DNA from: Paraspadella gotoi
Taxonomy: Eukaryota > Animalia > Chaetognatha
NCBI GenBank assembly: GCA_051294375.1
Contig: CM119266.1
Location: 21,829,875 to 21,893,874, forward strand
Reading direction: 5' to 3'
DNA: 64,000 bases
The position numbers and the translations under genes were made by a program. The notes under the pieces are model-generated. The model had not been told where the DNA came from, did no database searches, and was given only the letters and a program-made list of their open reading frames with translations. The stretch's first letter is position 1. Each line of letters opens with the position of its first letter. This document shows positions 1 to 64,000 of the stretch, piece after piece.

Positions 1-1496
1 ACTTCTCCGTCATTGAAGTTCCCATGGATTTGGACCTGATACAACAGAAATGGGATCATGGTCTCTACGTCGACCTTCCGACATTCCGCGCCGACCTCAC
101 CCTCCTCTTCGACAACGCCATCAAGTATTTCGACCCGGCGACGATGGTTTACCACACCGCGCGCCGTCTCCGCCACTTTGTCAAGAAGATAACCGGTCGG
201 GATAAGTTGTTGGAGATGAAGCTGCGATTTCCTTCGCTGCTGGCGGGAATCGGGATCGAAGAGCTTGGACTCGACGAGGCAGAGTTGACGGAGAACTGCA
301 GTGCGGCTCGAGACGACGAGGGAAATCTCGTGGTCGAAGTTGCCGAACCTACGGATCACGACGAAGACATGAGGATCGAATGGGTTCGGACGGAACTCGG
401 TGATCGGGCGGGCGGAAAAAACTTCGGCGTCATCAAGAAAACCGCCGCCGAGAAGCCTTCGGCTCGAAAACCCTTAAGCGATAACGTCTCCACCCAAGAG
501 GTGTTGACCACATGGATGAGCCAGGTCGGCGGCGCGGGTCGCAAAGCGACGCCAATGACAAAGAAGCCCAACCCAATGCTGTCACGTCAGAGCGAAAACG
601 GATTAACGACGCTCTCCATTCTGAACCCCGACAACGCGGCTGTTGCGGTCGATGCCAATGGCGAAGCTGTTTATCGGCCGGACGCATCCGAAGCCAACGC
701 CGCTGTTTCGCTGAAGCAGACGCTGGGTCGGGTGGCCGTGGGTTCCGGAGGCGTGGCCACTTACAAAGAAGATCGCCGCAACTCTGTCAAGCCGATTAAG
801 TACATCGAACGGACGGCGTTTTGCTCCTTCGGTCCCACCTACGATTCCCGCTTCTCCAATCTATCCAAATCCGATTCCGATGATCTCATTTCCGCCTTTC
901 ACGAAGAGTCTGACTTTCGCTTCGCTGACGAAATAAAATCCGCCATCCGTCAGGCGAGTGACTATGAAATCCACGCCGTCGACGGGCTGCTTGACGTCAT
1001 CACCGGGGGAAAGCATTCCGAGCAACAAAACGTCGTGGACAGTATTAAAGCCTTCGAAGAGGCCGAGGAGACGATGAGGAAAATGGCGGAGGCTTCGGGG
1101 TCGCGAGTGGACGATGATGAAATCATGGAAGTCGAGCAAGCTTCGTCGTCGAACTCGCTAAGCGTATTGCTCGATGACAACGCCTCCAACCTCTTGACGC
1201 TTCGGAACATTCAAAAAGCCCGTCTCAGCCGAGCGCCTCCCCAGCATCTGGCACTACTTAAGGGTCCCCCGGAGGAAGAGTTCGAACTCGCGGACAAAAT
1301 CACTTCTGGACTCTCCTCATTAACCAAAATGTCGGCTCCTCAAGATCTCGTATCGAGTAAGGTTATCCTTGCCGCTTTGGGAGTAGATCTCCTTAAGCAC
1401 GTTAAGAATCCGATGGAAGTCCCGACACAACCTTTCGCCAAAGAGGACGTTCCCCAAAACGTGTTCTCTCGAACCTTCGGGTCTTTTTTGTCCTGA
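1..1496 (+). CDS. Bromodomain-containing protein BRD7/BRD9-like, 5' end truncated by window edge
   Basis: Frame is open from the window edge. It has the bromodomain C-half (VPMDL...FRADLTLLFDNAIKYF) and the BRD7/9-type motif SFGPTYDSRFSNLSKSDSDDLI. Stop TGA at 1494-1496. Confidence 0.8.
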   Translation, partial: FSVIEVPMDLDLIQQKWDHGLYVDLPTFRADLTLLFDNAIKYFDPATMVYHTARRLRHFVKKITGRDKLLEMKLRFPSLLAGIGIEELGLDEAELTENCSAARDDEGNLVVEVAEPTDHDEDMRIEWVRTELGDRAGGKNFGVIKKTAAEKPSARKPLSDNVSTQEVLTTWMSQVGGAGRKATPMTKKPNPMLSRQSENGLTTLSILNPDNAAVAVDANGEAVYRPDASEANAAVSLKQTLGRVAVGSGGVATYKEDRRNSVKPIKYIERTAFCSFGPTYDSRFSNLSKSDSDDLISAFHEESDFRFADEIKSAIRQASDYEIHAVDGLLDVITGGKHSEQQNVVDSIKAFEEAEETMRKMAEASGSRVDDDEIMEVEQASSSNSLSVLLDDNASNLLTLRNIQKARLSRAPPQHLALLKGPPEEEFELADKITSGLSSLTKMSAPQDLVSSKVILAALGVDLLKHVKNPMEVPTQPFAKEDVPQNVFSRTFGSFLS

Positions 1497-1648
1497 AACT
1501 GAGCTAGAAGTTATGCATCTTAATAAAATACAGTTTTATAATTTAGCTTATTCCTTCATATGATAATTTTATTTCTTAACAAGTTTTTCTTGATCGATTT
1601 TTTGAACTGCAAACTAGTACATCCATCACCGTTGAGGATTTTAAAATC

Positions 1649-3701
1649 ATGAATCGCCTGCTTGTGATTTTACTCTCTCTCTCTGCGCTCGCTCTGAGCG
1701 ACATCGCCGAAGAGGAAGGGGTTTTAGTTTTAACCACCGCCAACTTTGATGACGCTCTTAACGATAATCAATACATTCTAGGTAATTCTAAAAGCTCCTT
1801 TTAATTCGTCTGTTCTTAAACGCGTGGTCCTATACTCTAACACAAACATGTTTGTTTTGATTTAGTCGAATTTTATGCTCCTTGGTGTGGACATTGCAAA
1901 GCGCTTGCTCCCGAATACGCTAGCGCCGCCACTCAGTTAAAAGATGCAGGGTCAGATGTTAAACTTGCAAAGGTATTTGTTAGAATGGAATACGTATTGG
2001 TTTTGTTTATAATTTTAGTTTTAGTATTGTTTTAATAAATTTATCACATAATTTAATTTAATTATTCGAGGTGGACGCCACCATTGAGTCTTCCCTAGCC
2101 GAGAAGTTTCAAGTCAGCGGCTACCCGACGATCAAATTTTTCAAGAATGGCAAACCCTCTGACTATACCGGCGGTCGCACTTCCAACGAAATCGTCGCTT
2201 GGCTCGGCAAAAAGACTGGACCGCCCGCCAAAACTCTCGCGACTTCCGAAGAACTAGAATCCTTCGTCGAAAGCGCGGAGGTCGTCGTCGTTGGATTTTT
2301 CGCCGACCCCGGAAGCGAAGCCGCTGCTGTTTTCCTTGAGGCCGCGGGCGACATCGATCTGCCCCTGGGTAAGTTAAGCAGGGTTCGTATTTGGAACTTC
2401 GATGAATGTCAAATTATGACCGCACATTAATGTCGACTTTATATCCCTTTTTTTCTGCAGGCATCGTTTCCTCGAACGATCTCGCCGCCTCCAAAGCCGT
2501 CTCCGACGACGCTGTGGTCCTTTTCAAAAAGTTCGACGAGCTACGCAACGATCTCCCCGCCGCCGACTTGACCGTCGAGGCCGTCAAGAAACACGTACAC
2601 GTAAACTCTCTTCCATTGGCAGTCGAGTTTACCCAAGAGACCGCGCAGAAGATCTTCGGCGGCGACATCAAGAACCATCTGCTCCTTTTTGTCTCCAAGA
2701 TAAGCGAAGACTTCAAGAAATTGCTCGACCAATTCCAAAAGGCGGCCAAAGCTTTTAAGGGCGAAATCCTTTTCATCTACATCGACGTTGATGTCGAAGA
2801 TAACGAGAGAATACTCGAGTTCTTCGGATTGAGCAAAGAAGATTGCCCCACCGTTCGTCTTATCAATCTTGGCGACGACATGATAAAGTTCAAACCGGAT
2901 GCTCCGACTTTGACCATGGAGTCGATTCAAAAATTCGTTCAGGACTACAAGGATGGAAAACTCAAACCGTTTCTCATGTCGGAAGAAGTAAGGGGAAAAT
3001 AATGAGAAGATGATTCTCCCATGCTATTTTATAAATAATTGAAAATAATAATAATAATAATAATAATAATTAAAACAATGAGACTGGCATTGTTTAGGTT
3101 CCCGAAGACTGGGACGCCATGCCCGTCAAGGTTCTGGTCGGCAAGAATTTCGACGCCGTTGCAAAAGACCCTACGAAAAACGTTCTTGTCGAATTTTACG
3201 CTCCGTGGTGCGGCCACTGCAAGCAGCTGGCACCAATCTGGGATCAACTGGGGGAGAAATACAAGGACAGTCCCGACACGGTCATCGCTAAAATGGATGC
3301 CACGGCCAACGAACTCGAAGACGTTAAGGTTCAGTCTTTTCCCACCATCAAATTCTTTCCCGCAGGTAAGGGAACTTTGAAGAGTTTAAAGCTGTTTGTA
3401 ATCTTCAGTTTTTTTTTATTCACTTCTTATTTTTCTCTTTGTTCGATTTACTTTCATATTACATAATTACTTATCAGGTGCCGATTCTCAAGTCATCGAT
3501 TATAACGGTGGCCGGAACTTGGATGGTTTCGTCAAATTCTTAGAATCGGGTGGAACCGAGGGAGCCGGTGGCCCCGATGATGGGGAGGAGGAGGAAGAAG
3601 AGGAAGAGGAAGAAGACGTGGAGCCAGAAGAGGAGGATGCTTCCCCAATGGACGGGGAAGAGGAACAGGAAGAAGAGGAGCCGGAACACGATGAGTTGTG
3701 A
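1649..3701 (+). CDS. P4HB: Protein disulfide-isomerase (PDIA1/P4HB-like), 6 exons (~1649-1781, 1866-1972, 2071-2368, 2461-2987, 3098-3366, 3478-3701)
   Basis: Signal peptide [17 protein letters not shown], two [10 protein letters not shown] thioredoxin active sites, an acidic tail and a C-terminal HDEL retention signal. GT-AG introns join the exons. Confidence 0.93.
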
Positions 3702-4074
3702 TTCCCTCGGAAGATCTCGATTATCGGACGCATTTTTATTGCGTATTCGTATTCATCCACCGGGTCCGGTTTTGTTGGTTTATCGCCATATATACATAAT
3801 ACATATACGTAGATGTAGTATTGTAGCGAAAACTAGTTCAAAATTAGCCAACGAACAACAAATAATATACTTTCCCTAAAGACTTTTAGACAAAACAATT
3901 TTTTTACCGATGGATGTCTTGTTGCAGTTCTTAATATACATAATGAAATAGAAACCTATCAATTTTAAATTGCTAATTCCATTTTTGTAGGCAATAAGTT
4001 AGTGCTACATTTTCACACGATGGTGACGTGAACTTCTCACGATTTTTTCTCCGTCACATTTGAAACATTTGAGG

Positions 4075-6318
4075 ATGAGATTTTTAAACTCCCACACCAC
4101 CGCGGCGATGACGGCGACGTTGCCTCGATTTTCTAGTCGCGCAAACTATTTATGGGCGCTCTTCGTTTTCCTCGTGCTGGAAGGGGGAGTCTCCGCGTCG
4201 CAGCCGGAATCTGGTTGTCGGGGCGTCGCCGTCGCTTACGGCGCCCTCGGCCTCGATCGGGAGGACGTTCCATCGACGCCAATTTCCGGTCGTGATTTGC
4301 GCGTCTGCGCCTCTCCGCACTCCTGCTGTACGCGATCCATGGAGACCAGGCTTTCCTCACTGGCTAGGGTCGACGTTGACAAGGCGATGACGGATTCGCT
4401 TTCTCACCTGCGTCAGACTTTCGTCGTTCATACGGCCAAGTTCGATTCCTTCTTCAATGAACTGTTGAAAAACGCCGAGTTCGATCTGAACAAAATGTTC
4501 GTCCGTACGTACGGACTTTTGTATCAACAGAACTCTTATGTCTTTATGGACTTGTTTAAAGACCTGAGGAATTACTATCGGGGCGGCAACCTCGATCTCG
4601 GCGACGTATTGGATTCCTTTTTCGCCACTTTACTCCAGAAAATGTTCCAGTTGTTAAACGCCCAGTACTACATGGACGAGCTCTACTTGAGCTGCGTATC
4701 CAACACTATGGACGACCTAAAACCCTTCGGCGATGTTCCGCGTGAGTTTTTCTTTCCGATGTATTATGTATTCTTACATAACGCTCTAGAATCAATATTT
4801 GTTTCAACAGAGCGGCTATCCCTTCAAATCCGCCGCTCTTTCGTGGCCGCGCGAACCTTTGTCCAGGCCTTATCGGTCGGTCGCGACGTCGTCCACAAAA
4901 TCTCCCAAGTTCCTCTATCACCCGAATGTCACAACGCCCTCGTCAGCATGGTCTATTGTTCTTACTGCCGCGGACTCCCCTTTCTCAAACCTTGCAACAA
5001 ACTCTGCCTCGATGTAATGGGCGGTTGCTTGGCTCAACATAAGGAGATTAACAGCGCCTGGGATAAATACATTGGTGAGCGTTAAAAACTTGAAAATGAA
5101 CAACACAGATAACAAATAAATTGAACGATATTTGATATTTTAGTGATTTTATTTTTAATTACTCATTTTAAACAAAATACAGATCATCTGCTGCTTCTGG
5201 GTGACCGTTTGGAGAGCTCCTTCAACATCGAGCAAGTTATAGAACCGATCGACGTCAAAATATCCGACGCCATCATGCACTTTCAGGAAAACGGAGCCGA
5301 TGTGACGAAGCGTGTCTTCAGGGCGTGCGGTCAACCTCGGCATCATCGCCGTCGGAGAGACGTCGGTGGTGAGTCCGACGAGCCTGCCACCACAACCTTC
5401 CCGTCCACGACCTCCGAACCGCACCTCAATGAGAATACCACTGACAACGCCAATACCAAAGATGACGTCGTCTATATTGACGACGACGAAGCTAACGACG
5501 ACGCTCTCCGTCGTCAAGTGGCAATTACCAAAGATTCCGATCAACCTCTTGGTAAAAGCAATAAGACGAAAAAATCCAAAGAAGCTAAGACCCGTCGAAA
5601 GCGCAAAAAGACTCTTGGCACGACCGAGATGCGCTACGAGCGACCCGAAAAGGGTCGTAAACCTCTCATCTCGAAGCCTGGTGGTCTTTCGCTCGACCGT
5701 CTCGTCAGGGACATCAAAAACAAGGTGAAGATCGGGCGAGGTTTTTGGTCTCACCTGCCCGATTCTCTATGCAACAACGATAAGTTATCTGCCTCCGCGG
5801 ATATGGAGGATAATTGCTGGAACGGCGAGGGTCGCGGTCTCTACGAGGGCGGTCGCGCCAATGAGATCCAGGAATCGCGCCTGGGTCGCGAGATAGTCGA
5901 CGATCAACTTTTTTCTTTGAAATCGATCGCAGAGAAGCTGCGCTTGGCTTTTAAAGGAGTCGAAGTCAATTGGATGGACAACGCCGTCGCCGATTGGACG
6001 GGCGGATCTGGCGACGGCAGCGAATACGACGATGAAGAAGACGACGAAGGCGACGATTATGATGTTGAAGATGATTGGAGCGGATCTGGCAGCGGATACG
6101 ATGACTTGGGATCGGGAGGCGATATCAGCTTCGATCCTGAGAATCCTCAGAGACCCGACATTAGTCACCTCCCTAAAGATAAACCCAGAGTTGGCAAGAG
6201 TTGCCAGGCGGGATCTTGCGATGGCAGCGGCGCGTCCGCGTCTCATGCTGCCGTTTCTTTCGCGGGATTCGTTTGTGCTACTGTGGTTCCCTTGGTGACG
6301 AGTGCTTTTACACGTTAG
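4075..6318 (+). CDS. Glypican (GPC4/6/dally-like type), 3 exons (introns ~4742-4810, ~5074-5182)
   Basis: Signal peptide and glypican Cys pattern (LRVC..SCCTRSME, LKPFGDVP, CSYCRG..KPC..LC..VMGGCLA, CWNG). Also a furin site RRRR, Ser-Gly heparan-sulfate attachment sites in an acidic context, and a hydrophobic GPI signal. The start could instead be ATG 4108. Confidence 0.92.
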
Positions 6319-7048
6319 ATGGCGCGTCTAACCGCACCTTACCCTCAGTAGTGTCTTTTTCTACCACCTATCCTTTTCGTGGCAATCCTCGATTCAACGC
6401 TGTGTGACAATTCACCATTTGTTGCTATGGAAGAAACCTTTTTTTTTCAAATTATTCTTCCACTGTTTACTCCTTTTTGACTGTTTTCTTTCCTCAACTT
6501 TTTTTGCACTATTCGAGGCGAATAAGTTTGTTGAACTTCTTTACTCATCCTGAAACTGGCTTTTTATTTTTTAACTTTCACTACTATCGTGTTATTTGTT
6601 GCTCACACGAAGAGCTTTCTGAATATATTTACCTCATACAGATGTTAATATTACAAGTGGTGTGCTATCATGTACAGTATAGCTTTAGTTACTGCAAATT
6701 CTTTTCATTATTACTACTAGTAATCATTACTTTCGAACTTTTTGTTGTTGTCTATCTATAAAATCCTATGTTTGAAATTTATCAAAAAAATTTTGGTAAC
6801 GCTTTTTTACAGTATTTTGTTAGAAATTAGATTTTAATTCCTTTGTTTTTAATACGTAACAAAGATACTCGCGAACGAAAACTTATCTATTAATAAAACT
6901 TGTTTAGTTAGACATTTAGTTTTTTACATTCCCTAGATGCCACAGCATAGACAACATATAACTCGGTAACTGGCCGAGAAAAATTTAAATTTACGAAATC
7001 ATGTTCGCATCCAAATTTGTGATATGACGCTACAAGCACTTCACCAAC

Positions 7049-10000
7049 ATGTCGCTCTCGTCGATGAGAGGTAGCGCGTCGTCTACCCCGCGCAGCGTTA
7101 CCGCCTCAGCGCGGATATTGACGCCATCTCGCTCTGGCGTTCCTCATTCAAGATCGTCTTCGAGTGGCGTCACTTTTCGCCCACCCGACGCAGACGGACT
7201 ATCACTCAGTCTCTCCGGCGCGTCTGTATCAACAGCCAAGCAGGTTGGTCATCTCAATTTAATATGAAATTGGTACAACCAATATATATTATATATATTA
7301 CATATATATTACATCCGCCTGTCTGTACTATGTATTTTGATTTAATTGAATTTCAACTCTCCATTTATTCTTTTAGGGCTCTCAGCGAGGATCTTCCTCC
7401 GCATCTCGGCGTTCTTTGACTTCTCCCGCAGAGGGTCGCCTTCTTAGATTTCCCACACCGGAAAATTTTTCGCGTGGAGCCGCTTCAAAGGAGGCGGGCA
7501 ACAGGAGGCCTCGCGTACCCGCTCGTCTGGAAGCGACTTCTCACCGTGATTCCCGCATAACAGTTGCAGACTCCCTCTCTCATCGTTTTACAGCGAGCGA
7601 CGGTCCCAGAGTCTCGACTCCCGCGTCGTTCTCATTCGCTCCTGATTCGCTCGACATTTTGGACAGCGTCAGTTCTTTCGAGGCCAACGAGCGAAGTTTT
7701 TTAGAGCTCGAGGAGCAGGAAGCTGCCGAGGGAGCAGGAGCCGCCGCCCCATCAAACCAAATCGGCCCCGTGTCTCCTGGAGAACTAAAAGAAGCCGAGG
7801 CCTTCATTCATCTCCTCAACAGTTCCGCTGCCAAAATCCAGTCGTGGTACCGACGCCACTCGCGGCGTCGCAAGGCCGGCGAAGCGGCTCTTAAAAGACT
7901 TCTCGCCGGTAAGAAGGAGGAGGTAGAGAGAAAGAAGGCCGAGGAAAGAAATCTTTCGGAGCAGGAGCGATTAAAGGAGGAAGAGGCGAAGAAAAGGAGG
8001 GAGGAAAAGGCAAAGGAGGCCCGACAGCGTGCTATTCTCGAGTTGGCCAAGAAGAGGGAGGCCAAGAAGGCAGAGACAAAGCGTATCGCCGAGGAAGAAG
8101 TAAAACGCGTTGCGGAGCGACGCGAAGTCATCGCCAAAAAGAAGAAGAAAAACTCTGTGTTGGCGAATTTGGCTAAGAACGTCAATCTTAATTCTCCGCC
8201 CATCGAGCGAGAAAGCTACGGTGATTCTACGACTCCTCCCGAAAAAATGCGCTCCGTGGATGGATCGCCCGAGAGGGGGCAGGTCGACGACAATTCCCTT
8301 TTCGGCACTTGGGCTTCCGGTAGCGCTCTTCATTCCGAGCGCGATCGGAGCGAAAAAGCTGTCAACGGAGACGACGACGATGTCGCAAGCAACGAAGATA
8401 CTGCCTCTAGATTCAGTAGAGACACGAAAACTTTGGAAGCCGGGCCCTCGACGGTCGCCGGCAATGCCGCCCTCGAGGATCTCCTCGATTCGTTAAAGAC
8501 GTTGGAGGCCGACGACGTCTTGGACGCCGGAGCCAAGAAAAATGCGGATAAAAAGAAAAAGGGACCCAAGTGGCTCGAGGAAATCGACGCCATCGAATCT
8601 GGAAATTCAAATTTTTCTCTTCGTCCCGAGTTTCCAAATTCGGAGACTTCGTCTTCTTCAAAGCGATCGGGCTACTTAGACGCCGGCAATCTTCAAAGGT
8701 TGAGTCTCGACGGAAACTCGCGGCCCGCTTCGAGAAATGGGCAGAACGGCACTCTTAACGCTTCCTTACGCTCTGCCGGAAGCGTTTCGTCTTTGCTCTC
8801 GGACGGGAAATTACAGAGCATCTTGGACTTTTTGAATCAAGTGGAAAAGGCGTCGAATAAAGACAAGGCGATGGTCGAGCGTCAGAGAGTTGAACTGAAG
8901 AACCGTCCACTCCCGACGGTGGAACCGATTCCCATGAAGTTGGTTCGTACGCCATCCCCCGCTCCACCAGTCGTTGATGTCGAAGAGCAGTTGGAATTGC
9001 AACGCCGCGCCGTCAGCGACGCCGCTTCCGAAGTCTCGCAGACGGTCAAACATCTGCGGATGGAATTGGAGGAAAAGAGCAAAACCATCGAAAAGTTGCA
9101 AAGATCCTTGGCTCAGCAGCGCGAATTAACCGTGCGCCATGCCAAAGAGACGGAACGAGAAATGACGCACAGGTTGCACCTGCAAAAGGATGAGTACGAG
9201 CAAGCTATTCAGCGGCACCTCTCCTTCATTGATCAGTTGATCGACGATAAAAAGTCCTTGGGAGAAAAATGCGAAAATCTTGTCAGCGAGATGAAGAAAA
9301 TGGAGAAAAAGTTCAACTCGAAAATGCAAACGTTGACCGACAATCATCGCGTGGAACTAGAGAGAACCAAAGAACTTCACGCGGCTGCCGAAAAGATGCG
9401 CCGTGAAAAATGGGTGGAGGAGAAAACGAAAAAGATAAAAGAAATCACAGTGAAAGGGTTGGAGCCGGAGATTCAAAAGCTCATCGGGAAGCACAAGGCC
9501 GAAGTGAAGAAACTCAAATCTCTTCACGAGGCCGAAATTTTGGCCTCCGACGAACGAGCCGCCGGGAAGTATGTCCAAGCGACAGAGGATCTTCGCGATC
9601 AACTCAACGCGGAGAAGGAACGCGCCATTGCTCGGGAACGCGAGCTCTCTCAAAAGAAGTTCGACCAGCAACTCGACGATGAGATGAAGGCCCTCGAGAC
9701 TCAAAGGCGGAGGCTTTACAACGAAGTACAAGAAGAGAAAGATCGGCTGGCGGAACAGGCGGCCCGACAGAGAGCTGAACTGGATCGGATTCAAATCAGG
9801 CTCGAGGACACTCATCAAAAGACGGCCAATGCCATCGCCGAAGAATACGAAAAGGCCAAAAAGGAGCAGAACGCAAAGCATCAGATGGAGCTTAAAGAAC
9901 TTAAAGATCGGATGGAAGTAGAGAAGACTTCCTGGATGGAGAACATCATGAAGAAGCAAGAGTCAGTAATTAGCCAGAAGGAGAGAGAGTTAAAAGAAAA

Positions 10001-10667
10001 AGTCAGGAAGGAGCGAGACAATGAGATCGAGGCCGTCATCGCTCGTCTTGAAGAAGACTTGACTAATTCTAAGGAAGAAGCCGAGATCGCTTCCGAGAAC
10101 CGCGTCAAGAGAATACAGCAAAAGTGCGATATCGAGCTGAAAGAGATGGAGGCGGGAGAGAAGGCCGCACTGGAAAAATACAACGAAATGAAGTCGCGAC
10201 TTCTGGACGTGGAATCCAACGCGGAGCGCCTCAAATCCTCTTTGCGGCAAAAGACGGAAGCTTTGGAACAGGCCACGGAGACCTTGGACCGACTAAAAAC
10301 CGAGCGGGGCCACGCCAGCGAAATAATTCGGCAAGAGTTCGCGGACCGCATCGTCGCCACCGATGAAGAGAACAAAAGAGTCCGCATGGAAATGAACGAG
10401 ATGAAGGCGAGGCATCGGCACGAGCTGGAGAGGGCGAGGAACGATGTTGAAAAGACGCTGCGGGACAAAGACGACGAGTTGGAGGAAGTGCACAAACGAG
10501 TCAAGTCGGCGATCATGAAGAAGGAAGAGACGGTGGCCAGCATGCGAGATCAATACCACGCGGCGGTAAAACGGGCTGATCACCTCGAAGGCCTGTTAGA
10601 GCAGCAGAGGAAGCAGCTGCTCGGCGCTGTCGCTTCCGGAAAAAATACCAGCCAAAGAAAAAACTGA
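7049..10667 (+). CDS. CEP131: Centrosomal protein CEP131 (AZI1), 2 exons (7049-7243, 7377-10667)
   Basis: IQ-like motif (AAKIQSWYRR), long coiled coil, and the conserved segments IQRHLSFIDQLIDDKK, KIKEITVKGLEPEIQKLI and AAVKRADHLEGLLEQQRK. The phase-0 intron joins in frame. Confidence 0.88.
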
Positions 10668-11034
10668 TAGGAAGTCAAACTTTAGTGATCTTAAACCTAG
10701 TCCTGCTCTGATGGTTTGGTACTACTTAGTTAACTTTACGGTCATTGTTCCCTTTTTGGAAATGAAGACCAAAAATTATACCTTCTTCGTTAATGATTCC
10801 GTCCATTTTTTACCTAGTTTACAAAAAAATTTAAAAAAAAAAAGAAAATGCAAATAATTGTACAAAGTTAAAGATCTCGCACATTTTTTCGAGTCGTCGT
10901 GCCTTACTCACAGTAGCGTTTAAAATGTTATTTTTTCATGATTTCTATATACTTGTAATCACCTTTACAATCACCGATTTATACATTTTATAATTTATGA
11001 TAAAATTAGTTCTCTCAGAAATATCTATCTAAAA

Positions 11035-12171
11035 ATGACTAACTATGTCGGCGATCGCGAATCAAGACCCGTCGCCCGGAAAGAAACTTCGCTCGACACC
11101 CTGGAAGAAGTCGAGGATTCCAATAGAAATTTGCTTCACGATTCTCAAACACAAAGGACAGGCTGTTGCAATTGGGGTACCGTTCGCGGATTGCTTCTCT
11201 GCCAATTGACTTCGATCTTAATATGCGGCACCGCAGTTTTCAGCAATCTTTTGGTGGAAGAGGGCGTCGACACACCGACACTACAGAGTTTCGGCAATTA
11301 CCTTTTTCTTGCTCTTATCTACACTTCCTCTTACGTTTATCATACACCAAAGGATGTTTTGCTTCAGCGTCTAAAAGAGTCGTGGTGGAAGTACATTGTC
11401 GTCGCTTTGTTTGACGTTGAAGGCAACTACCTCATGGTCAAAGCTTACCAGTATACCTCCATCACTAGCGTCCAGTTGCTGGATAGTGTCACCATTCCCG
11501 TCGTTCTCATCTTGTCTTGGTTTTTCCTCAAATATCGATACCAGTTCATTCACCTTTCCGGCGTCGTCGTTGCCGTCGCGGGAATGGGCATAATGATTTA
11601 CGCTGACGCCAGCGCGTCCTCGGCCTCGCCGCTTAACGGTTCAACCGGAGTTCACGAATCCTTCATATATCATCATTCTTTCTCGGCTGAGACGAAAAAC
11701 GGTACTGGTTGGTCGACGAATTGGTTGGGCGATCTCTTGGCAGTTTTAGGCGCCACGTGCTACGGATTTTCGAACGTCGGGCAGGAATACTTTGTCAACA
11801 GCTCAGGACAGTGGGAGTTCTTAGCGGCGCTCGGATTCTTCGGCTCCTTTATCAACGGCGTTCAGTTTTGCGCGTTGGAACTCGGAGAAGCCAAAATGCT
11901 AATGGCAAAAGTCTCTCGCGTTTATCTCTACATAGTTGGGTTCAACTTGTGTTTATTTTCTATTTATTCGATAGTTCCGAAAACCTTACAATTGACCAGC
12001 GCAGCCGTTTTTAACATTTCGATTCTTACTTCTGATTTTTATACATTCATGTTCGGCCTTTTTCTGTTTCATTTACCCATAAATTTTATGTATTTTCTTG
12101 CGTACATTTTGGTAATTTGTGGAATTACCATTTACAGCTATCGGCCGGTTCCCAATTTGGAAAATGGTTAA
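11035..12171 (+). CDS. Solute carrier family 35 member F1/F2-like, intronless
   Basis: Multi-pass membrane protein with WWKY..ALFDVEGNYLMVKAYQYTSITSVQLLD and SAAVFNISILTSDFY, typical of SLC35F1/2. Confidence 0.88.
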   Translation: MTNYVGDRESRPVARKETSLDTLEEVEDSNRNLLHDSQTQRTGCCNWGTVRGLLLCQLTSILICGTAVFSNLLVEEGVDTPTLQSFGNYLFLALIYTSSYVYHTPKDVLLQRLKESWWKYIVVALFDVEGNYLMVKAYQYTSITSVQLLDSVTIPVVLILSWFFLKYRYQFIHLSGVVVAVAGMGIMIYADASASSASPLNGSTGVHESFIYHHSFSAETKNGTGWSTNWLGDLLAVLGATCYGFSNVGQEYFVNSSGQWEFLAALGFFGSFINGVQFCALELGEAKMLMAKVSRVYLYIVGFNLCLFSIYSIVPKTLQLTSAAVFNISILTSDFYTFMFGLFLFHLPINFMYFLAYILVICGITIYSYRPVPNLENG

Positions 12172-12517
12172 CGAGAACCATTATGCTAAAAAATCGTTAG
12201 TTAGTTTTTTCTGGTGTTTATCACCAAACGTCACCAATAACTCAATATCCATGTTATGTTTGTTTTTTTATATAATAACCTCATAGATTATCGTTAAAAA
12301 GAAAATCCGATTTTTCCTCCTGCTTTAAATTTGATGGAGTTGATTTTTCTCTCCTCAAGACAGCACTTGATTCTGAAATATGGTCGTGAAAACGCCAAAA
12401 AGAAGAACTTAAATTAGTAAAATGAATTTTGAAAAAAAGAATTCAGTGGTACTTATTTTTTGTCAATGAAGTAAAAGATTAGATTATTCCTACATTCAAT
12501 TGGCAATATTTAATTAG

Positions 12518-13408
12518 ATGACTTCCATAGAGAGCATTAGCTCAACCTCAAGCAAGACCAAGGCTAGTGAAGTGGATGTTGTAGGCGAGCCTGCAATGTC
12601 CACCAGGAAATCGAAGAGAATTAAGAAGTCTAAGAGAGAGAAAGACAAAGAATTAAAACGGGAGATGAAGAAGGTTGAGAAGGATTGCAAGAAATTGCAA
12701 AAGACTCTGGGCAAATGGATGTTGGAGACGCAAACTGATTTGAAGAATCAAAAGCGACGACGAAAAAGGAAAAAGTCATCTTCTCCCGAAGAGAATCGCT
12801 CCTCATCCTTTCCGCCAACTCCGCTCTTTTGTTCAGATCTTTCCTTTTCGAGTCGGACTCAAGCGTCGCCAACCTCCGTCGAAAAACCCTCGTATCGTTG
12901 GGACGATCCGCACATCCACAAGTTTTTCCGTCCGTCGCTCAACTCGTCTCTCGACATCGAAACGGATCGATTGGACATCAAGCTCATCTGCCCTCTGGGA
13001 AAGATGCGAATCAAGCATCCGGTCCGCTCCTTAACCTGCGATCATATCCAACCCTTCGACCGCGACAACTTCGTCAAACTGGAAAAGGTCGCCGCGGGAA
13101 GGAACAAGAAAAGTTTCTGCCCGATTTGCAACCGCGAGATTTCCTCTCAGCAACTCGTCGAAGACTCTTTCTTCGTGGAGGTGCTGTTGCGGAGCGGGGA
13201 CGCCGACGAAGTCGTTGTTTACGCCGATGGACGTTGGCAGCCGATGTCCAAGGCGGAGAGAGAAAAAGCCACCGTTGAAGTTTTGGACGAAACGCGGGTC
13301 GACGACGACTCTGATCTCCTCGTCACTGACATCGTCAAACCCAAGAAAAACTCATTCTGTATAGATCTTACCGAGGACGACGACGATGATGACATCATCG
13401 GACTTTAA
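12518..13408 (+). CDS. Small SP-RING (zf-MIZ) zinc-finger protein, putative SUMO E3 ligase, intronless
   Basis: IKLICPLGKMRIKHPVRSLTCDHIQPFD...FCPICN matches the SP-RING pattern. It has a basic N-terminus and a C-terminal SIM-like motif (CIDLTEDDDDD). Confidence 0.8.
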   Translation: MTSIESISSTSSKTKASEVDVVGEPAMSTRKSKRIKKSKREKDKELKREMKKVEKDCKKLQKTLGKWMLETQTDLKNQKRRRKRKKSSSPEENRSSSFPPTPLFCSDLSFSSRTQASPTSVEKPSYRWDDPHIHKFFRPSLNSSLDIETDRLDIKLICPLGKMRIKHPVRSLTCDHIQPFDRDNFVKLEKVAAGRNKKSFCPICNREISSQQLVEDSFFVEVLLRSGDADEVVVYADGRWQPMSKAEREKATVEVLDETRVDDDSDLLVTDIVKPKKNSFCIDLTEDDDDDDIIGL

Positions 13409-13565
13409 ATTATCATTTGGTGTTTTCACATGGATCAATTTTATGTAGATTTTAGTATTGTGAATTCAAATATTTGGTCATTGTAAGGTGCCTTAAACCT
13501 TAAACTTCGCTATATTTTTAATAAAATGTTCATTGAATCATTGATTTTGTTTTGTTAAAGAAAAT

Positions 13566-14126
13566 ATGGAAAATAAAGTGTTAACTTTGGTGCTGTTGCG
13601 CGACTCTGAAGATCGAGTTCTCCTTGGAATGAAGAAACGCGGATTCGGCATTGGAAAGTGGAACGGTTTTGGTGGGAAGCTTCAAGCCGATGAAAGCATT
13701 GTTCAGTGTGCGTGCCGGGAAACTGAAGAAGAATGTGGCCTGAAGGTGAACCCGTAGCGACCCGATTTATTGAAATTTTTTTTTAAAAAGCCCCTTTATA
13801 GTTTTCTACTTTTTTGGACGTAAAAGTAGGTAAAAGAAGAAGACCTACGACAAATAGGTCTTTTGTTCTTCAAATTCGTCGACGACCCGCCGGTCCTCGA
13901 GGTGCACGTATTCGGAGGCGACGTCTTTGCCGGCGAGATTGTCGAGTCGGACGAGATGCTGCCCCAATGGTTTGACAAGGACGACATTCCCTTCGATCAA
14001 ATGTGGAAGGACGATCGTCTTTGGTTTCCGCTCATGTACGAGGGTAAACTTTTTCGCGGCAACTTTACCTTCGAAGGTCACGAAAAGATTCTCGATTACA
14101 CGTTGGAAGTCGTCGATGGATTTTGA
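13566..14126 (+). CDS. NUDT1: 8-oxo-dGTPase MTH1/NUDT1, 2 exons (13566-13745, 13830-14126)
   Basis: VLLGMKKRGFGIGKWNGFGGK, Nudix box CACRETEEECGL, and ESDEMLPQWF..IPFDQMWKDD..WFP. Confidence 0.93.
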
Positions 14127-14236
14127 CTCTTCCTTTTGTTATAGTTTTTGTTATTGTTTCAATTTTAAGACATTCCATCCTGTTTCTTTGGATATTCTCT
14201 TTCATTTTTTTCTCGTTGTCATTCGTTTTTTAGACG

Positions 14237-15604
14237 ATGGGGACATTGATTCGAGAGAAGCTATGGTTGGGCGGAGCGAGCGACGCTTATGATCTTAAAA
14301 AGCTCAAAGAGCAAGGAACGACCCACGTGCTCACTGTCGAGTTGTCGCCTCTAAGGGAGGTACAAAATGCTTAGTGTTTGGAATCTCTTTCTTGTTTTGT
14401 AATGAGTGTGAAATAAAATTCTACGTACATCAGGATCATCGTCAAGAGTTCGTTTACCTTTTCGTTAACGCCGAAGATTCGGCGGAAGAGAATCTCCTCG
14501 ATCGTTTCGACGAGTGTTTCGAGTTTATCGAGCAAGGACGCGCTCACAAGACTGGCGGCGTTCTCGTTCACTGTTTCATGGGGTATTCCCGCAGCGCCAC
14601 CGTAGTAATTAGTTATTTGATGCGCAAAGAGGGACTCTCACTTAAAGAGGCCATGGATTCGGTGATGCGGAAGAGAAGCGTCGGTCCCAATCCGGGATTC
14701 ATGCAGGTATTCATTATTCAATCATCGTCGAATTTATCGTCGTAGCGGTAGAAATGAAATATTGATATATATTTGTCACAGCAACTGAGAATGTTCGAAA
14801 AGATGGGTGCGAAGATAGATCAGAATCATCCCGACTACCGCTCGTTTTCCCTTGAAAAACTAACGGCCAAAGTTCGAGAAGTTAGTTTCGGCAGGAAGAA
14901 GGCGACTTCTTTTGCTGAGGAGGCGTCGATAACGGGTCCGGCTATGGACCGCGCCTTAGCCGCCGACCCCATGTTGACCGCTTTATCGAAGGACGATTCT
15001 TGCGGGAGTGACAACACGCTTTTTCGATGCAGGTCGACAAATAAAAACAAATAAATAAAAAAACAAATAACAAATAAAAACAAACCTTCAGTAATCAGTA
15101 TTGACGGTTTATGTAAATAAGTCAAAGAATTGTTCATTTTAGAAAATGTCGTCGTCCTCTCGCTCGCGCTTCATCCCTACTTCCTCATTCGTCTGGAAGA
15201 GGGAAGGCGTTCGGAGCATTATCACCTGCCTTGCATCGATCTGTCAATGGTCGCGACGACGAAGCCGTTATATGCTTGGAGGGATATTTTTTTGAACCGG
15301 TCGAGTGGATGCGCGATCAGATTCTCTTTCTCGAAGGTCTTTGCAAATTTCATTTTCCACGGTAACGTCTGATAATTCACGCTCGGAACATAATATTTTC
15401 ATTTCGTTAGGCAAATTACAATGCCCTAAAGAATCCTGCCAAGCTAAACTTGGAAATTTTAACTGGGTGGGTCAGCCGTGTCCGTGTGGTCACTGGGTCG
15501 TACCAGCATTTCATCTGTCAGCCGGTAAAGTCGATGCTCCACCTAAAGCTAGTCTCAACTCGTTCGCTGCCTTAGCAAGCGTTTTCAATGCTCAAGACGT
15601 TTGA
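14237..15604 (+). CDS. DUSP12: Dual-specificity phosphatase 12 (YVH1-like), about 5 exons
   Basis: First exon 14237-14359 (MGTLIREKLWLGG..THVLTV), catalytic loop VHCFMGYSRS and PNPGFMQQL. The C-terminal zinc-binding domain reads CRKCRR...GKLQCPKESCQAKLGNFNWVGQPCPCGHWVVPAFHL. Confidence 0.9.
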
Positions 15605-15751
15605 TATTTTTACAAGATTTGTAAAATTTAACCTGTCTCGCGAGATGCTTATTTTTAAATGTTTGTTTTAAATTTAAGATTTATTCCTTTATTATTTCAC
15701 AGTGAAAAATATTTTTTGAAAGAGATTGAGCTGAAATAAGCGAGAACTGCC

Positions 15752-18700
15752 ATGTCCTTGTTAATCCCCACCGCCAGTCATCCATCCGCGATGAGTGCGG
15801 GGGTTGCTGCGACCTATCCTCCGCCACATAATGCTCAACAACAACAACAACAACATCTTAGTCCTTTAGATAAATTGCGGTTGGCCCTTAGCCAAAGGTC
15901 TCTCCATCAAAGATGCATTGAAGTACTAAACGTTCTGAACGCCGCCGCCAAATCAGACTTGCCCCTCTTGGTGCGCGTCGTCGTCGACGCCGTTTTCGGC
16001 AACACTACCGGCGTCGCTTGGGAATTGCGCACTTTATTCAAAACACCCGAGGTTTCGCAGGATTTCAACACCCTATATCAGTTCTTGTCTCCGGAGGGTC
16101 CTTTCCTGACGATACTCTACAAACTGACGATGGAACCGGGAGCCACGTTTGACTTTCCTGTTGCGTTTTTGCCTTCGCCATCGCGAAAATTGATTCAGGC
16201 GGGTAGCCCGCCACCATTGTTCCTTAACAAGGTCAAGCTACCCATCACGACTCAAGGTAATAACTGGTTTAAAGGTTAAATGGTTATTGACCAGTGATCA
16301 CTGATCAGTTATGGTGTTCTTTTTGTTACAGGTTCCCCTTTGTCCAACATAGCTATTCCCGCCGTTTCTCCGTCCCAGTTGAACCTAAACGCGTTGGAAT
16401 ATTACTTTTATAACTTTGCCTTGTTCATGGTGAATCCGTGCCACACGAGAGTCTGTCAAGCTGTTTTGAATGGTTACGATTTCATTTACGCTCACGTTTT
16501 CGAGCAGTACTTGCAGGTAGGTAGGGAAAATGGCGTCTTGGACATTGGACAAAGAACCCAACAAGCTCCGCTCTACGTTGAATTATTGATCTCGATCCAG
16601 GTCTTTCTTCCGTCGACCGTCGAAGGAGAAAACCTCTTGACTCCTCTGTCTTCCTTTGCGTCGCCCGGCAGCTGGCCCACGCCGACGACAACCGCCTCAT
16701 CGACACGCGGCGCCACCAACGTCACGTCGCCTTTCAAAAGTGGAATCCTTCGGGCCAATTTGTGCGGGAGCCCCGTCGCCGCAAGTGAATACTTGGCTTT
16801 TGATATTATTTGTTTCTGTCTCACTTCTTTTAACACTAATGACAGATTCCTCGTTATCGATGAACTTCGGTTCGATCGGGACTGACGGGGACTTAAGCGG
16901 CCTCTTTCGTCGAAGCTGGAGATCCGAAACGTTCTTGTCTGTTCTTGTCGAGTTTTGGTACGTGCGGTGTTTTTTTTAACATTTTAATTTTTTCTTCATT
17001 TAGTTATTCTTTGAAAGGGTCGCGGAGACATTTTGCCTCTGGATAAAGACGGATGATGTCTTTTGACTGGCATTTTCTTTTGATTTTCAGGTTGAACCAG
17101 AACGAAATTGACGTAATCGAATATTCTGATCCTTTAAGCACCACTGGACAAGTGTTTGTTCCTTGGTAAGTATGTTTAATTTATTTTTACTTCATTTTAC
17201 CTCGATGGAGAATAGTTTTTAATTGACATTCTGTAGTCAAGACTTGGTACGATTTGTCCGTCTATTGGTGAAGCAAGTTCATTATTTCGCCAACATTTCG
17301 AGAAATCAGCCGCCGCAGCCTCCTCATTACCAAAGCCCAGGCAGTTCTAATCAGGTAAATAAAATGATTAAAAAGAAATCTTTTTTGTTCATTAATCTAT
17401 AAGTATAACCATTAACCACCTTTTAATTTTTCAGATTGACAATTCGATGATCGAATTAAGGAACGCTGCCGTCCCAGTTTTCCTTCGCAAACGTATTTAC
17501 GCATTTCTTCGACACGGCTTTGAAAAGTGGCCCTTAGATCAAGGTTTTCGGATGATGTTGGAAACCTGGCTCAGTTACATACAACCATGGCGGTATGTTT
17601 TCATTGCGTTGCGGTTCTCTCCTCTTTATTAGCCGCCTGGACAACTATGTACATAAAATTCGTTGATTAGTTACGTGGACGCTTCTCAAGCCGAGCGGGA
17701 AGAAGAGCGAACCGTCGCCGTGGCCGAGGAGTGGCTGACCGGTGGATTTATTCGAGACAATCTTCTACACTATGTCGTCCCGTTTCAAGATTTTCTCAAA
17801 CGGCTTTTTCGGATGGATCTTAGCTCACCAAAGAACGCCTACATGCTATTTCGCGTGTGCAAAGTTTTCAACCAAACTTGGTGGGTAACAATCTGTAATA
17901 GGTTTCTACAATATTTTCAGTCACTATGTCAACCTCGGGAGTGATAATTTTACAGTCTGAAGGAATATTTGGTGACCGTCGAAAAAAACGTGACAACGGG
18001 CGTGCATGTCAATCGCAATGCACTTCAGGATTCTTATCTCGACGGCGCCAGCTTTCTTTCTCCGTCCAACGCTTATGTCAACGGTTTCGCCGGACAAATC
18101 GCCGAACTCGAAAGGCACGACTTCAAGTTTAAGGTCAGTCATGCTTTGGGATTATCTAAGCGCCGGTGATAGAGATAAAATTTCCCCAAGCAGCCGCTGT
18201 TTGGGAACGAAGTCGCCAGCAGCATTGAACAACTTCTTCAAGTGATCCTTCAAGCTTTGGGAACAACGAAATCCTTACTTCCTCCCGAACCCAAGCAGAC
18301 CGTAGACGACGGCAACGTTTTTCTCACCTCTTTGGCGTCAGTTTTTAGTATCTTTCAGATTAATGGAGGTGATTGCGTCAAAAAATTACTCAACAGTTAT
18401 AGACAGCTTGTGTCACAAGCATTTATTTTTCGCTTCTCTTTTTTGCAGATCGCGCTTTAACCGACGACATGACAGTTGCCGACATCCGTCGTATGGAGAT
18501 TCATTTGCGGCAAAGCATTGACTTTCTAATGACCATTTTCCAAGTTGACATTCCACTCAACGGCTCGCTCTCTTCTTCGTTGTCACCCGGCGATTCCTCG
18601 CAAGACCAAACTTTAACTCACTCGGGAATGCGCAACTTCGGTCCCAACGAACCGGGTATGGAAAAAGGGATTTACATTCCTCTTTTGTTTCTTAGCTTTC

Positions 18701-19229
18701 TGATAATATCAGTGATATTTTTCACGTTTTAGACAACGTCAATGGGGTTCTCACCGATCTCGGCCGTTGGCAACTACGCAACGGCCTTAAACGCTTTCAA
18801 ACGTTGGGTTATCGCGGCGACCCAGACCTTCACCCGATCCGCGGCTACGAGGTGGCACCGCTCGTCCGTCTCCTCTACCGCCTCTCTTGCGCCATCAACG
18901 ATCGATACTCCGCTCGTTTCGAGGCCGCCTACAGTCGAAACGATGTCGTGGGCAAAGTGGCACGCCAATTTCTCGTCGCTCCGGTCGTGGAGCCGGACAA
19001 GAGCTCTCCACTCTCCGCCAAATTCCGAGCCTGCGTCAACGAATATTCGCGGAGACCGCGCGTTTCGCTGAGGTTTCTCGCCGACAAGACAACGCTGGGT
19101 TGGTCGGGTCTCGCGCTGCTGCTCTGCCCGGGATTTGGCGTCGGGAGAATACAACTGTTTTTATTCCTCGCCGTCACGTGGTTTTTCTTCGGGATCTTGA
19201 TGGCGCTGATCAAGCCGAAAACGGCCTGA
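15752..19229 (+). CDS. SMPD4: Sphingomyelin phosphodiesterase 4 (nSMase3)-like, many short exons
   Basis: FLSPEGP, LNALEYYFYNFA, WRSETFLSVLVEFW, KWPLD..FR..LETWLSYIQPWR and YRGDPDLHPIRGYEVAPLVRLL, plus a C-terminal transmembrane segment. Confidence 0.88.
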
Positions 19230-19335
19230 TTTGTTAGTTATTTTCTGTGATATCGCGGATATTTTTTAGCTTTCTCTTTTTATAGCAGGAAAATATTTTG
19301 TAAGAAAAAAAACAAAATTGAAATAAATTGCGGCG

Positions 19336-20453
19336 ATGTCGCAACTGAGGAAATTTCGCTTGGGCCTCGTTCAACTCGCCGTTGGAGTCAATAAGTCGGA
19401 AAATCTTTCTCGAGCTGTCTCTATGGTGAAGAAGGCTGCCAGCGATGGCGCCGAGGTAGTCTGTCTTCCCGAGTGTTTCAACTCGCCCTATGGGACGCAA
19501 TACTTCGCAGAATACGCAGAAGACTTGAATTCGGGTGATTATGAATTCCATTTCTTTCTGAAATAATCTTTTCAGTAAGAAGTTCTCTTAACCATTGAGA
19601 ATTTCCAATGTTTTTTGTCGTTAGACAAATGCTTGTTACGCATTGGCAGGAACATCGCCGAGTATGGACGCTCTGTCAACTTGCGCCAAAGAAAATAAGA
19701 TTCACTTAATTGGCGGCTCAATTCCTGAGCGCGAAAATGACAAACTTTTTAACACGTCACTCGTTTTCAACTCAAGTGGCGAATTAGTAGCTAAGCACAG
19801 AAAGGTAATTTATGTTTAATTATTTATATAATTATATATATTCTTAGAAAGGAAAGTGATTTACGATTAGACCCAACCGAGTTTTGTCGTTCAGGTTCAT
19901 CTATTTGACATCGATGTACCTGGTAAAATTAGGTTCAAAGAAAGCGAGGTTCTTTCTCCCGGAAATTCGCTTACCAGCTTCGCTACCGAGAAATGTCGAA
20001 TCGGCGTGGGAATTTGCTACGACATTCGCTTCGCCGAAATGGGGCTCGCCTATCGCGATATGGGGTGTAGTCTTTTATTGGTTAGTACGAAGATGGTTCT
20101 TTTTAAATTGTCTTCAAAATTTTAACTTTAATTTTGGTATATGTATTCAGTACCCAGGTGCATTTAACATGACAACGGGTCCCGTCCATTGGGAGGCTTT
20201 GACCCGATCTCGCGCCCTGGACAATCAAGTTTACGTAGCCTGCGTTTCTCCGGCGCGCGACGAGACGGCGAGTTACGTTGCATGGGGTCACAGCACCGTC
20301 ATAGATCCCTGGGGCGAAGTCATAGCGACGACGCAGGAGAAAGAGGACTTAATATTCGCCGAAATCGACTTGGATCGTTTGCGGGCCGTCAGAGATCAAG
20401 TTCCCATTACTAAGCAAAGGAGAAATGATTTGTACCAACTGACTTATAAGTAG
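19336..20453 (+). CDS. NIT2: Omega-amidase NIT2 (nitrilase family), 4 exons
   Basis: [14 protein letters not shown]|[38 protein letters not shown]. Confidence 0.92.
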
Positions 20454-20646
20454 TTTAAAAATAATTCGTTCAATCTTTCTCTCCTTCATTTATTGGTTTT
20501 TACCAAAATGAATGATCTTGACTGTGATATCAAAGAAATACGTTTACTTTTAATCATGTTAAAAAATTAGTTTACGACTCTACTTGTTGGTTTTCAGTTT
20601 CCATTATTTCAAAATGTGAGTTAGTAGTAACCTTTCATAAATAGAC

Positions 20647-23600
20647 ATGGATGAAGAGGAAAAGAACGTAGAAGAAAAACTAACCCCCCCACAGTCTGAT
20701 ACCGATGTCTGCGAGCCTTCCAACGAGGAGAGCCAGGCGACCATTGACGAGCCTGTTTCCACCTCAGCCGACGGAGCGTTCGGAGAGACGGACACCGTCG
20801 ACGATTTTGTCGAGAGTCTCATCAAAGGGACGCAACTAGTGATAACCGAAGAAGAAGATGGGAAGGAACCGGAAGCGGAACCGGAAGGGGAACTGGAAGG
20901 AGATTCCTCTTCAAGTAACATTCGAAAAAACGAGTTAAATCCCGAGTCCGAAACCGTAAAAGAAGAAAAAACGGAGGAAGTCTTTGAAAAAATAGAGTCT
21001 ATGGATTCCCCTGACTCTCCCATTGAAGAAAAACAAGATTCGGACGAATTGACGCGTCAAGATTCTTGCGAAGGCGCCGATCAAGATTCGGTAGAAGACA
21101 GAAATGAGGAAGACGTCGCCGGACAAAACAAATTAGCCAATTTCCTCTTCGGCAACGTAGACGCGGAAGGGAACTTGGAGAACGATTGCTTCGACGCCGA
21201 CGAAAAAAAGTCATTGGAGAACCTGTGCTCGCTTGGCATCGGCCGCTTCGTCAAGGAATTGGACGAGAACGAAACGGGCGAAAGCGCGGGCGATGTCGGC
21301 GACGACGCGGGAGTGGAACCGAAGAGCCCTTCCGCACAAGACTTCTCGGATATCACGGAAGTCGTGGAAACGACGCCCGAAGAGGAGGAAGAGTTTCGCA
21401 AGAAATTCGTAGTATTAAAGCCTCCGATCGAGAAGTCTCCCTCGCCCGCTGAAGGGGGCGAAGACAACGATTATGACGCTGACGACGAAACGACGAACGA
21501 AGATGAGGACGTTGGTGGCGACGACGACAAGAAGGTCGAGTCGGGTGAGAAGGAAACGAAAGACGCTCCTTCTCAAGACAGTGACGGCGGTAAAAGACTT
21601 TTGGACGCTACTCTGATGCCTCCGCCATCTTGGATTCCCAAAAAGGAAGAGTTGGAGAAAAAGAGCGAAAAAGAAAAGTCGCCGGAAATGCCCATAAATT
21701 ACAAACCTTTGGCGAGCATGCTCCCAGGTTAAATTAAGTTTTTTTTATTTTTTTACTGCAGATTGAGCAGAGTAGAATATTTTGTTTTAAACTTTAAAGT
21801 GATTATGATCATACAAGAAATATGATAAATTACTACTATAACAAAAATGGAATCATATTCATAGTATTGAATTTTTAATATTTATACATATTATTGTTCC
21901 CTTCTCATATTTCAGAGCATCTTCTGGGCATCCGGGCGGAAGACCTATTTCCCGAATTCCAAGAGGGCGCCATTCTTCGCTTCGGTCGCCTTTTTAAACC
22001 CGTTCACAAGCCATCCATCTGGAGCGGCGCTCGAAATTATCGCAAACGCACCAAGAAAAAAGAGGGCGGAGAAGACGCTGTCACGGAGGAGGGGACGGGA
22101 GATGAAGAGGACGATCCTTTCGCCTGGTGCAACGTTAAGCTGGATTTTCCCGAAGCCCGGCCCGAGGACGTTGGTCCCGACCAGATGGACGAGTTCTGCA
22201 AACCTATGGTCTACGAACCCAGCGCGTCTGACGCAGATGGAGGCGACGTAGAGGCTAATGGTGACGTGGCGCCCTGGCGTTTCGGACCCGCTCAATATTG
22301 GTACGATCAGCTAAGCATGGGCGACACCGAATCCGATTACAATGGCACCCTTCGCGCTCTGCGGAGTCTGGAAAAAGCCGACGCTGGGGATGACCAAGAG
22401 GGCAAGCCATCCAAAGAAGCAGGCAATGCTGTACCAAGTTCGAATTTTGTCGATCCTCCGGCGTCAACCTCAGCCGCCGATTTAGATTATCCTGCCGCCG
22501 CCTACCATCTCATCACTCAGCTGCAGTGGGAAGACGACATTATCTGGAATGGCGAAGAGTATCGAACGAAACTGCATCAAAATCGTCATCGCCAGGCCGC
22601 CGCCGGTTGGGTCCCTTCTAGCACTAACCGGACGGCGTCGCAGTTTGTTCAACAAGGCGGCAAATCCGGGCCAGGTGGTGTAAACGTCAAACTTAGCAGC
22701 GCCACCAAGCAGGCGTTATCGGCGTTGTCTAAAGTAGGCGGTGAGAAAATTGATTCGCGCAAAGGAGGCGAGGGGGCTGACGGGCGGTGGTACTCTATCT
22801 TTCCTGTCGACAACGAAGAGCTCGTACTTGGCGACTGGGAATCGAAAATCATTTGGGACGCGGACGACGTGTCGCGGATCTCTCCTCCGTCACTACTGAC
22901 TCTCGACCCTAATGATGAGAATATCATAATTGGGATGCCAGAGGACGTCAAGGAGACCGACAAGGATGGCCAGGGAGCGGAGATCTCTCGCCACACGGGC
23001 CGTCGGGGTCGCGAAAAACCCGACCGCACGCGGACGCAGGCATTGATCGGCAAGACTCTGGAGAAGACGCGGGAGGAGGCCGAGGCCGACGTCGAAAAGA
23101 ATAAGCTGCTCAATAAGAGTGGAAAGAATCCATGGAACATCTCCAACGACGAGTTTTACAACCCTAAACAGAGTAATTCCACCCTTTATGGCGCCATGGG
23201 ACACGGAACCTGTTTGCAGCATTCCACTCCGAGCGTTGAGTTACGCCAACCTTATTTTCCCACGAAAATGAGCGTGGCGCAGTTGCGCAACTTCCATCGT
23301 CCACCCTTGAAAAAGTACTCTCATGGCGTCATGTCGCAATACGTCTGGCATCCGGTGCAGTCGCTTCACAAAACCGTAAGAAAGAAGGCCAAGCAACGAG
23401 AGCAAGACCGTCTAGCTTCCGGCGGCGGCGAAATGTTCTTTATGCGGAAACCGGAGGATTTAACAGGAAAAGACGGTACCATAGTTCTCTCTGAATACTG
23501 CGAGGAATTCCCCGCGATTCTTAATCAAGTGGGAATGGCTGTAAAGATTAAAAACTTTTACAAACGGAAGCCTGGCAAGGACGCCGGCGCACCCACTTTG

Positions 23601-26600
23601 CCTTTCGGGGAAACGGCGTTCGCGCATACCTCGCCTTTTCTCGGCGCCCTCGTTCCCGGGCAGTGCGTGCAGGCGTTTGAGAACAATCTTTTTCGATCAC
23701 CCATCTACCAGCACCGACTTCCCGCCACCGACTTTCTCATTATTCGATCCCGCTCACAAATGTGGATTCGCGACGTGGAAACGGTTTTTACCATCGGCCA
23801 ACAATGTCCCCTCTTCGAAGTTCCAGGCCCCAACTCAAAGCGCACCAACAACTTTATTCGCGATTTTCTTCAAGTCTTCATTTTTCGTCAATTTTGGAAA
23901 AGCAGAGAGGATCCGCGTAAAGTCAAGATGGACACGGTGCGTAACGGATTTCCGAGTCAATCTGAATCAGCCATTCGTAAACGTCTCAAACTAAGCTCGG
24001 ACTTTAAACGAACCGGCAATGACTCCAACTGGTGGGTTCTCAAGCACGATTTCCGGCTGCCGCACGAAGAGGAAATTCGAGCCCTTGTATCGCCTGAGCA
24101 GTGCTGCGCCTATTATTCGATGCTCGCCGCCGAGCAGCGCCTCAAGGACGCTGGGTACGGGGACAAGAGCCTTTTCACCCCCATGGAGGACGAGAATGAC
24201 GAGGAAACCCAGTTGAAGCTTGACGACGAGGTCAAAGCTGCTCCTTGGCACACGACGCGCTCTTACATTAATTCCATGAAGGGCAAGTGCTTGCTGCAAC
24301 TGACGGGGCCCGCCGATCCGACCGGATGTGGCGAAGGCTTTTCTTACATGAGAATGCCAAACAAACCCATGGGCACCAAAGAGGAGGAGAAAGAACGCCG
24401 AGAATTGGCCAGAAAATCGGTGACCGGTACCGACGCGGATCTTCGTCGTCTCTCCCTTAAAAACGCCAAAAATCTCCTGAGAAAATTCAGCATTCCCGAA
24501 GACGAAATAAAAAAGCTGAGTCGGTGGGAAATCATCGATGTGGTCCGCGCTATGTCGACGGAACAGGCCAAGCAAAAGATGGCGGAGGGAGTCGGGTCAG
24601 AGGCAGTCTTCAAGTTCGCCCGAGGCAACCGATTCTCCATCGCCGAACATCAAGAGCGCTATAAAGAAGAATGTCAACGAATCTTCGATCTGCAAAACAG
24701 AATTCTAGCTTCGGAAGAAGTCCTTTCCACCGACGACGAGAGTTCCTCCGGTGACGACTCTGACTTTGAAGAGATGGGGAAGAACATCGAGAACATTTTG
24801 AGCAATAAAAAAACCTCTAGCGAGGTCCGCCTGGAAAAGGAGGAGAAAGAGCGCGAAGAGTTGAAAAAGCTCATGATGGGAACTGGAGAATTCGACAAAA
24901 AATCAAAGGGCGAACAAAAGGGAAACGATCCGCTTTACGCTGGCTCGAAACACAAATGCGTTCTGAAAATATCGCGAGTTTTCAAGGACGAACGAGGCGA
25001 GTCTTATACGCGCGAAGAAATCGTTAAGGATCCCAAGGTCGTAGAGATTTACGTGCGAATTCGGCAAAGTCGTGACGCCAACTTCATCAAGCATCATTTT
25101 TCGGGCCCCGACGACGCCGAAAAGGAGGAGCTGAAAAAGGAAAAGCGTCGCGTGCAAGAACAATTACGGCGCTTGAAAAAAACCGAGGATGGAAGCAAGA
25201 GGCCCAACGGCGCCTCCGACCCTTTCGGTCCAGGCGGGCCTTCCCCCAAGAAAAAGAAGAAAGAGGGCCCTCCGTTGAAGCTCAAATGCGGTGCCTGCGG
25301 CCAGGTTGGCCACATGAAGACTAATCGGGAGTGTCCCATGTTCAATAATCCCAACTTTACCTTGGCCGAAATGGCCGCGGGCGCGCCCCCTTTCTCTTAT
25401 TCTCTCATGCAATCGGTACCACAAACGGTCGTTTCCGTTCCGTCGGCTCCTCCGGCCTTCGAGAAAAATCAGAGCAGTACTCCCTCTCCTGCTTTGACGG
25501 AGAACAAGCCCTTAGAGGAGGGCAACTTGCTCAGGGTCGAAGGAACCAAGATTATCGTCGCTAAACCCCTCGTCGAGCAGGCGGAGGCAGAACGTCGCAA
25601 GTCTCTGCTTTTGACTATTCCCAAGGACAAACTGAAGGAGCCCGAAAAAGAAACTCCCTCCCGCGGACCGGGGAGACCCAAAAAACCAAGAAAGATCGGT
25701 TCCGTCCTTCACTGCAACTACCTCGAAAAGCGGCACCAGAAAATCGATCGGCGAAGGATCGATCCCGTCGTCACCATGTCGATCGTTTTGGAAGAAGTCC
25801 TCAACGAGATTCGCGACTTGCCCGACACGGAACAATTTCGCCATCCCGTTGACGGAAAGCTCGTGCCCGACTATTATCGCATCGTAAAATCCCCCATGGA
25901 CTTGCAAACCATGAGGGAAAAACTTCGCGCTCACAAATACGTCAGTCGAAAAGATTTTTTGGAGGATATAAACCAAATCTTCGCAAACAGCTCTCTCTAC
26001 AACGGGGCTCAGTCGGTACTGACACGGACAGCCAAATCGATGCTGGACAGATGTGTTCAAAAACTGGCGGAGAAAGAGGAGAAACTGATGAAGCTCGAAA
26101 AAGCCATCAATCCGCTCCTCGACGAGAACGACATCGTCGGATTCACTTTTATTCTGAAGAACATCGTCGAAAAACTCCGCTCCATCCCGGGCTCGTGGCC
26201 GTTTCACAAACCCGTCAACCGAAAGTTTGTCAAAAATTATTACGACGTCGTCAAAAACCCGATCTGCCTCAACGACATTGAGGAGAAGATCAAGGAGAAA
26301 AAGTATCATTCGCGCCACCAGTTTCTCGACGACATAGTCCTTCTTCATTCCAATTCCGTCCAGTTCAACGGAGCCTCCAGCGAGTGGACTCACAAGGCCC
26401 AAGAGATTCTCGACACTTGTCGTCACTTGATGGCAGAACAGGAAAAGGATCTCGGCGAGTTGGAGGCCAACATGCAGGCGTCTCGTCAGGCGGCGCTGGA
26501 CGCCGTGGAGACCGATTCCAACGTGACGGGGACGTCTTACGGAGAACGAATGGGCGGCACTGAGGACGAGGACGGCGGGAGTCGACCGCCGAGTCGAAGC

Positions 26601-27686
26601 CGAATGGCCGAAGTGGACGAGGAAGATCAGCCGACGGAAATGCCCGGCGTGAGTGTTCCTTGCCCCGACGACCCCCGCCCCGCTCCCGCAGACGAAAGAG
26701 AAACCGGTGGCGCGTCTACTACTGAAGACGACGACGAGGACGAAAATTTCGTGGAAGCAGAAACGAAAGAAAAAGAGAGAGAAGATGAAGAAGAGGAAGA
26801 GTTTGAAGAGGAAGAGGCCGAAGAGGAAATTCCAAAGAAAGAGACGAAAAAGATGGGATCGCGTCGATCGCGAGGGAAAAAAGTTCCCTCGGTTCTTTCA
26901 AACGATTTGGAAATGAGCGACAACGAAGAAGAGGAAGAGGAGGAGGAGGAGGAAGAAGAAGAAATGGAGGTCTCGGATGATGAGGACGCTAACGCCGCTT
27001 ACGGAGACTCCGAAGTAGCAAAGCCTTCGGATGCAGAGGCATCCGGTGCCAACGCCACGCCTGGCGCCATGTTCTTCGTTGACAATGACGGACAGGCCGT
27101 TTCCATGCCCGTTGTTCCTTCAGGCGCGGACGCCGTGGCAGCCGCTTTCGAAGCCACCGCCGCCGGGTTCGAGCCAGACGCCGCGGCCGCCTACGCCGCC
27201 GTCGCCGCCACCCCCATGCACCCCGGAATCGCGGCCACTCCGTTTCATCCGGGAATCATCGCCACTCCTTTTCATCCCGGAATCATCGCCACGCCCTTTC
27301 ACCCGGCCGGTGCTTACTACCCGGAGCCTAATCTCAACCCGGTGGAGGATAGTGACGATGACGTCGACGACGACTACGACCCGACGGAACTTTTTATCGA
27401 GGGCATGAACAACATGGCCGACGCGGAGACGCGTTCCTCGATGCCGCCACCTCCGCCCTTTGACGCTCCTGATGCTAATGGACCCTCATCATCACCCCCG
27501 CGGGACAACGTCGTCAACGACCTTCAAGTCTCTGATTCGGAGGATGAAGAGGAAGAGGATGATGAAGACGAAAAGCGGGAGTCCAGCCAGAATTCTGGAT
27601 CGGCCAACTCTGACGATGACCCTTTGGCCAGCGAAGACTTTTACGCTCACGCTCCCGCGGATCAAGGATTCGATTTAGGATTTTAG
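20647..27686 (+). CDS. TAF1: TFIID subunit 1 (TAF1), 2 exons (20647-21727, 21916-27686)
   Basis: TAND motif FLFGNVDAEGNL, DUF3591 core (WNISNDEFY, APWHTTRSY, GPADPTGCGEGFSY), zinc knuckle LKCGACGQVGHMKTNRECP, tandem bromodomains and an acidic tail. Confidence 0.96.
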
Positions 27687-27927
27687 GATATTTTAGATGT
27701 TTGAATTTTAAAATGCATTCTAATTTCTCTTCTCGTCTTTGTTTAATTTTATTTAATTAAATTTTGTTTTATATTTTCTGTTTACAGAAAGTTGTCGATT
27801 ACATCTGAATCAGCTTGAACTGCATTTAAATGTAATGAAATTGGCCGTCTATTGTTTGGCGTATTTTTCAAAATCTGGCAAATGTGGCTTTAATTTTACA
27901 TTTCTAACCGTTTAACTATTACTGCTA

Positions 27928-29556
27928 ATGGAGGATGATTTAAACCCTTATATGGAAGGATGGGTGATGAAAAAATACAACTCGGAAGATTGGACCCGAC
28001 AATGGTTCCATCTTGACGGCTCCTTGCTCACCATTTGGACTTCGCCCAAACAGCGTTCGGAAGATGCCGAGTCACCCCACGCGCTTCCCCTTAATTCTAA
28101 TTACTTGATCAAATGGCATCCCCCTAAGCTGTTGCAACGCAAGCTGACCGTCTCTATCGAGGGCGAAACCTCCAAGACAAAACTTGTATTTTTCGACGAA
28201 AACGGCGACGACAGCACGAGACTATGGTTTCACGTTTTGGGCGTAGTCGCATATCAAAAGATCGCCTCCATGGCCGAGATGCATATTCTGCCCAAAAACT
28301 TTATGCATAGGGTAAACGCCATTTATGCCAATGAGGTTAGAAAATCACAGAGCAACTCCCTTATTGTGCCGACGAAGTCGTCGAGGCGGTCGTCGTCGCC
28401 GTCGCCGTCGCCGTCTGCTCGTTCTTTGCCTTCGCATCGTTCTTTGCCTTCGCATCGTTCTTTGCCTTCTCCTTCGCCTTCGCATCGAAAATCCCCGTCG
28501 CCTCGCAGAACCTCGTCCTCTAGCATTTCTCCTTCCGGGCCGACGCCCACGACGCCGCATTTTCACAAATTTCGCTCCGATCCGTTAGATCGTCTCCCTC
28601 CGCCGACTTGGTTCGTTGAGGACGTAGCGAGGAAAAAAGTGGGAGAGTTACTCCGCATGGCCGATCGCTACGGTTATGGAAACTGCCTCATTCGTCCCAA
28701 GACCACCCATGCGAATGACGGCAAATACGCGCTGGATTATTTCAAAGAGGGCGGCTCAATTAGCAATTACGTCATTGGCATTCAGAATGGATTCTATTAT
28801 TTGGAAGTTATACCCCGTGAGTCTTATTGCGACTCTTTGGAAGATATCATGAACCAGTTTGTTCGACTCACTGGGGCCGTTCCTCTAAAGGAAAATGATC
28901 CGGAAAAGCTGGGTCTCAACGTGGAATCGTACCTGAGAGTAAATCCGTCTCTCAAAGTCCAGATCGAATCGATGTCGAAAATCAGCGAGCCGGAATACCT
29001 CAACGACGAACCAGATTTCCAACCGGCCTCTAGCGGTTCATCCGGGAAATCCAGTCAATCGTCGTCGAAACCCTCGAGCGGAGTTTCGTCGAATCAGTCG
29101 ATCGCCTCACCTCTTTACGCCAACGTCGACTCGATCGACGAAGACCTTTCTCTCAACGATGCCGGCTACATTTCCTTTTCTGACAATCGCGAAGATAAAA
29201 AACTCGCTTCCTCTTTAAATAAGAATATGAAAGGTCTCTCCGTCGACGTCGTTCTCGCCGTAAAAAAAAAGGACGTTCCGCGTCGCGCCCGGTCCTTCGA
29301 TCCGGCTCCGGACGTTGGAACCGGAGAAAAGTGCCGGAAATTTGCCAGACCGGTCCCTCGACCGAGGGGGTTACGTTCGATACCGTCGGATGAAGACGAT
29401 TACGTCGAAATACCCAGCGACGGGAATAATAATCCTCCGCCTTTGAAAAGTCTGGCGAATCATCACCGCTCGTTGCCACTGTCGGCGATGGCCGAGGAAA
29501 AAGAGGATTTCTATCAGAATGTGCCGAGTCGAGCGCCTTACGAACCGGGCAAATGA
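27928..29556 (+). CDS. Putative PH + SH2-like signalling adaptor
   Basis: N-terminal PH-like domain (MEGWVMKK..WTRQWFHL...RLWFHVL) and an SH2-like segment (TWFVEDVARKKVGELL..GNCLIRP). Several Tyr motifs follow (YLN, YAN, YVE, YQN). No specific ortholog recognised. Confidence 0.62.
   Translation: MEDDLNPYMEGWVMKKYNSEDWTRQWFHLDGSLLTIWTSPKQRSEDAESPHALPLNSNYLIKWHPPKLLQRKLTVSIEGETSKTKLVFFDENGDDSTRLWFHVLGVVAYQKIASMAEMHILPKNFMHRVNAIYANEVRKSQSNSLIVPTKSSRRSSSPSPSPSARSLPSHRSLPSHRSLPSPSPSHRKSPSPRRTSSSSISPSGPTPTTPHFHKFRSDPLDRLPPPTWFVEDVARKKVGELLRMADRYGYGNCLIRPKTTHANDGKYALDYFKEGGSISNYVIGIQNGFYYLEVIPRESYCDSLEDIMNQFVRLTGAVPLKENDPEKLGLNVESYLRVNPSLKVQIESMSKISEPEYLNDEPDFQPASSGSSGKSSQSSSKPSSGVSSNQSIASPLYANVDSIDEDLSLNDAGYISFSDNREDKKLASSLNKNMKGLSVDVVLAVKKKDVPRRARSFDPAPDVGTGEKCRKFARPVPRPRGLRSIPSDEDDYVEIPSDGNNNPPPLKSLANHHRSLPLSAMAEEKEDFYQNVPSRAPYEPGK
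28420..28487 (+). repeat. 18-nt coding tandem repeat (RSLPSH units)
   Basis: cgttctttgccttcgcat occurs twice perfectly, with a third degenerate unit. Confidence 0.8.
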
Positions 29557-29994
29557 AAATATATTGAAATGACAATTCGCTTTTGCTTTTTCAGGTGCTA
29601 CTTGACTGATAATTTCTTCATCTTGCCGCTTATACTAATCGATTATTCTCACTAAAGAAAATGATTATTTGTGGTGTTTCGTCCGGGTTACTCACGCTAC
29701 TAGTCATGATCATGTTTTTTGTTAATTGTACTAATAATGCCCAAATTGAAATTGTGATACTTTTGCTTCTTGACATTCCAATTTGTTCGTATTTGGTTTT
29801 TATTATTTTTTTAGTTTATCAGTTATGGTGTTATTTTTACATTTTGGTACAAAGAATTTCAAGGTTTCCCTTTTGGATCATTGTTTAAACTTTTTTTTTT
29901 TAGATGCCTTTTCCAACTCGTCTGATGTAAAACTTTAACTTCAAAAGTAAACCAAAAAGCGTTTGCCTCTCTTCTATCTCTCAAAATTCGTTCC

Positions 29995-32728
29995 ATGCGC
30001 GCGATGGAGCTATCAGAGGCGGAGCAACGCGTTTACGGCGAGCTCTTCGATCGCCTCGAAGACAAGGCATCTGGCGGCAAGCGAATTACGGGCGTTCGCG
30101 CCGGGGAACTCTTTCTGGCCTCCGGACTACCGCCGGAGAATCTCCTCCAAATCACCGAACTCTGCGGCGCCAAAAGATTGGGTCACTTCGGTCGCAGTCA
30201 ATTTTACATCGCCTTGAAACTCATCGCTGCCGCCCAGGCCGGCTTGCCCGTCTCCCTCGACACGATCGCGCCGGGTTCCGGGAACGAGATCCCGCTGCCC
30301 AAGTTCTCCAAAACCCCGGAAGTGATCCATTATCAAGGGGCAACGTCGACAGCGGCCGAGGGCGGATTTCACGCGCCTTTATCGACCACGGGCGCTCTCC
30401 CGCCGCCACCAACAAAGGGCCACATGCGTTCGTTGTCTAATCAACGAATGTCGTCGCACATGACTTCTACTGCTGCTGACGCATCCGGGACTCAGGTCGC
30501 TACAGGCGTGATTCCAACTCAACCTCATCTTGCCCAATCGTCGTTGGCCAACGCCAATCAAGGTAATTTGTTTTTCATGAAAATTCTAAAACATCTGTTA
30601 ATTACAATTCACAGTAATTAATGTTACAGGATTTCGCGTTGGTGGACCTGCTTCTTTTTCTCCGTCGAAACATGCGGTTCCGCCGATTTCCCCGTCCGCT
30701 GCGGCGAACTTCCGCCCGGCGATTATGCAGGGCCCCGTCGCTAAAGTTGCTGCTCCGCAATCTGTCGTCGGGCATGCGGTTAGTTAATTTAAAAAAAAAG
30801 CGATAAAAATTGTTGATACCCAAAAACTTATTTACTTTTTCAGGGACATCTTACTCACACAACGCCGCTGGTTTCCTCCGGAGTGCCCGTTCCCACTGCG
30901 CCTCTTTCTCCCCAAGAAGGTTCAAGCGCAGTGGGTGGGCAGCAATCGACCTCGACGGCTTCGCAAATCGTCACCGACAATAATACCAACTCCGCCAAAG
31001 GTTTTTATGATTATTTATTTTCATTTATTCTTAGATGAACTTCTAAAATCCACTTTTCCATTTTTTCCTACCCACAGGGTGGGTCCCTTTCGACGAGGAT
31101 GTTTCAATTGTCGTGGGCGTCGACGCTGCTCCTGACGCTCGCCTGGGCGCAGCCACCGGCGACGGCGAGGAACGCAGCAGCTCTTTCGATACCACTTCAC
31201 TCTCGTCTGCCAGCGACACGGAGGACGTTTGGACCATCAGTGAAGAGCAGCGCGAGTACTACACTGCCCAGTTCAAGTCCATGCAGTCGGACGTGGACGG
31301 ACTCATCCATGGCAGCGTGGCGAAAGTTTTCTTCGAAAAGTCCCGGCTTCCGATTCACGAACTCTCCAAGATTTGGCAGTTGTCGGACGTTACTCGCGAC
31401 GGAGCCCTCAACCTGGAAGAGTTTTGCACGTGTATGCACTTGGTCGTGTTGCGACGCAACGACATCGAGATTCCCGACACGTTGCCTGTCTCGTTGGTGC
31501 CTTTTGCGCCGATCCACCAGGACGACGCCCGGCTGATCGACTTCAGCATCGCGCAGCATCCGGATTTAGATCAGCAACAGCAGGCGTTTCTCCCGTCGGG
31601 AGCCGCCGGAGCCGCTCCAGCTGTCGTCCCGGCTCATCCGGGCAGTGGCGCCGGGTTACATTATCAGCCGTCGCAGGCGGCAGCGACTCAGCCCCAGCCA
31701 ACGCAGCAGCAGCAACAGCAATGGGCGCATTTTTCCGAATCGCCTACATCCAGCGTCTTGTCGAGTCCGGGATCTAAACCCCTTAATTTCGACTTTCAAA
31801 AACCCCACGTCGATGACTCCAAGATCGCGCATCCAGTCGCCCTCAAAGTCAATCATTCGAACGCGACCGCGCCCATCTCCCAGCAACAACAGCAACCGCA
31901 TCATAGTCAAGTAAAATATAAGCATTAACTCATCATATTTACACACTACACAGTGAAAATGATTCGCTTTTGTAATAAGTAATCAGTGTACATACATACT
32001 GATAGGCTCATATTTGAACTAATTTTAGATTAATTTTAGATAATTTTATATATTTTAAATTTATTCTGTTTTCGTTTTTCTCCCATTCAGCAGCATCCCA
32101 TGACGACTATGTCTCCCGAGCCTCCCCCTCCGCCTCCAAGGCCTCGTCTTCACTCACGAGAAAACTCATTGGACATCAACAAACAATTTTCGATGCCCCC
32201 GTCACAACCTCCTGTCTCTCCGAAAAATCCCCCAGCCCCAGGTAACTTTCAATTTCGACTCTTGTCCAAAATTTATGCGAAAAAAAAATGTACGGAACTA
32301 CGTGAGGATTTTTTTTTTTTCCTCTAAGATACGAATTCGTTGCCCATCGGCTTGAATGCCCTCTCTACGACGGGAAACTCCGTGGCTGGTCAGGCGCGAG
32401 AAACGGACGGAGTCATTCGATTGGACGACGGTACCGAGTTGCCGCGTCCTCAACACCTCGGCCCCATTTCCCGGGAGGGCCACGCCCAACTGCAGGTAGC
32501 TTGTTTCTTTTGAGCGTTTTGATCGCGACGAAAATATATTTTGGGTTCCCTCTTCGATTTTCCAATCAATAGGATCTGACGTCGAAAATTCGAAAGCTCA
32601 AAGATGTGAGGCAACAGTTGATCGTCACCAACAACGAAATGAATCAAGAGCTGCAAGAAGTGATGGAACAGCGGATCGGCTTGGAGATTCAGTTCGAACA
32701 CTTAATGCACAGAAATGATGTTTTGTGA
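29995..32728 (+). CDS. REPS1: RalBP1-associated Eps-homology protein (REPS1/2-like), multi-exon
   Basis: N-terminal EH-like ITELCGAKRLGHFGRSQFYIALKLIAAAQAG and a second EH domain (WTISEEQREYY..FFEKSRLPIHELSKIWQLSD). Pro-rich motifs and a C-terminal coiled coil (NQELQEVMEQRIGLEIQFEHL) end at TGA 32726-32728. Confidence 0.88.
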
Positions 32729-33619
32729 TAGTATTATTGATGCCAGTTCTTATTTTCCACGAGGAAAGAAATCATGTGCCAAAAATGTGATTAATCTTCC
32801 AAAGAATAAAGTGTCTATACTTTAAATGATTATGTGCGCTGGGAGCCGACGCCCTTCATATTTTCTGTCAAAATTTGTGAACATTTTGAGCGAATAAAAG
32901 GAGGGGGGAATAGCTTTTTAAGATTTAAGTCTTGAGGCTATTTTAAATTTTGTCACTTTGGTGATGCTTGTGACTCGTCCAAGCGTCGATGCCAGTTGAT
33001 TTCCCCGAGTCTAACTCCTTATTTTCATTCTTGTCATTTTATTTTTTTTACCTTTTATTGACTTTTTTTGTTCTTAATATTGCTCTTGTTTAAATCGAAA
33101 ATTGTGGACCTAAATTTTAATTTTAACAGAGTATTTTTTAAGTGAAAAAATCTGCGAAACCTTTCCCCTTATTAATCTTTTCCTTTTCGGCGAAAATACC
33201 TAATTTCAGGTCGACTTAACATTTGATAAAGGTCGTCTTAAATTGTTAAATTGGCCAAGTTAATTAAGGATTTTTGATTTATTCTTATGTTCTAGTTCAT
33301 TGCAGTTACCGACCCCAAATTTCTAACTCAGTCTATTCCTTTAGCGTCTGTCCGCTTCGAAACAAAATTTCAACTAGGTGGTTTTAGGAATTAGTATTTG
33401 AAAGACAAAACGCGATTTGTCTCTGCATTTTTGTCTCTGCATTTTTGTTCATTCGCGAAATTGCTTCTTTGTTTATTGAAGCCAATGTCTAAAGACATTT
33501 ATAGTCGTTTTCATTATATTTGCAGCTGAGTAAATAAAAAAAATAAATTCGTTTATGTACTAAAATAAGGTGGCGACCACATCAAGAGAGAAAAACAAAT
33601 CGCTTTTCTCATTATCACG

Positions 33620-36275
33620 ATGTCTTTGAGTAGCGTGCTCCCGGCTCCCACGCAGAAGCCCTTTGACCGTGACGAGCATGAAAGGGCCAAGCAAGTTAAA
33701 GCCGCCGCGGCCGCGGGTATGTTTCAGATTTTCATCATAGATTAAGTAGAATTTTTAAATTTAAAATTTAATTTTCGTTTTTAATTTTAATAGGTTCGAG
33801 CACGGCTGTGTTGCTCGCTGGCCGTGCGCCTCCTTACGGAAGTCGTGACAACGGTAAATGGATTCCTCGAACGCCGGCCGATTTCGGCGACGGCGGCGCT
33901 TTTCCTGAAATTCATGTCGCCCAGTACCCGCTAGGAATGGGGCAGAAGGACGAAAAAAAAGAAAAATCTAACGCACTCGCATTACAGGCATATCCTTGTA
34001 CCGTTTTGTTGGGTGTTGGAGGTGACTTTAAATTTTTATGACGAGAAATTCGTTGATTTTTCGAAGGTCGACGCTGAAGGTAAGGTCAAATACGATGCCA
34101 TCGCTCGCCAAGGTCACGGGAAGGATCGGGTAGTTTTCTCGAAGTTCGAAGATTTGTTGCCCCGTGAAGTTCTGGATGAGGACAGCGAGGATCTGCAGAA
34201 ACCCGACGGAGAGGAGGTAAATAATATCTTTTTATCTAATTATAATTGATTACTTTCATGGTTATTTTCATCGTTATCCTTTCTAACTTCATTGAAGATT
34301 ATTTTTCAATTTTAAAATTTTCAGATTGAGGATAACACCGAGCGAACGAGATCTGCCCTAGAAAAGCTCGTCCAAAGCAAAATCTCTGCGGCGATGCCCG
34401 TCAGATGCGCTGAGAAGCAAGCCCCGGCTCAATATATTCGTTACACGCCTTCTCAACAGGTCTTTAACCAATTTTCATTTTCTTTCTCCTCGAATTATTT
34501 CGATTATTTTTTATTTTGACATCGACACAGGGTGCCGCCTTCAATAGTGGCGCCAAGCAGCGAATCATTCGCATGGTCGAAGCCCAGGTTGACCCCATGG
34601 AGCCGCCAAAATTCAAAACCAACAAGAAAATCCCTCGTGGTCCCCCTAGTCCTCCGGCGCCGGTCATGCATTCGCCCGGCAGGTTATAGTCTACTCACGA
34701 GGCTTGCAGCTAAATATCGCGTTAAATAATTCCTTTGATTCTTATTGTCGGTTTTTATTGGGGGGATGGTACAGGAAAGTTACTGCCAAAGAACAGCAAG
34801 AGTGGAAGATCCCTCCCTGCATATCCAACTGGAAAAACGCTAGGGGATATACCATTCCCTTAGATAAACGTTTGGCAGCTGATGGCCGTGGTCTTCAGCA
34901 GGTAAAATGCTGTTTTTATTCGTGTATTGGTTGGGTTGCCTGTGATGCCCATTGGGATGGGGCATCTCACTGTTGGCTTTGGGGGCTTCCAACCCTCAGT
35001 GACGACTCCTGTCACTGGCGCGGTTACCCTAGGACGGTCTCTCTTTGCCAACGCAGAGGGAAGTCGTTAGGACTTTGGATGGAACACAACTCCTGGAATG
35101 GTGTGTTCCCCCTCTGAGCCAATGGGATTGGCTGAACGATGACGGACGTGAGGCGGTGTGAATATACCGTCACACATTACTCTTTTTCTTACGTCGTCCA
35201 GGTTCATATCAATGAAAATTTTGCCAAATTGGCTGAGGCGTTATACATCGCTGATCGCAAAGCGCGTGAAGCGGTCGAGATGCGCGCTCAGATCGAAAAG
35301 AAGTTGGCGCAGAAGGAAAAGGAAAAGAAAGAACAAAATCTAAGGTTCGTCTCCAGAAATTGGTTCTTTGGTTTTTCACTCTTTTTTTTCATATTCTCTT
35401 TCTTTTTAAGGGAATTGGCTCAGAAGGCGAGAGAAGAGCGAGCGGGAATCCATCGGCCAACCGCAGCGGGTTCCGCCGCAGACAAAGAAGGTTCGTATTT
35501 ACTTTCTCTTCACCTTTAATTAAACGAATTTAATCATGATGCCTCTTCTCGCTAGGAGCCGAAGATCGTGACGCCTTACGCTACGAGCGACACAAGGACC
35601 GGGCTCGCGAACGCAACCTCGCCCGCGCCGCTCCGGAGAAGAGAAATAAACTGAGTCGCGATAAGGAGCGAGACATCAGCGAGAAAATCGCCCTCGGGCT
35701 TCCCTCCGCCGGCGGCACCGGCGGAGACACACAGTTCGATTCCAGGTTAGCCTGGATGAGGAATATTCGTGGATGAATCTATTTTTGGACCGTTTCACTA
35801 CGCTTGCCCCCCCCCTCTTTCGACCAGGTTGTTCAACCAGTCGAAAGGTCTCGACCAAGGGTTCGGCGCCGAAGACGATACTTACAATGTTTACGATAAA
35901 CCCTGGCGACCCGCTGGCAGCCTGGCCAGCAACTTGTACCGCCCATCTAAAGGACAGGTTACTATTTTGATCTTGATATTTTTTTAAAACGTATTCTTAT
36001 GCGCTCGTCTTTTTTTTTCTCAAAAGGACAAAGACACTTACGGCGACGATTTGGAGACCATCATGAAGACGAACCGCTTCGTGCCCGACAAAGAGTTCTC
36101 TGGCACGGACAGAAGCGGCCGTCGAGACGGCCCCGTCCAGTTCGAGCGCGACGAAGGAGTCGAGGACGATCCCTTCGGTCTCGACAAATTCTTGGCTGAG
36201 GCCAAAAGCCAAGGCGGCAAAAGGGCGGCCAGTTCGTCTGGAGCTTCCGCGTCGAAGTCACGAAAGAGAGAGTGA
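33620..36275 (+). CDS. SNW1: SNW domain-containing protein 1 (SKIP/Prp45), multi-exon
   Basis: MSLSSVLPAPTQ, DFGDGGAFPEIHVAQYPL, QYIRYTPSQQ, WKIPPCISNWKN and NENFAKLAEALYIAD. Confidence 0.96.
34933..35167 (+). ncRNA. Unassigned ~235-nt structured repeat, copy 1, filling most of a SNW1 intron (34902-35201)
   Basis: Aligns by hand with the reverse complement of 45554-45787 (about 25 differences). It has multiple hairpins with compensatory and G-U-compatible changes. Whether it is an RNA or a DNA repeat is not established. Confidence 0.55.
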
Positions 36276-36497
36276 ATTTGTAGAATGAAACGATAAAAAG
36301 TTGTTTTATTTTCCCTCCTGGGTTACGTTTGTAACCGGTTTGCGTCCTACTTTGTTGTAAAAAGTTTTCACCCTCGTTTTTTTTTCTCATCGTTGTTAAT
36401 AAACCTTTTCCATCTAGAATACACACATACATACATATACTTACATGTATTTATTTCAACTTTTGAAAAAATAAGTGGCTGATCTTCAAAACACGAA

Positions 36498-38008
36498 ATG
36501 CCTTCAATTAATTTACGCATTGGGGGCGACGCCTCTTTGACGCTTGATTTTGAAAATGCTCCGAGAATCGACGACGTCAAGATCGCAGTTCGTGATAAAA
36601 TTGGACTTGACTTCGATGATTATTTTCTCACCGATAGGGGGCGCATCTGTGAGCACGATCACGTCGTCGATCAAGGAGCGGCGTTGAAGGTGAAGAACTG
36701 AAGAAACAGTTAATAAATGATCCGAAGAAGGGGTCAGTATAGTATGGAAGGGTTGCTCGAAAGTAAAGCGGGCGAGAGGAAAAAAAATCTGAAAAATTTT
36801 GTTACATTATATTATAATACTGACTTTACTGAGGCAATATTAATCTACGTATACGTTCTGTTTCTTACATAGCTCCATTTGCGAGTGCTGGGTGGAAAAG
36901 GCGGATTCGGATCTATGCTAAGAGCTCTTGGCGCGCAGATCGAAAAGACGACGAATCATGAAGCGATGCGAGACCTCAGCGGGCGACGCGTCCGTGACGT
37001 CAACAACGAAAAGGCGAGAGTTCACAAATAAAAAAACAATTAACCGGGTTCGCTTTCATTCTGTTGCTAATCTCTTCGTAGGCTCTCACTTCTTGGTTAT
37101 CGAAATCTTCTGAGCGAGAGCGTCAACGCGAAGAGCGACGACGCGAGCGGATCGAGCGAAAAAAAGCGCAGCTCGAAGCTCCGCGCCACAAATTCGAGGA
37201 CAGCGACTACTCAAAGACCAAGACCAAAGTCGCCGAAAATCTCGATGACGCCGTCGAGGCTGGGCTTAAGAAAAGGGCCGATCCTGGACCCTCGGTGGTC
37301 GGAGCGAAGAGAAAGAACGACGCCGAGGAGCGTGGCATCGCGGCAAAGAAAATGTTCGGAATTGACGACGTCGATTCTAGCAGCGAAGATGAGGAAGAGG
37401 AGGCGTTCGAGGAGGCAGTGCCTCGGGAAGAAGAAGAAACCGTCTCGGCAATTCCTGGAAAGGAGATCTCTACGGATTCGAGCAAAACTGACGAATCATC
37501 GACTGCGGAGATCGGAGAAAAACTAAAAGACATCCTTAATGCGCATGAGGCTGAAGCCGTTACGGTTGACTCTCGGGACGACAATGCGAGCGTTTCGAAA
37601 TCCGAAAACCCCTCGCCATCAACGGAAGTTGAAAAAAATTCAATCGATTCGGACAAAGAAGGAGAAGAAAATGTGACGACGACCAGCAAAAGCGTCAAAG
37701 ACGCTCAACTTAAACCTCCGACACAAGACGGCGGCGAGGATTTGGCGAAAAACGATGCTCCTGCTCCTCCCGCTTCTCCTCCTCTTCCTCTCATTCTTCA
37801 GGATTACTCGTCAGTCGGAGAACTGGAAGCTCTCGGTCTCGACGTTTTGAAAGCGGCTTTAATGGAGATTGGTCTCAAGTGCGGAGGAACTCTCGAGGAG
37901 CGCTCTGCCAGACTTTGGAGTGTTCGTGGAAAGGCCGAAGAGCAGTGGGATAAGTCTCTTTTCGCTAAGGGCAAAGGCAAAGGGAAAGGGAAGGGAAAAG
38001 GAAAATGA
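36498..38008 (+). CDS. SDE2: SDE2 (ubiquitin-fold, replication-stress/splicing factor), 3 exons
   Basis: N-terminal ubiquitin-like fold and the cleavage signature LRVLGG|[12 protein letters not shown], then [13 protein letters not shown]. The C-terminal SAP-like region reads [33 protein letters not shown]. Confidence 0.92.
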
Positions 38009-38150
38009 ATATTATTTCCCACTTTGTTTTGTTCTTTGATAAAATTTAAAATATTGAATATACAATATAATTATATAAAATATACTACAATATACTGTTG
38101 ATGATTTTTTAAAAAAAGTTATGGTGACCTAATCTGAAATAAGAACGAAA

Positions 38151-41100
38151 ATGGAGGTCGACGAAGCGACCGAGGTCGTCGCCTTGAAAAAACTTGAGAA
38201 GGACATAGAGCGTTACCAGAGCGACGTCTCAATCAATAACGCCACCTCGTCGCAGGAGGGCGCTAAAAATGCCATTATCGACGGCACGGTAGACGCCATA
38301 GTGACTCCCCTAACCTCGGGTAAGTTATTCATTTGATGATAGTGTTGATCCTGTTAGTTGGCCATCATTTTTAAAATTATATCCCGCGACAGGAAAAGTC
38401 AAGCTGCTCGAGTTTATTCAAGCTTTGGGTCCGACGATGATGCAGAAGGATCCTCTGGTACGATCCAAATCCGTTCGACTCTTGTCTTTAACCCTTGGTC
38501 GTCTCGCCATCGACTCGTGTCTTCTCGACAGCGAAATCGAGCATCTGTTCGACTTTCTTCTCGCGCGTTTGGAGGATCACCATCTTGTCGCGCCGGCCGC
38601 GCTTTTGGGCCTCAGAGCTCTCAGCCACTCGACCCGGTGAGAATGGGCAGAATCCAGTTTCTCTTAAGTTAAATTATTAATCACTCCGGTATCTTACAGA
38701 CTTCCGGAAATGGCGCCTGAAAAACTGCTGCGTTCAATTTTTGATCAGCTCAACGTTCAAACTTTGGCCCAAGTTGATCGCTTCTCCGTGTACATCATCA
38801 TCCGCAATTTGATGGCCAATCACCTTCACCGCGTGAAGACATCATTGGGGCCGAACTTCGTTCACGGCTTCATCCAAACCATGGACGGAGAAAAGGACCC
38901 GCGCAACCTCGTCGTCTGCTTTGAGTTGTCGGCTAAGATTTCGCAGACTTTCTCTTTGGGAGCGTTCGTTGAAGACATGTTCGAGGTTGTTGCCTGTTAT
39001 TTTCCCATCGACTTTAATCCGCCGAAGAACGATCCATTCGGTATTACCAAAACTCTTCTTGTCGACGGCCTGTCGAGGGCTATGACGGCGTCCCCGGCTT
39101 TCGCTCCCTATTGCCTGCCGTTGATCATTGAAAAGCTGTCTTCTGATATGGCGAGGTTGGTAGTCGTTATTAGCCTACTGTCTTTGATTTTAACTTTCTT
39201 TCCTCTTCTCAGCTCGAAGTTGGAGTCGCTTCGAACGTTGAAGGCTTGTACCTCGGTTTTTGGCGCCAAAGGTCTGAGAGATCACTTGGAGTTATTGACC
39301 GGGGATTTGAGGAGGGAAATGTTCACCTCCATGTCGGACGCGACGCAAAAAGCGGTCGAGGACGCGGCTACGGCCATAACCATCGCCATATCGGGTAAAA
39401 ACTGAAGAAAGAAACGGTTTATTCTTTATTTCTCATCTTTGTAACAGAGTTTAGTTTTTTTACAGCGGAAGATGCGATCAGCGAATATCCTGAACTGTTG
39501 CCTCACTTTGCCGCACTCATCCTCAAGGAATGTGGCAACTATTTGAATGAACCACAACATCGCCTGATGTACGCTGCTTCTAGATTGTTGCTCGCCTTCT
39601 GCAAAGGTTAGTGAAAAGTTCTCGTTCCTTGTGTTTGTTCTCCCCTGAAATTTTGATATCGTTTCATTCAGGTTCTCTTTACGTCACGATACGTGTCATC
39701 CAAGCATCGTTTCCATTTCTCCACAAGCATTTCATGAAATCGCCTCAGTTGAATTCAAGATGTCCCATCGTCGAGGTTATCGGCAGTTTTTTGAGCGTGT
39801 TATGCGATCACGTTCGTCCGATCGAAAGCGAAGAAAGTGGTTCAAATAAAATACCAGGTAAATTCTTAATCATGATATTATCTTTATCTTGTAAGAGTTT
39901 GTCGCAATCTAAAAAATGATGAACGAATTCTTGCTCTTTGATCGAAGTTTACGCTTCGATTTGACGACAAAAAATTCGGCCATGTCTCTTTGTTTTAATA
40001 TCGAAACCATGTGGGTTTTGATTTAATACAAAGGGAAATCTGAAGAAAACAATTTTAAATCGTAACTTTTTGCCTATTGTACCGGAACGGCCTTGAGATG
40101 TTTTTATTTTCTATTTCCCCTTTCTGCCGGTTCACACTTAAGCAGCAAAGAGTCCGATCAAATGTGGAACTTCTGAAATCGCCATTGAGGAAGTTCCTCT
40201 AAAAACAGGAGCCCCAGTCGAAGCTTCCGCTAAAAGTCCGTCCCATCATCGATCGGTACCATTCTTTGGATTTGACGAAGAAGCTGGTGAACTGGCCGAC
40301 CTTCGCCATCCTGTGTTAGAGGCAAGATTCGTTCATTATGTTCCTCCCCTCCGCTCCCCATTTATTCTATGTATTGCTTTTATCAGGTGCTTGACGCCTG
40401 CTTGAGTAGCCCCGACGAACGCCTTTGCCAATTGGGCGTGGCCACGGCCGAGAGCGTACTCCGTTTGCCCAATGCTCTGCAGAACGACGAGCAGATTAAG
40501 GATGTGATCTTCCGGGTCGTCTGTTTAGCCATATTTCACGCGAGTCCGACGTCGCGGGCGACGGCCGTTATGGCAGTCGGTCGGTTGAGGTTCAGATCGC
40601 ACGGCGAATCGGACGAGGAGAATCTCTTCGACGAGATGGTGAGCCTTTTGAATTGGGTCTTTGGGGCTTCGATCGCTTTGATCTGAACTGAAGCAGAAGT
40701 GGCAGCGGTATTAATTTTTTCTTTGCTGCAGGTGCTGCCCATTCTCGTGAATCATCTCGCCGAAGCCATCACTAATCTTAGCAATCCGGAAGATGTCATA
40801 GCCGTCGATGAGGCTGGCGATCGCAGTAAGCTCACATAAAACAAAAATCCGGAGGTCATAGCGTGATGCGATTTCAGTCTATTTCTTTAATTGAACTTTT
40901 CTCAGATTCGGCCTGTCACGCGAACGTCGAAAACCTTGGTGTTTTGATTAGTTCCACTTGTGTCACAACCCAGGTTCGATAGAAATCCTAGTGAAAAGAC
41001 CTTTTATACGTATATGTACCCGTAGGACTGGCGTAGGTACTGTGTAACTAAAACTTATTTTTGGAATTAGTCATTTTCAACTGCGATGGACAAACTTTTA

Positions 41101-42843
41101 ACTGCCAGCGAGACTCAGGGCGTGGGAACCAGGATTGGCCGCGTTCTGCTGAGGTGCATCAACGTGCTGGCAGATAAAGGAATGGAGATAGATAACAACA
41201 ACAAGGACGTACTTAAAAATAAGGTTAATTTTTCTTTTGTCAAGTCGTCATATTTTAATTTCGGGTTGCTCGAACTTCAATTTCCACATTCTCAGGTGCT
41301 GCCACGCGTGAAATCCATTTTGATAGACGATTGGGACAGCGCCGGTTGGCTTCATGACGACGAGGTTGTGGCGCAAGGCGCGGCTCTCGCCAGAAAAGTT
41401 GTCGGATTGATGAACGACGCCGAGGCTAACGCTGAGTGGGAAGAAACGAAAGGTCTCCTATTTTTGTAATTTATAGTATATATTTATAATTCTATAATAT
41501 TTATTTTGATTGTAAAATATACTCGTTTGCGTCAAATACACTTTTTTTTAATTTTAGGTTCGCTGGTAAATGAGATTTTAAACGACTCTTCGTCTTCCTC
41601 AAAATCGCTCCTCTTCCCTCTATTACTCGCCGTCGGGGCCTCCGTACCTCGCGGGTGCGGAATTCACAAATGCCGCGAATTCATGAAGACGTTGCTCGAC
41701 CTCGCAGCGTCGCCTCAAACAAAGAATTCCTTGCTCCAACTCGACGCCTGCAAACTTTTCGGCGCTATCGTCAACAAGATCGAAAACGAAGCCGAATTGA
41801 CGGTCGTTTTGGACCAGGTGGCGGCGTTCTTGGACACAACCCCTGATCGAAACGCTAAATTATTATGGATCTGGGTTACTAAGGCCCTGGTCCTCCGAAG
41901 TCACCGGAACAGTAAAATGTTCACTCAACGCTTGGTGTCTTGGCTGACGGCCGAAGACGCCGAAGCGGCGGCGTTCGTGAGTTCCGAAGCGTTTTCCACG
42001 GTGTTGGCCGACGACGAAAAAGTCATGACGCCGCCCCAACACGCCATCTTGAGGAAGATGAACAAACAGCGTTTCTTTTTACAAACAATTCCGATATTGA
42101 TCGAACCAAATCGGGAAGAGGATTCATCGACTCGGTTTCGCATCAACGCCGTCGCCTCAATGCTGCCTCATTTGCCGCATCAAGTCTTGATCTCCGAATT
42201 GCCTACCATCTTTCCCATTTTGGTCAAGGTGACATTCTATTTTTTTGTGCAATTTTTTCTGTTTTAAGTGGTTTCCCGGTTTTTTAGGCTCTCTCTTGCG
42301 ACGACAGAACGCTGCAAGAATCAGTGGTTAAATCCCTGCTTTTGCTTCTCAAAGAATCCCCCTCGTCGCTTTCTCCCCACGCAGACGCGGTTATTCCAAA
42401 GTTAATTACTCTGGCGCAGGTTAAAAAATTATATTGTGCGAATACGATCAGCGTTTTTTTTTCTTCGAGTTAGTTTAACTCTAATGTCATTTTTGCTCAA
42501 TGTGCTCGTGACAATAACATGATAAAACGTGATAAATCTTTTAGTTTAATTGATATCTAACAGAGGGATATCTCTGTTGTTCACAAATTAATCAGCTACA
42601 GATACGATTAATTATTTTAAGACATCTGCTTCGATGGAGGTTCGCTGCTCCGCTCTGGAATGTCTTCGCGTCATGATCGGATCTCCATCCGCTTCTCCCG
42701 AGGAGTCCAACGGATTCGCTCCATCGCTTCTCATGCCCCACAAACCGACGGTCGTCAGGGAACTTGCCAAATGTCTCGACGACAAAAAGAGGCTTGTGAG
42801 ACGCCAAGCCGTTCTCACGAGAAACAAGTGGTACTTGATTTGA
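38151..42843 (+). CDS. MMS19: MMS19 cytosolic Fe-S assembly scaffold, many exons
   Basis: FVHGFIQTMDGEKDPRNL, EDMFEVVACYFPIDFNPP, WIWVTKALVLR, KQRFF and C-terminal LDDKKRLVRRQAV..RNKWYL. Confidence 0.92.
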
Positions 42844-43014
42844 AGCGCCAAAATTCCCTTCGCCTTTAAAGGTCACTCAATAAAATCAAACTCCTTGTGC
42901 CAACGTGATTTTATTTGCTTGGCGTATTTGTGTGCTTACCGTGTTCATCGTTATTCTTATTAATTTTTAACAGGGTTTATGGTAAAGTAAAAATGCGATA
43001 ATAATTGTGTCATA

Positions 43015-45948
43015 ATGGCTGCGACGAAAGTAACTAATTTGACCAACAAATCGACGGTCGACCGAGTCGCCATTCAAAAGAAGATTCGAGATGGCGTTCC
43101 CCACGGCTGTTTTCCAACCCTATTCCGTTTCATTAAGCCCGACAGCGATTATTCTAAACGTTACATCCAAGGAACCGTCTACAAAAAATATGCAGCCCAA
43201 AAGCCGCCGGGCGTAGACATCCTAATTCAAACGCTGACCTTGCAAGAATGGAGCGTCTTGCCCAACGACTCTCCGCGCCGAATCACCATCAACGTGATGG
43301 GCGACCACATCGAGGGTTTTTCTTCCAAAGTCAAGCCGGAAGATCTCGTCGTTGTCACCGACTTCTCTTGCGGAGTGTTGGATGAAAAATGGGAGCACGA
43401 AGACAACCCCATGCAGGAGATTCTTTTCACAAATCCTTCTTCGAAGTTTTTGCGGATTTCCAAAGAAGATTTGGCGGCATCTAGTCGTCGAGTCGACGTC
43501 GACAAGTACGGGTGGGGTAATCGTGGCGCCGTTTATGACAATCCTGCGGAAGAGCAGACTCAGGCCGTCGGCGGGTGGGTCATCGCGCACGGGGACGCCC
43601 AGAGTTTGGCCAGCCAAGGAGATGTAGAATTTCGACCGCCGCTCGCGCAGTCGACTCAAATCCCTTCGCAGGTCTCGCAGAGATTAGGAAAAAGAAAGAT
43701 GGAAGACTCGCATTCGCCGCTGCCGCCGCCGGTTTCGAATCATGGCTCCAGCGAAGAATCTTACGTCACGGCGCGCGAGAACTTTGAGGAATTCGACGAT
43801 GATCCTTTGACGGCCAAAGCTAGGAGAACCGAGCCTTTTCATCCTTCGCAAAGAAAGACAAGGAGAATTGGGGCCAGCAATATTCCTTCGGTAGAGATTC
43901 AAACATCGAATCGTCCAGGAGTTTCAGCCGAGGCGCTGCCTTCCGTCACAGAACAAACGTCAACTTTCAAACCCAAATCACAAATATCAAATCCTCCTTT
44001 GTTCGAAGACGAAGAACAACACTCTTCCCATTCCTCCGATGAAAAGAAAAAGAAAGGGGAAACGAGCTCTCCACCAACGCGTGATATCTTTCCAAACAAA
44101 GAATCTTTCAATAGAATTCCCACCACTTCACAAAACCCAACCGCCGTAAATTCGACTGCAACTCAAGCTAACACGCCAGAAGCGCCTTCTAATGGTGTTC
44201 AGAAACAACATGTCGCATCTCTTTCTTCTCGCTCTACACCAACGGCGACAGTAGCACCACGCCAAGGTCCTTGTGAATACAAGTACACTCCGCTCAACGC
44301 CCTACCAGTCAACGCCGTTGTGAACGTCTTTGGCGTCGTTGAGTTCTGTAACCCGGCCAAGGCCCCACATCCAGGGCGCGATTGGTCTCTCACCTTTGGC
44401 CTCTGCGACCTTACCTCCATCGACGTTGAGAAGGACAAACTGCGCTGCGTCGCTTTTGCCGCGTCGCGAGACGCCCTGCCGCGGATCGAGCAGCGCGGTG
44501 ACGTCGTTCGTCTTCACCGCGTCAGGATCCAAATGGATCGCAGCGGCCGTAAGCAGGGATGTTGCTCGGCCAAGAACGGCTTCGGGTCGTTGGTGTGGCT
44601 GAGTAACGGACAACTCGCCGATCTATCACTTCCTCCGCCGTTGCCGATCAGCTCCACTCCCAACTTCACTACAGTTACGACATCTGAGAAAGAGAGGCTG
44701 GAAGATTTGCGCCAATGGGCGCGAGATCACGCCTTCTTCGCCTCCACCGTTTCAGCGTCGGCGGCTGACCCTTTCCTTCCGCCGCCCCCGCTTACGGGAA
44801 ACGTGAGGACTCTTGAGGCAATGATCTCGCCCTCTTATTTCGACCTCTGCTGTCAAGTTGTCGACGTCTGCGTCATCAATCCCGGCCTCTGCGCGATGTT
44901 ACGCGTCTGGGACGGGACCCAGCCTCAGTTTCCCATGTGGGAAATGGATCTGGATTCCGAGCAGAATCGCGGTCCCATCGATAGGTTCCACCCAGTCTAC
45001 GAGACGGCTCGTCACTGGCTCGTCGACGTCGTCGTCTGGGAGAATCATCTCGAGATTCTCGATCGAGTCAGACCGGGAAGTTTCGTGCTTTTTCGGAACC
45101 TTCACTTTGTGCGTCATCGCGAGTACGACCCCGCCCACGCTCGCGAAGCCAGGCACGAGTTAAACCTACGATCGGGCACGAGATTTGGGCGGGGCGTCAC
45201 TGTTTTAGAAGAGGGCAATCCTCTTCTTGAACCTTTGAGGGTGCGCTTGGAAGATCGAATGAGGCCAGCTGGAGTGTCCTCGCAATCTGGAAGTTCGCTG
45301 CACGCGTTGACGTCGTTGGCGGATGGAGTTCAAAGAATTGGAAATTCTTTTTCCTCCATCGACGAGGAGGTTTTAGACAGAGCGGTGAGGGAAGTTGAAA
45401 CGCCATCGGTTCAAGGTCAAGGTCGAGATCAAGGTCAAGATCAAAGTCAACATAGAACGACGAAAGAGGCGGAAAAATCTGCTACGCAAACCGAGGAAAC
45501 TAACGTTAATGATGAAGCAAGGTAAAAGTAAAAGTTATTAAGGTCTTGTGGTTGTATATTCACATCGCCTCACTCCACCATCGTTCACCCAATACCATTG
45601 GCTCAGAGGGGGAACGCACCATCTTAGGCGTTGCGTTCCATCCACAGTCCTAACGACTTTCCTCTGTGTTGGCAAAGCGAGACCGTCCTAGGGTAACCAC
45701 GCCAGTGACTAGAGGCGTCACTGAGGGTCGGAAGCCCTCAAAGCCAACAGTGAGATGCACCATCCCAATGGGCATCACATCCAACCCGGCTGTTTTTACG
45801 TCGAGTTTAACAATTAAATGTGCTGATTTTAAAGATCTTAAACTCAGATCAGCAGGCCCTCTCACTTGGTTGACATTAGGGGCTTTTGACCTTTACTGAC
45901 CGTTTGGAAGTTCATAAGTTGGGATGGTGCGTTATCCCGTATTGAATA

Positions 45949-46003
<55 letters not shown>

Positions 46004-47178
46004 TTTACAGAAACGTCCCCGCCGCGTCGACCACGACTACAGTTACTGTAACTTCTACCGCAGACGCAGCAAGAGCTGCTGTCAATATCTGTCCTGTTGC
46101 TTCTCATATCCAACCGGTTACTCTGGCTTCCACCTTTTATACGTCGATTTCTCCGTCCTTCCTTCCGACCAAAACCTGGCTTCCTCTCCGCGAGGTTGTC
46201 AATCCTCTTTATCACTCTCGCCTCGTCCGCGCCTTTTTTAAAACCAAAGCCGCCATCGTTTCCGTGACGCCCGACCTGACGACCCTGGACCCTCGCCACC
46301 TCATCGCGCTGAGCTGCAAGTCTTGTTCCGTCTCGATTCCGTCGTGCGCCTTCGTGACCGGCGACGAAGACCAATGTCGACGCCAGGGTCGTTTTCGCTG
46401 CTTGGAATTCGAAAGATTATTTCCGCCGGTCGACGATGCTTTTTTATCTGACGACGCCGTCGAATACGTCGATGATATTTTCGATCCGACGTGCGAAGAG
46501 GAAAATGACCCCGTAATCGCCGAGCCAGTCTCCTCCGGTCCGGGTCCCATGATCGACCTGCGCATCGCTCCTCCGGACAGCGATTCCGATTCGGAACAGA
46601 TCGGCGTCACGTCCTCCTCCATCAATGTCACGTTGGCGTCAAATCCCCGCGACTCACAGCCTCTTGTTTCCGGCGAAGTTCAATCGGAACAACCCGACGC
46701 GTTCGACGTTGTTCTCGATAAAGTCCTCGCCGATCTTCGCTACACTCTTCCTAACGTTCGAGGGAGCGTTCTTTTCTGTCCTCGATGCGCCAACAACTCG
46801 GGTTGCGTCAAAGGCGCCTCATTGTTGACGTCCAACGGCGCTCAAAACGCATTTTCCTCTCCTTTCGACTTTTCCCCGATTGTGGTTCCTCTTACATTTT
46901 CCATCGTCGATGAGACGGGATACCTAAAGAGCGTCGAGGCCTCGTCCTCATTCTTCGCTTTGTCACTTCGGAGTCACCTCAACTCGACCATCGATACGGC
47001 GGCGGCGCTGAGAGACGTTTCGGGTTTCGTCATGAACCTCGATCACGCTCTAAAATACCTGGAGAGAAGGACCAAGGCGGGACGCCCGATTTATTTGGAT
47101 TTTGGTATTTTAAGAGAAAAGGTTGAGGAAGGCTTTCGTTTCCAGACAGTCTCTACGGAATTTTCGTGCCTTACTTGA
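43015..47178 (+). CDS. POT1: Protection of telomeres 1 (POT1)-like, extended; 2 exons (43015-45521, 46011-47178)
   Basis: OB1 (YKYTPLNAL..VVNVFGVV..LPRIEQRGDVVRLHRVRIQ) and OB2 (YFDLCCQV..LRVWDGT..VDVVVWENH..PGSFVLFRNLH). The C-terminal region has two CxxC motifs. The phase-2 intron splices in frame. Confidence 0.82.
45554..45787 (-). ncRNA. Unassigned ~235-nt structured repeat, copy 2, inverted relative to copy 1, in the POT1 intron
   Basis: Its reverse complement matches 34933-35167 at roughly 89% by hand alignment. Confidence 0.55.
45945..46003. repeat. (TAA)n microsatellite directly upstream of the POT1 intron acceptor
   Basis: A long run of aat/taa units ending at aattttacag. Shorter runs occur at ~3045-3070 and ~49267-49298. 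Confidence 0.9.
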
Positions 47179-47486
47179 TTTATTATGTGATTGTTCTGAT
47201 TTTTTTCCCATGTATGTATATCACTACGTGCCACAAGGAGGAAAGTGTCTTCCTTTCATTGCGAAAGTAAATTTGAAAATAAGTAAATCCGGAAAGCAAT
47301 AGAATGCTTTTGTTTACAGTTGTTTTCTTTATCTGCTCGATATTTTCATTGGCAAACACAAAACAGGCAAAATGTACGGTTTCTAAATCAACAAAGGAGC
47401 ATATCGGTCCCGCTCCAATTTCAAAAACAAATATTTTACGAGATAAGGATTTTTTCCTAAAATTTATTTTGAACTCGGGACTCGAC

Positions 47487-49566
47487 ATGGATTTGGCGAA
47501 AACCGTGGCCTCTCAGGCCGGTCTCGAGTTGTTCCGCGCCACCTTGGCGACGAAGGGAAGCAAAGACAACGTCTTCATTTCAAGTTACAGTATCTTGAAC
47601 GCCGTCACTACGCTTCTGCTTTCGACAAAGGAAAAATCTCGGGAAGAGATCGAATCGTTTTTGGGAATTTGTGGAAAAGCGGAGGAGTTTATCAACGGGT
47701 AAATACTAAATACTCCTAATATTAGTTATTAGTAATATTTATTAGTAATTTAAAAAAAAAATTTTTTTCTCCCTCCCGAATTAGTTTCGCGGAACTCGTT
47801 GTCGCTTTCGAACTTCCGTCCCTTTCCTGCGCCAACCGCCTCTTCTGCCACACCGACTTGCGCCTTCTTCCCGATTGCCAACGCCTTTCATCCATTGCAG
47901 TGATTGACTTCCGGCAGCCAGATGCCGCAAAAGACGAGATCAACGGTTGGGTCAGCGAACGCACGCGCGGCCTTGTGCCCAGCCTCTTGGACTCGCCTCC
48001 GGATTCCGACACCGGCGTTTTCGTTGCCTCGGCCGCCCATTTTAAGGCGGCCTGGAAATGTCCATTCGAGGCCCACTCTACCTACCCGGGAACTTTTTTC
48101 CTGACGGAGGAAGAAACTTGCACGTGCGACATGATGATGACAAAGGCGAAAAAGGTATAGTGCCTAAAAGTGATAGTTTTCTGAATTGTATTATGAAATT
48201 GGTACAACCAATATAAAAATTATCCATTCATTTAATAAATAAGCTATCTTGCCCCTGACTTTGGACAGGCTTTGGTGGTTTAAGGCCTCCATCACTCTTA
48301 CAAGATAATTACATAGCAGGTCCCTGCAAGCTTTCAATCAAGACTCTCTCACAGTCTCGTTTATTCACTCCTAGAGTATGTACTTTAGTCCAAAAATGAA
48401 TATTTCTTTAACGATTTTTTCGTTTTAGGACTCTGGAATTCGCACTGGTAATTCGGATGCGTTGCATTACCGGCTGCTCTTGCTGCCCTACGAGTCAGAC
48501 TTCTCCTTTCTCATTCTGTCTCCCTTCGTCCACGGCGATCTGGCTTCGATTGAGTCCAAGTTGTCCTGGGAGACGCTGAAGGCAGAAATGGACACGCTGC
48601 AGTCGGCCGTCGGATTCGAGCTTCACCTTCCCAAATTCGGTGTCGAGTTCGACGCTGATTTGAAAGGAGTTTTGACTAGCCTCGGCGTGCAGTCGATCTT
48701 TGAAAGAGAGGTAAATACCTAAATTACGACATTACTCCGACATATATACTGAAGTTTTTATCGTTATTACTTACAAAAAACCAAAAACCAATTTTCATGT
48801 TTGTTTTAGTCGGCAAATCTTGGTGGAATGCTGGAAAGGCCAGACGCGTTCGTATCGAAGGCTGTCCACAAAGCAGTGGTCAAGGTCGACGAGGCCGGGA
48901 CAGAAGCAGCCGCTGCCACGGGCTTTTCAATCGCTATGATGTGCGTAATTATTTAACCTCATTATTAATAAAAAAATCCTTTTTTTAAATCGTGAATCAC
49001 ATTAACTACAGAAGTCTTCATTAAATAAAATCATGATTATTTATACGGGCGATGCAAAAAGAACTATCCTTGCGATTTTTTTATATTTAACTCCTGAGCA
49101 GAGACACAGCATGAAAAAATTGCATTCTGAATTTTTACTCTGGCTAGGGTCAGTTGTAATAAATTTCCTATTTTAGAACGTAATCTCTATCCTACCCTGA
49201 GATTGAAGAGGGTATCCCTTCATTTAAAAACTGACATTGGTAAAATTTATATTTTGTAAAAAGCAAAAATAATAATAATAATAATGATAATAATAATAAA
49301 AACCCAGATTCTCCCCGAGTTCTTTTTGTATAGCCTTAGAGATCTGAAAGACAAAATTTCTTAGTTTTGTCCAGGAGTTTGCTTGGGGTCGATTTTTGGC
49401 TCTAAAAAACTCGCATGAGTTTATAATATGAAGTCTTCTGCACAGGTGCTTACCTCCGCGAATTGTGGTCAATTCTCCTTCCTTGTTCTTCATCATTCAC
49501 TCGACGAGCAAAACGCCCATTTTTATGGGCCGACTTGCAAGGCCACCGGCCGCGACCGAGAAGTAA
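47487..49566 (+). CDS. Serpin, 5 exons (~47487-47698, 47785-48154, 48430-48710, 48810-48940, 49446-49566)
   Basis: NVFISSYSI, EINGWVSERTRG, HFKAAWKCPF, LHLPKF and the hinge VHKAVVKVDEAGTEAAAATG. The reactive centre loop (RCL) reads FSIAMM-CLPP, and the last exon reads VNSPSLFFII..PIFMGRL. Confidence 0.88.
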
Positions 49567-49863
49567 AAATGATACAAAAGAAGATTTTCAATTTTTACAC
49601 CCGAGAAATGGACGATCAATCAAATCTATCTATCTATTCTTTTTCGGATTGAATTTACAATTTACACTAGACGATGCGCTACATTTAAAAATAAATATTA
49701 AAATTATTTGGTTATTAATTTTGTTACTGGTTGATTTTTAGTAATTTTAACTGATGTGATCTAGTCAATATAATCTACGTATATTGTATAGTATTATTTT
49801 TTTACAAAGTAGCAACTAAAACAATTTTTGCGAGGGAGAAACTTTAATTTCGATGAGGGGAAG

Positions 49864-52800
49864 ATGTCCACGAAGAAGAGATCTCTCAACACTGCGCAAG
49901 AGACGCTTCAAAAACGTGCGCGGAAAAATGAGGTCGATAGCGACGACGAGGTCGAACTTGGTCCAGATTCTTTGTATAGCGACGACGAAAATGAGAACGA
50001 GGGTCAAACTGGCATCATCGAAAAGATTTGCCTCAAGAACTTCATGTGCCACACTGCGCTCGACATTAATCTTAACAGAAACGTCAATTTTATCGTCGGC
50101 CGAAACGGCAGCGGAAAGAGCGCCGTCATGACCGCCCTCGCTGTCGGCCTCGGCGGTCGGGCCCGGGACACGTCGAGAGGATCCTCCGTCAAGGGTTTCA
50201 TCAAAGCAGGAAAACCTTTTGGGGAAGTGAGCATTAAACTTTCCAACACTGGCAACGACGCTTACAAGCGCGACGTTTTCGGCGAAAGCATCGTTATAGA
50301 AAGACGATTCACGCAGTCAACATCTGGTTACAAACTTAAGTCCGCGGCGGGGCAGACGGTATCGACGAAGAGCGAAGAAGTCAGTCGGCTGTTGGACCAC
50401 TTTAACATCCAAGTCGATAATCCCATCTGCATGCTGAATCAAGATACTTCGAGAAACTTTCTCTTCAGTAAAAAACCCGAAGACAAGTACAAGTTTTTTC
50501 TCAAGGCGACAGAGCTGGAGAAAATGCAGTCGGAATACGAAGCGGCGGCGGTGAGTCACGATGAGTCGATGAGGTTTATTCAGAGTAAGAAAGAGTCCTT
50601 GCCGCATCTCGAGTCCGAGTTGAAGGTGTGGGAGAAAAAGGCCAAAGCCTTCACCTCCATCGACGAGTTAAAGGCCAAAGTTCACACACTCAAAAACGAA
50701 CTCGTTTGGACTCTGGTAAACCAGGACGAAAAGAAGCTGCAAGAGTTAAATCGCGGACTGAAGGAAGCGGAGGGCCGAAGACCCGCTCACGTTAAAAAGG
50801 TACAGGAATCCGAGGAGAAGCATAAAAGCGCCCTCGAAAAGAAGAAGGCCTTGGAAGCGAAAGTCGGAAGCGTCGCCAGGTGTCGGGACGAATTCGACGT
50901 CAAACTGAGAGATTTAACCAAGAACAAAAACGCTGCCCTGTCAGAGAAGAACAAGGCGGAGACAAACGTCCGCTATTCCTCCCGAGACATCGACCAGTTG
51001 CAACGCGACGTCAAATTGTTGGACGACAGAATTAAAACTATTCTTGAACAGAACAACAAAGATTACTCGGAAGACAAGAGAAAGAGGGAACAAGAAATCG
51101 AAGCGTTGGAGTCTCGGATCAACGAAACGAAAGCTCAAATGACGACCAATGAAAATCTGTTGGAACAGTTTAACCGAGCGGTTACCAAATACAAGGAAGA
51201 TATTTACAATCTCCAACGCGATCACAACGAGAAAAGCTCGACCATTCGAAATCTTAAGTCGGAGATTACCAAGTTTAAAAATTCCAAAAACGACAAATGG
51301 GCGCGTTTCGGTGATTGGGTTCCTAAAGTAAAGAGCGACATTCAAACTGCTCTTCGACGAGGAGTTTTCCGTTCGGAACCAAAAGGACCAGTTGGGGCTT
51401 ATTTGGAGCTCAAGCACGAAGAATATTCCCTCAGCATCGAAGCTTGTTTAGGGGGATTGATGACCACGTGGGTTGTCGACAACGCCAAGGATCTTGTTGA
51501 ACTGGAAAAGTTAATGCGTCGTCACACCCCGCGGCTCCCAAATCTTTCCGTTTCAAAGTATTTAGATCGACGCCACGACGTTTCGCGTTTTCAAGCGGAT
51601 AACTCTACTTACCCATGTCTCTTTGATCTTATTAAAGTCAATGATCCAGTCATTTTCAACTTTCTCGTCGACGCTCGAGGGGCAGAAAACGTTCTCTTTA
51701 TCCTTGACTCGGACGAGGCTCGTCCAATCCTTCAACGCAATCCGCCACAAAACTGCAAAGAATGTTTCACTCGTGCCGGGGATCAAATCTTTGCCGGCGG
51801 GGAGGGTGGTAACTATCGCTACTACTCGGCGGAAGCCAACGGCAGAGTACGCTTCCTCGTCGCTGATCACTCTGCAGCGGTGGCCGTGATGGAGCAGGAG
51901 CAGCGCCGGCTCGAGGCGGAAGCCGAGACGATCGCTCAGTCGTTGCGCGCCGTACAGGCGGAAATGGAGAGTAACAAACGGGAAAAGTTCAAGCACGATC
52001 AGCACATGACTCGTCTTAGGCAAAACCTGGCCAAGATTCAGACGGAGTGGACGGACTTGCGCGCAGTCGAAGACCCGATGCCCATCGACGTCACGACTCT
52101 GCGTGAGGATCTAGATAATCTTACCTCGGAAATTGGAAAGAAAAAAGAGGTAAAGGCCGAATGGGAAGAGAAATTAAGCGTGCTTTCCACGCGCGCCGCC
52201 GATGCGCAAGCCAAGTTTGACGAGGTGCAGACGAAGCTCCTCGATTTGGTGACCAACAGCGAGAACGACGCTCTTGAACTCAATGGAATCCTGAGCGACT
52301 TGCCCCGACTGCAGTCGAACATATCGCACTACATGGCAAAGATGGATCAACTGGAAGAGGATGTGCGGAATAAAACCGAGGAACGCGATCGACAGAAGGA
52401 ATTGGTCGACGAGAGAGTGGGGAAGGCGGGGACGGTTTGTCCGCGGATGAGAGCCAAGCGAACACCGGACCACCTTAAGTCGGAGATCGTGCAAATCGAG
52501 AAACGCATAGAGTCGGAAGAAGAGATTCACGGCGACAAGGAGGTCGTCCTTCAGAGCTACCGAGAGAAAAAAGCTCACGTTGAGGACATTAAGAGCAAAA
52601 TTGCGGGACTATCTCACTTCGCCGGCGTTTTCAACGAAATCATGAGCAACCGCAGGGAGAACCATAATCTCTTCAAACACATGCTGGCCCAACGGATTCG
52701 CGCCTTTTTCGCGAACATGCTGGAACAGCGCCAGTATCGGGGACAGTTGAAATTCGATCACGACAAACATACGCTCGACATTCATGTGCAGCCTCAGGCG

Positions 52801-53145
52801 GATGCTTCCCAGCAAGGAGACATGCGTCAACTCTCTGGCGGAGAGAGGTCTTTCAGTACAGTCTGCTTCGTACTGTCGCTTTGGGAGGCTATGGAATCCC
52901 CTTTTCGCTGCCTGGATGAGTTCGACGTTTTTATGGATAACGTGAACCGCGCCATCGCCATGCAGATGATGATTCACACCACAGAGAAGCACAAGGAACA
53001 ACAGTTTATCTTTCTCACTCCTCTCGATATGTCGCACCTAGGAGGGAAGACGGGACTCAAGATTTTCAAGATGCCTGATCCAGAGAGAGGGCAGACAACG
53101 CTTGATTTTAAGAAAAAAGACGAAGATAACAACAACGAACATTAG
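49864..53145 (+). CDS. SMC6: Structural maintenance of chromosomes protein 6, intronless
   Basis: LKNFMCH, Walker A GRNGSGKS, QVDNPICMLNQDTSRNFL and a hinge domain. Signature LSGGERSFSTVCF and Walker B FRCLDEFDVFMD are SMC6-type. Confidence 0.95.
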   Translation: MSTKKRSLNTAQETLQKRARKNEVDSDDEVELGPDSLYSDDENENEGQTGIIEKICLKNFMCHTALDINLNRNVNFIVGRNGSGKSAVMTALAVGLGGRARDTSRGSSVKGFIKAGKPFGEVSIKLSNTGNDAYKRDVFGESIVIERRFTQSTSGYKLKSAAGQTVSTKSEEVSRLLDHFNIQVDNPICMLNQDTSRNFLFSKKPEDKYKFFLKATELEKMQSEYEAAAVSHDESMRFIQSKKESLPHLESELKVWEKKAKAFTSIDELKAKVHTLKNELVWTLVNQDEKKLQELNRGLKEAEGRRPAHVKKVQESEEKHKSALEKKKALEAKVGSVARCRDEFDVKLRDLTKNKNAALSEKNKAETNVRYSSRDIDQLQRDVKLLDDRIKTILEQNNKDYSEDKRKREQEIEALESRINETKAQMTTNENLLEQFNRAVTKYKEDIYNLQRDHNEKSSTIRNLKSEITKFKNSKNDKWARFGDWVPKVKSDIQTALRRGVFRSEPKGPVGAYLELKHEEYSLSIEACLGGLMTTWVVDNAKDLVELEKLMRRHTPRLPNLSVSKYLDRRHDVSRFQADNSTYPCLFDLIKVNDPVIFNFLVDARGAENVLFILDSDEARPILQRNPPQNCKECFTRAGDQIFAGGEGGNYRYYSAEANGRVRFLVADHSAAVAVMEQEQRRLEAEAETIAQSLRAVQAEMESNKREKFKHDQHMTRLRQNLAKIQTEWTDLRAVEDPMPIDVTTLREDLDNLTSEIGKKKEVKAEWEEKLSVLSTRAADAQAKFDEVQTKLLDLVTNSENDALELNGILSDLPRLQSNISHYMAKMDQLEEDVRNKTEERDRQKELVDERVGKAGTVCPRMRAKRTPDHLKSEIVQIEKRIESEEEIHGDKEVVLQSYREKKAHVEDIKSKIAGLSHFAGVFNEIMSNRRENHNLFKHMLAQRIRAFFANMLEQRQYRGQLKFDHDKHTLDIHVQPQADASQQGDMRQLSGGERSFSTVCFVLSLWEAMESPFRCLDEFDVFMDNVNRAIAMQMMIHTTEKHKEQQFIFLTPLDMSHLGGKTGLKIFKMPDPERGQTTLDFKKKDEDNNNEH

Positions 53146-53284
53146 AAAAACAAAAAAGCGAAATTAACTGTGATAAAAATACATTGTTAGTCTATTGTTA
53201 GTCTATTTCAATTGATCTTTTGAATTTTATTTTAAAAATGTTATCAACTGTTAAAACCTTTATTTTTAGAGAAAATGCTGCATC

Positions 53285-54778
53285 ATGGATTTTCAAACGG
53301 TTCTCAAAACGAGACTAGAAAAGATAATTTATCTTTTAAACGCTTACGATTGGCTCCTCGACTCGTTCGTCGTAGAATTCTTCACGGACAAACATTGGGA
53401 CAAATTACCTCCCAAGTGGCAGTCAGCCTTGGGAGACATTTCCGGTCCAGAGATTTTAGGGAAGCTACTCGACCCCGCCTCCCCGCTGGTTATTCCGTCC
53501 CCGAAAAAGGACGAGCCTCCTGGAAACCCTTGGCCACTTTCCCTTTTGGCTTTTCGTGGCGCCTGCCACGCCCTCGCGCTTCCGCGGTCAAGCAAGGATC
53601 GTCTTGAGAATCCGACGAATCCAAAAGTTATTCAATACACCGACGAGATTGATCACTTGTATAGAAAACACGTCAAACCCAAGAAGCAGCACGAAATAGT
53701 TCGACTGGCTAAGCTCATCGATGAAGTATCGCGGGCCAGCGATTCCGGTCACGTGATAGATTTCGGTGCCGGCAAGGGTCACCTGTCCCGTTTGCTAAGC
53801 TACATCTACGGCAAACGCGTCACTTGTATTGAGGCCGAGGATGGATTTTCCTGCGGCGCGCGGAAATATGACGACGAAGTTGTGAAGGGGTTAAGGAAGA
53901 AAAAGCAGAGACAATCTCACGATGTCGACGAGACGAGCCTTCGAACCGACCTTCAGCCTCGGCACATCACCCTCAAGCTGCATCCAGATATATCGGCTTC
54001 TGAGTTCGGCGACGCTGTGCGATACGACGCGACGACGCTGTCTTCCGATTCCGATGCGACTTCGGTGATGTTGCCGTCGAAAAGGCCGAAGGAAGACGAC
54101 TCCCTCGTAATTGCGGGTCTTCATGCCTGCGGGGATTTATCCACCGCTATGCTGCGTCTCTTCGTCCAATCCCCCTCCGCCGTCGGCCTCGTCTCCGTCG
54201 CCTGCTGCTACATGAAACTGTCCGAACGCGCGGGCGCCTCCTGTAAACACTCGCAGGACGCCGTCGGATATCCGATGAGTCGCGCTGCCGCTGCCTTTCC
54301 GAAGCATCGACTCAGCTACGAGGCGAAAGAGTTGTCCTGTCACGCGCTAGAAGTGTACTCCGATCGTCTCAAAGAAGAACTTCCTCGATTGCGCGTTCAT
54401 TGTCACCGCGCGGCTTTGGAGGTGCTCATTCGTGAAGTTGCGCCTCACCTCGTAAAACCCCAAGTTCGGGGTGGCAAGAAGCTGGCATCTATGCATTTTT
54501 TCGAATACGCCCAAGTCTCCATGAGCAAATTAGGTCTTGATTGTAACCTCTCGTCCGAAAAGCGTCTCGAGGTGGCGGCCATGTTGGAAGATTGGCGATC
54601 CGTCGTGGTTCATTACACGTTACGTCTCTTGATGGCGCCGCTCGTTGAATCCTGCATCTTGCTCGACCGATTGCTCTATCTCGCCGAAAACGGCGTCCGG
54701 AGAGCATGGATCGAGCCAATTTTTGAACCTCGCGTTTCGCCGAGAAACTTTGCTATCGTCGCTTTGAAGAATAAATAA
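53285..54778 (+). CDS. RRNAD1: Methyltransferase-like RRNAD1/METTL25B, intronless
   Basis: KHVKPKKQHEI, VIDFGAGKGHLSR, GLHACGDLS..LRLF, CCYMKL, LAPLVES.ILLDR-type segment and IFEPRVSPRN. Confidence 0.88.
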   Translation: MDFQTVLKTRLEKIIYLLNAYDWLLDSFVVEFFTDKHWDKLPPKWQSALGDISGPEILGKLLDPASPLVIPSPKKDEPPGNPWPLSLLAFRGACHALALPRSSKDRLENPTNPKVIQYTDEIDHLYRKHVKPKKQHEIVRLAKLIDEVSRASDSGHVIDFGAGKGHLSRLLSYIYGKRVTCIEAEDGFSCGARKYDDEVVKGLRKKKQRQSHDVDETSLRTDLQPRHITLKLHPDISASEFGDAVRYDATTLSSDSDATSVMLPSKRPKEDDSLVIAGLHACGDLSTAMLRLFVQSPSAVGLVSVACCYMKLSERAGASCKHSQDAVGYPMSRAAAAFPKHRLSYEAKELSCHALEVYSDRLKEELPRLRVHCHRAALEVLIREVAPHLVKPQVRGGKKLASMHFFEYAQVSMSKLGLDCNLSSEKRLEVAAMLEDWRSVVVHYTLRLLMAPLVESCILLDRLLYLAENGVRRAWIEPIFEPRVSPRNFAIVALKNK

Positions 54779-54963
54779 TTTGCAATGAACCGCGGAAAAT
54801 GCAGTTAAAGAAAAGGAGACTCCAAAAAATAGCGCGTTTATTTTATTTCTATTTTTTTAGCTTTTTATCTTTTCTCAAGGAGACTTAGCACGTTGAGTTT
54901 AGACTTAGAGACTACAATTGTTATTCATTAAACTTAGGAATTTAAAAATATCGCGATCCGGGG

Positions 54964-57711
54964 ATGTCCTTATCGAACTTTCTCGGCGGCTCTCATCCGC
55001 TTCCCCCGGAAAAGACGGCTGAGTTGAAGCAGATCATTCATGATCACTTGCGAAAGATCGACTTGCAGGCGACGCTGAGGGAGACGTTGGAAGAGACGTT
55101 GTTGGCGGAAGGCGTCGGCGAAGATGGAAGGCAGAATGGAGACCCGGAAATCATCGACGAGAATCGACTCATGGCCGCGATTCGCGAAAAAGGAATCATG
55201 GACAAGATCATGCGCGACCTGGGCTTCGACTCGTACGTCGATCCCCCCGTCCCTCCGTTGGCTACCGACATTGCTCCGCCCCTGCCTCCGAATCCCCCGA
55301 CGCGCGTCTTTGACGCCGAGGAGCCCTCGTCTCTCCTTCCACGCAAGACTCGCGTCGATCCCGCCAAGCGCCATCTTTTCTTGCAATTTCTCGGTGGTCG
55401 CGCCTTCATAGATTACATCTCTCTGATGTCTTCCGACACGTCGGCGCCCAATTATCCGGGCGCGTCCAATAATTCTTCTACGTTGACCTTGCACGCTCAT
55501 TATCGTGGCCAGCGCTTCCGCTCTCGTCCGGCGATATGCGCGTGCGAACCGGACCTCAAGGAGGGTTTCCTGTTGGAGTTACACAACGAGGCTCTCGGAG
55601 CGGCAGCACGAATGGCGACGCCCCCCACGTTGATGGCGATGGCGGAACCGATTCATTTAGTACTGATCAAAACGACGCCGTCGGGCGATCGCTCATTGGT
55701 TGCCTCTCACCGTCTCGAGTGGCGGACGGCGTTGTCCGCGCCCAATTCGCGCAAGAACATCGCAATCGAGCTGATGGGCGTCGGGTCGGAGAGCAAGGTG
55801 CCCGTCGGAGTCTTGGAAGCTAAGCTGGAGATCATTCCCGCCGTCGAAGGTTTTCCATCAATGTTATTTGGAAATATTTAATTTTTATAATATAATTTTT
55901 AATATAATTTTTATTGATAGAAATCGTACGTAATAATTAATAAAGTTTTATTTATTGTTTACCTACTTAGAGTTGAATGAAGACGTCGTGATCGCGCAAT
56001 TGGCATCGGAGAAAGCGAAAACCACCGAGAAAGAGCGCCTCTTTCTCAGTTATGCCAAACAGTGGTGGAGGGAATTTTTGAATATAAGGCCGGAACATTC
56101 CCAAAGATTAGTCAAGGTTTTATTGATTGTACACAGACGAAATAGGTTTATTTCCATTCCACGTTTGGCGAAAGTTAATGTCCAACAAACGCCATTTATC
56201 GTTTTCCACACGAGGTTATGCCAATCTTTATAACTGGCTTTTCATTATTTTTTCGACAGATTTTCGCCCAGGACGAGACAGGTGCAAATCGTCCGGTTTG
56301 TTCCTACGTAAAGCCTCTTCGATGCGGCCGCCTCCTCGATTCTCCGCGGCACGCGGCCAGATTTGTGAGTCTTTTGAGTTACGAAAAGATTCAACCTTTC
56401 GGTGGATCTTTCGTTGAGCAGGTGCGGTCTTATTTATTTGCATTTTTTTAAATTTCGTTTTAGATTTTTAATAATTTTTTTCATGAATAACGTTCGATAT
56501 TTTATTTTATTTTCTCTCCGCAAATATAACTTTTTTTTAAAAAGTCAGGATTCTTTGGTCTTTTAAATTTCCTATTTTATCACTTAGTGGTACACCACTT
56601 TCGCTCTTTTAACTCGCGCCCGGGGCGATGTGGAGCCTCACGCGTGTCTTCTCTGCTCTCTTCTTCTTGGTTTCGGTCTCGACGCTTACGTCGTCATGGG
56701 AACTCGCGTTCGTGAGACGCGTCCCCACGCTTGGGTATTGACTCGTTCCGGCTCTGAGGCCACCTTTTGGGAGAGCCTGACTGGACAAACCTCTGTCCAT
56801 TCGCCGGCTACGCTGGGCGACTTGGCGTCGATGGAGACGTCGGCAAAACTTTCAACGACCCACCGTTACGCAACCGTCGGTTGTGTTTTCAACCACGAGA
56901 CTTTCTACGCAAACATTCAGCCTCTGAGCGAAGTCGGAGTTTGCCGTTTTGACTTTGCGGTGAGTTTAAAGTCCGCTTAAAAATTGCATAAGAATTAATG
57001 AATTGAAAAATAATTTGCTTTTCAGGACGAAAGTAGATGGAAAATGCTTTCACCTGGCGCCATCGCCTCCGTTTGTGCCTTATCGCCGGAAACTGCGACT
57101 CCTCCATGTATGGAAAGGATTCCACCGCTTACTGCGCCAAATTTGGACCCAACCATTCTGGCTAACGATTTGGAGATTCAGTTGCGAAGTCTAATCGCCG
57201 GTGTGGATCTCGTCTTTTGACAATTACTAAATATTTTTTTAAAAAGTTTTTCATTAACAGAGCACAGACAAAACCTTGGTCTGTTAACGGCCTGGGACGA
57301 CAGATTGGCCTACATGCTTCATCCTGCCTTAGCTGCCTACGAGCTCGATAAAATTATGGGGCCGGGCGCTTCCGCCAAAGTCAACGAAGATTTTCAACAA
57401 GCCATTCGGAATTCCATCCCAGAGGGTCACACGTTCAAGGGTACAACAACAACGATTTAGCCTTGTGAAAAATCGACCTGGTCGATTCATTCCAAATTTC
57501 TGTTTTTTTTTCAGGGTTTCCTCTGTTGGTTCTCCATCGAAACGCGGGTCGCATTATGTCGACTTCGCTTCGATCCTCCGACTTCGACGACGTCGTCTCG
57601 TGTCGCGGCGATCACGTCGCACTCGCCGTTAGAGTCCACGTCACCCTTCATCCTGAGAACGTTCTTTCGGCCTGGATCATGTTCGCCTGCCGATACAAAC
57701 TTTTGTTATGA
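54964..57711 (+). CDS. CEP76: Centrosomal protein CEP76, multi-exon
   Basis: LPPEKTAELKQIIH, QRFRSRP..CACEP, YAKQWWREFL.IRP.H, GRLLDSPRHAARFVSL, HACLLCSLLLGFGLDAYV and C-terminal WIMFACRY. Confidence 0.92.
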
Positions 57712-57883
57712 AAAATATCAGATTTAAATTTACTTTTATCTCTTCTCTCCTTTGTTAATTTTCAAATCCGTCCTTTATAATCGCTCCTTTTTACCGAGCG
57801 ATAAAATTGAATTTATGAAATTGTTTTAACAAAAAATATCACTCCAGTACAAAGCAATAAACAATGACGTTTTTGTCCTGAGA

Positions 57884-58856
57884 ATGGTGGATTTCCAACC
57901 TCCGCCGGGCGGCGTTCCCACCACCGTCACCGCCACGGTCCACCAAGACGAGGACGAAGAACCTGTGACGGCGACGGTGGCTTTCCATTCGCCGTCGATG
58001 TCTCCGTCGTCGCGCGTCCATCATCGACGCGACGTCCCCGACGTTCAAGAACTGCCCATGTCTCCTGCTGCTGGCGGCAGGTGCGTTTTGGCTTTTGATT
58101 TCTACTCCATAAACAACAGGGTTGTGGTTTTTGTTTTGACCGTCGCTTTTAAAAATTGAAATAAATTGCATGTCGGAGACGCACAAGAAAATTATGTCCC
58201 ATCACAATCTTTCGCTTTTTCACAACCTCGATCTTCTTTTTTATTATTCACTTTATCGCTGCCCCGCCCACTGGTCGTCGGCCGCAAAGGAGCGGACCCG
58301 TTTCCTCTCTATATCAGTCCCACCATCACTTTTCTCCCTTTCATCACTCGACCCCTTTGCTCCGAGCCGGAGATGTTTACTCCGATAGAAGGGGTTCTCT
58401 GCCAGGGGGCGAGGTTTATCCCATGAGGTAGTCGATACTATTTTTACGCATGAAATATAAAAAAGTTAGTTTGAAAGTTTAATGTAGTGTATATTGTCAC
58501 GGTGGTATAACACTTGGTAAGTGTTGTATTTTTTGTATTTTATTTCTTCATCGCTTCAACCGGTTTTAATTTCGTAGGGTGCAGTAGAAAGTTTTGTTTT
58601 CGATTGACGTCTTTTCGGTTTACCTTTGATCGCCTTACCGAATTTTTTCAAATGAAAGAATAATTTTTTTTTACATGATCAGTGTAATATAATTTTTTTT
58701 TCATTTTACTTTTATTTCTTATTATTTTAGTTTTTCTTTGATTTTTCTAATTTTTTCAAATTAACAAAAATATTACTTTTTGATTAATACTATTAATACA
58801 ACATTACTCAATTAACTAATTATTACTGTATTTATAATTGTATTTGTAAGTATTTT

Positions 58857-58893
<37 letters not shown>

Positions 58894-61800
58894 GGTCCAA
58901 CGAGTTTTCGCTCTGCTGACAGTTATCCTGTTATTTGATCGAAAACTCCTATTCGCGTTTTTCAGATCGATGACACAACGTACTCTGCCCACTTTGCGAA
59001 ACGTCGTGGGCGGAACCTCTTGCCGCAGCGAAAGGTCGTCTCCCTCTCACGCTCACTACTCTCCTCAGCACCAGGCTTCGCCGTCGTCGTCGGTCAAAAC
59101 TTCCTCTTATCATCAACACCACCCTACCGCCCACCATCACCACCACCACCATCACAGTCCACGTCAACTCCCGTCCATCCCGGCGGGTTCTCACTCGGCC
59201 ACCGTCGATCCGCCCGGCGCGGAGAGGCTCTGCTCAACGACCCACCCCGCCGACTCTCCGAGACAACTTAGGAACATTCCAGCTTTTGCCGGTAATTATG
59301 GCGAGCTAAAAAAAAATATTGCGTATGATTTTTCCATAATAAAATAAAGAAATACTCGAAAGCCCCTTTTCGTCGTTGTTATGAAGATTATTAAAGATGA
59401 TAACGAATTAAGAAAACAACTACGTAATATTCAACAATTTAAAAACTTAACGAGAAAGTAACTGCAACGAAATTTAAATCTCACCAGATTCGCCGATGGA
59501 AGGGTCGACGTCGTCTCTACCCGAATCCTCTTTGCTCGCGGTTCCCTCGTCGTCGAGCAACCAGGGCGGAGCCGCTCCGTCGCCCTCGTCCTCTTCTTCT
59601 TCGTCCTCGCATCAGGCGGCGCCAGGTGCGGCGCCTTCTCATCGCGCCCATCGTTCATCGCGTCATCGGCGACACGGATCGCCACCGATCCCGGCCCACG
59701 TGCCCTTGGACGAGTCCTACCCTTTGCACGACGCCGTCTTTCACGGGGACGTGAGAAGAGTGGCGCACTTGCTGCGCACCAACCAAGTTCCTGTCGGATC
59801 AAAGGTAGTCTATTCAAAAAAAAAGTTAAAATGATTCTATTTTTATTTTTAAAATTTTTGTGTATTCGATCCGTTTGATTTCATTCAATTCGCGCGTGTG
59901 ATTCTAGGACATTCACGGAAATACGGCTCTTCACATTGCTGTCTCGATGGGACGCAAAGATTGCATTCATCTGCTGTTGGCACACAACAGTCCCATCAAA
60001 TTGAAAAATACCCAAGGTATTTATTTGTTTTAAATTTAAAATCTAACCATTCTCTCTCTTTCTGCCCCTTTCATATCATATTTTTTATTTAATCCAGGAT
60101 GGAGTTCACTCTCCGAAGCCGTTTCCTACGGAGACCGTCAGACGATTCTCTGTCTCTTACGAAAGCTCAAGAATCAGTCGCGCGACTCGTTGGAGGCGCG
60201 GAGACCTGACCTCATTCAAGCGCTCAACGATATGGGCGACTTCTATATGGAGCTCAAGTGGGACTTTCAGAGTTGGGTCCCTTTCCTCTCGCGGATTTTA
60301 CCGTCGGACGTGTGCAAGATTCACAAGCGCGGATCCTCGATGAGGTGGGGCTTTTGTAACCTACCTGGAATGTGTCTATATGTTAAACCCTATCAGTTTT
60401 TATTAGATATTTTAAAGGAAAATTATTCCTTCTTTTATCCGCAGGTTGGACACCACGCTGGTCGACTTTTCGGACATGCGCTGGGAGCGCGGCGACCTCA
60501 CCTTTCTCTTTAACGGTCGGGCGAAACCGACCAATTCTCTCGTTGTGATGGACAACCAGCTCAAAGTTTATCAGATGGTAAACCCTAAAATGGGAGTGTG
60601 CGACCTCTAACTGAAACCGGAAATCGACTTCTTATCGTTTCCCAGGTCCGATACGAAGAGACAGAAGCCGAGTTGGAGGACGAAGTCGACATTTTAATGT
60701 CGTCGGACATCGTTGCTGTGCAAATGTCCACCAAAGCCATTACCCTTGAGCGGGCTCAATCGGGTTGGCTGTTCAGAAAAGACCGGGCTGAATCCATCGG
60801 ACCATTCCAGGTAATTCTTTGTTAAAAATTTATTATCAACTTTCTCGTTTTTTTTTAATTTGTTAAAATCGCCTATTGTTTACTTCAATCACAGGCGGAA
60901 GTTTACTCCGTCCACGGCATGGTGGTTGACTCTAAAAAACGGCGAGAACACCTCACCGATGAAGATCTGCAAAAGAACAAAGCCATGTTCGAGTCTTTTT
61001 CCAAGGGGCGCGATATGACCGACAATTTCGATGGGCAGCCCCCGCGCAGACCAAATCTCGAAAAACCTCCCCCTACGAAAGTCACGTGGGAGGAATACAT
61101 CAACGCTCCAACAGGTATATGCTGATTCAGTTCGCGAGACGACTAATGACGAATATCTATCCCAACAGACAATTCACAAGTTAATCTGCTACATTTAATC
61201 CTACAAATCTTCTAGGAAAACCGCCGTATCTTGGACGTCCCATTGTTTGCAAGAATCAAAACAAATCCTTCAAAGCCTACCTGGCCATCTCCCAAGACTT
61301 TCCCATCGACTTTACCCGTTTGCTGGACGTCCTCGAAGTCGTCGCGCCCTTTAAACACTTCAACAAATTGAGAGAATTCGTAGAGATGAAATTACCACCG
61401 GGCTTTCCCGTTCAAATCGAAGTTCCAATTTTCCCCACAATCGTCGCAAAGGTTACCTTTCAGGTAAAGCCTGCCTATGTAGGAACAAGAACGGTAATTC
61501 CAATGTGTTGCGCCGCAGTGACTTTATTTTCACGTCTATTTCCTTTTGGTGACATGATATGACATGACTAAAAAACTTATTTGCCCGTGCCCATGTATTG
61601 CATCAAAATTCTGTCTTTTATTCTTTAGTTTTAGGAATCCCTGAAGGCGGCGATCTCAGTCTCTTTGATTTGAGGTTTTTTGTTTTAAAAAACGAGCAAC
61701 CAACTATAGGCCAATTACAGTCATTTTTAACGTAAGTGGGACAGACGGACCGAGCGAAAAGTGACTTAGAGTTGCTCCGCGAGTACTCGCGGCGCAACTA

Positions 61801-62419
61801 AAAATTGTGAAAAATTAACGGAACTACAAATTTGGTCCTGGACCAAGTTTTTTTTAGACAGGACATATTACCGCCTTTTATTTGCAAGCTTCAGAACTTC
61901 GGATCTGAATGTCGTCCGCCACTACTGATGGGTTAGACGTCCCGTCACGCTTACTAGGATTGGCGCGAATGCGAAGAGAGAATACTCAATATTGCGCCAA
62001 AAGGGTTGAACTGATGCAGTCATGCGGGTTGCGATAGTGAATGTTTCGCTACAGAAGTCTTCTCGTGTTAAAATAAACATTTTTTTGGAGTAAAACAAAT
62101 CTGCGATATGAGACTACCGTTTACTCTGATGACTTTTTATTTTTCTATAAGAATAAGATTTAAGAAATACTTAAACAAAAAACAACAATATGCAAATAAG
62201 GTTTATACATTTAATCTCATCGGAAATAATTTGCTTATTTTGTACGTACGTACGTACGTGGATTAATGGATCATGCGATGTAATTTTTAACAGAAACATT
62301 TTTTAAACTCTTTACAGGAATTCAAAGTGATGCCCGCCGAAGAAAGCGACGTCACCGCGGCCCTGTTCGAGATTCCTTCCGATTACAAGGAAGACCCGAA
62401 TAGATTTCCCGACTTATGA
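57884..62419 (+). CDS. ANKRD13C: Ankyrin repeat domain-containing protein 13C-like, multi-exon, with long His/Ser-rich N-terminal extension
   Basis: YPLHDAVFHGD, HGNTALHIAV, GDFYMELKWDFQSWVPFLSRILPSD and KLPPGFPV. The last exon (62318-62419) ends FEIPSDYKEDPNRFPDL*. Upstream exons 57884-58080, 58289-58427 and 58966-59291 splice in frame, but the start is less certain. Confidence 0.88.
58859..58891 (+). repeat. Poly(A) tract (~33 nt) in an ANKRD13C intron
   Basis: Uninterrupted A run, directly visible. Confidence 0.9.
61484..61804 (+). mobile_element. Probable non-autonomous Helitron/Helentron-type (HINE-like) insertion in the last ANKRD13C intron
   Basis: A 10-nt inverted repeat (gttgcgccgc 61507-61516 / gcggcgcaac 61789-61798), a ggacagacggac tract, and a terminal hairpin with the perfect palindrome ccgcgagtactcgcgg (61777-61792) followed by ctaaaaa. 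The 5' boundary is a guess. Confidence 0.5.
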
Positions 62420-63713
62420 CCGGCCCTCGAGCTGCCAGAGAATTCGGTATTTTCGACGAGTACGAGTGAAATTTTTTAATTGAAGATACGTAATTTGAAA
62501 TTTTTCTTCATTTAGAACTGTACGACAATGGCCAAAACCCGTTAAACATTTCGTCATCCCCAATGGGGAGGACGCAATCGCAAATGTCGACGTATAATAT
62601 CGGAAAAACAAAATTGTTTGGCTTCAGACAGTGTTAGAAAGTATACCCGTTGGGACTTTTACATGCTTTTGGCAAAATGCGTGCTTTGTTTTTGTGTGAG
62701 GTTTTGTGCGTGTGTCAGATTTAACAGCGTAGATATAAACTTTACCAGCGAGTTGAGAATGATCCGGGGTGAGTTCTTCGAATGGCTCTTGTTAAAGTTG
62801 CATGTGTTATTTGTATCGTGCTTCTCCTCGTTCCAAATCTAGTCCCCAGTGAATTTATTCAATCCTTCTTCCCACAGTATTTTCCCCATGGGAAACTCCC
62901 CCCTCCCCGAGTGCACAAGCTCGTGAAAAGTTATTCATTACACTCATGTACGCGAGATAAAATTCAAAGGATTAATTAAAAAAACAAACAAAAAACACCA
63001 CTACGTTAATCCGGAATATACATTTATTTTATAGATTCGATGCAATTTTACGTCTTTCCTGGGATGTTACCGTCGATAAAATTTTTGAGGATTTGTAATT
63101 TATGAAAGTTGGAAAGAGTGCGCCTGTTTTTTTAATAAAGTACGTACTATAAATTTCCACGTGAGTACGAACAAAGGAACTCCATATGAGCATCAATTCT
63201 CTAACAATGTGAGAAACGTTTTCACTTTTGAAAAAGGGCGTTTTTTCTGGCTTAATTTTTTTCACTTATTCCTTAAATGGATGTCTTGACTGACAAATTC
63301 ATTTTAATTTGGTTTATAGTCCATATAATTTTGCACTTTAAGCATGATGTGTAGCATCCCACTAAGACATCTCATTAAAATCGCATGGTAATTTTATTCA
63401 CAGTACCTATGACCTCTAAAGAATTATCAAAAATTCACTGTTCCGTTCAGAAAGAAGAACAATGCGTTGGCATTGTTTACGGTTTTATTGATATTATATT
63501 TGAATTTCTATTAACTACTTCTCTTTTTTTCGCTTCAGTTCATTCAATTAGCTTATATTTAAAGATTTTCATCTGTACAAAGTCAGCCAGAAAGCAAAGG
63601 AAAAAAATAAGTCCGTTGCAGTAATTTCGTATACATTGTATTCGTAAAATGAAAAGATACTGGTACAGGGTTTTTGTTTCTCAATGTTTCATCGACGTTT
63701 CCTATAAATCCTC

Positions 63714-64000
63714 TTAATCTTCACTGCTCCCACCCCCGCCGTCATTGACGTCGGTCGACGTCTCCCTCGCTCCCGCCAATTGGCGCATCTCTTCTCGCAT
63801 CTTTTTGTTCTCTTTCTCCAGCGCCTCGACCTTCTCTCGAAGGCGCGTCATCTCGTCTGAGAATCAAAAATTTGGAAAGTCAGTTTATTATCAACTAATC
63901 TTTAATTACTTCTTTTGGGGTCCTTACCGTTATTGATTTGGCTGCAACACTTGGATGGAGAGTGCGGAGGGTTGTATTCAAAGGTGGGACCGACGTTGGC
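63714..64000 (-). CDS. 3' end of an unidentified minus-strand gene (intron 63857-63927), convergent on the + strand array
   Basis: Spliced translation is ...ANVGPTFEYNPPHSPSKCCSQINN|DEMTRLREKVEALEKENKKMREEMRQLAG...SSED*. Canonical GTAAG/TCAG sites, exon-like GC content and a short coiled coil support it. Confidence 0.6.

Follow-up and report, generated by a model that had tools for sequence, protein, structure and literature searches.

A strand-uniform run of at least 22 unrelated genes in a likely chaetognath genome, a candidate for long polycistronic transcription with spliced-leader addition

A 64,000-nt stretch of DNA (here called the window) carries 22 mutually unrelated genes, all on the plus strand, over 62 kb. 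Leader trans-splicing within the run is well supported by RNA contigs, and we put the probability at roughly one half that transcription of the 22 genes yields a single long precursor or a few, of which at least one likely spans more than nine genes. The genome is likely that of a chaetognath (arrow worm), a phylum in which leader trans-splicing and operons have already been described, in Spadella cephaloptera (PMC2481426) and in Paraspadella gotoi (PMC12460157). In the accessible parts of the Paraspadella study, operons are defined by gaps of less than 250 bp and the longest contains nine genes; Paraspadella genes accept several leaders each, and chaetognaths are without an operon-specific leader (PMC12460157).

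Gene starts and stops were chosen manually on the sequence and then verified by script; automatic exon models, which miss several internal exons, were used for gene ends alone. Pfam was run on 82 plus-strand open reading frames (ORFs) and 1 minus-strand ORF, and matched 20 of the 22 genes at E<=0.001, each as a different gene type. The features are as follows, acceptors being written with the first base after the AG.

1..1496, +, gene 1, BRD7/9-like (5′ end outside the window), with Bromodomain and DUF3512
1582..1584, +, trans-splice acceptor of gene 2 (AG/1584), where an RNA contig begins at 1584 and carries 9 nongenomic letters, TTGTTTAAA
1649..3701, +, gene 2, protein disulfide isomerase (PDI), with thioredoxin domains and 5 spliced joints
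4075..6318, +, gene 3, glypican (Pfam Glypican)
7049..10667, +, gene 4, long coiled-coil protein with a 1,096-aa ORF, a spliced RNA contig and no Pfam match, which we take to be CEP131-like
11017..11019, +, candidate acceptor of gene 5 (AG/11019), a contig fork with at least 255 unexplained letters
11035..12171, +, gene 5, SLC35F (Pfam SLC35F)
12518..13408, +, gene 6, MIZ/SP-RING finger protein (zf-MIZ)
13566..14126, +, gene 7, NUDIX hydrolase (NUDIX), presumably NUDT1-like
14237..15604, +, gene 8, dual-specificity phosphatase (DSPc), assumed to be DUSP12-like
15752..19229, +, gene 9, SMPD4-like sphingomyelinase (mit_SMPDase), with at least 10 spliced joints
19336..20453, +, gene 10, nitrilase family (CN_hydrolase), presumably NIT2-like
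20596..20598, +, trans-splice acceptor of gene 11 (AG/20598), where a contig aligns from its 6th letter (5 extra)
20647..27686, +, gene 11, TAF1, with TBP-binding, DUF3591 and two bromodomains; 70% to named TAF1
27928..29556, +, gene 12, PH and SH2 adaptor, with weak PH (E 9.5e-5) and SH2 (E 0.0028) matches, both under curated cut-offs, and an RNA contig at 28440-29681
29902..29904, +, trans-splice acceptor of gene 13 (T-run, AG/29904), where a 6,282-nt contig begins with 5 extra letters
29995..32728, +, gene 13, EH-domain protein with two EH domains and 6 joints, taken by us to be REPS-like
33620..36275, +, gene 14, SNW1/SKIP (SKIP_SNW), with spliced joints
36498..38008, +, gene 15, SDE2 (SDE2 domains)
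38151..42843, +, gene 16, MMS19 (MMS19_N and MMS19_C)
43015..47178, +, gene 17, POT1-like (POT1 and POT1PC)
47487..49566, +, gene 18, serpin (Serpin)
49864..53145, +, gene 19, SMC6, intronless (SMC_N; matches to named SMC6)
53285..54778, +, gene 20, METTL25B/RRNAD1, intronless (profile and protein matches)
54964..57711, +, gene 21, CEP76 (four CEP76 Pfam domains)
57884..62419, +, gene 22, ANKRD13-like (5′ exons predicted), with ANKRD13_C
63714..63863, −, last exon of a convergent bZIP gene, which closes the run (bZIP_1 match at E 3.3e-5, below cut-off, on a fragment at 63717-63863)

The script-checked ORF ends and the Pfam matches bear out the preliminary description, which had reported at least 22 co-oriented genes with no tandem paralogs and proposed a convergent end to the run; the minus-strand bZIP gene, beside which four minus-strand AATAAA motifs lie within 62420-63716, supplies that end. 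To the left the run is open, and the 5′ end of gene 1 lies beyond the window. Stop-to-ATG gaps have a median of 193 nt and total 5,920 nt over the 21 gaps, 9 of which are shorter than 175 nt. Twenty of the 21 equal the sizes first reported; the PDI-glypican gap is the reported 373 nt if translation starts at the in-frame ATG at 4075, and 406 nt if it starts at ATG 4108. The reported chance of a shared orientation, (1/2)^21, recomputes to 4.8e-7 per start, or 0.005 runs expected per 21,072 genes, and the expectation rises to 0.066 once the published Paraspadella candidate-operon neighbour share is built in. On the minus strand, 1 of 99 ORFs of at least 85 aa has a Pfam match, a weak one to Ion_trans (E 0.0095, below cut-off) that lies antisense to the last glypican exon. 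No tRNA genes were found in the window, nor any Rfam match at the gathering score. Canonical AATAAA occurs in 9 of the 21 gaps, and TATAWAW, which is uninformative, in 3. The coding CpG observed/expected ratio is 1.32; this lack of CpG depletion in genes is expected because loss of gene-body methylation has been reported in chaetognaths.

The RNA evidence comes from the assembled contigs of one public run, which were taken as RNA since they skip GT..AG introns. Contigs were inspected at 15 gene starts or gaps, covering genes 1 to 16; they show neither transcript starts nor single molecules, and a contig spanning two genes is no proof of a single transcript. An intron repeat dominated the contig matches in the second part of the contig mapping. 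Among other sequence runs, cross-matches from X3 and X4 were all short, and X2 yielded short exact pieces at a depth of about 3.

At 3 of the 15 inspected starts, those of genes 2, 11 and 13, spliced contigs start directly after an intergenic AG and carry 9, 5 and 5 nongenomic 5′ letters, respectively. All three of the contig 5′ ends with at most 9 extra letters, among the ends listed, thus directly follow AG, which precedes 224 of the 5,920 gap positions, giving a chance of 5e-5 for 3 of 3. The letters were read at gene 2 only, the ends at genes 11 and 13 being known by length alone. At gene 2 they are TTGTTTAAA, the last 9 nt of 25 of 26 leader isoforms (PMC2481426 Table 3); this 9-mer has a chance of 3.9e-5 under gap composition, and a GT follows none of the four copies that the window contains. 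SL2 and SL3.1/3.2 have exactly 9 terminal nt in common, and SL1 has exactly 5 in common with other leaders (PMC2481426 Table 3). Because the leader families diverge at these points, contigs assembled from a mixture of leaders would break off at 9 or 5 nt. The two 5-letter lengths fit the branch point of SL1 versus SL2/3/4, and the ends at genes 11 and 13 are presumably leader as well. These contigs, with the TTGTTTAAA match, support the leader trans-splicing at intergenic AGs that had been predicted from the sequence; the mechanism is less new than was implied, chaetognath leaders and operons being already published.

Other contig ends are of a different kind. Among the loose 5′ parts listed, two lack a preceding AG (26 nt at 10859 and 138 nt at 12496); a third, of 102 nt at 20453, is unlike the leader; and the fork of at least 255 letters at AG/11019 is not a published leader and has no match within the window. 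Each of the four AGs marked by RNA scores highest among the AGs in the 130 nt preceding its ATG, an interval chosen post hoc. Acceptor-like sequence in the gaps was not enriched over shuffles (117/300 and 96/300 reach the observed score), and a blind acceptor ranking left 29904 outside the top three of its gap. A search of the window for a leader-RNA-like donor site found none.

The chaetognath origin is likely because the gene 2 leader end matches chaetognath leaders at 9 of 9 letters. Protein searches returned no named chaetognath among the matches listed and no sponge among the top matches. A homoscleromorph sponge, considered at first, was rejected on the latter ground and on the chaetognath match of the leader end. 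An SMC6 tree (built in quick mode after 4 of 9 outgroup loci with internal stops had been removed) and a TAF1 tree put the lineage on a long unplaced branch. A metagenome scan yielded 40 SMC6 loci, none closely related, and hence no gene-order comparison.

In the reading that we favor, one or a few long precursors would be transcribed from the 22-gene run, and each would first be cleaved at a 3′ end and then receive the spliced leader at the AG just before the next gene. We infer both the number of promoters driving the run and the source of the RNA upstream of each acceptor, which we assign to the preceding gene rather than to a private promoter. The gene 2 acceptor lies 87 nt past the gene 1 stop, with an AATAAA at 1522 in between, which leaves almost no space for a promoter and outron; the gene 11 acceptor lies 144 nt past the gene 10 stop. 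Of the 15 inspected gaps, 5 are spanned by fully spliced contigs, among them the two largest (730 and 891 nt); three of the crossings are direct, and two were deduced from lengths, the arithmetic agreeing to 0 and 1 nt; at 6 of the 15 gaps the contigs give no decision. The 730-nt gap is likely mostly 3′ untranslated region (UTR), because an AATAAA sits at 6892.

It is quite possible, if short of an even chance, that the run instead strings together, head to tail, ordinary chaetognath operons of 2 to 9 genes and single trans-spliced genes, with compact promoters in the larger gaps. In Paraspadella, the published candidate operons have 2.35 genes on average and nine at most, and the leader is also added to non-operon genes, nearly half of all genes being trans-spliced (PMC12460157). 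A 250-nt cut-off applied to the stop-to-ATG gaps splits the run into blocks of 2, 1, 1, 1, 7, 1, 4, 1 and 4 genes, none above 7 and all within the published maximum of nine; this cut-off on coding ends, however, leaves UTRs out of account. Such a chain also needs all of its units to point one way, with 0.066 such runs expected per genome, and its two largest gaps are bridged by spliced contigs. A geometric model of operon size was set aside, as it under-predicts even the published nine-gene operon.

A private promoter for each gene, with no shared precursor and a short outron swapped for the leader, is improbable: trans-spliced genes are often monocistronic in chaetognaths (PMC12460157) and tunicates, and Oikopleura genes are densely packed outside operons too, but the strand uniformity is left unexplained, and the 87 nt at gene 2 and the nine gaps below 175 nt are tight for such an arrangement. 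A compact genome with private promoters and no trans-splicing, the extra letters being contig-end artefacts or the tails of small upstream cis-exons, is more improbable still: the letters number only 5 to 9 and come from one run, acceptor enrichment is nonsignificant, and the compact annelid Dimorphilus is without operons or leaders, yet all three short ends fall on AG, TTGTTTAAA equals the published leader end letter for letter with no donor-flanked copy in the window, and the lengths 9, 5 and 5 coincide with leader branch points.

The favored reading of one or a few long precursors has a stronger form, which we consider rather unlikely: all 22 or more genes would make one unit, and chaetognath chromosomes would carry kinetoplastid-like directional clusters of 60-150 kb that the 250-bp cut-off has chopped, with Spadella BAC 35A21 as a second example. 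The 2008 table for that BAC, which counts in favor of the long-precursor reading as well, places 14 of 14 named host genes on the same strand across about 120 kb; long clusters of uniform strand may therefore occur throughout the phylum.

The literature searched, mostly nonsubscription papers, yielded no animal operon of more than 11 genes and no strand-run count for chaetognaths. Judged against the accessible parts of the Paraspadella study, the length of the run remains the new element. If the favored reading is true, one or a few long transcripts exceed the longest published animal operons (9 to 11 genes), and a unit of 10 to 22 or more genes at least equals, and could double, the size limit of animal operons; gap cut-offs may then underestimate operon size. 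An animal of conventional body plan would then control genes as dissimilar as TAF1, glypican and PDI mainly post-transcriptionally, in the manner of trypanosomes.

The run resembles chaetognath operons in its short gaps, its mostly housekeeping genes and a leader ending in TTGTTTAAA joined at AG; unlike the published ones, with a maximum of nine genes in the accessible parts of the Paraspadella study, it has no fewer than 22 genes and an open left end. Like tunicate and nematode operons, it places unrelated genes head to tail, resolved by a leader. Tunicate and nematode leader sequences differ from chaetognath ones, and nematodes have a dedicated SL2, whereas chaetognaths have no operon-specific leader. 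Operons in those groups contain two to eight genes in Caenorhabditis elegans, up to seven in Ciona and up to 11 in tunicates, and those of Oikopleura lean toward housekeeping and germline functions. With the directional clusters of kinetoplastids, as described in the accessible parts of PMC9158160, the run shares a long series of co-directional unrelated genes, a convergent strand-switch end and leader trans-splicing; unlike them, it has many cis introns, and AATAAA in 9 of its 21 gaps.

The first ATG and stop of each gene were picked by hand over the whole window and then checked by script, which placed 22 genes on the + strand, from a BRD7/9-like gene (gene 1) to an ANKRD13-like gene (gene 22), with a median of 193 nt for the 21 stop-to-ATG gaps. 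These positions reproduce 20 of the 21 gap lengths in the preliminary description; the PDI-glypican gap is 373 or 406 nt, set by the choice of in-frame glypican ATG. Pfam supports 20 of the 22 genes, every one as another gene type, in agreement with the claim that all genes lie on + and none are tandem paralogs. Gene 12 has PH and SH2 matches, both below the Pfam threshold, and gene 4 is an RNA-supported, 1,096-aa coiled-coil ORF with no Pfam family match. The 99 minus-strand ORFs of at least 85 aa yielded one match alone, weak, sub-threshold and antisense to glypican. A coding-score scan of 533 bins favored + in 246 and - in 23, 22 of which fall within + genes. The remaining bin is a bZIP exon, located where a convergent end had been placed, near 62.4-63.7 kb:

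63717-63863, - strand, convergent bZIP exon that closes the run

The expected number of such runs per 21,072 genes is 0.005 under random orientation and 0.066 with the published chaetognath operon share included. The 22-gene same-strand run is real and exceeds chance.

Transcript evidence was drawn from the public sequencing run X1, which contains 0.84 of sampled words from window positions 1-10000. Two 20-kb stretches, holding 15 gaps and reaching the start of gene 16, were compared with X1 contigs; because these skip GT..AG introns and show few listed substitutions (6 and 2), they represent spliced RNA of the same species. Single molecules and transcription starts lie beyond what contigs can show. 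The 15 gaps comprise 3 with contigs starting after an AG, 5 crossed, 1 with a fork, and 6 without a call. The predicted leader addition at intergenic AG sites is supported at the first three:

1584, + strand, first base after AG, gene 2; contig start with 9 non-genomic letters, TTGTTTAAA
20598, + strand, first base after AG, gene 11; contig start with 5 non-genomic letters
29904, + strand, first base after AG, gene 13; contig start with 5 non-genomic letters

Both 5-letter ends were established from record coordinates only. AG precedes 224 of 5,920 gap positions. In Table 3 of PMC2481426, TTGTTTAAA ends 25 of 26 leader isoforms; the chance of this 9-mer is 3.9e-5 under gap composition, and about 1e-3 after allowing for an estimated ten to twenty comparable leader families. 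None of its four copies in the window precedes GT, so a local upstream exon is not its source. This leader end makes a chaetognath origin likely. The same table gives the published spliced leaders SL2 and SL3.1/3.2 exactly their last 9 nt in common, and the last 5 nt of SL1 are common to the remaining leaders. Single Paraspadella genes receive several leaders (PMC12460157). Because the assembly graph forks where leader forms diverge, we infer that contigs of mixed-leader genes should retain 9 or 5 letters, matching those seen. Leader trans-splicing at internal genes of the run is thus well supported.

Other contig ends do not read as leaders. The fork at the AG of 11017-11019 joins at least 255 letters unlike published leaders and without a match in the window, judged by a 17-letter probe; a paralog, distant exon, or assembly chimera are readings of it. 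Against the leader reading stand three loose 5′ parts: those at 10859 (26 nt) and 12496 (138 nt) have no AG directly before them, and that at 20453 (102 nt) is unlike the leader. Run X2, whose label gives a different organism, holds fragments of the PDI message (1891-3844, depth ~3) that are short, exact, and partly spliced; they are probably carry-over of RNA from this animal.

Transcription would likely pass through several genes, each 3′ end then being cleaved and polyadenylated and a leader joined at the following AG. The clearest junction is that of genes 1 and 2, where the stop (1496), AATAAA (1522), and acceptor (1584) lie so close that a private promoter hardly fits. Intron-free contigs, not single molecules, span 5 of the 15 gaps: directly at 3-4, 6-7, and 13-14, and by length sums at 7-8 (2,637 observed, 2,636 expected) and 14-15 (6,277 for both, 18 introns taken out). 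The large gaps look like long 3′ UTRs, since contigs cross the two largest and an AATAAA at 6892 lies 156 nt upstream of the gene 4 ATG. Acceptor scores in gaps were no better than shuffles (117/300), and blind ranking did not recover 29904; sequence alone does not mark acceptors. Applied to coding ends, the published 250-bp rule yields blocks of 2, 1, 1, 1, 7, 1, 4, 1, and 4 genes, most of which would merge if UTRs were counted. The same-strand layout is confirmed, and the run is a candidate for one or a few long polycistronic units.

The best matches among named proteins are 39% for SMC6, at most 46% for METTL25B, and 70% for the TAF1 core; two SMC6 relatives outside named proteins reach 67% and 60%. 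SMC6 and TAF1 trees leave the window proteins on a long branch without placement. About 430 residues precede the first OB fold of POT1 (43015-44290) and about 150 acidic residues the TBP-binding domain of TAF1 (20647-21100), neither extension having a Pfam match. CpG observed/expected is 1.32 in coding sequence and 1.23-1.24 in gaps and introns, with no CpG depletion across the window. Intron loss is patchy: TAF1 (20647-27686) retains a single intron and has an exon of 5.8 kb, SMC6 and METTL25B (49864-54778) are intronless, gene 4 (7377-10667) has a 3.3-kb exon, and SNW1, SMPD4, and MMS19 have ten or more short introns each. The median of 29 RNA-supported introns is 79 nt. Two likely GC-AG introns, at 33988 (SNW1) and 37014 (SDE2), agree in length with the spliced contig. 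An element of ~250 nt occurs twice, at 89% identity over 214 nt:

34933-35174, + strand, element within an SNW1 intron
45547-45787, - strand, inverted copy within a POT1 intron

It is a high-copy dispersed repeat, since it collects many X1 contigs with unlike flanks, at a summed bin depth of 13,279; it has a folding z-score of -2.6 and no credible Rfam match.

For the 158-kb Spadella BAC 35A21, Table S5 of PMC2481426 gives only those gene predictions that matched a database entry, 24 in all: 19 on +, 4 on -, and 1 with no strand stated. Of the minus rows, three carry a gag or transposon label, and the remaining one, unlabelled, adjoins such a row. Every one of the 14 named host genes is on +; together they extend over ~120 kb of a chaetognath genome of 1 Gb. 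Clustered same-orientation genes were pointed out by the 2008 authors (PMC2481426); the literature searches yielded no counts of same-strand runs in chaetognaths. This points to long strand-uniform clusters as a feature of chaetognaths.

Literature also drawn on, in the parts available, comprises PMC7986045, PMC10282587, PMC7854359, PMC2566580, PMC2776167, PMC11067885, PMC1657053, PMC4122922, PMC9158160, and bioRxiv 10.64898/2026.06.08.730799, together with bioRxiv 10.1101/2025.03.14.643333. Spadella was reported in 2008 to have leader trans-splicing as well as an operon of two genes (PMC2481426). In Paraspadella, trans-splicing affects nearly half of genes and operons hold 18%, with nine genes in the largest (PMC12460157); the 22-gene locus may already be among the entries of the latter's supplementary spreadsheet. 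Published operons hold two to eight genes in C. elegans, up to seven in Ciona, and up to 11 in tunicates. Set against these chaetognath, nematode, and tunicate operons, the mechanism has precedent, whereas a unit as large as this run may be does not.

Follow-up and report, generated by a model that had tools for sequence, protein, structure and literature searches.

The element described here is a real, high-copy mobile repeat of Paraspadella gotoi that bears the motif of a circularly permuted twister ribozyme, and it most likely works like a retrozyme. Two of its copies lie in a 64-kb window (the whole stretch of DNA that was analysed, 64,000 nt, from whose first letter positions are counted), and these a first-pass annotation of this window had proposed as a candidate "new ncRNA, ribozyme or structured mobile element". 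Both the ribozyme motif and the mobile repeat are borne out by our analysis, as is the reading of a structured element with a fold of importance, but not an intronic non-coding RNA of two copies.

A dispersed repeat with fixed ends

As the first-pass annotation had reported (about 89% identity between reverse-complement copies), 34933-35167 on the + strand aligns with 45554-45787 on the - strand at 89.4% identity over 235 columns (E 9e-84), and this is the sole repeat pair inside the window. Both copies are intronic, as had also been stated: the first sits in a gene identified by Pfam as SNW1/SKIP, where a contig of run X9 (guessed to be RNA) skips 34902-35201 with GT..AG ends, and the second in an inferred intron of POT1. 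Relative to their host genes, the copies are oppositely oriented. The expected difference in base composition was found, copy 1 having 56% GC and the remaining 58 nt of the SNW1/SKIP intron 34%. The other seven introns of this gene measure 65-82 nt, and that subtracting the element shrinks the intron to 58 nt is as expected for an insertion. The repeat copies, their host introns and the structures found by folding are:

34933..35174, - strand (ribozyme strand): repeat copy 1, from pairwise alignment and a contig depth step with loose ends at 34932-34935 and 35168-35175
45547..45787, + strand (ribozyme strand; sense to the POT1 pre-mRNA): repeat copy 2, from pairwise alignment and contigs
34902..35201, + strand: SNW1/SKIP host intron, 300 nt, spliced in the X9 contig
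45522..46010, + strand: POT1 host intron, 489 nt, phase 2, inferred from GT/AG and reading phase
35054..35116, either strand: three-way junction of a 6-bp closing helix, a 7-bp arm and a 4-bp arm with a 5-nt loop, from folding
35152..35171, + strand: subterminal hairpin at one repeat end, from folding and loose ends
34933..34969, - strand: hairpin 34969-34941 plus what is left of the other terminal hairpin, from folding and loose contig ends

The host genome is gene-dense. The SMC6 reading frame is 67% and 60% identical to two metagenome proteins and at most 39% to molluscs and amphioxus.

The element had been described as present twice, but public sequencing data show a high-copy family. Nine public runs from three studies contain the locus, of which seven were compared (contigs being accepted at 80% likeness). 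In three DNA runs, 7178, 2087 and 2123 contigs match the copy 1 stretch, and summed contig depth, which is not a copy number, is 16-103 in the flanks and 0.7-1.4 million within the element (about 10^4-fold). Contigs leave the locus at 34933 with one common 13-nt extension before diverging from each other (153, 110 and 100 contigs in the three runs), and 35174 is a second shared exit point (79, 57 and 54 contigs); the same pile-up occurs at copy 2 in three further DNA runs. Shared ends combined with hundreds of differing flanks indicate a fixed-ended dispersed repeat some 255 nt long. The boundaries first given, 34933..35167, therefore shift: the family reaches about 13 nt past 34933 toward lower positions, where copy 1 has lost or altered its end, and the other end is 35174. 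The element is thus a high-copy, fixed-ended, non-coding mobile repeat with at least hundreds of loci and, given two copies per 64 kb here, probably thousands. Run X9, presumed to be RNA and splicing SNW1 introns, contains many contigs of the repeat, although its contigs carry no strand, end or level information.

The family's flanks are AT-rich on both sides, with consensus agreement of only 0.4-0.67. As read from loose contig ends, the family ends form a 6-nt inverted repeat with one mismatch, and a GC-rich hairpin lies within a few bases of each end, one with a double change; the hairpin on the 34933 side is a 6-bp stem in the family. Summed depth declines toward the 5' end of the ribozyme strand. 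No empty-site joint occurs among the joints listed (15 of 73 for copy 1 and 12 of 12 for copy 2), the contigs showing presence only. Copy 1 itself differs from the family majority at many sites, like a drifting copy.

The helices named in the first-pass annotation all form on folding, but their reported covariation, which had been read as selection on the fold, is thin overall: RNAalifold finds one double change in 75 pairs between the two window copies. The change from GGAACAC/GTGTTCC is a genuine double change whose two halves are minor alleles (5-8% and 3.5-8.5% of depth in four runs), and their similar frequencies fit a single subfamily, that is, one event. The subfamily double change at 35086/35104 (from contig variants) lies inside the three-way junction, which pairs equally well on both strands. 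The changes in GGGGG/CCCTC and TGTTGGC/GCCAACG are rare family alleles (at most 1.7% and 3.8%), and the loop of CAGTGAC/GTCACTG varies in the family as it does between the copies. Of the two long-range pairings suggested, GTCGTT with AACGAT lacks support in the family, where 48-64% of depth has G in place of C35137 and the variants listed (40 of 63) include no G35066>C; CCATTGG with CCAATGG shows no variation among those same variants. Folding z-scores of -2.0 to -3.2 are alike for both strands and favour neither.

A permuted twister layout on the opposite strand

In the first-pass annotation, the + strand of copy 1 had been favoured as the functional one and no match to twister had been recognized, but a complete type-P5 twister layout lies on the opposite strand. 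Although the window contains no match at Rfam's gathering threshold, a weak match to the twister-P1 model was found on that strand, and it becomes the top hit in both copies once the stretch is narrowed (18.6 bits, E 0.061, and 14.4 bits, E 0.95, vs a threshold of 67.2). This model spans only the segment from cut site to P4, because the other parts lie upstream in a circularly permuted motif; the Rfam Twister-P5 model has no listed match anywhere in the window. Other weak Rfam matches (mir-1994, TYMV_upPK, glutamine riboswitch, SNORD41, Plastid-psbl-rps4 and osmY; E 0.14-7) were set aside as chance. The following parts were placed, those within copy 1 by the twister register:

34971..35053, - strand: type-P5 twister layout of copy 1, from Rfam hit, descriptor and part-by-part check
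35053-47/34977-71, - strand: P5
35043-40/35023-20, - strand: P2
35039 and 35038, - strand: G35039 (general-base position) and A35038
35037-35/34991-89, - strand: pseudoknot T1
35034-27, - strand: P1
35025..35026, - strand: predicted cleavage site U|A (U35026|A35025), inferred from the twister consensus (PMC8501958 Table 1 and Rfam)
35019-18/34986-85, - strand: pseudoknot T2
35017-11/35003-34997, - strand: P3
34996-93/34984-81, - strand: P4
45667..45749, + strand: type-P5 twister layout of copy 2, from Rfam hit, descriptor and part-by-part check
45694|45695, + strand: predicted cut of copy 2, from the twister consensus

In both copies, the parts follow in the order P5, AAA, P2', G-A, T1', P1 hairpin, U|AA, P2, GC, P3, P4, L4 and AAA. 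Both retain the cleavage-site strand U|AA and, opposing it, G-A (general acid A, general base G), and neither the U|AA nor the G-A residues vary among the contig variants listed. Pseudoknot T2 (GC with GC) forms both of its pairs, the L4 residues U, A, A, G and C are all present, P5 has 6-7 pairs, and P3 has all seven. T1 consists of CG, CG and GC pairs in copy 2 and in the family majority, with one G-U in copy 1. The remaining helices are imperfect: P4 forms three of four pairs, with an outer A-C mismatch; P1 has only 2-3 pairs; and P2 forms two of four pairs in each window copy but three with the majority allele. Each copy has its own private P2-breaking change, at 35042 in copy 1 and 45699 in copy 2, and pairing is restored by the family majority at both (99% and >99% of contig depth) as well as at T1 position 34991 (97.5%).

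Three of the five helices first noticed are twister parts read in reverse complement: TGTTGGC/GCCAACG is P5, CAGTGAC/GTCACTG is P3 and the GGGGG/CCCTC hairpin is P4/L4. The G-U pairs that had seemed to favour the + strand either lie at the ends of helices or belong to a shifted register, and the change at 34981 turns G-C to G-U within P4 in the twister register; the preference of one terminal hairpin for the + strand does stand (35152-35171 has no mismatches on + vs two on -). The motif is very probably a twister ribozyme of circularly permuted type P5.

The Rfam Twister-P5 family (RF02684, clan CL00120) has the same arrangement, P2'-GA-T1'-P1 hairpin-UAA-P2-GC-(P3)-P4-L4, and shares with the element an L4 with U, AA and GC, three T1 pairs, two T2 pairs and a P2' ending in A. 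Unlike RF02684, in which T1 reads CCC/GGG and P1 has about eight pairs, the element has a pair-swapped T1 (CGG/CCG), a P1 of 2-3 pairs, C in place of U at the first P2 position and a closed P5 of 6-7 bp; it scores below threshold and resides in an animal repeat.

Controls and relatives

A twister descriptor that allows two P2 mismatches and either permutation, built from the Table 1 consensus of PMC8501958 after the lead had been seen, matches twice in 128 kb, exclusively at the two window copies. The shuffled element gave two and one matches per 20,000 (3/40,000 in total), and 60 shuffled windows gave two. As a positive control, the canonical P5 pattern retrieved 48 viral loci: 16 of the 20 that were scanned are Rfam Twister-P5 above threshold, with a part order identical to that of the window copies, and P1 has at least four pairs in 35 of the 48. 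Patterns with the swapped T1 gave zero and six viral matches, 30 in metagenomes and 18 in prokaryote genomes. The window copies form 20 and 21 helix pairs vs 4-13 (mean 7.3) in 51 of 54 loci that have the motif only, the other three lying outside the script's gap limits and being left out.

None of the 30 metagenome loci with the swapped T1 aligned to the element. The corresponding P1 pattern yielded three viral matches, one of which is a true twister: this locus (L088) is a fully paired twister-P1 with the same T1 swap (48.3 bits, E 2.8e-9), and it too falls short of Rfam's gathering threshold. A pattern of two blocks from the element had no match in either metagenome or viral contigs, and a single 15-mer viral match was rejected as a relative, its flanks being unrelated. 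We thus found no homolog of the element outside Paraspadella gotoi in metagenome or viral contigs or, by the swapped-T1 P5 pattern, in prokaryote genomes. MAFFT did not bring the window copies into register with natural P5 twisters, owing to their short P1, and GTCGGAAGC is absent from the PMC8501958 supplement. Descriptors for hammerhead, HDV-like, hairpin and pistol cores revealed no second ribozyme in the two copies, on both strands of each; a loose twister-sister word and a hatchet word occur once apiece but lack the surrounding structure.

Predicted cleavage and proposed modes of spread

A family-typical copy would probably cleave itself, judging from how its defects compare with those of natural twisters. 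Natural twisters tolerate imperfections in P1, P2 and P4, one P4 position less so; their sensitive sites are the pseudoknots and catalytic bases (PMC11662667). Tolerance in P1, P2 and P4 is likewise described in PMC5113685, according to which most T1 pairs are replaceable by other pairs, and P1 is reported to be dispensable (PMC5408937 and PMC11662667). In the window copies, the pseudoknots and catalytic bases are intact. Against cleavage stand the C-A mismatch retained by the family majority at the first P2 pair, adjoining the active site, its outer A-C in P4 and very short P1, the want of a listed Twister-P5 match, and a rival fold whose stability exceeds that of the nested twister fold by 13-17 kcal/mol, pseudoknots not counted.

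The predicted cut divides the element into parts of about 150 and 110 nt; depth reaches its maximum on each side of this point, with no drop on either. Since copies span this internal cut, the element does not begin at its own cut, unlike the Schistosoma RTE element Perere-3. The twister variants of Perere-3 (PMC8501958) resemble ours in containing P3 and in belonging to a high-copy animal element, but they are of type P1 and occupy the extreme 5' end of a LINE that codes for reverse transcriptase, with a duplication at the cut, whereas the present motif is of type P5 and internal to a short, non-coding element with no reverse transcriptase reading frame after the cut. That both sides of the cut are kept leaves three routes: a source doubled as two LTRs or as a dimer, whose RNA would run from cut to cut and probably be circular; uncut RNA; or movement at the DNA level.

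We favour the first of these, with a probability of roughly 0.5: by analogy, the element likely spreads as a retrozyme does, with cut-to-cut RNA copied by a borrowed reverse transcriptase. The family-majority motif would cleave its own RNA; source copies would hold a pair of like-oriented units (LTR-internal-LTR or a dimer), from which two cuts would release a unit RNA whose 5'-OH and cyclic-phosphate ends could be circularised; reverse transcription around the circular template would restore both sides of the cut; and an integrase-type enzyme would set the fixed ends. The dispersed monomers would then most simply be solo LTRs, and the two window copies old passengers, each with its private P2 break. 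Monomeric copies whose two ends are both fixed are best matched by the solo LTRs that an LTR retrozyme would leave. A more specific version, to which we give less than even odds, is an animal LTR-type retrozyme built on a circularly permuted twister, with solo LTRs of about 255 nt in thousands, whose twister-cut circular RNA would hijack the reverse transcriptase and integrase of an LTR retrotransposon.

In plant LTR retrozymes, the LTRs measure 300-400 bp and contain the ribozyme, solo LTRs occur, and duplications are 4 bp long (PMC4918200). The element is like them in being non-coding, in holding a ribozyme inside a fixed-ended unit of 250-400 bp, and in occurring as lone units, but theirs is a type III hammerhead and ours a twister in an animal host, and of their paired LTRs, tRNA primer site, purine tract and 4-bp duplication none is seen at the window copies. 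A second LTR, primer-binding site, purine tract or tandem junction was also not found among the contig ends listed (15 of 73 joints and 24 of 827 loose ends), and the absence of a 4-bp target duplication concerns two eroded copies. The 3' end of the ribozyme strand reads TA vs the usual CA. The hammerhead core CUGANGA is absent from both strands of both copies. Metazoan non-LTR retrozymes (PMC7229834) share with the element an animal genome, a length of about 220-350 nt, thousands of copies, an internal self-cleaving motif and highly paired RNA; however, they carry type I hammerheads, form tandem dimers to multimers and have less than 50% GC, whereas both window copies are monomeric with shared ends, 56% GC and a twister. 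No reverse transcriptase or integrase domain occurs in the 69 reading-frame stretches scanned (of 119 of at least 110 aa in the window), and no autonomous partner was seen in these or in the contig matches listed. We do not class the element as a retrozyme, as it is without a hammerhead and the other defining features are putative.

An unlikely alternative is that the repeat is a non-autonomous element moving at the DNA level (a MITE, a Helitron2/Helentron-like element or a recombinase-integrated one) by way of its hairpins or inverted ends, with the twister as a passenger or as a module that cuts transcripts. MITEs have terminal inverted repeats of at least 10 bp with a fixed duplication, and Helitrons have TC...CTRR ends. 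Sharp ends on both sides of monomeric copies, the GC-rich hairpin near each end (one with the double change), the 6-nt inverted ends, the AT-rich flanks and the lack of a poly(A) tail would all suit such movement. The inverted ends are, however, far shorter than those of a typical MITE, there is no TC...CTRR end, and the reading-frame stretches scanned contain no transposase or Rep domain; terminal hairpins of the Helitron2 kind are present, but asymmetric inverted repeats are unconvincing. Moreover, DNA-level movement leaves unexplained why a whole, pair-swapped ribozyme core has been retained.

The element could also be a SINE-like retroposon dependent on a LINE, which we again consider improbable. 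Here, the more stable rival fold would block the ribozyme, and uncut transcripts would insert through target-primed reverse transcription that starts at the 3' terminal hairpin. The fall in depth toward the 5' end of the ribozyme strand is what 5' truncation would give, although it may be an artefact of divergence; an A-box-like 11-mer occurs on the ribozyme strand of both copies, but about 0.1 are expected by chance (an estimate), and no B box, tail or duplication accompanies the window copies. Twisters are tied to RTE LINEs, but RTE twisters are 5'-terminal with the duplication adjoining the cut (PMC8501958), whereas here some 150 nt upstream of the cut are retained. A tRNA-derived SINE was rejected: ARAGORN detects no tRNA, and the A-box-like word lies 52 nt from the end with neither B box nor tail.

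That the likeness to twister is a decayed relic or chance, and RNA catalysis no longer used, is very unlikely. The low Rfam scores, the short P1, the family-wide mismatches in P2 and P4 and the stabler rival fold would all be expected of a relic, but the odds of a chance match are about 1 in 10^4 before P3 and P5 are counted, the 20-21 helix pairs exceed the maximum of 13 in motif-only loci, and the parts that are intact (catalytic bases and both pseudoknots) are the sensitive ones. Finally, a domesticated intronic RNA acting from the + strand (like telomerase RNA, RNase P/MRP or a snoRNA) is largely refuted and barely credible. In its favour, the spliced housekeeping intron holds copy 1 in sense orientation, and one terminal hairpin is better on +. 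Against it, there are hundreds of unrelated flanks, the corresponding strand of copy 2 runs antisense to the host gene, copy 1 deviates from the family majority at numerous positions, and neither an Rfam match at threshold nor a tRNA, box C, Sm site or TTAGGG/TTAGG template was found. Telomerase RNA, RNase P, MRP and snoRNAs combine a low copy number with a template, CR-I/CR-V or box motifs, a combination that the element does not have. The individual candidates telomerase RNA, RNase P/MRP, 7SK, U3 and H/ACA were dropped on copy number.

A retrozyme-like twister repeat would have no counterpart in the literature searched. The open full-text literature yielded no type-P5 twister internal to a short animal repeat, nor any of the longer sequence words taken from the element, one 12-mer occurring in five unrelated papers. 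Retrozymes found in that literature use hammerheads, the LTR type in plants and the tandem type in animals (PMC4918200 and PMC7229834), and the only biological role of twisters found there is the 5' processing of RTE LINEs (PMC8501958, and a remark in PMC7761336). Twisters would gain a second role from a permuted motif located inside a short animal repeat with fixed ends, and LTR-type retrozymes possibly a further ribozyme class and another host kingdom. If the proposed mode of spread is true, the family would be a mobile element with fixed ends, driven by a twister and spreading by RNA circles, of a kind absent from the literature searched. Because Rfam at its normal threshold misses the family completely, other invertebrate genomes may contain overlooked elements of this kind. 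With thousands of natural copies, a ready mutational series would be available, and could be used to test whether intron-sense copies are selectively inactivated.

Twisters in viral contigs

Twisters of type P5, the layout seen in the repeat, were numerous in the viral contigs of our comparison set (loci L032-L079), where 35 of the 48 matches were fully paired, and two of these contigs each carried two such twisters (L036/L056 and L070/L071). A further viral contig held a fully paired twister of type P1, whose score of 48.3 bits lies under the Rfam gathering score and in which the T1 pseudoknot was swapped (CGG/CCG):

L088, 77-145, minus strand: type-P1 twister

The window copies and their host genes

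Both window copies of the repeat bear a private change that breaks twister P2, at 35042 in copy 1 (in the SNW1 intron) and at 45699 in copy 2 (in the POT1 intron). The ribozyme strand of copy 2 runs in the sense direction of the POT1 pre-mRNA; in copy 1 this strand is antisense to SNW1. Two cases are too few to demonstrate selection.

42991-45521, plus strand: POT1, with Pfam matches to POT1 (residues 434-577) and POT1PC (613-755)
45945-46003: (AAT)20 microsatellite, in the POT1 intron that also houses copy 2

The roughly 430 residues ahead of the first OB fold of the POT1 protein had no Pfam match and possibly include an extra N-terminal domain. Judged by reading frame only, the second SNW1 intron (33988-34066) apparently starts with GC and has a weak donor consensus, and several further degenerate donors (GTCTTT, GTTATA, GTTCGT) can be inferred among the introns of this gene. 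The genome is gene-dense, with about 20 genes in these 64 kb; SMC6 is one unbroken ORF (49864-53145) and TAF1 includes a 5.8-kb ORF stretch (21879-27683).

Possible repeat subfamilies

In eight contigs from sequencing run X7, loose ends at 35079 mark other sequence in place of the GGAACAC arm of the three-way junction (35079-35110; agreement 0.54), hinting at a second repeat subfamily, and the replacement may still form a hairpin. Some alleles at 35088 and 35126 were commoner in X9, a presumed RNA run, than in DNA runs: A>T at 35088 reached 90%, versus 55-66%. As samples differ between runs, these frequencies are a weak sign that one repeat subfamily could be preferentially transcribed.
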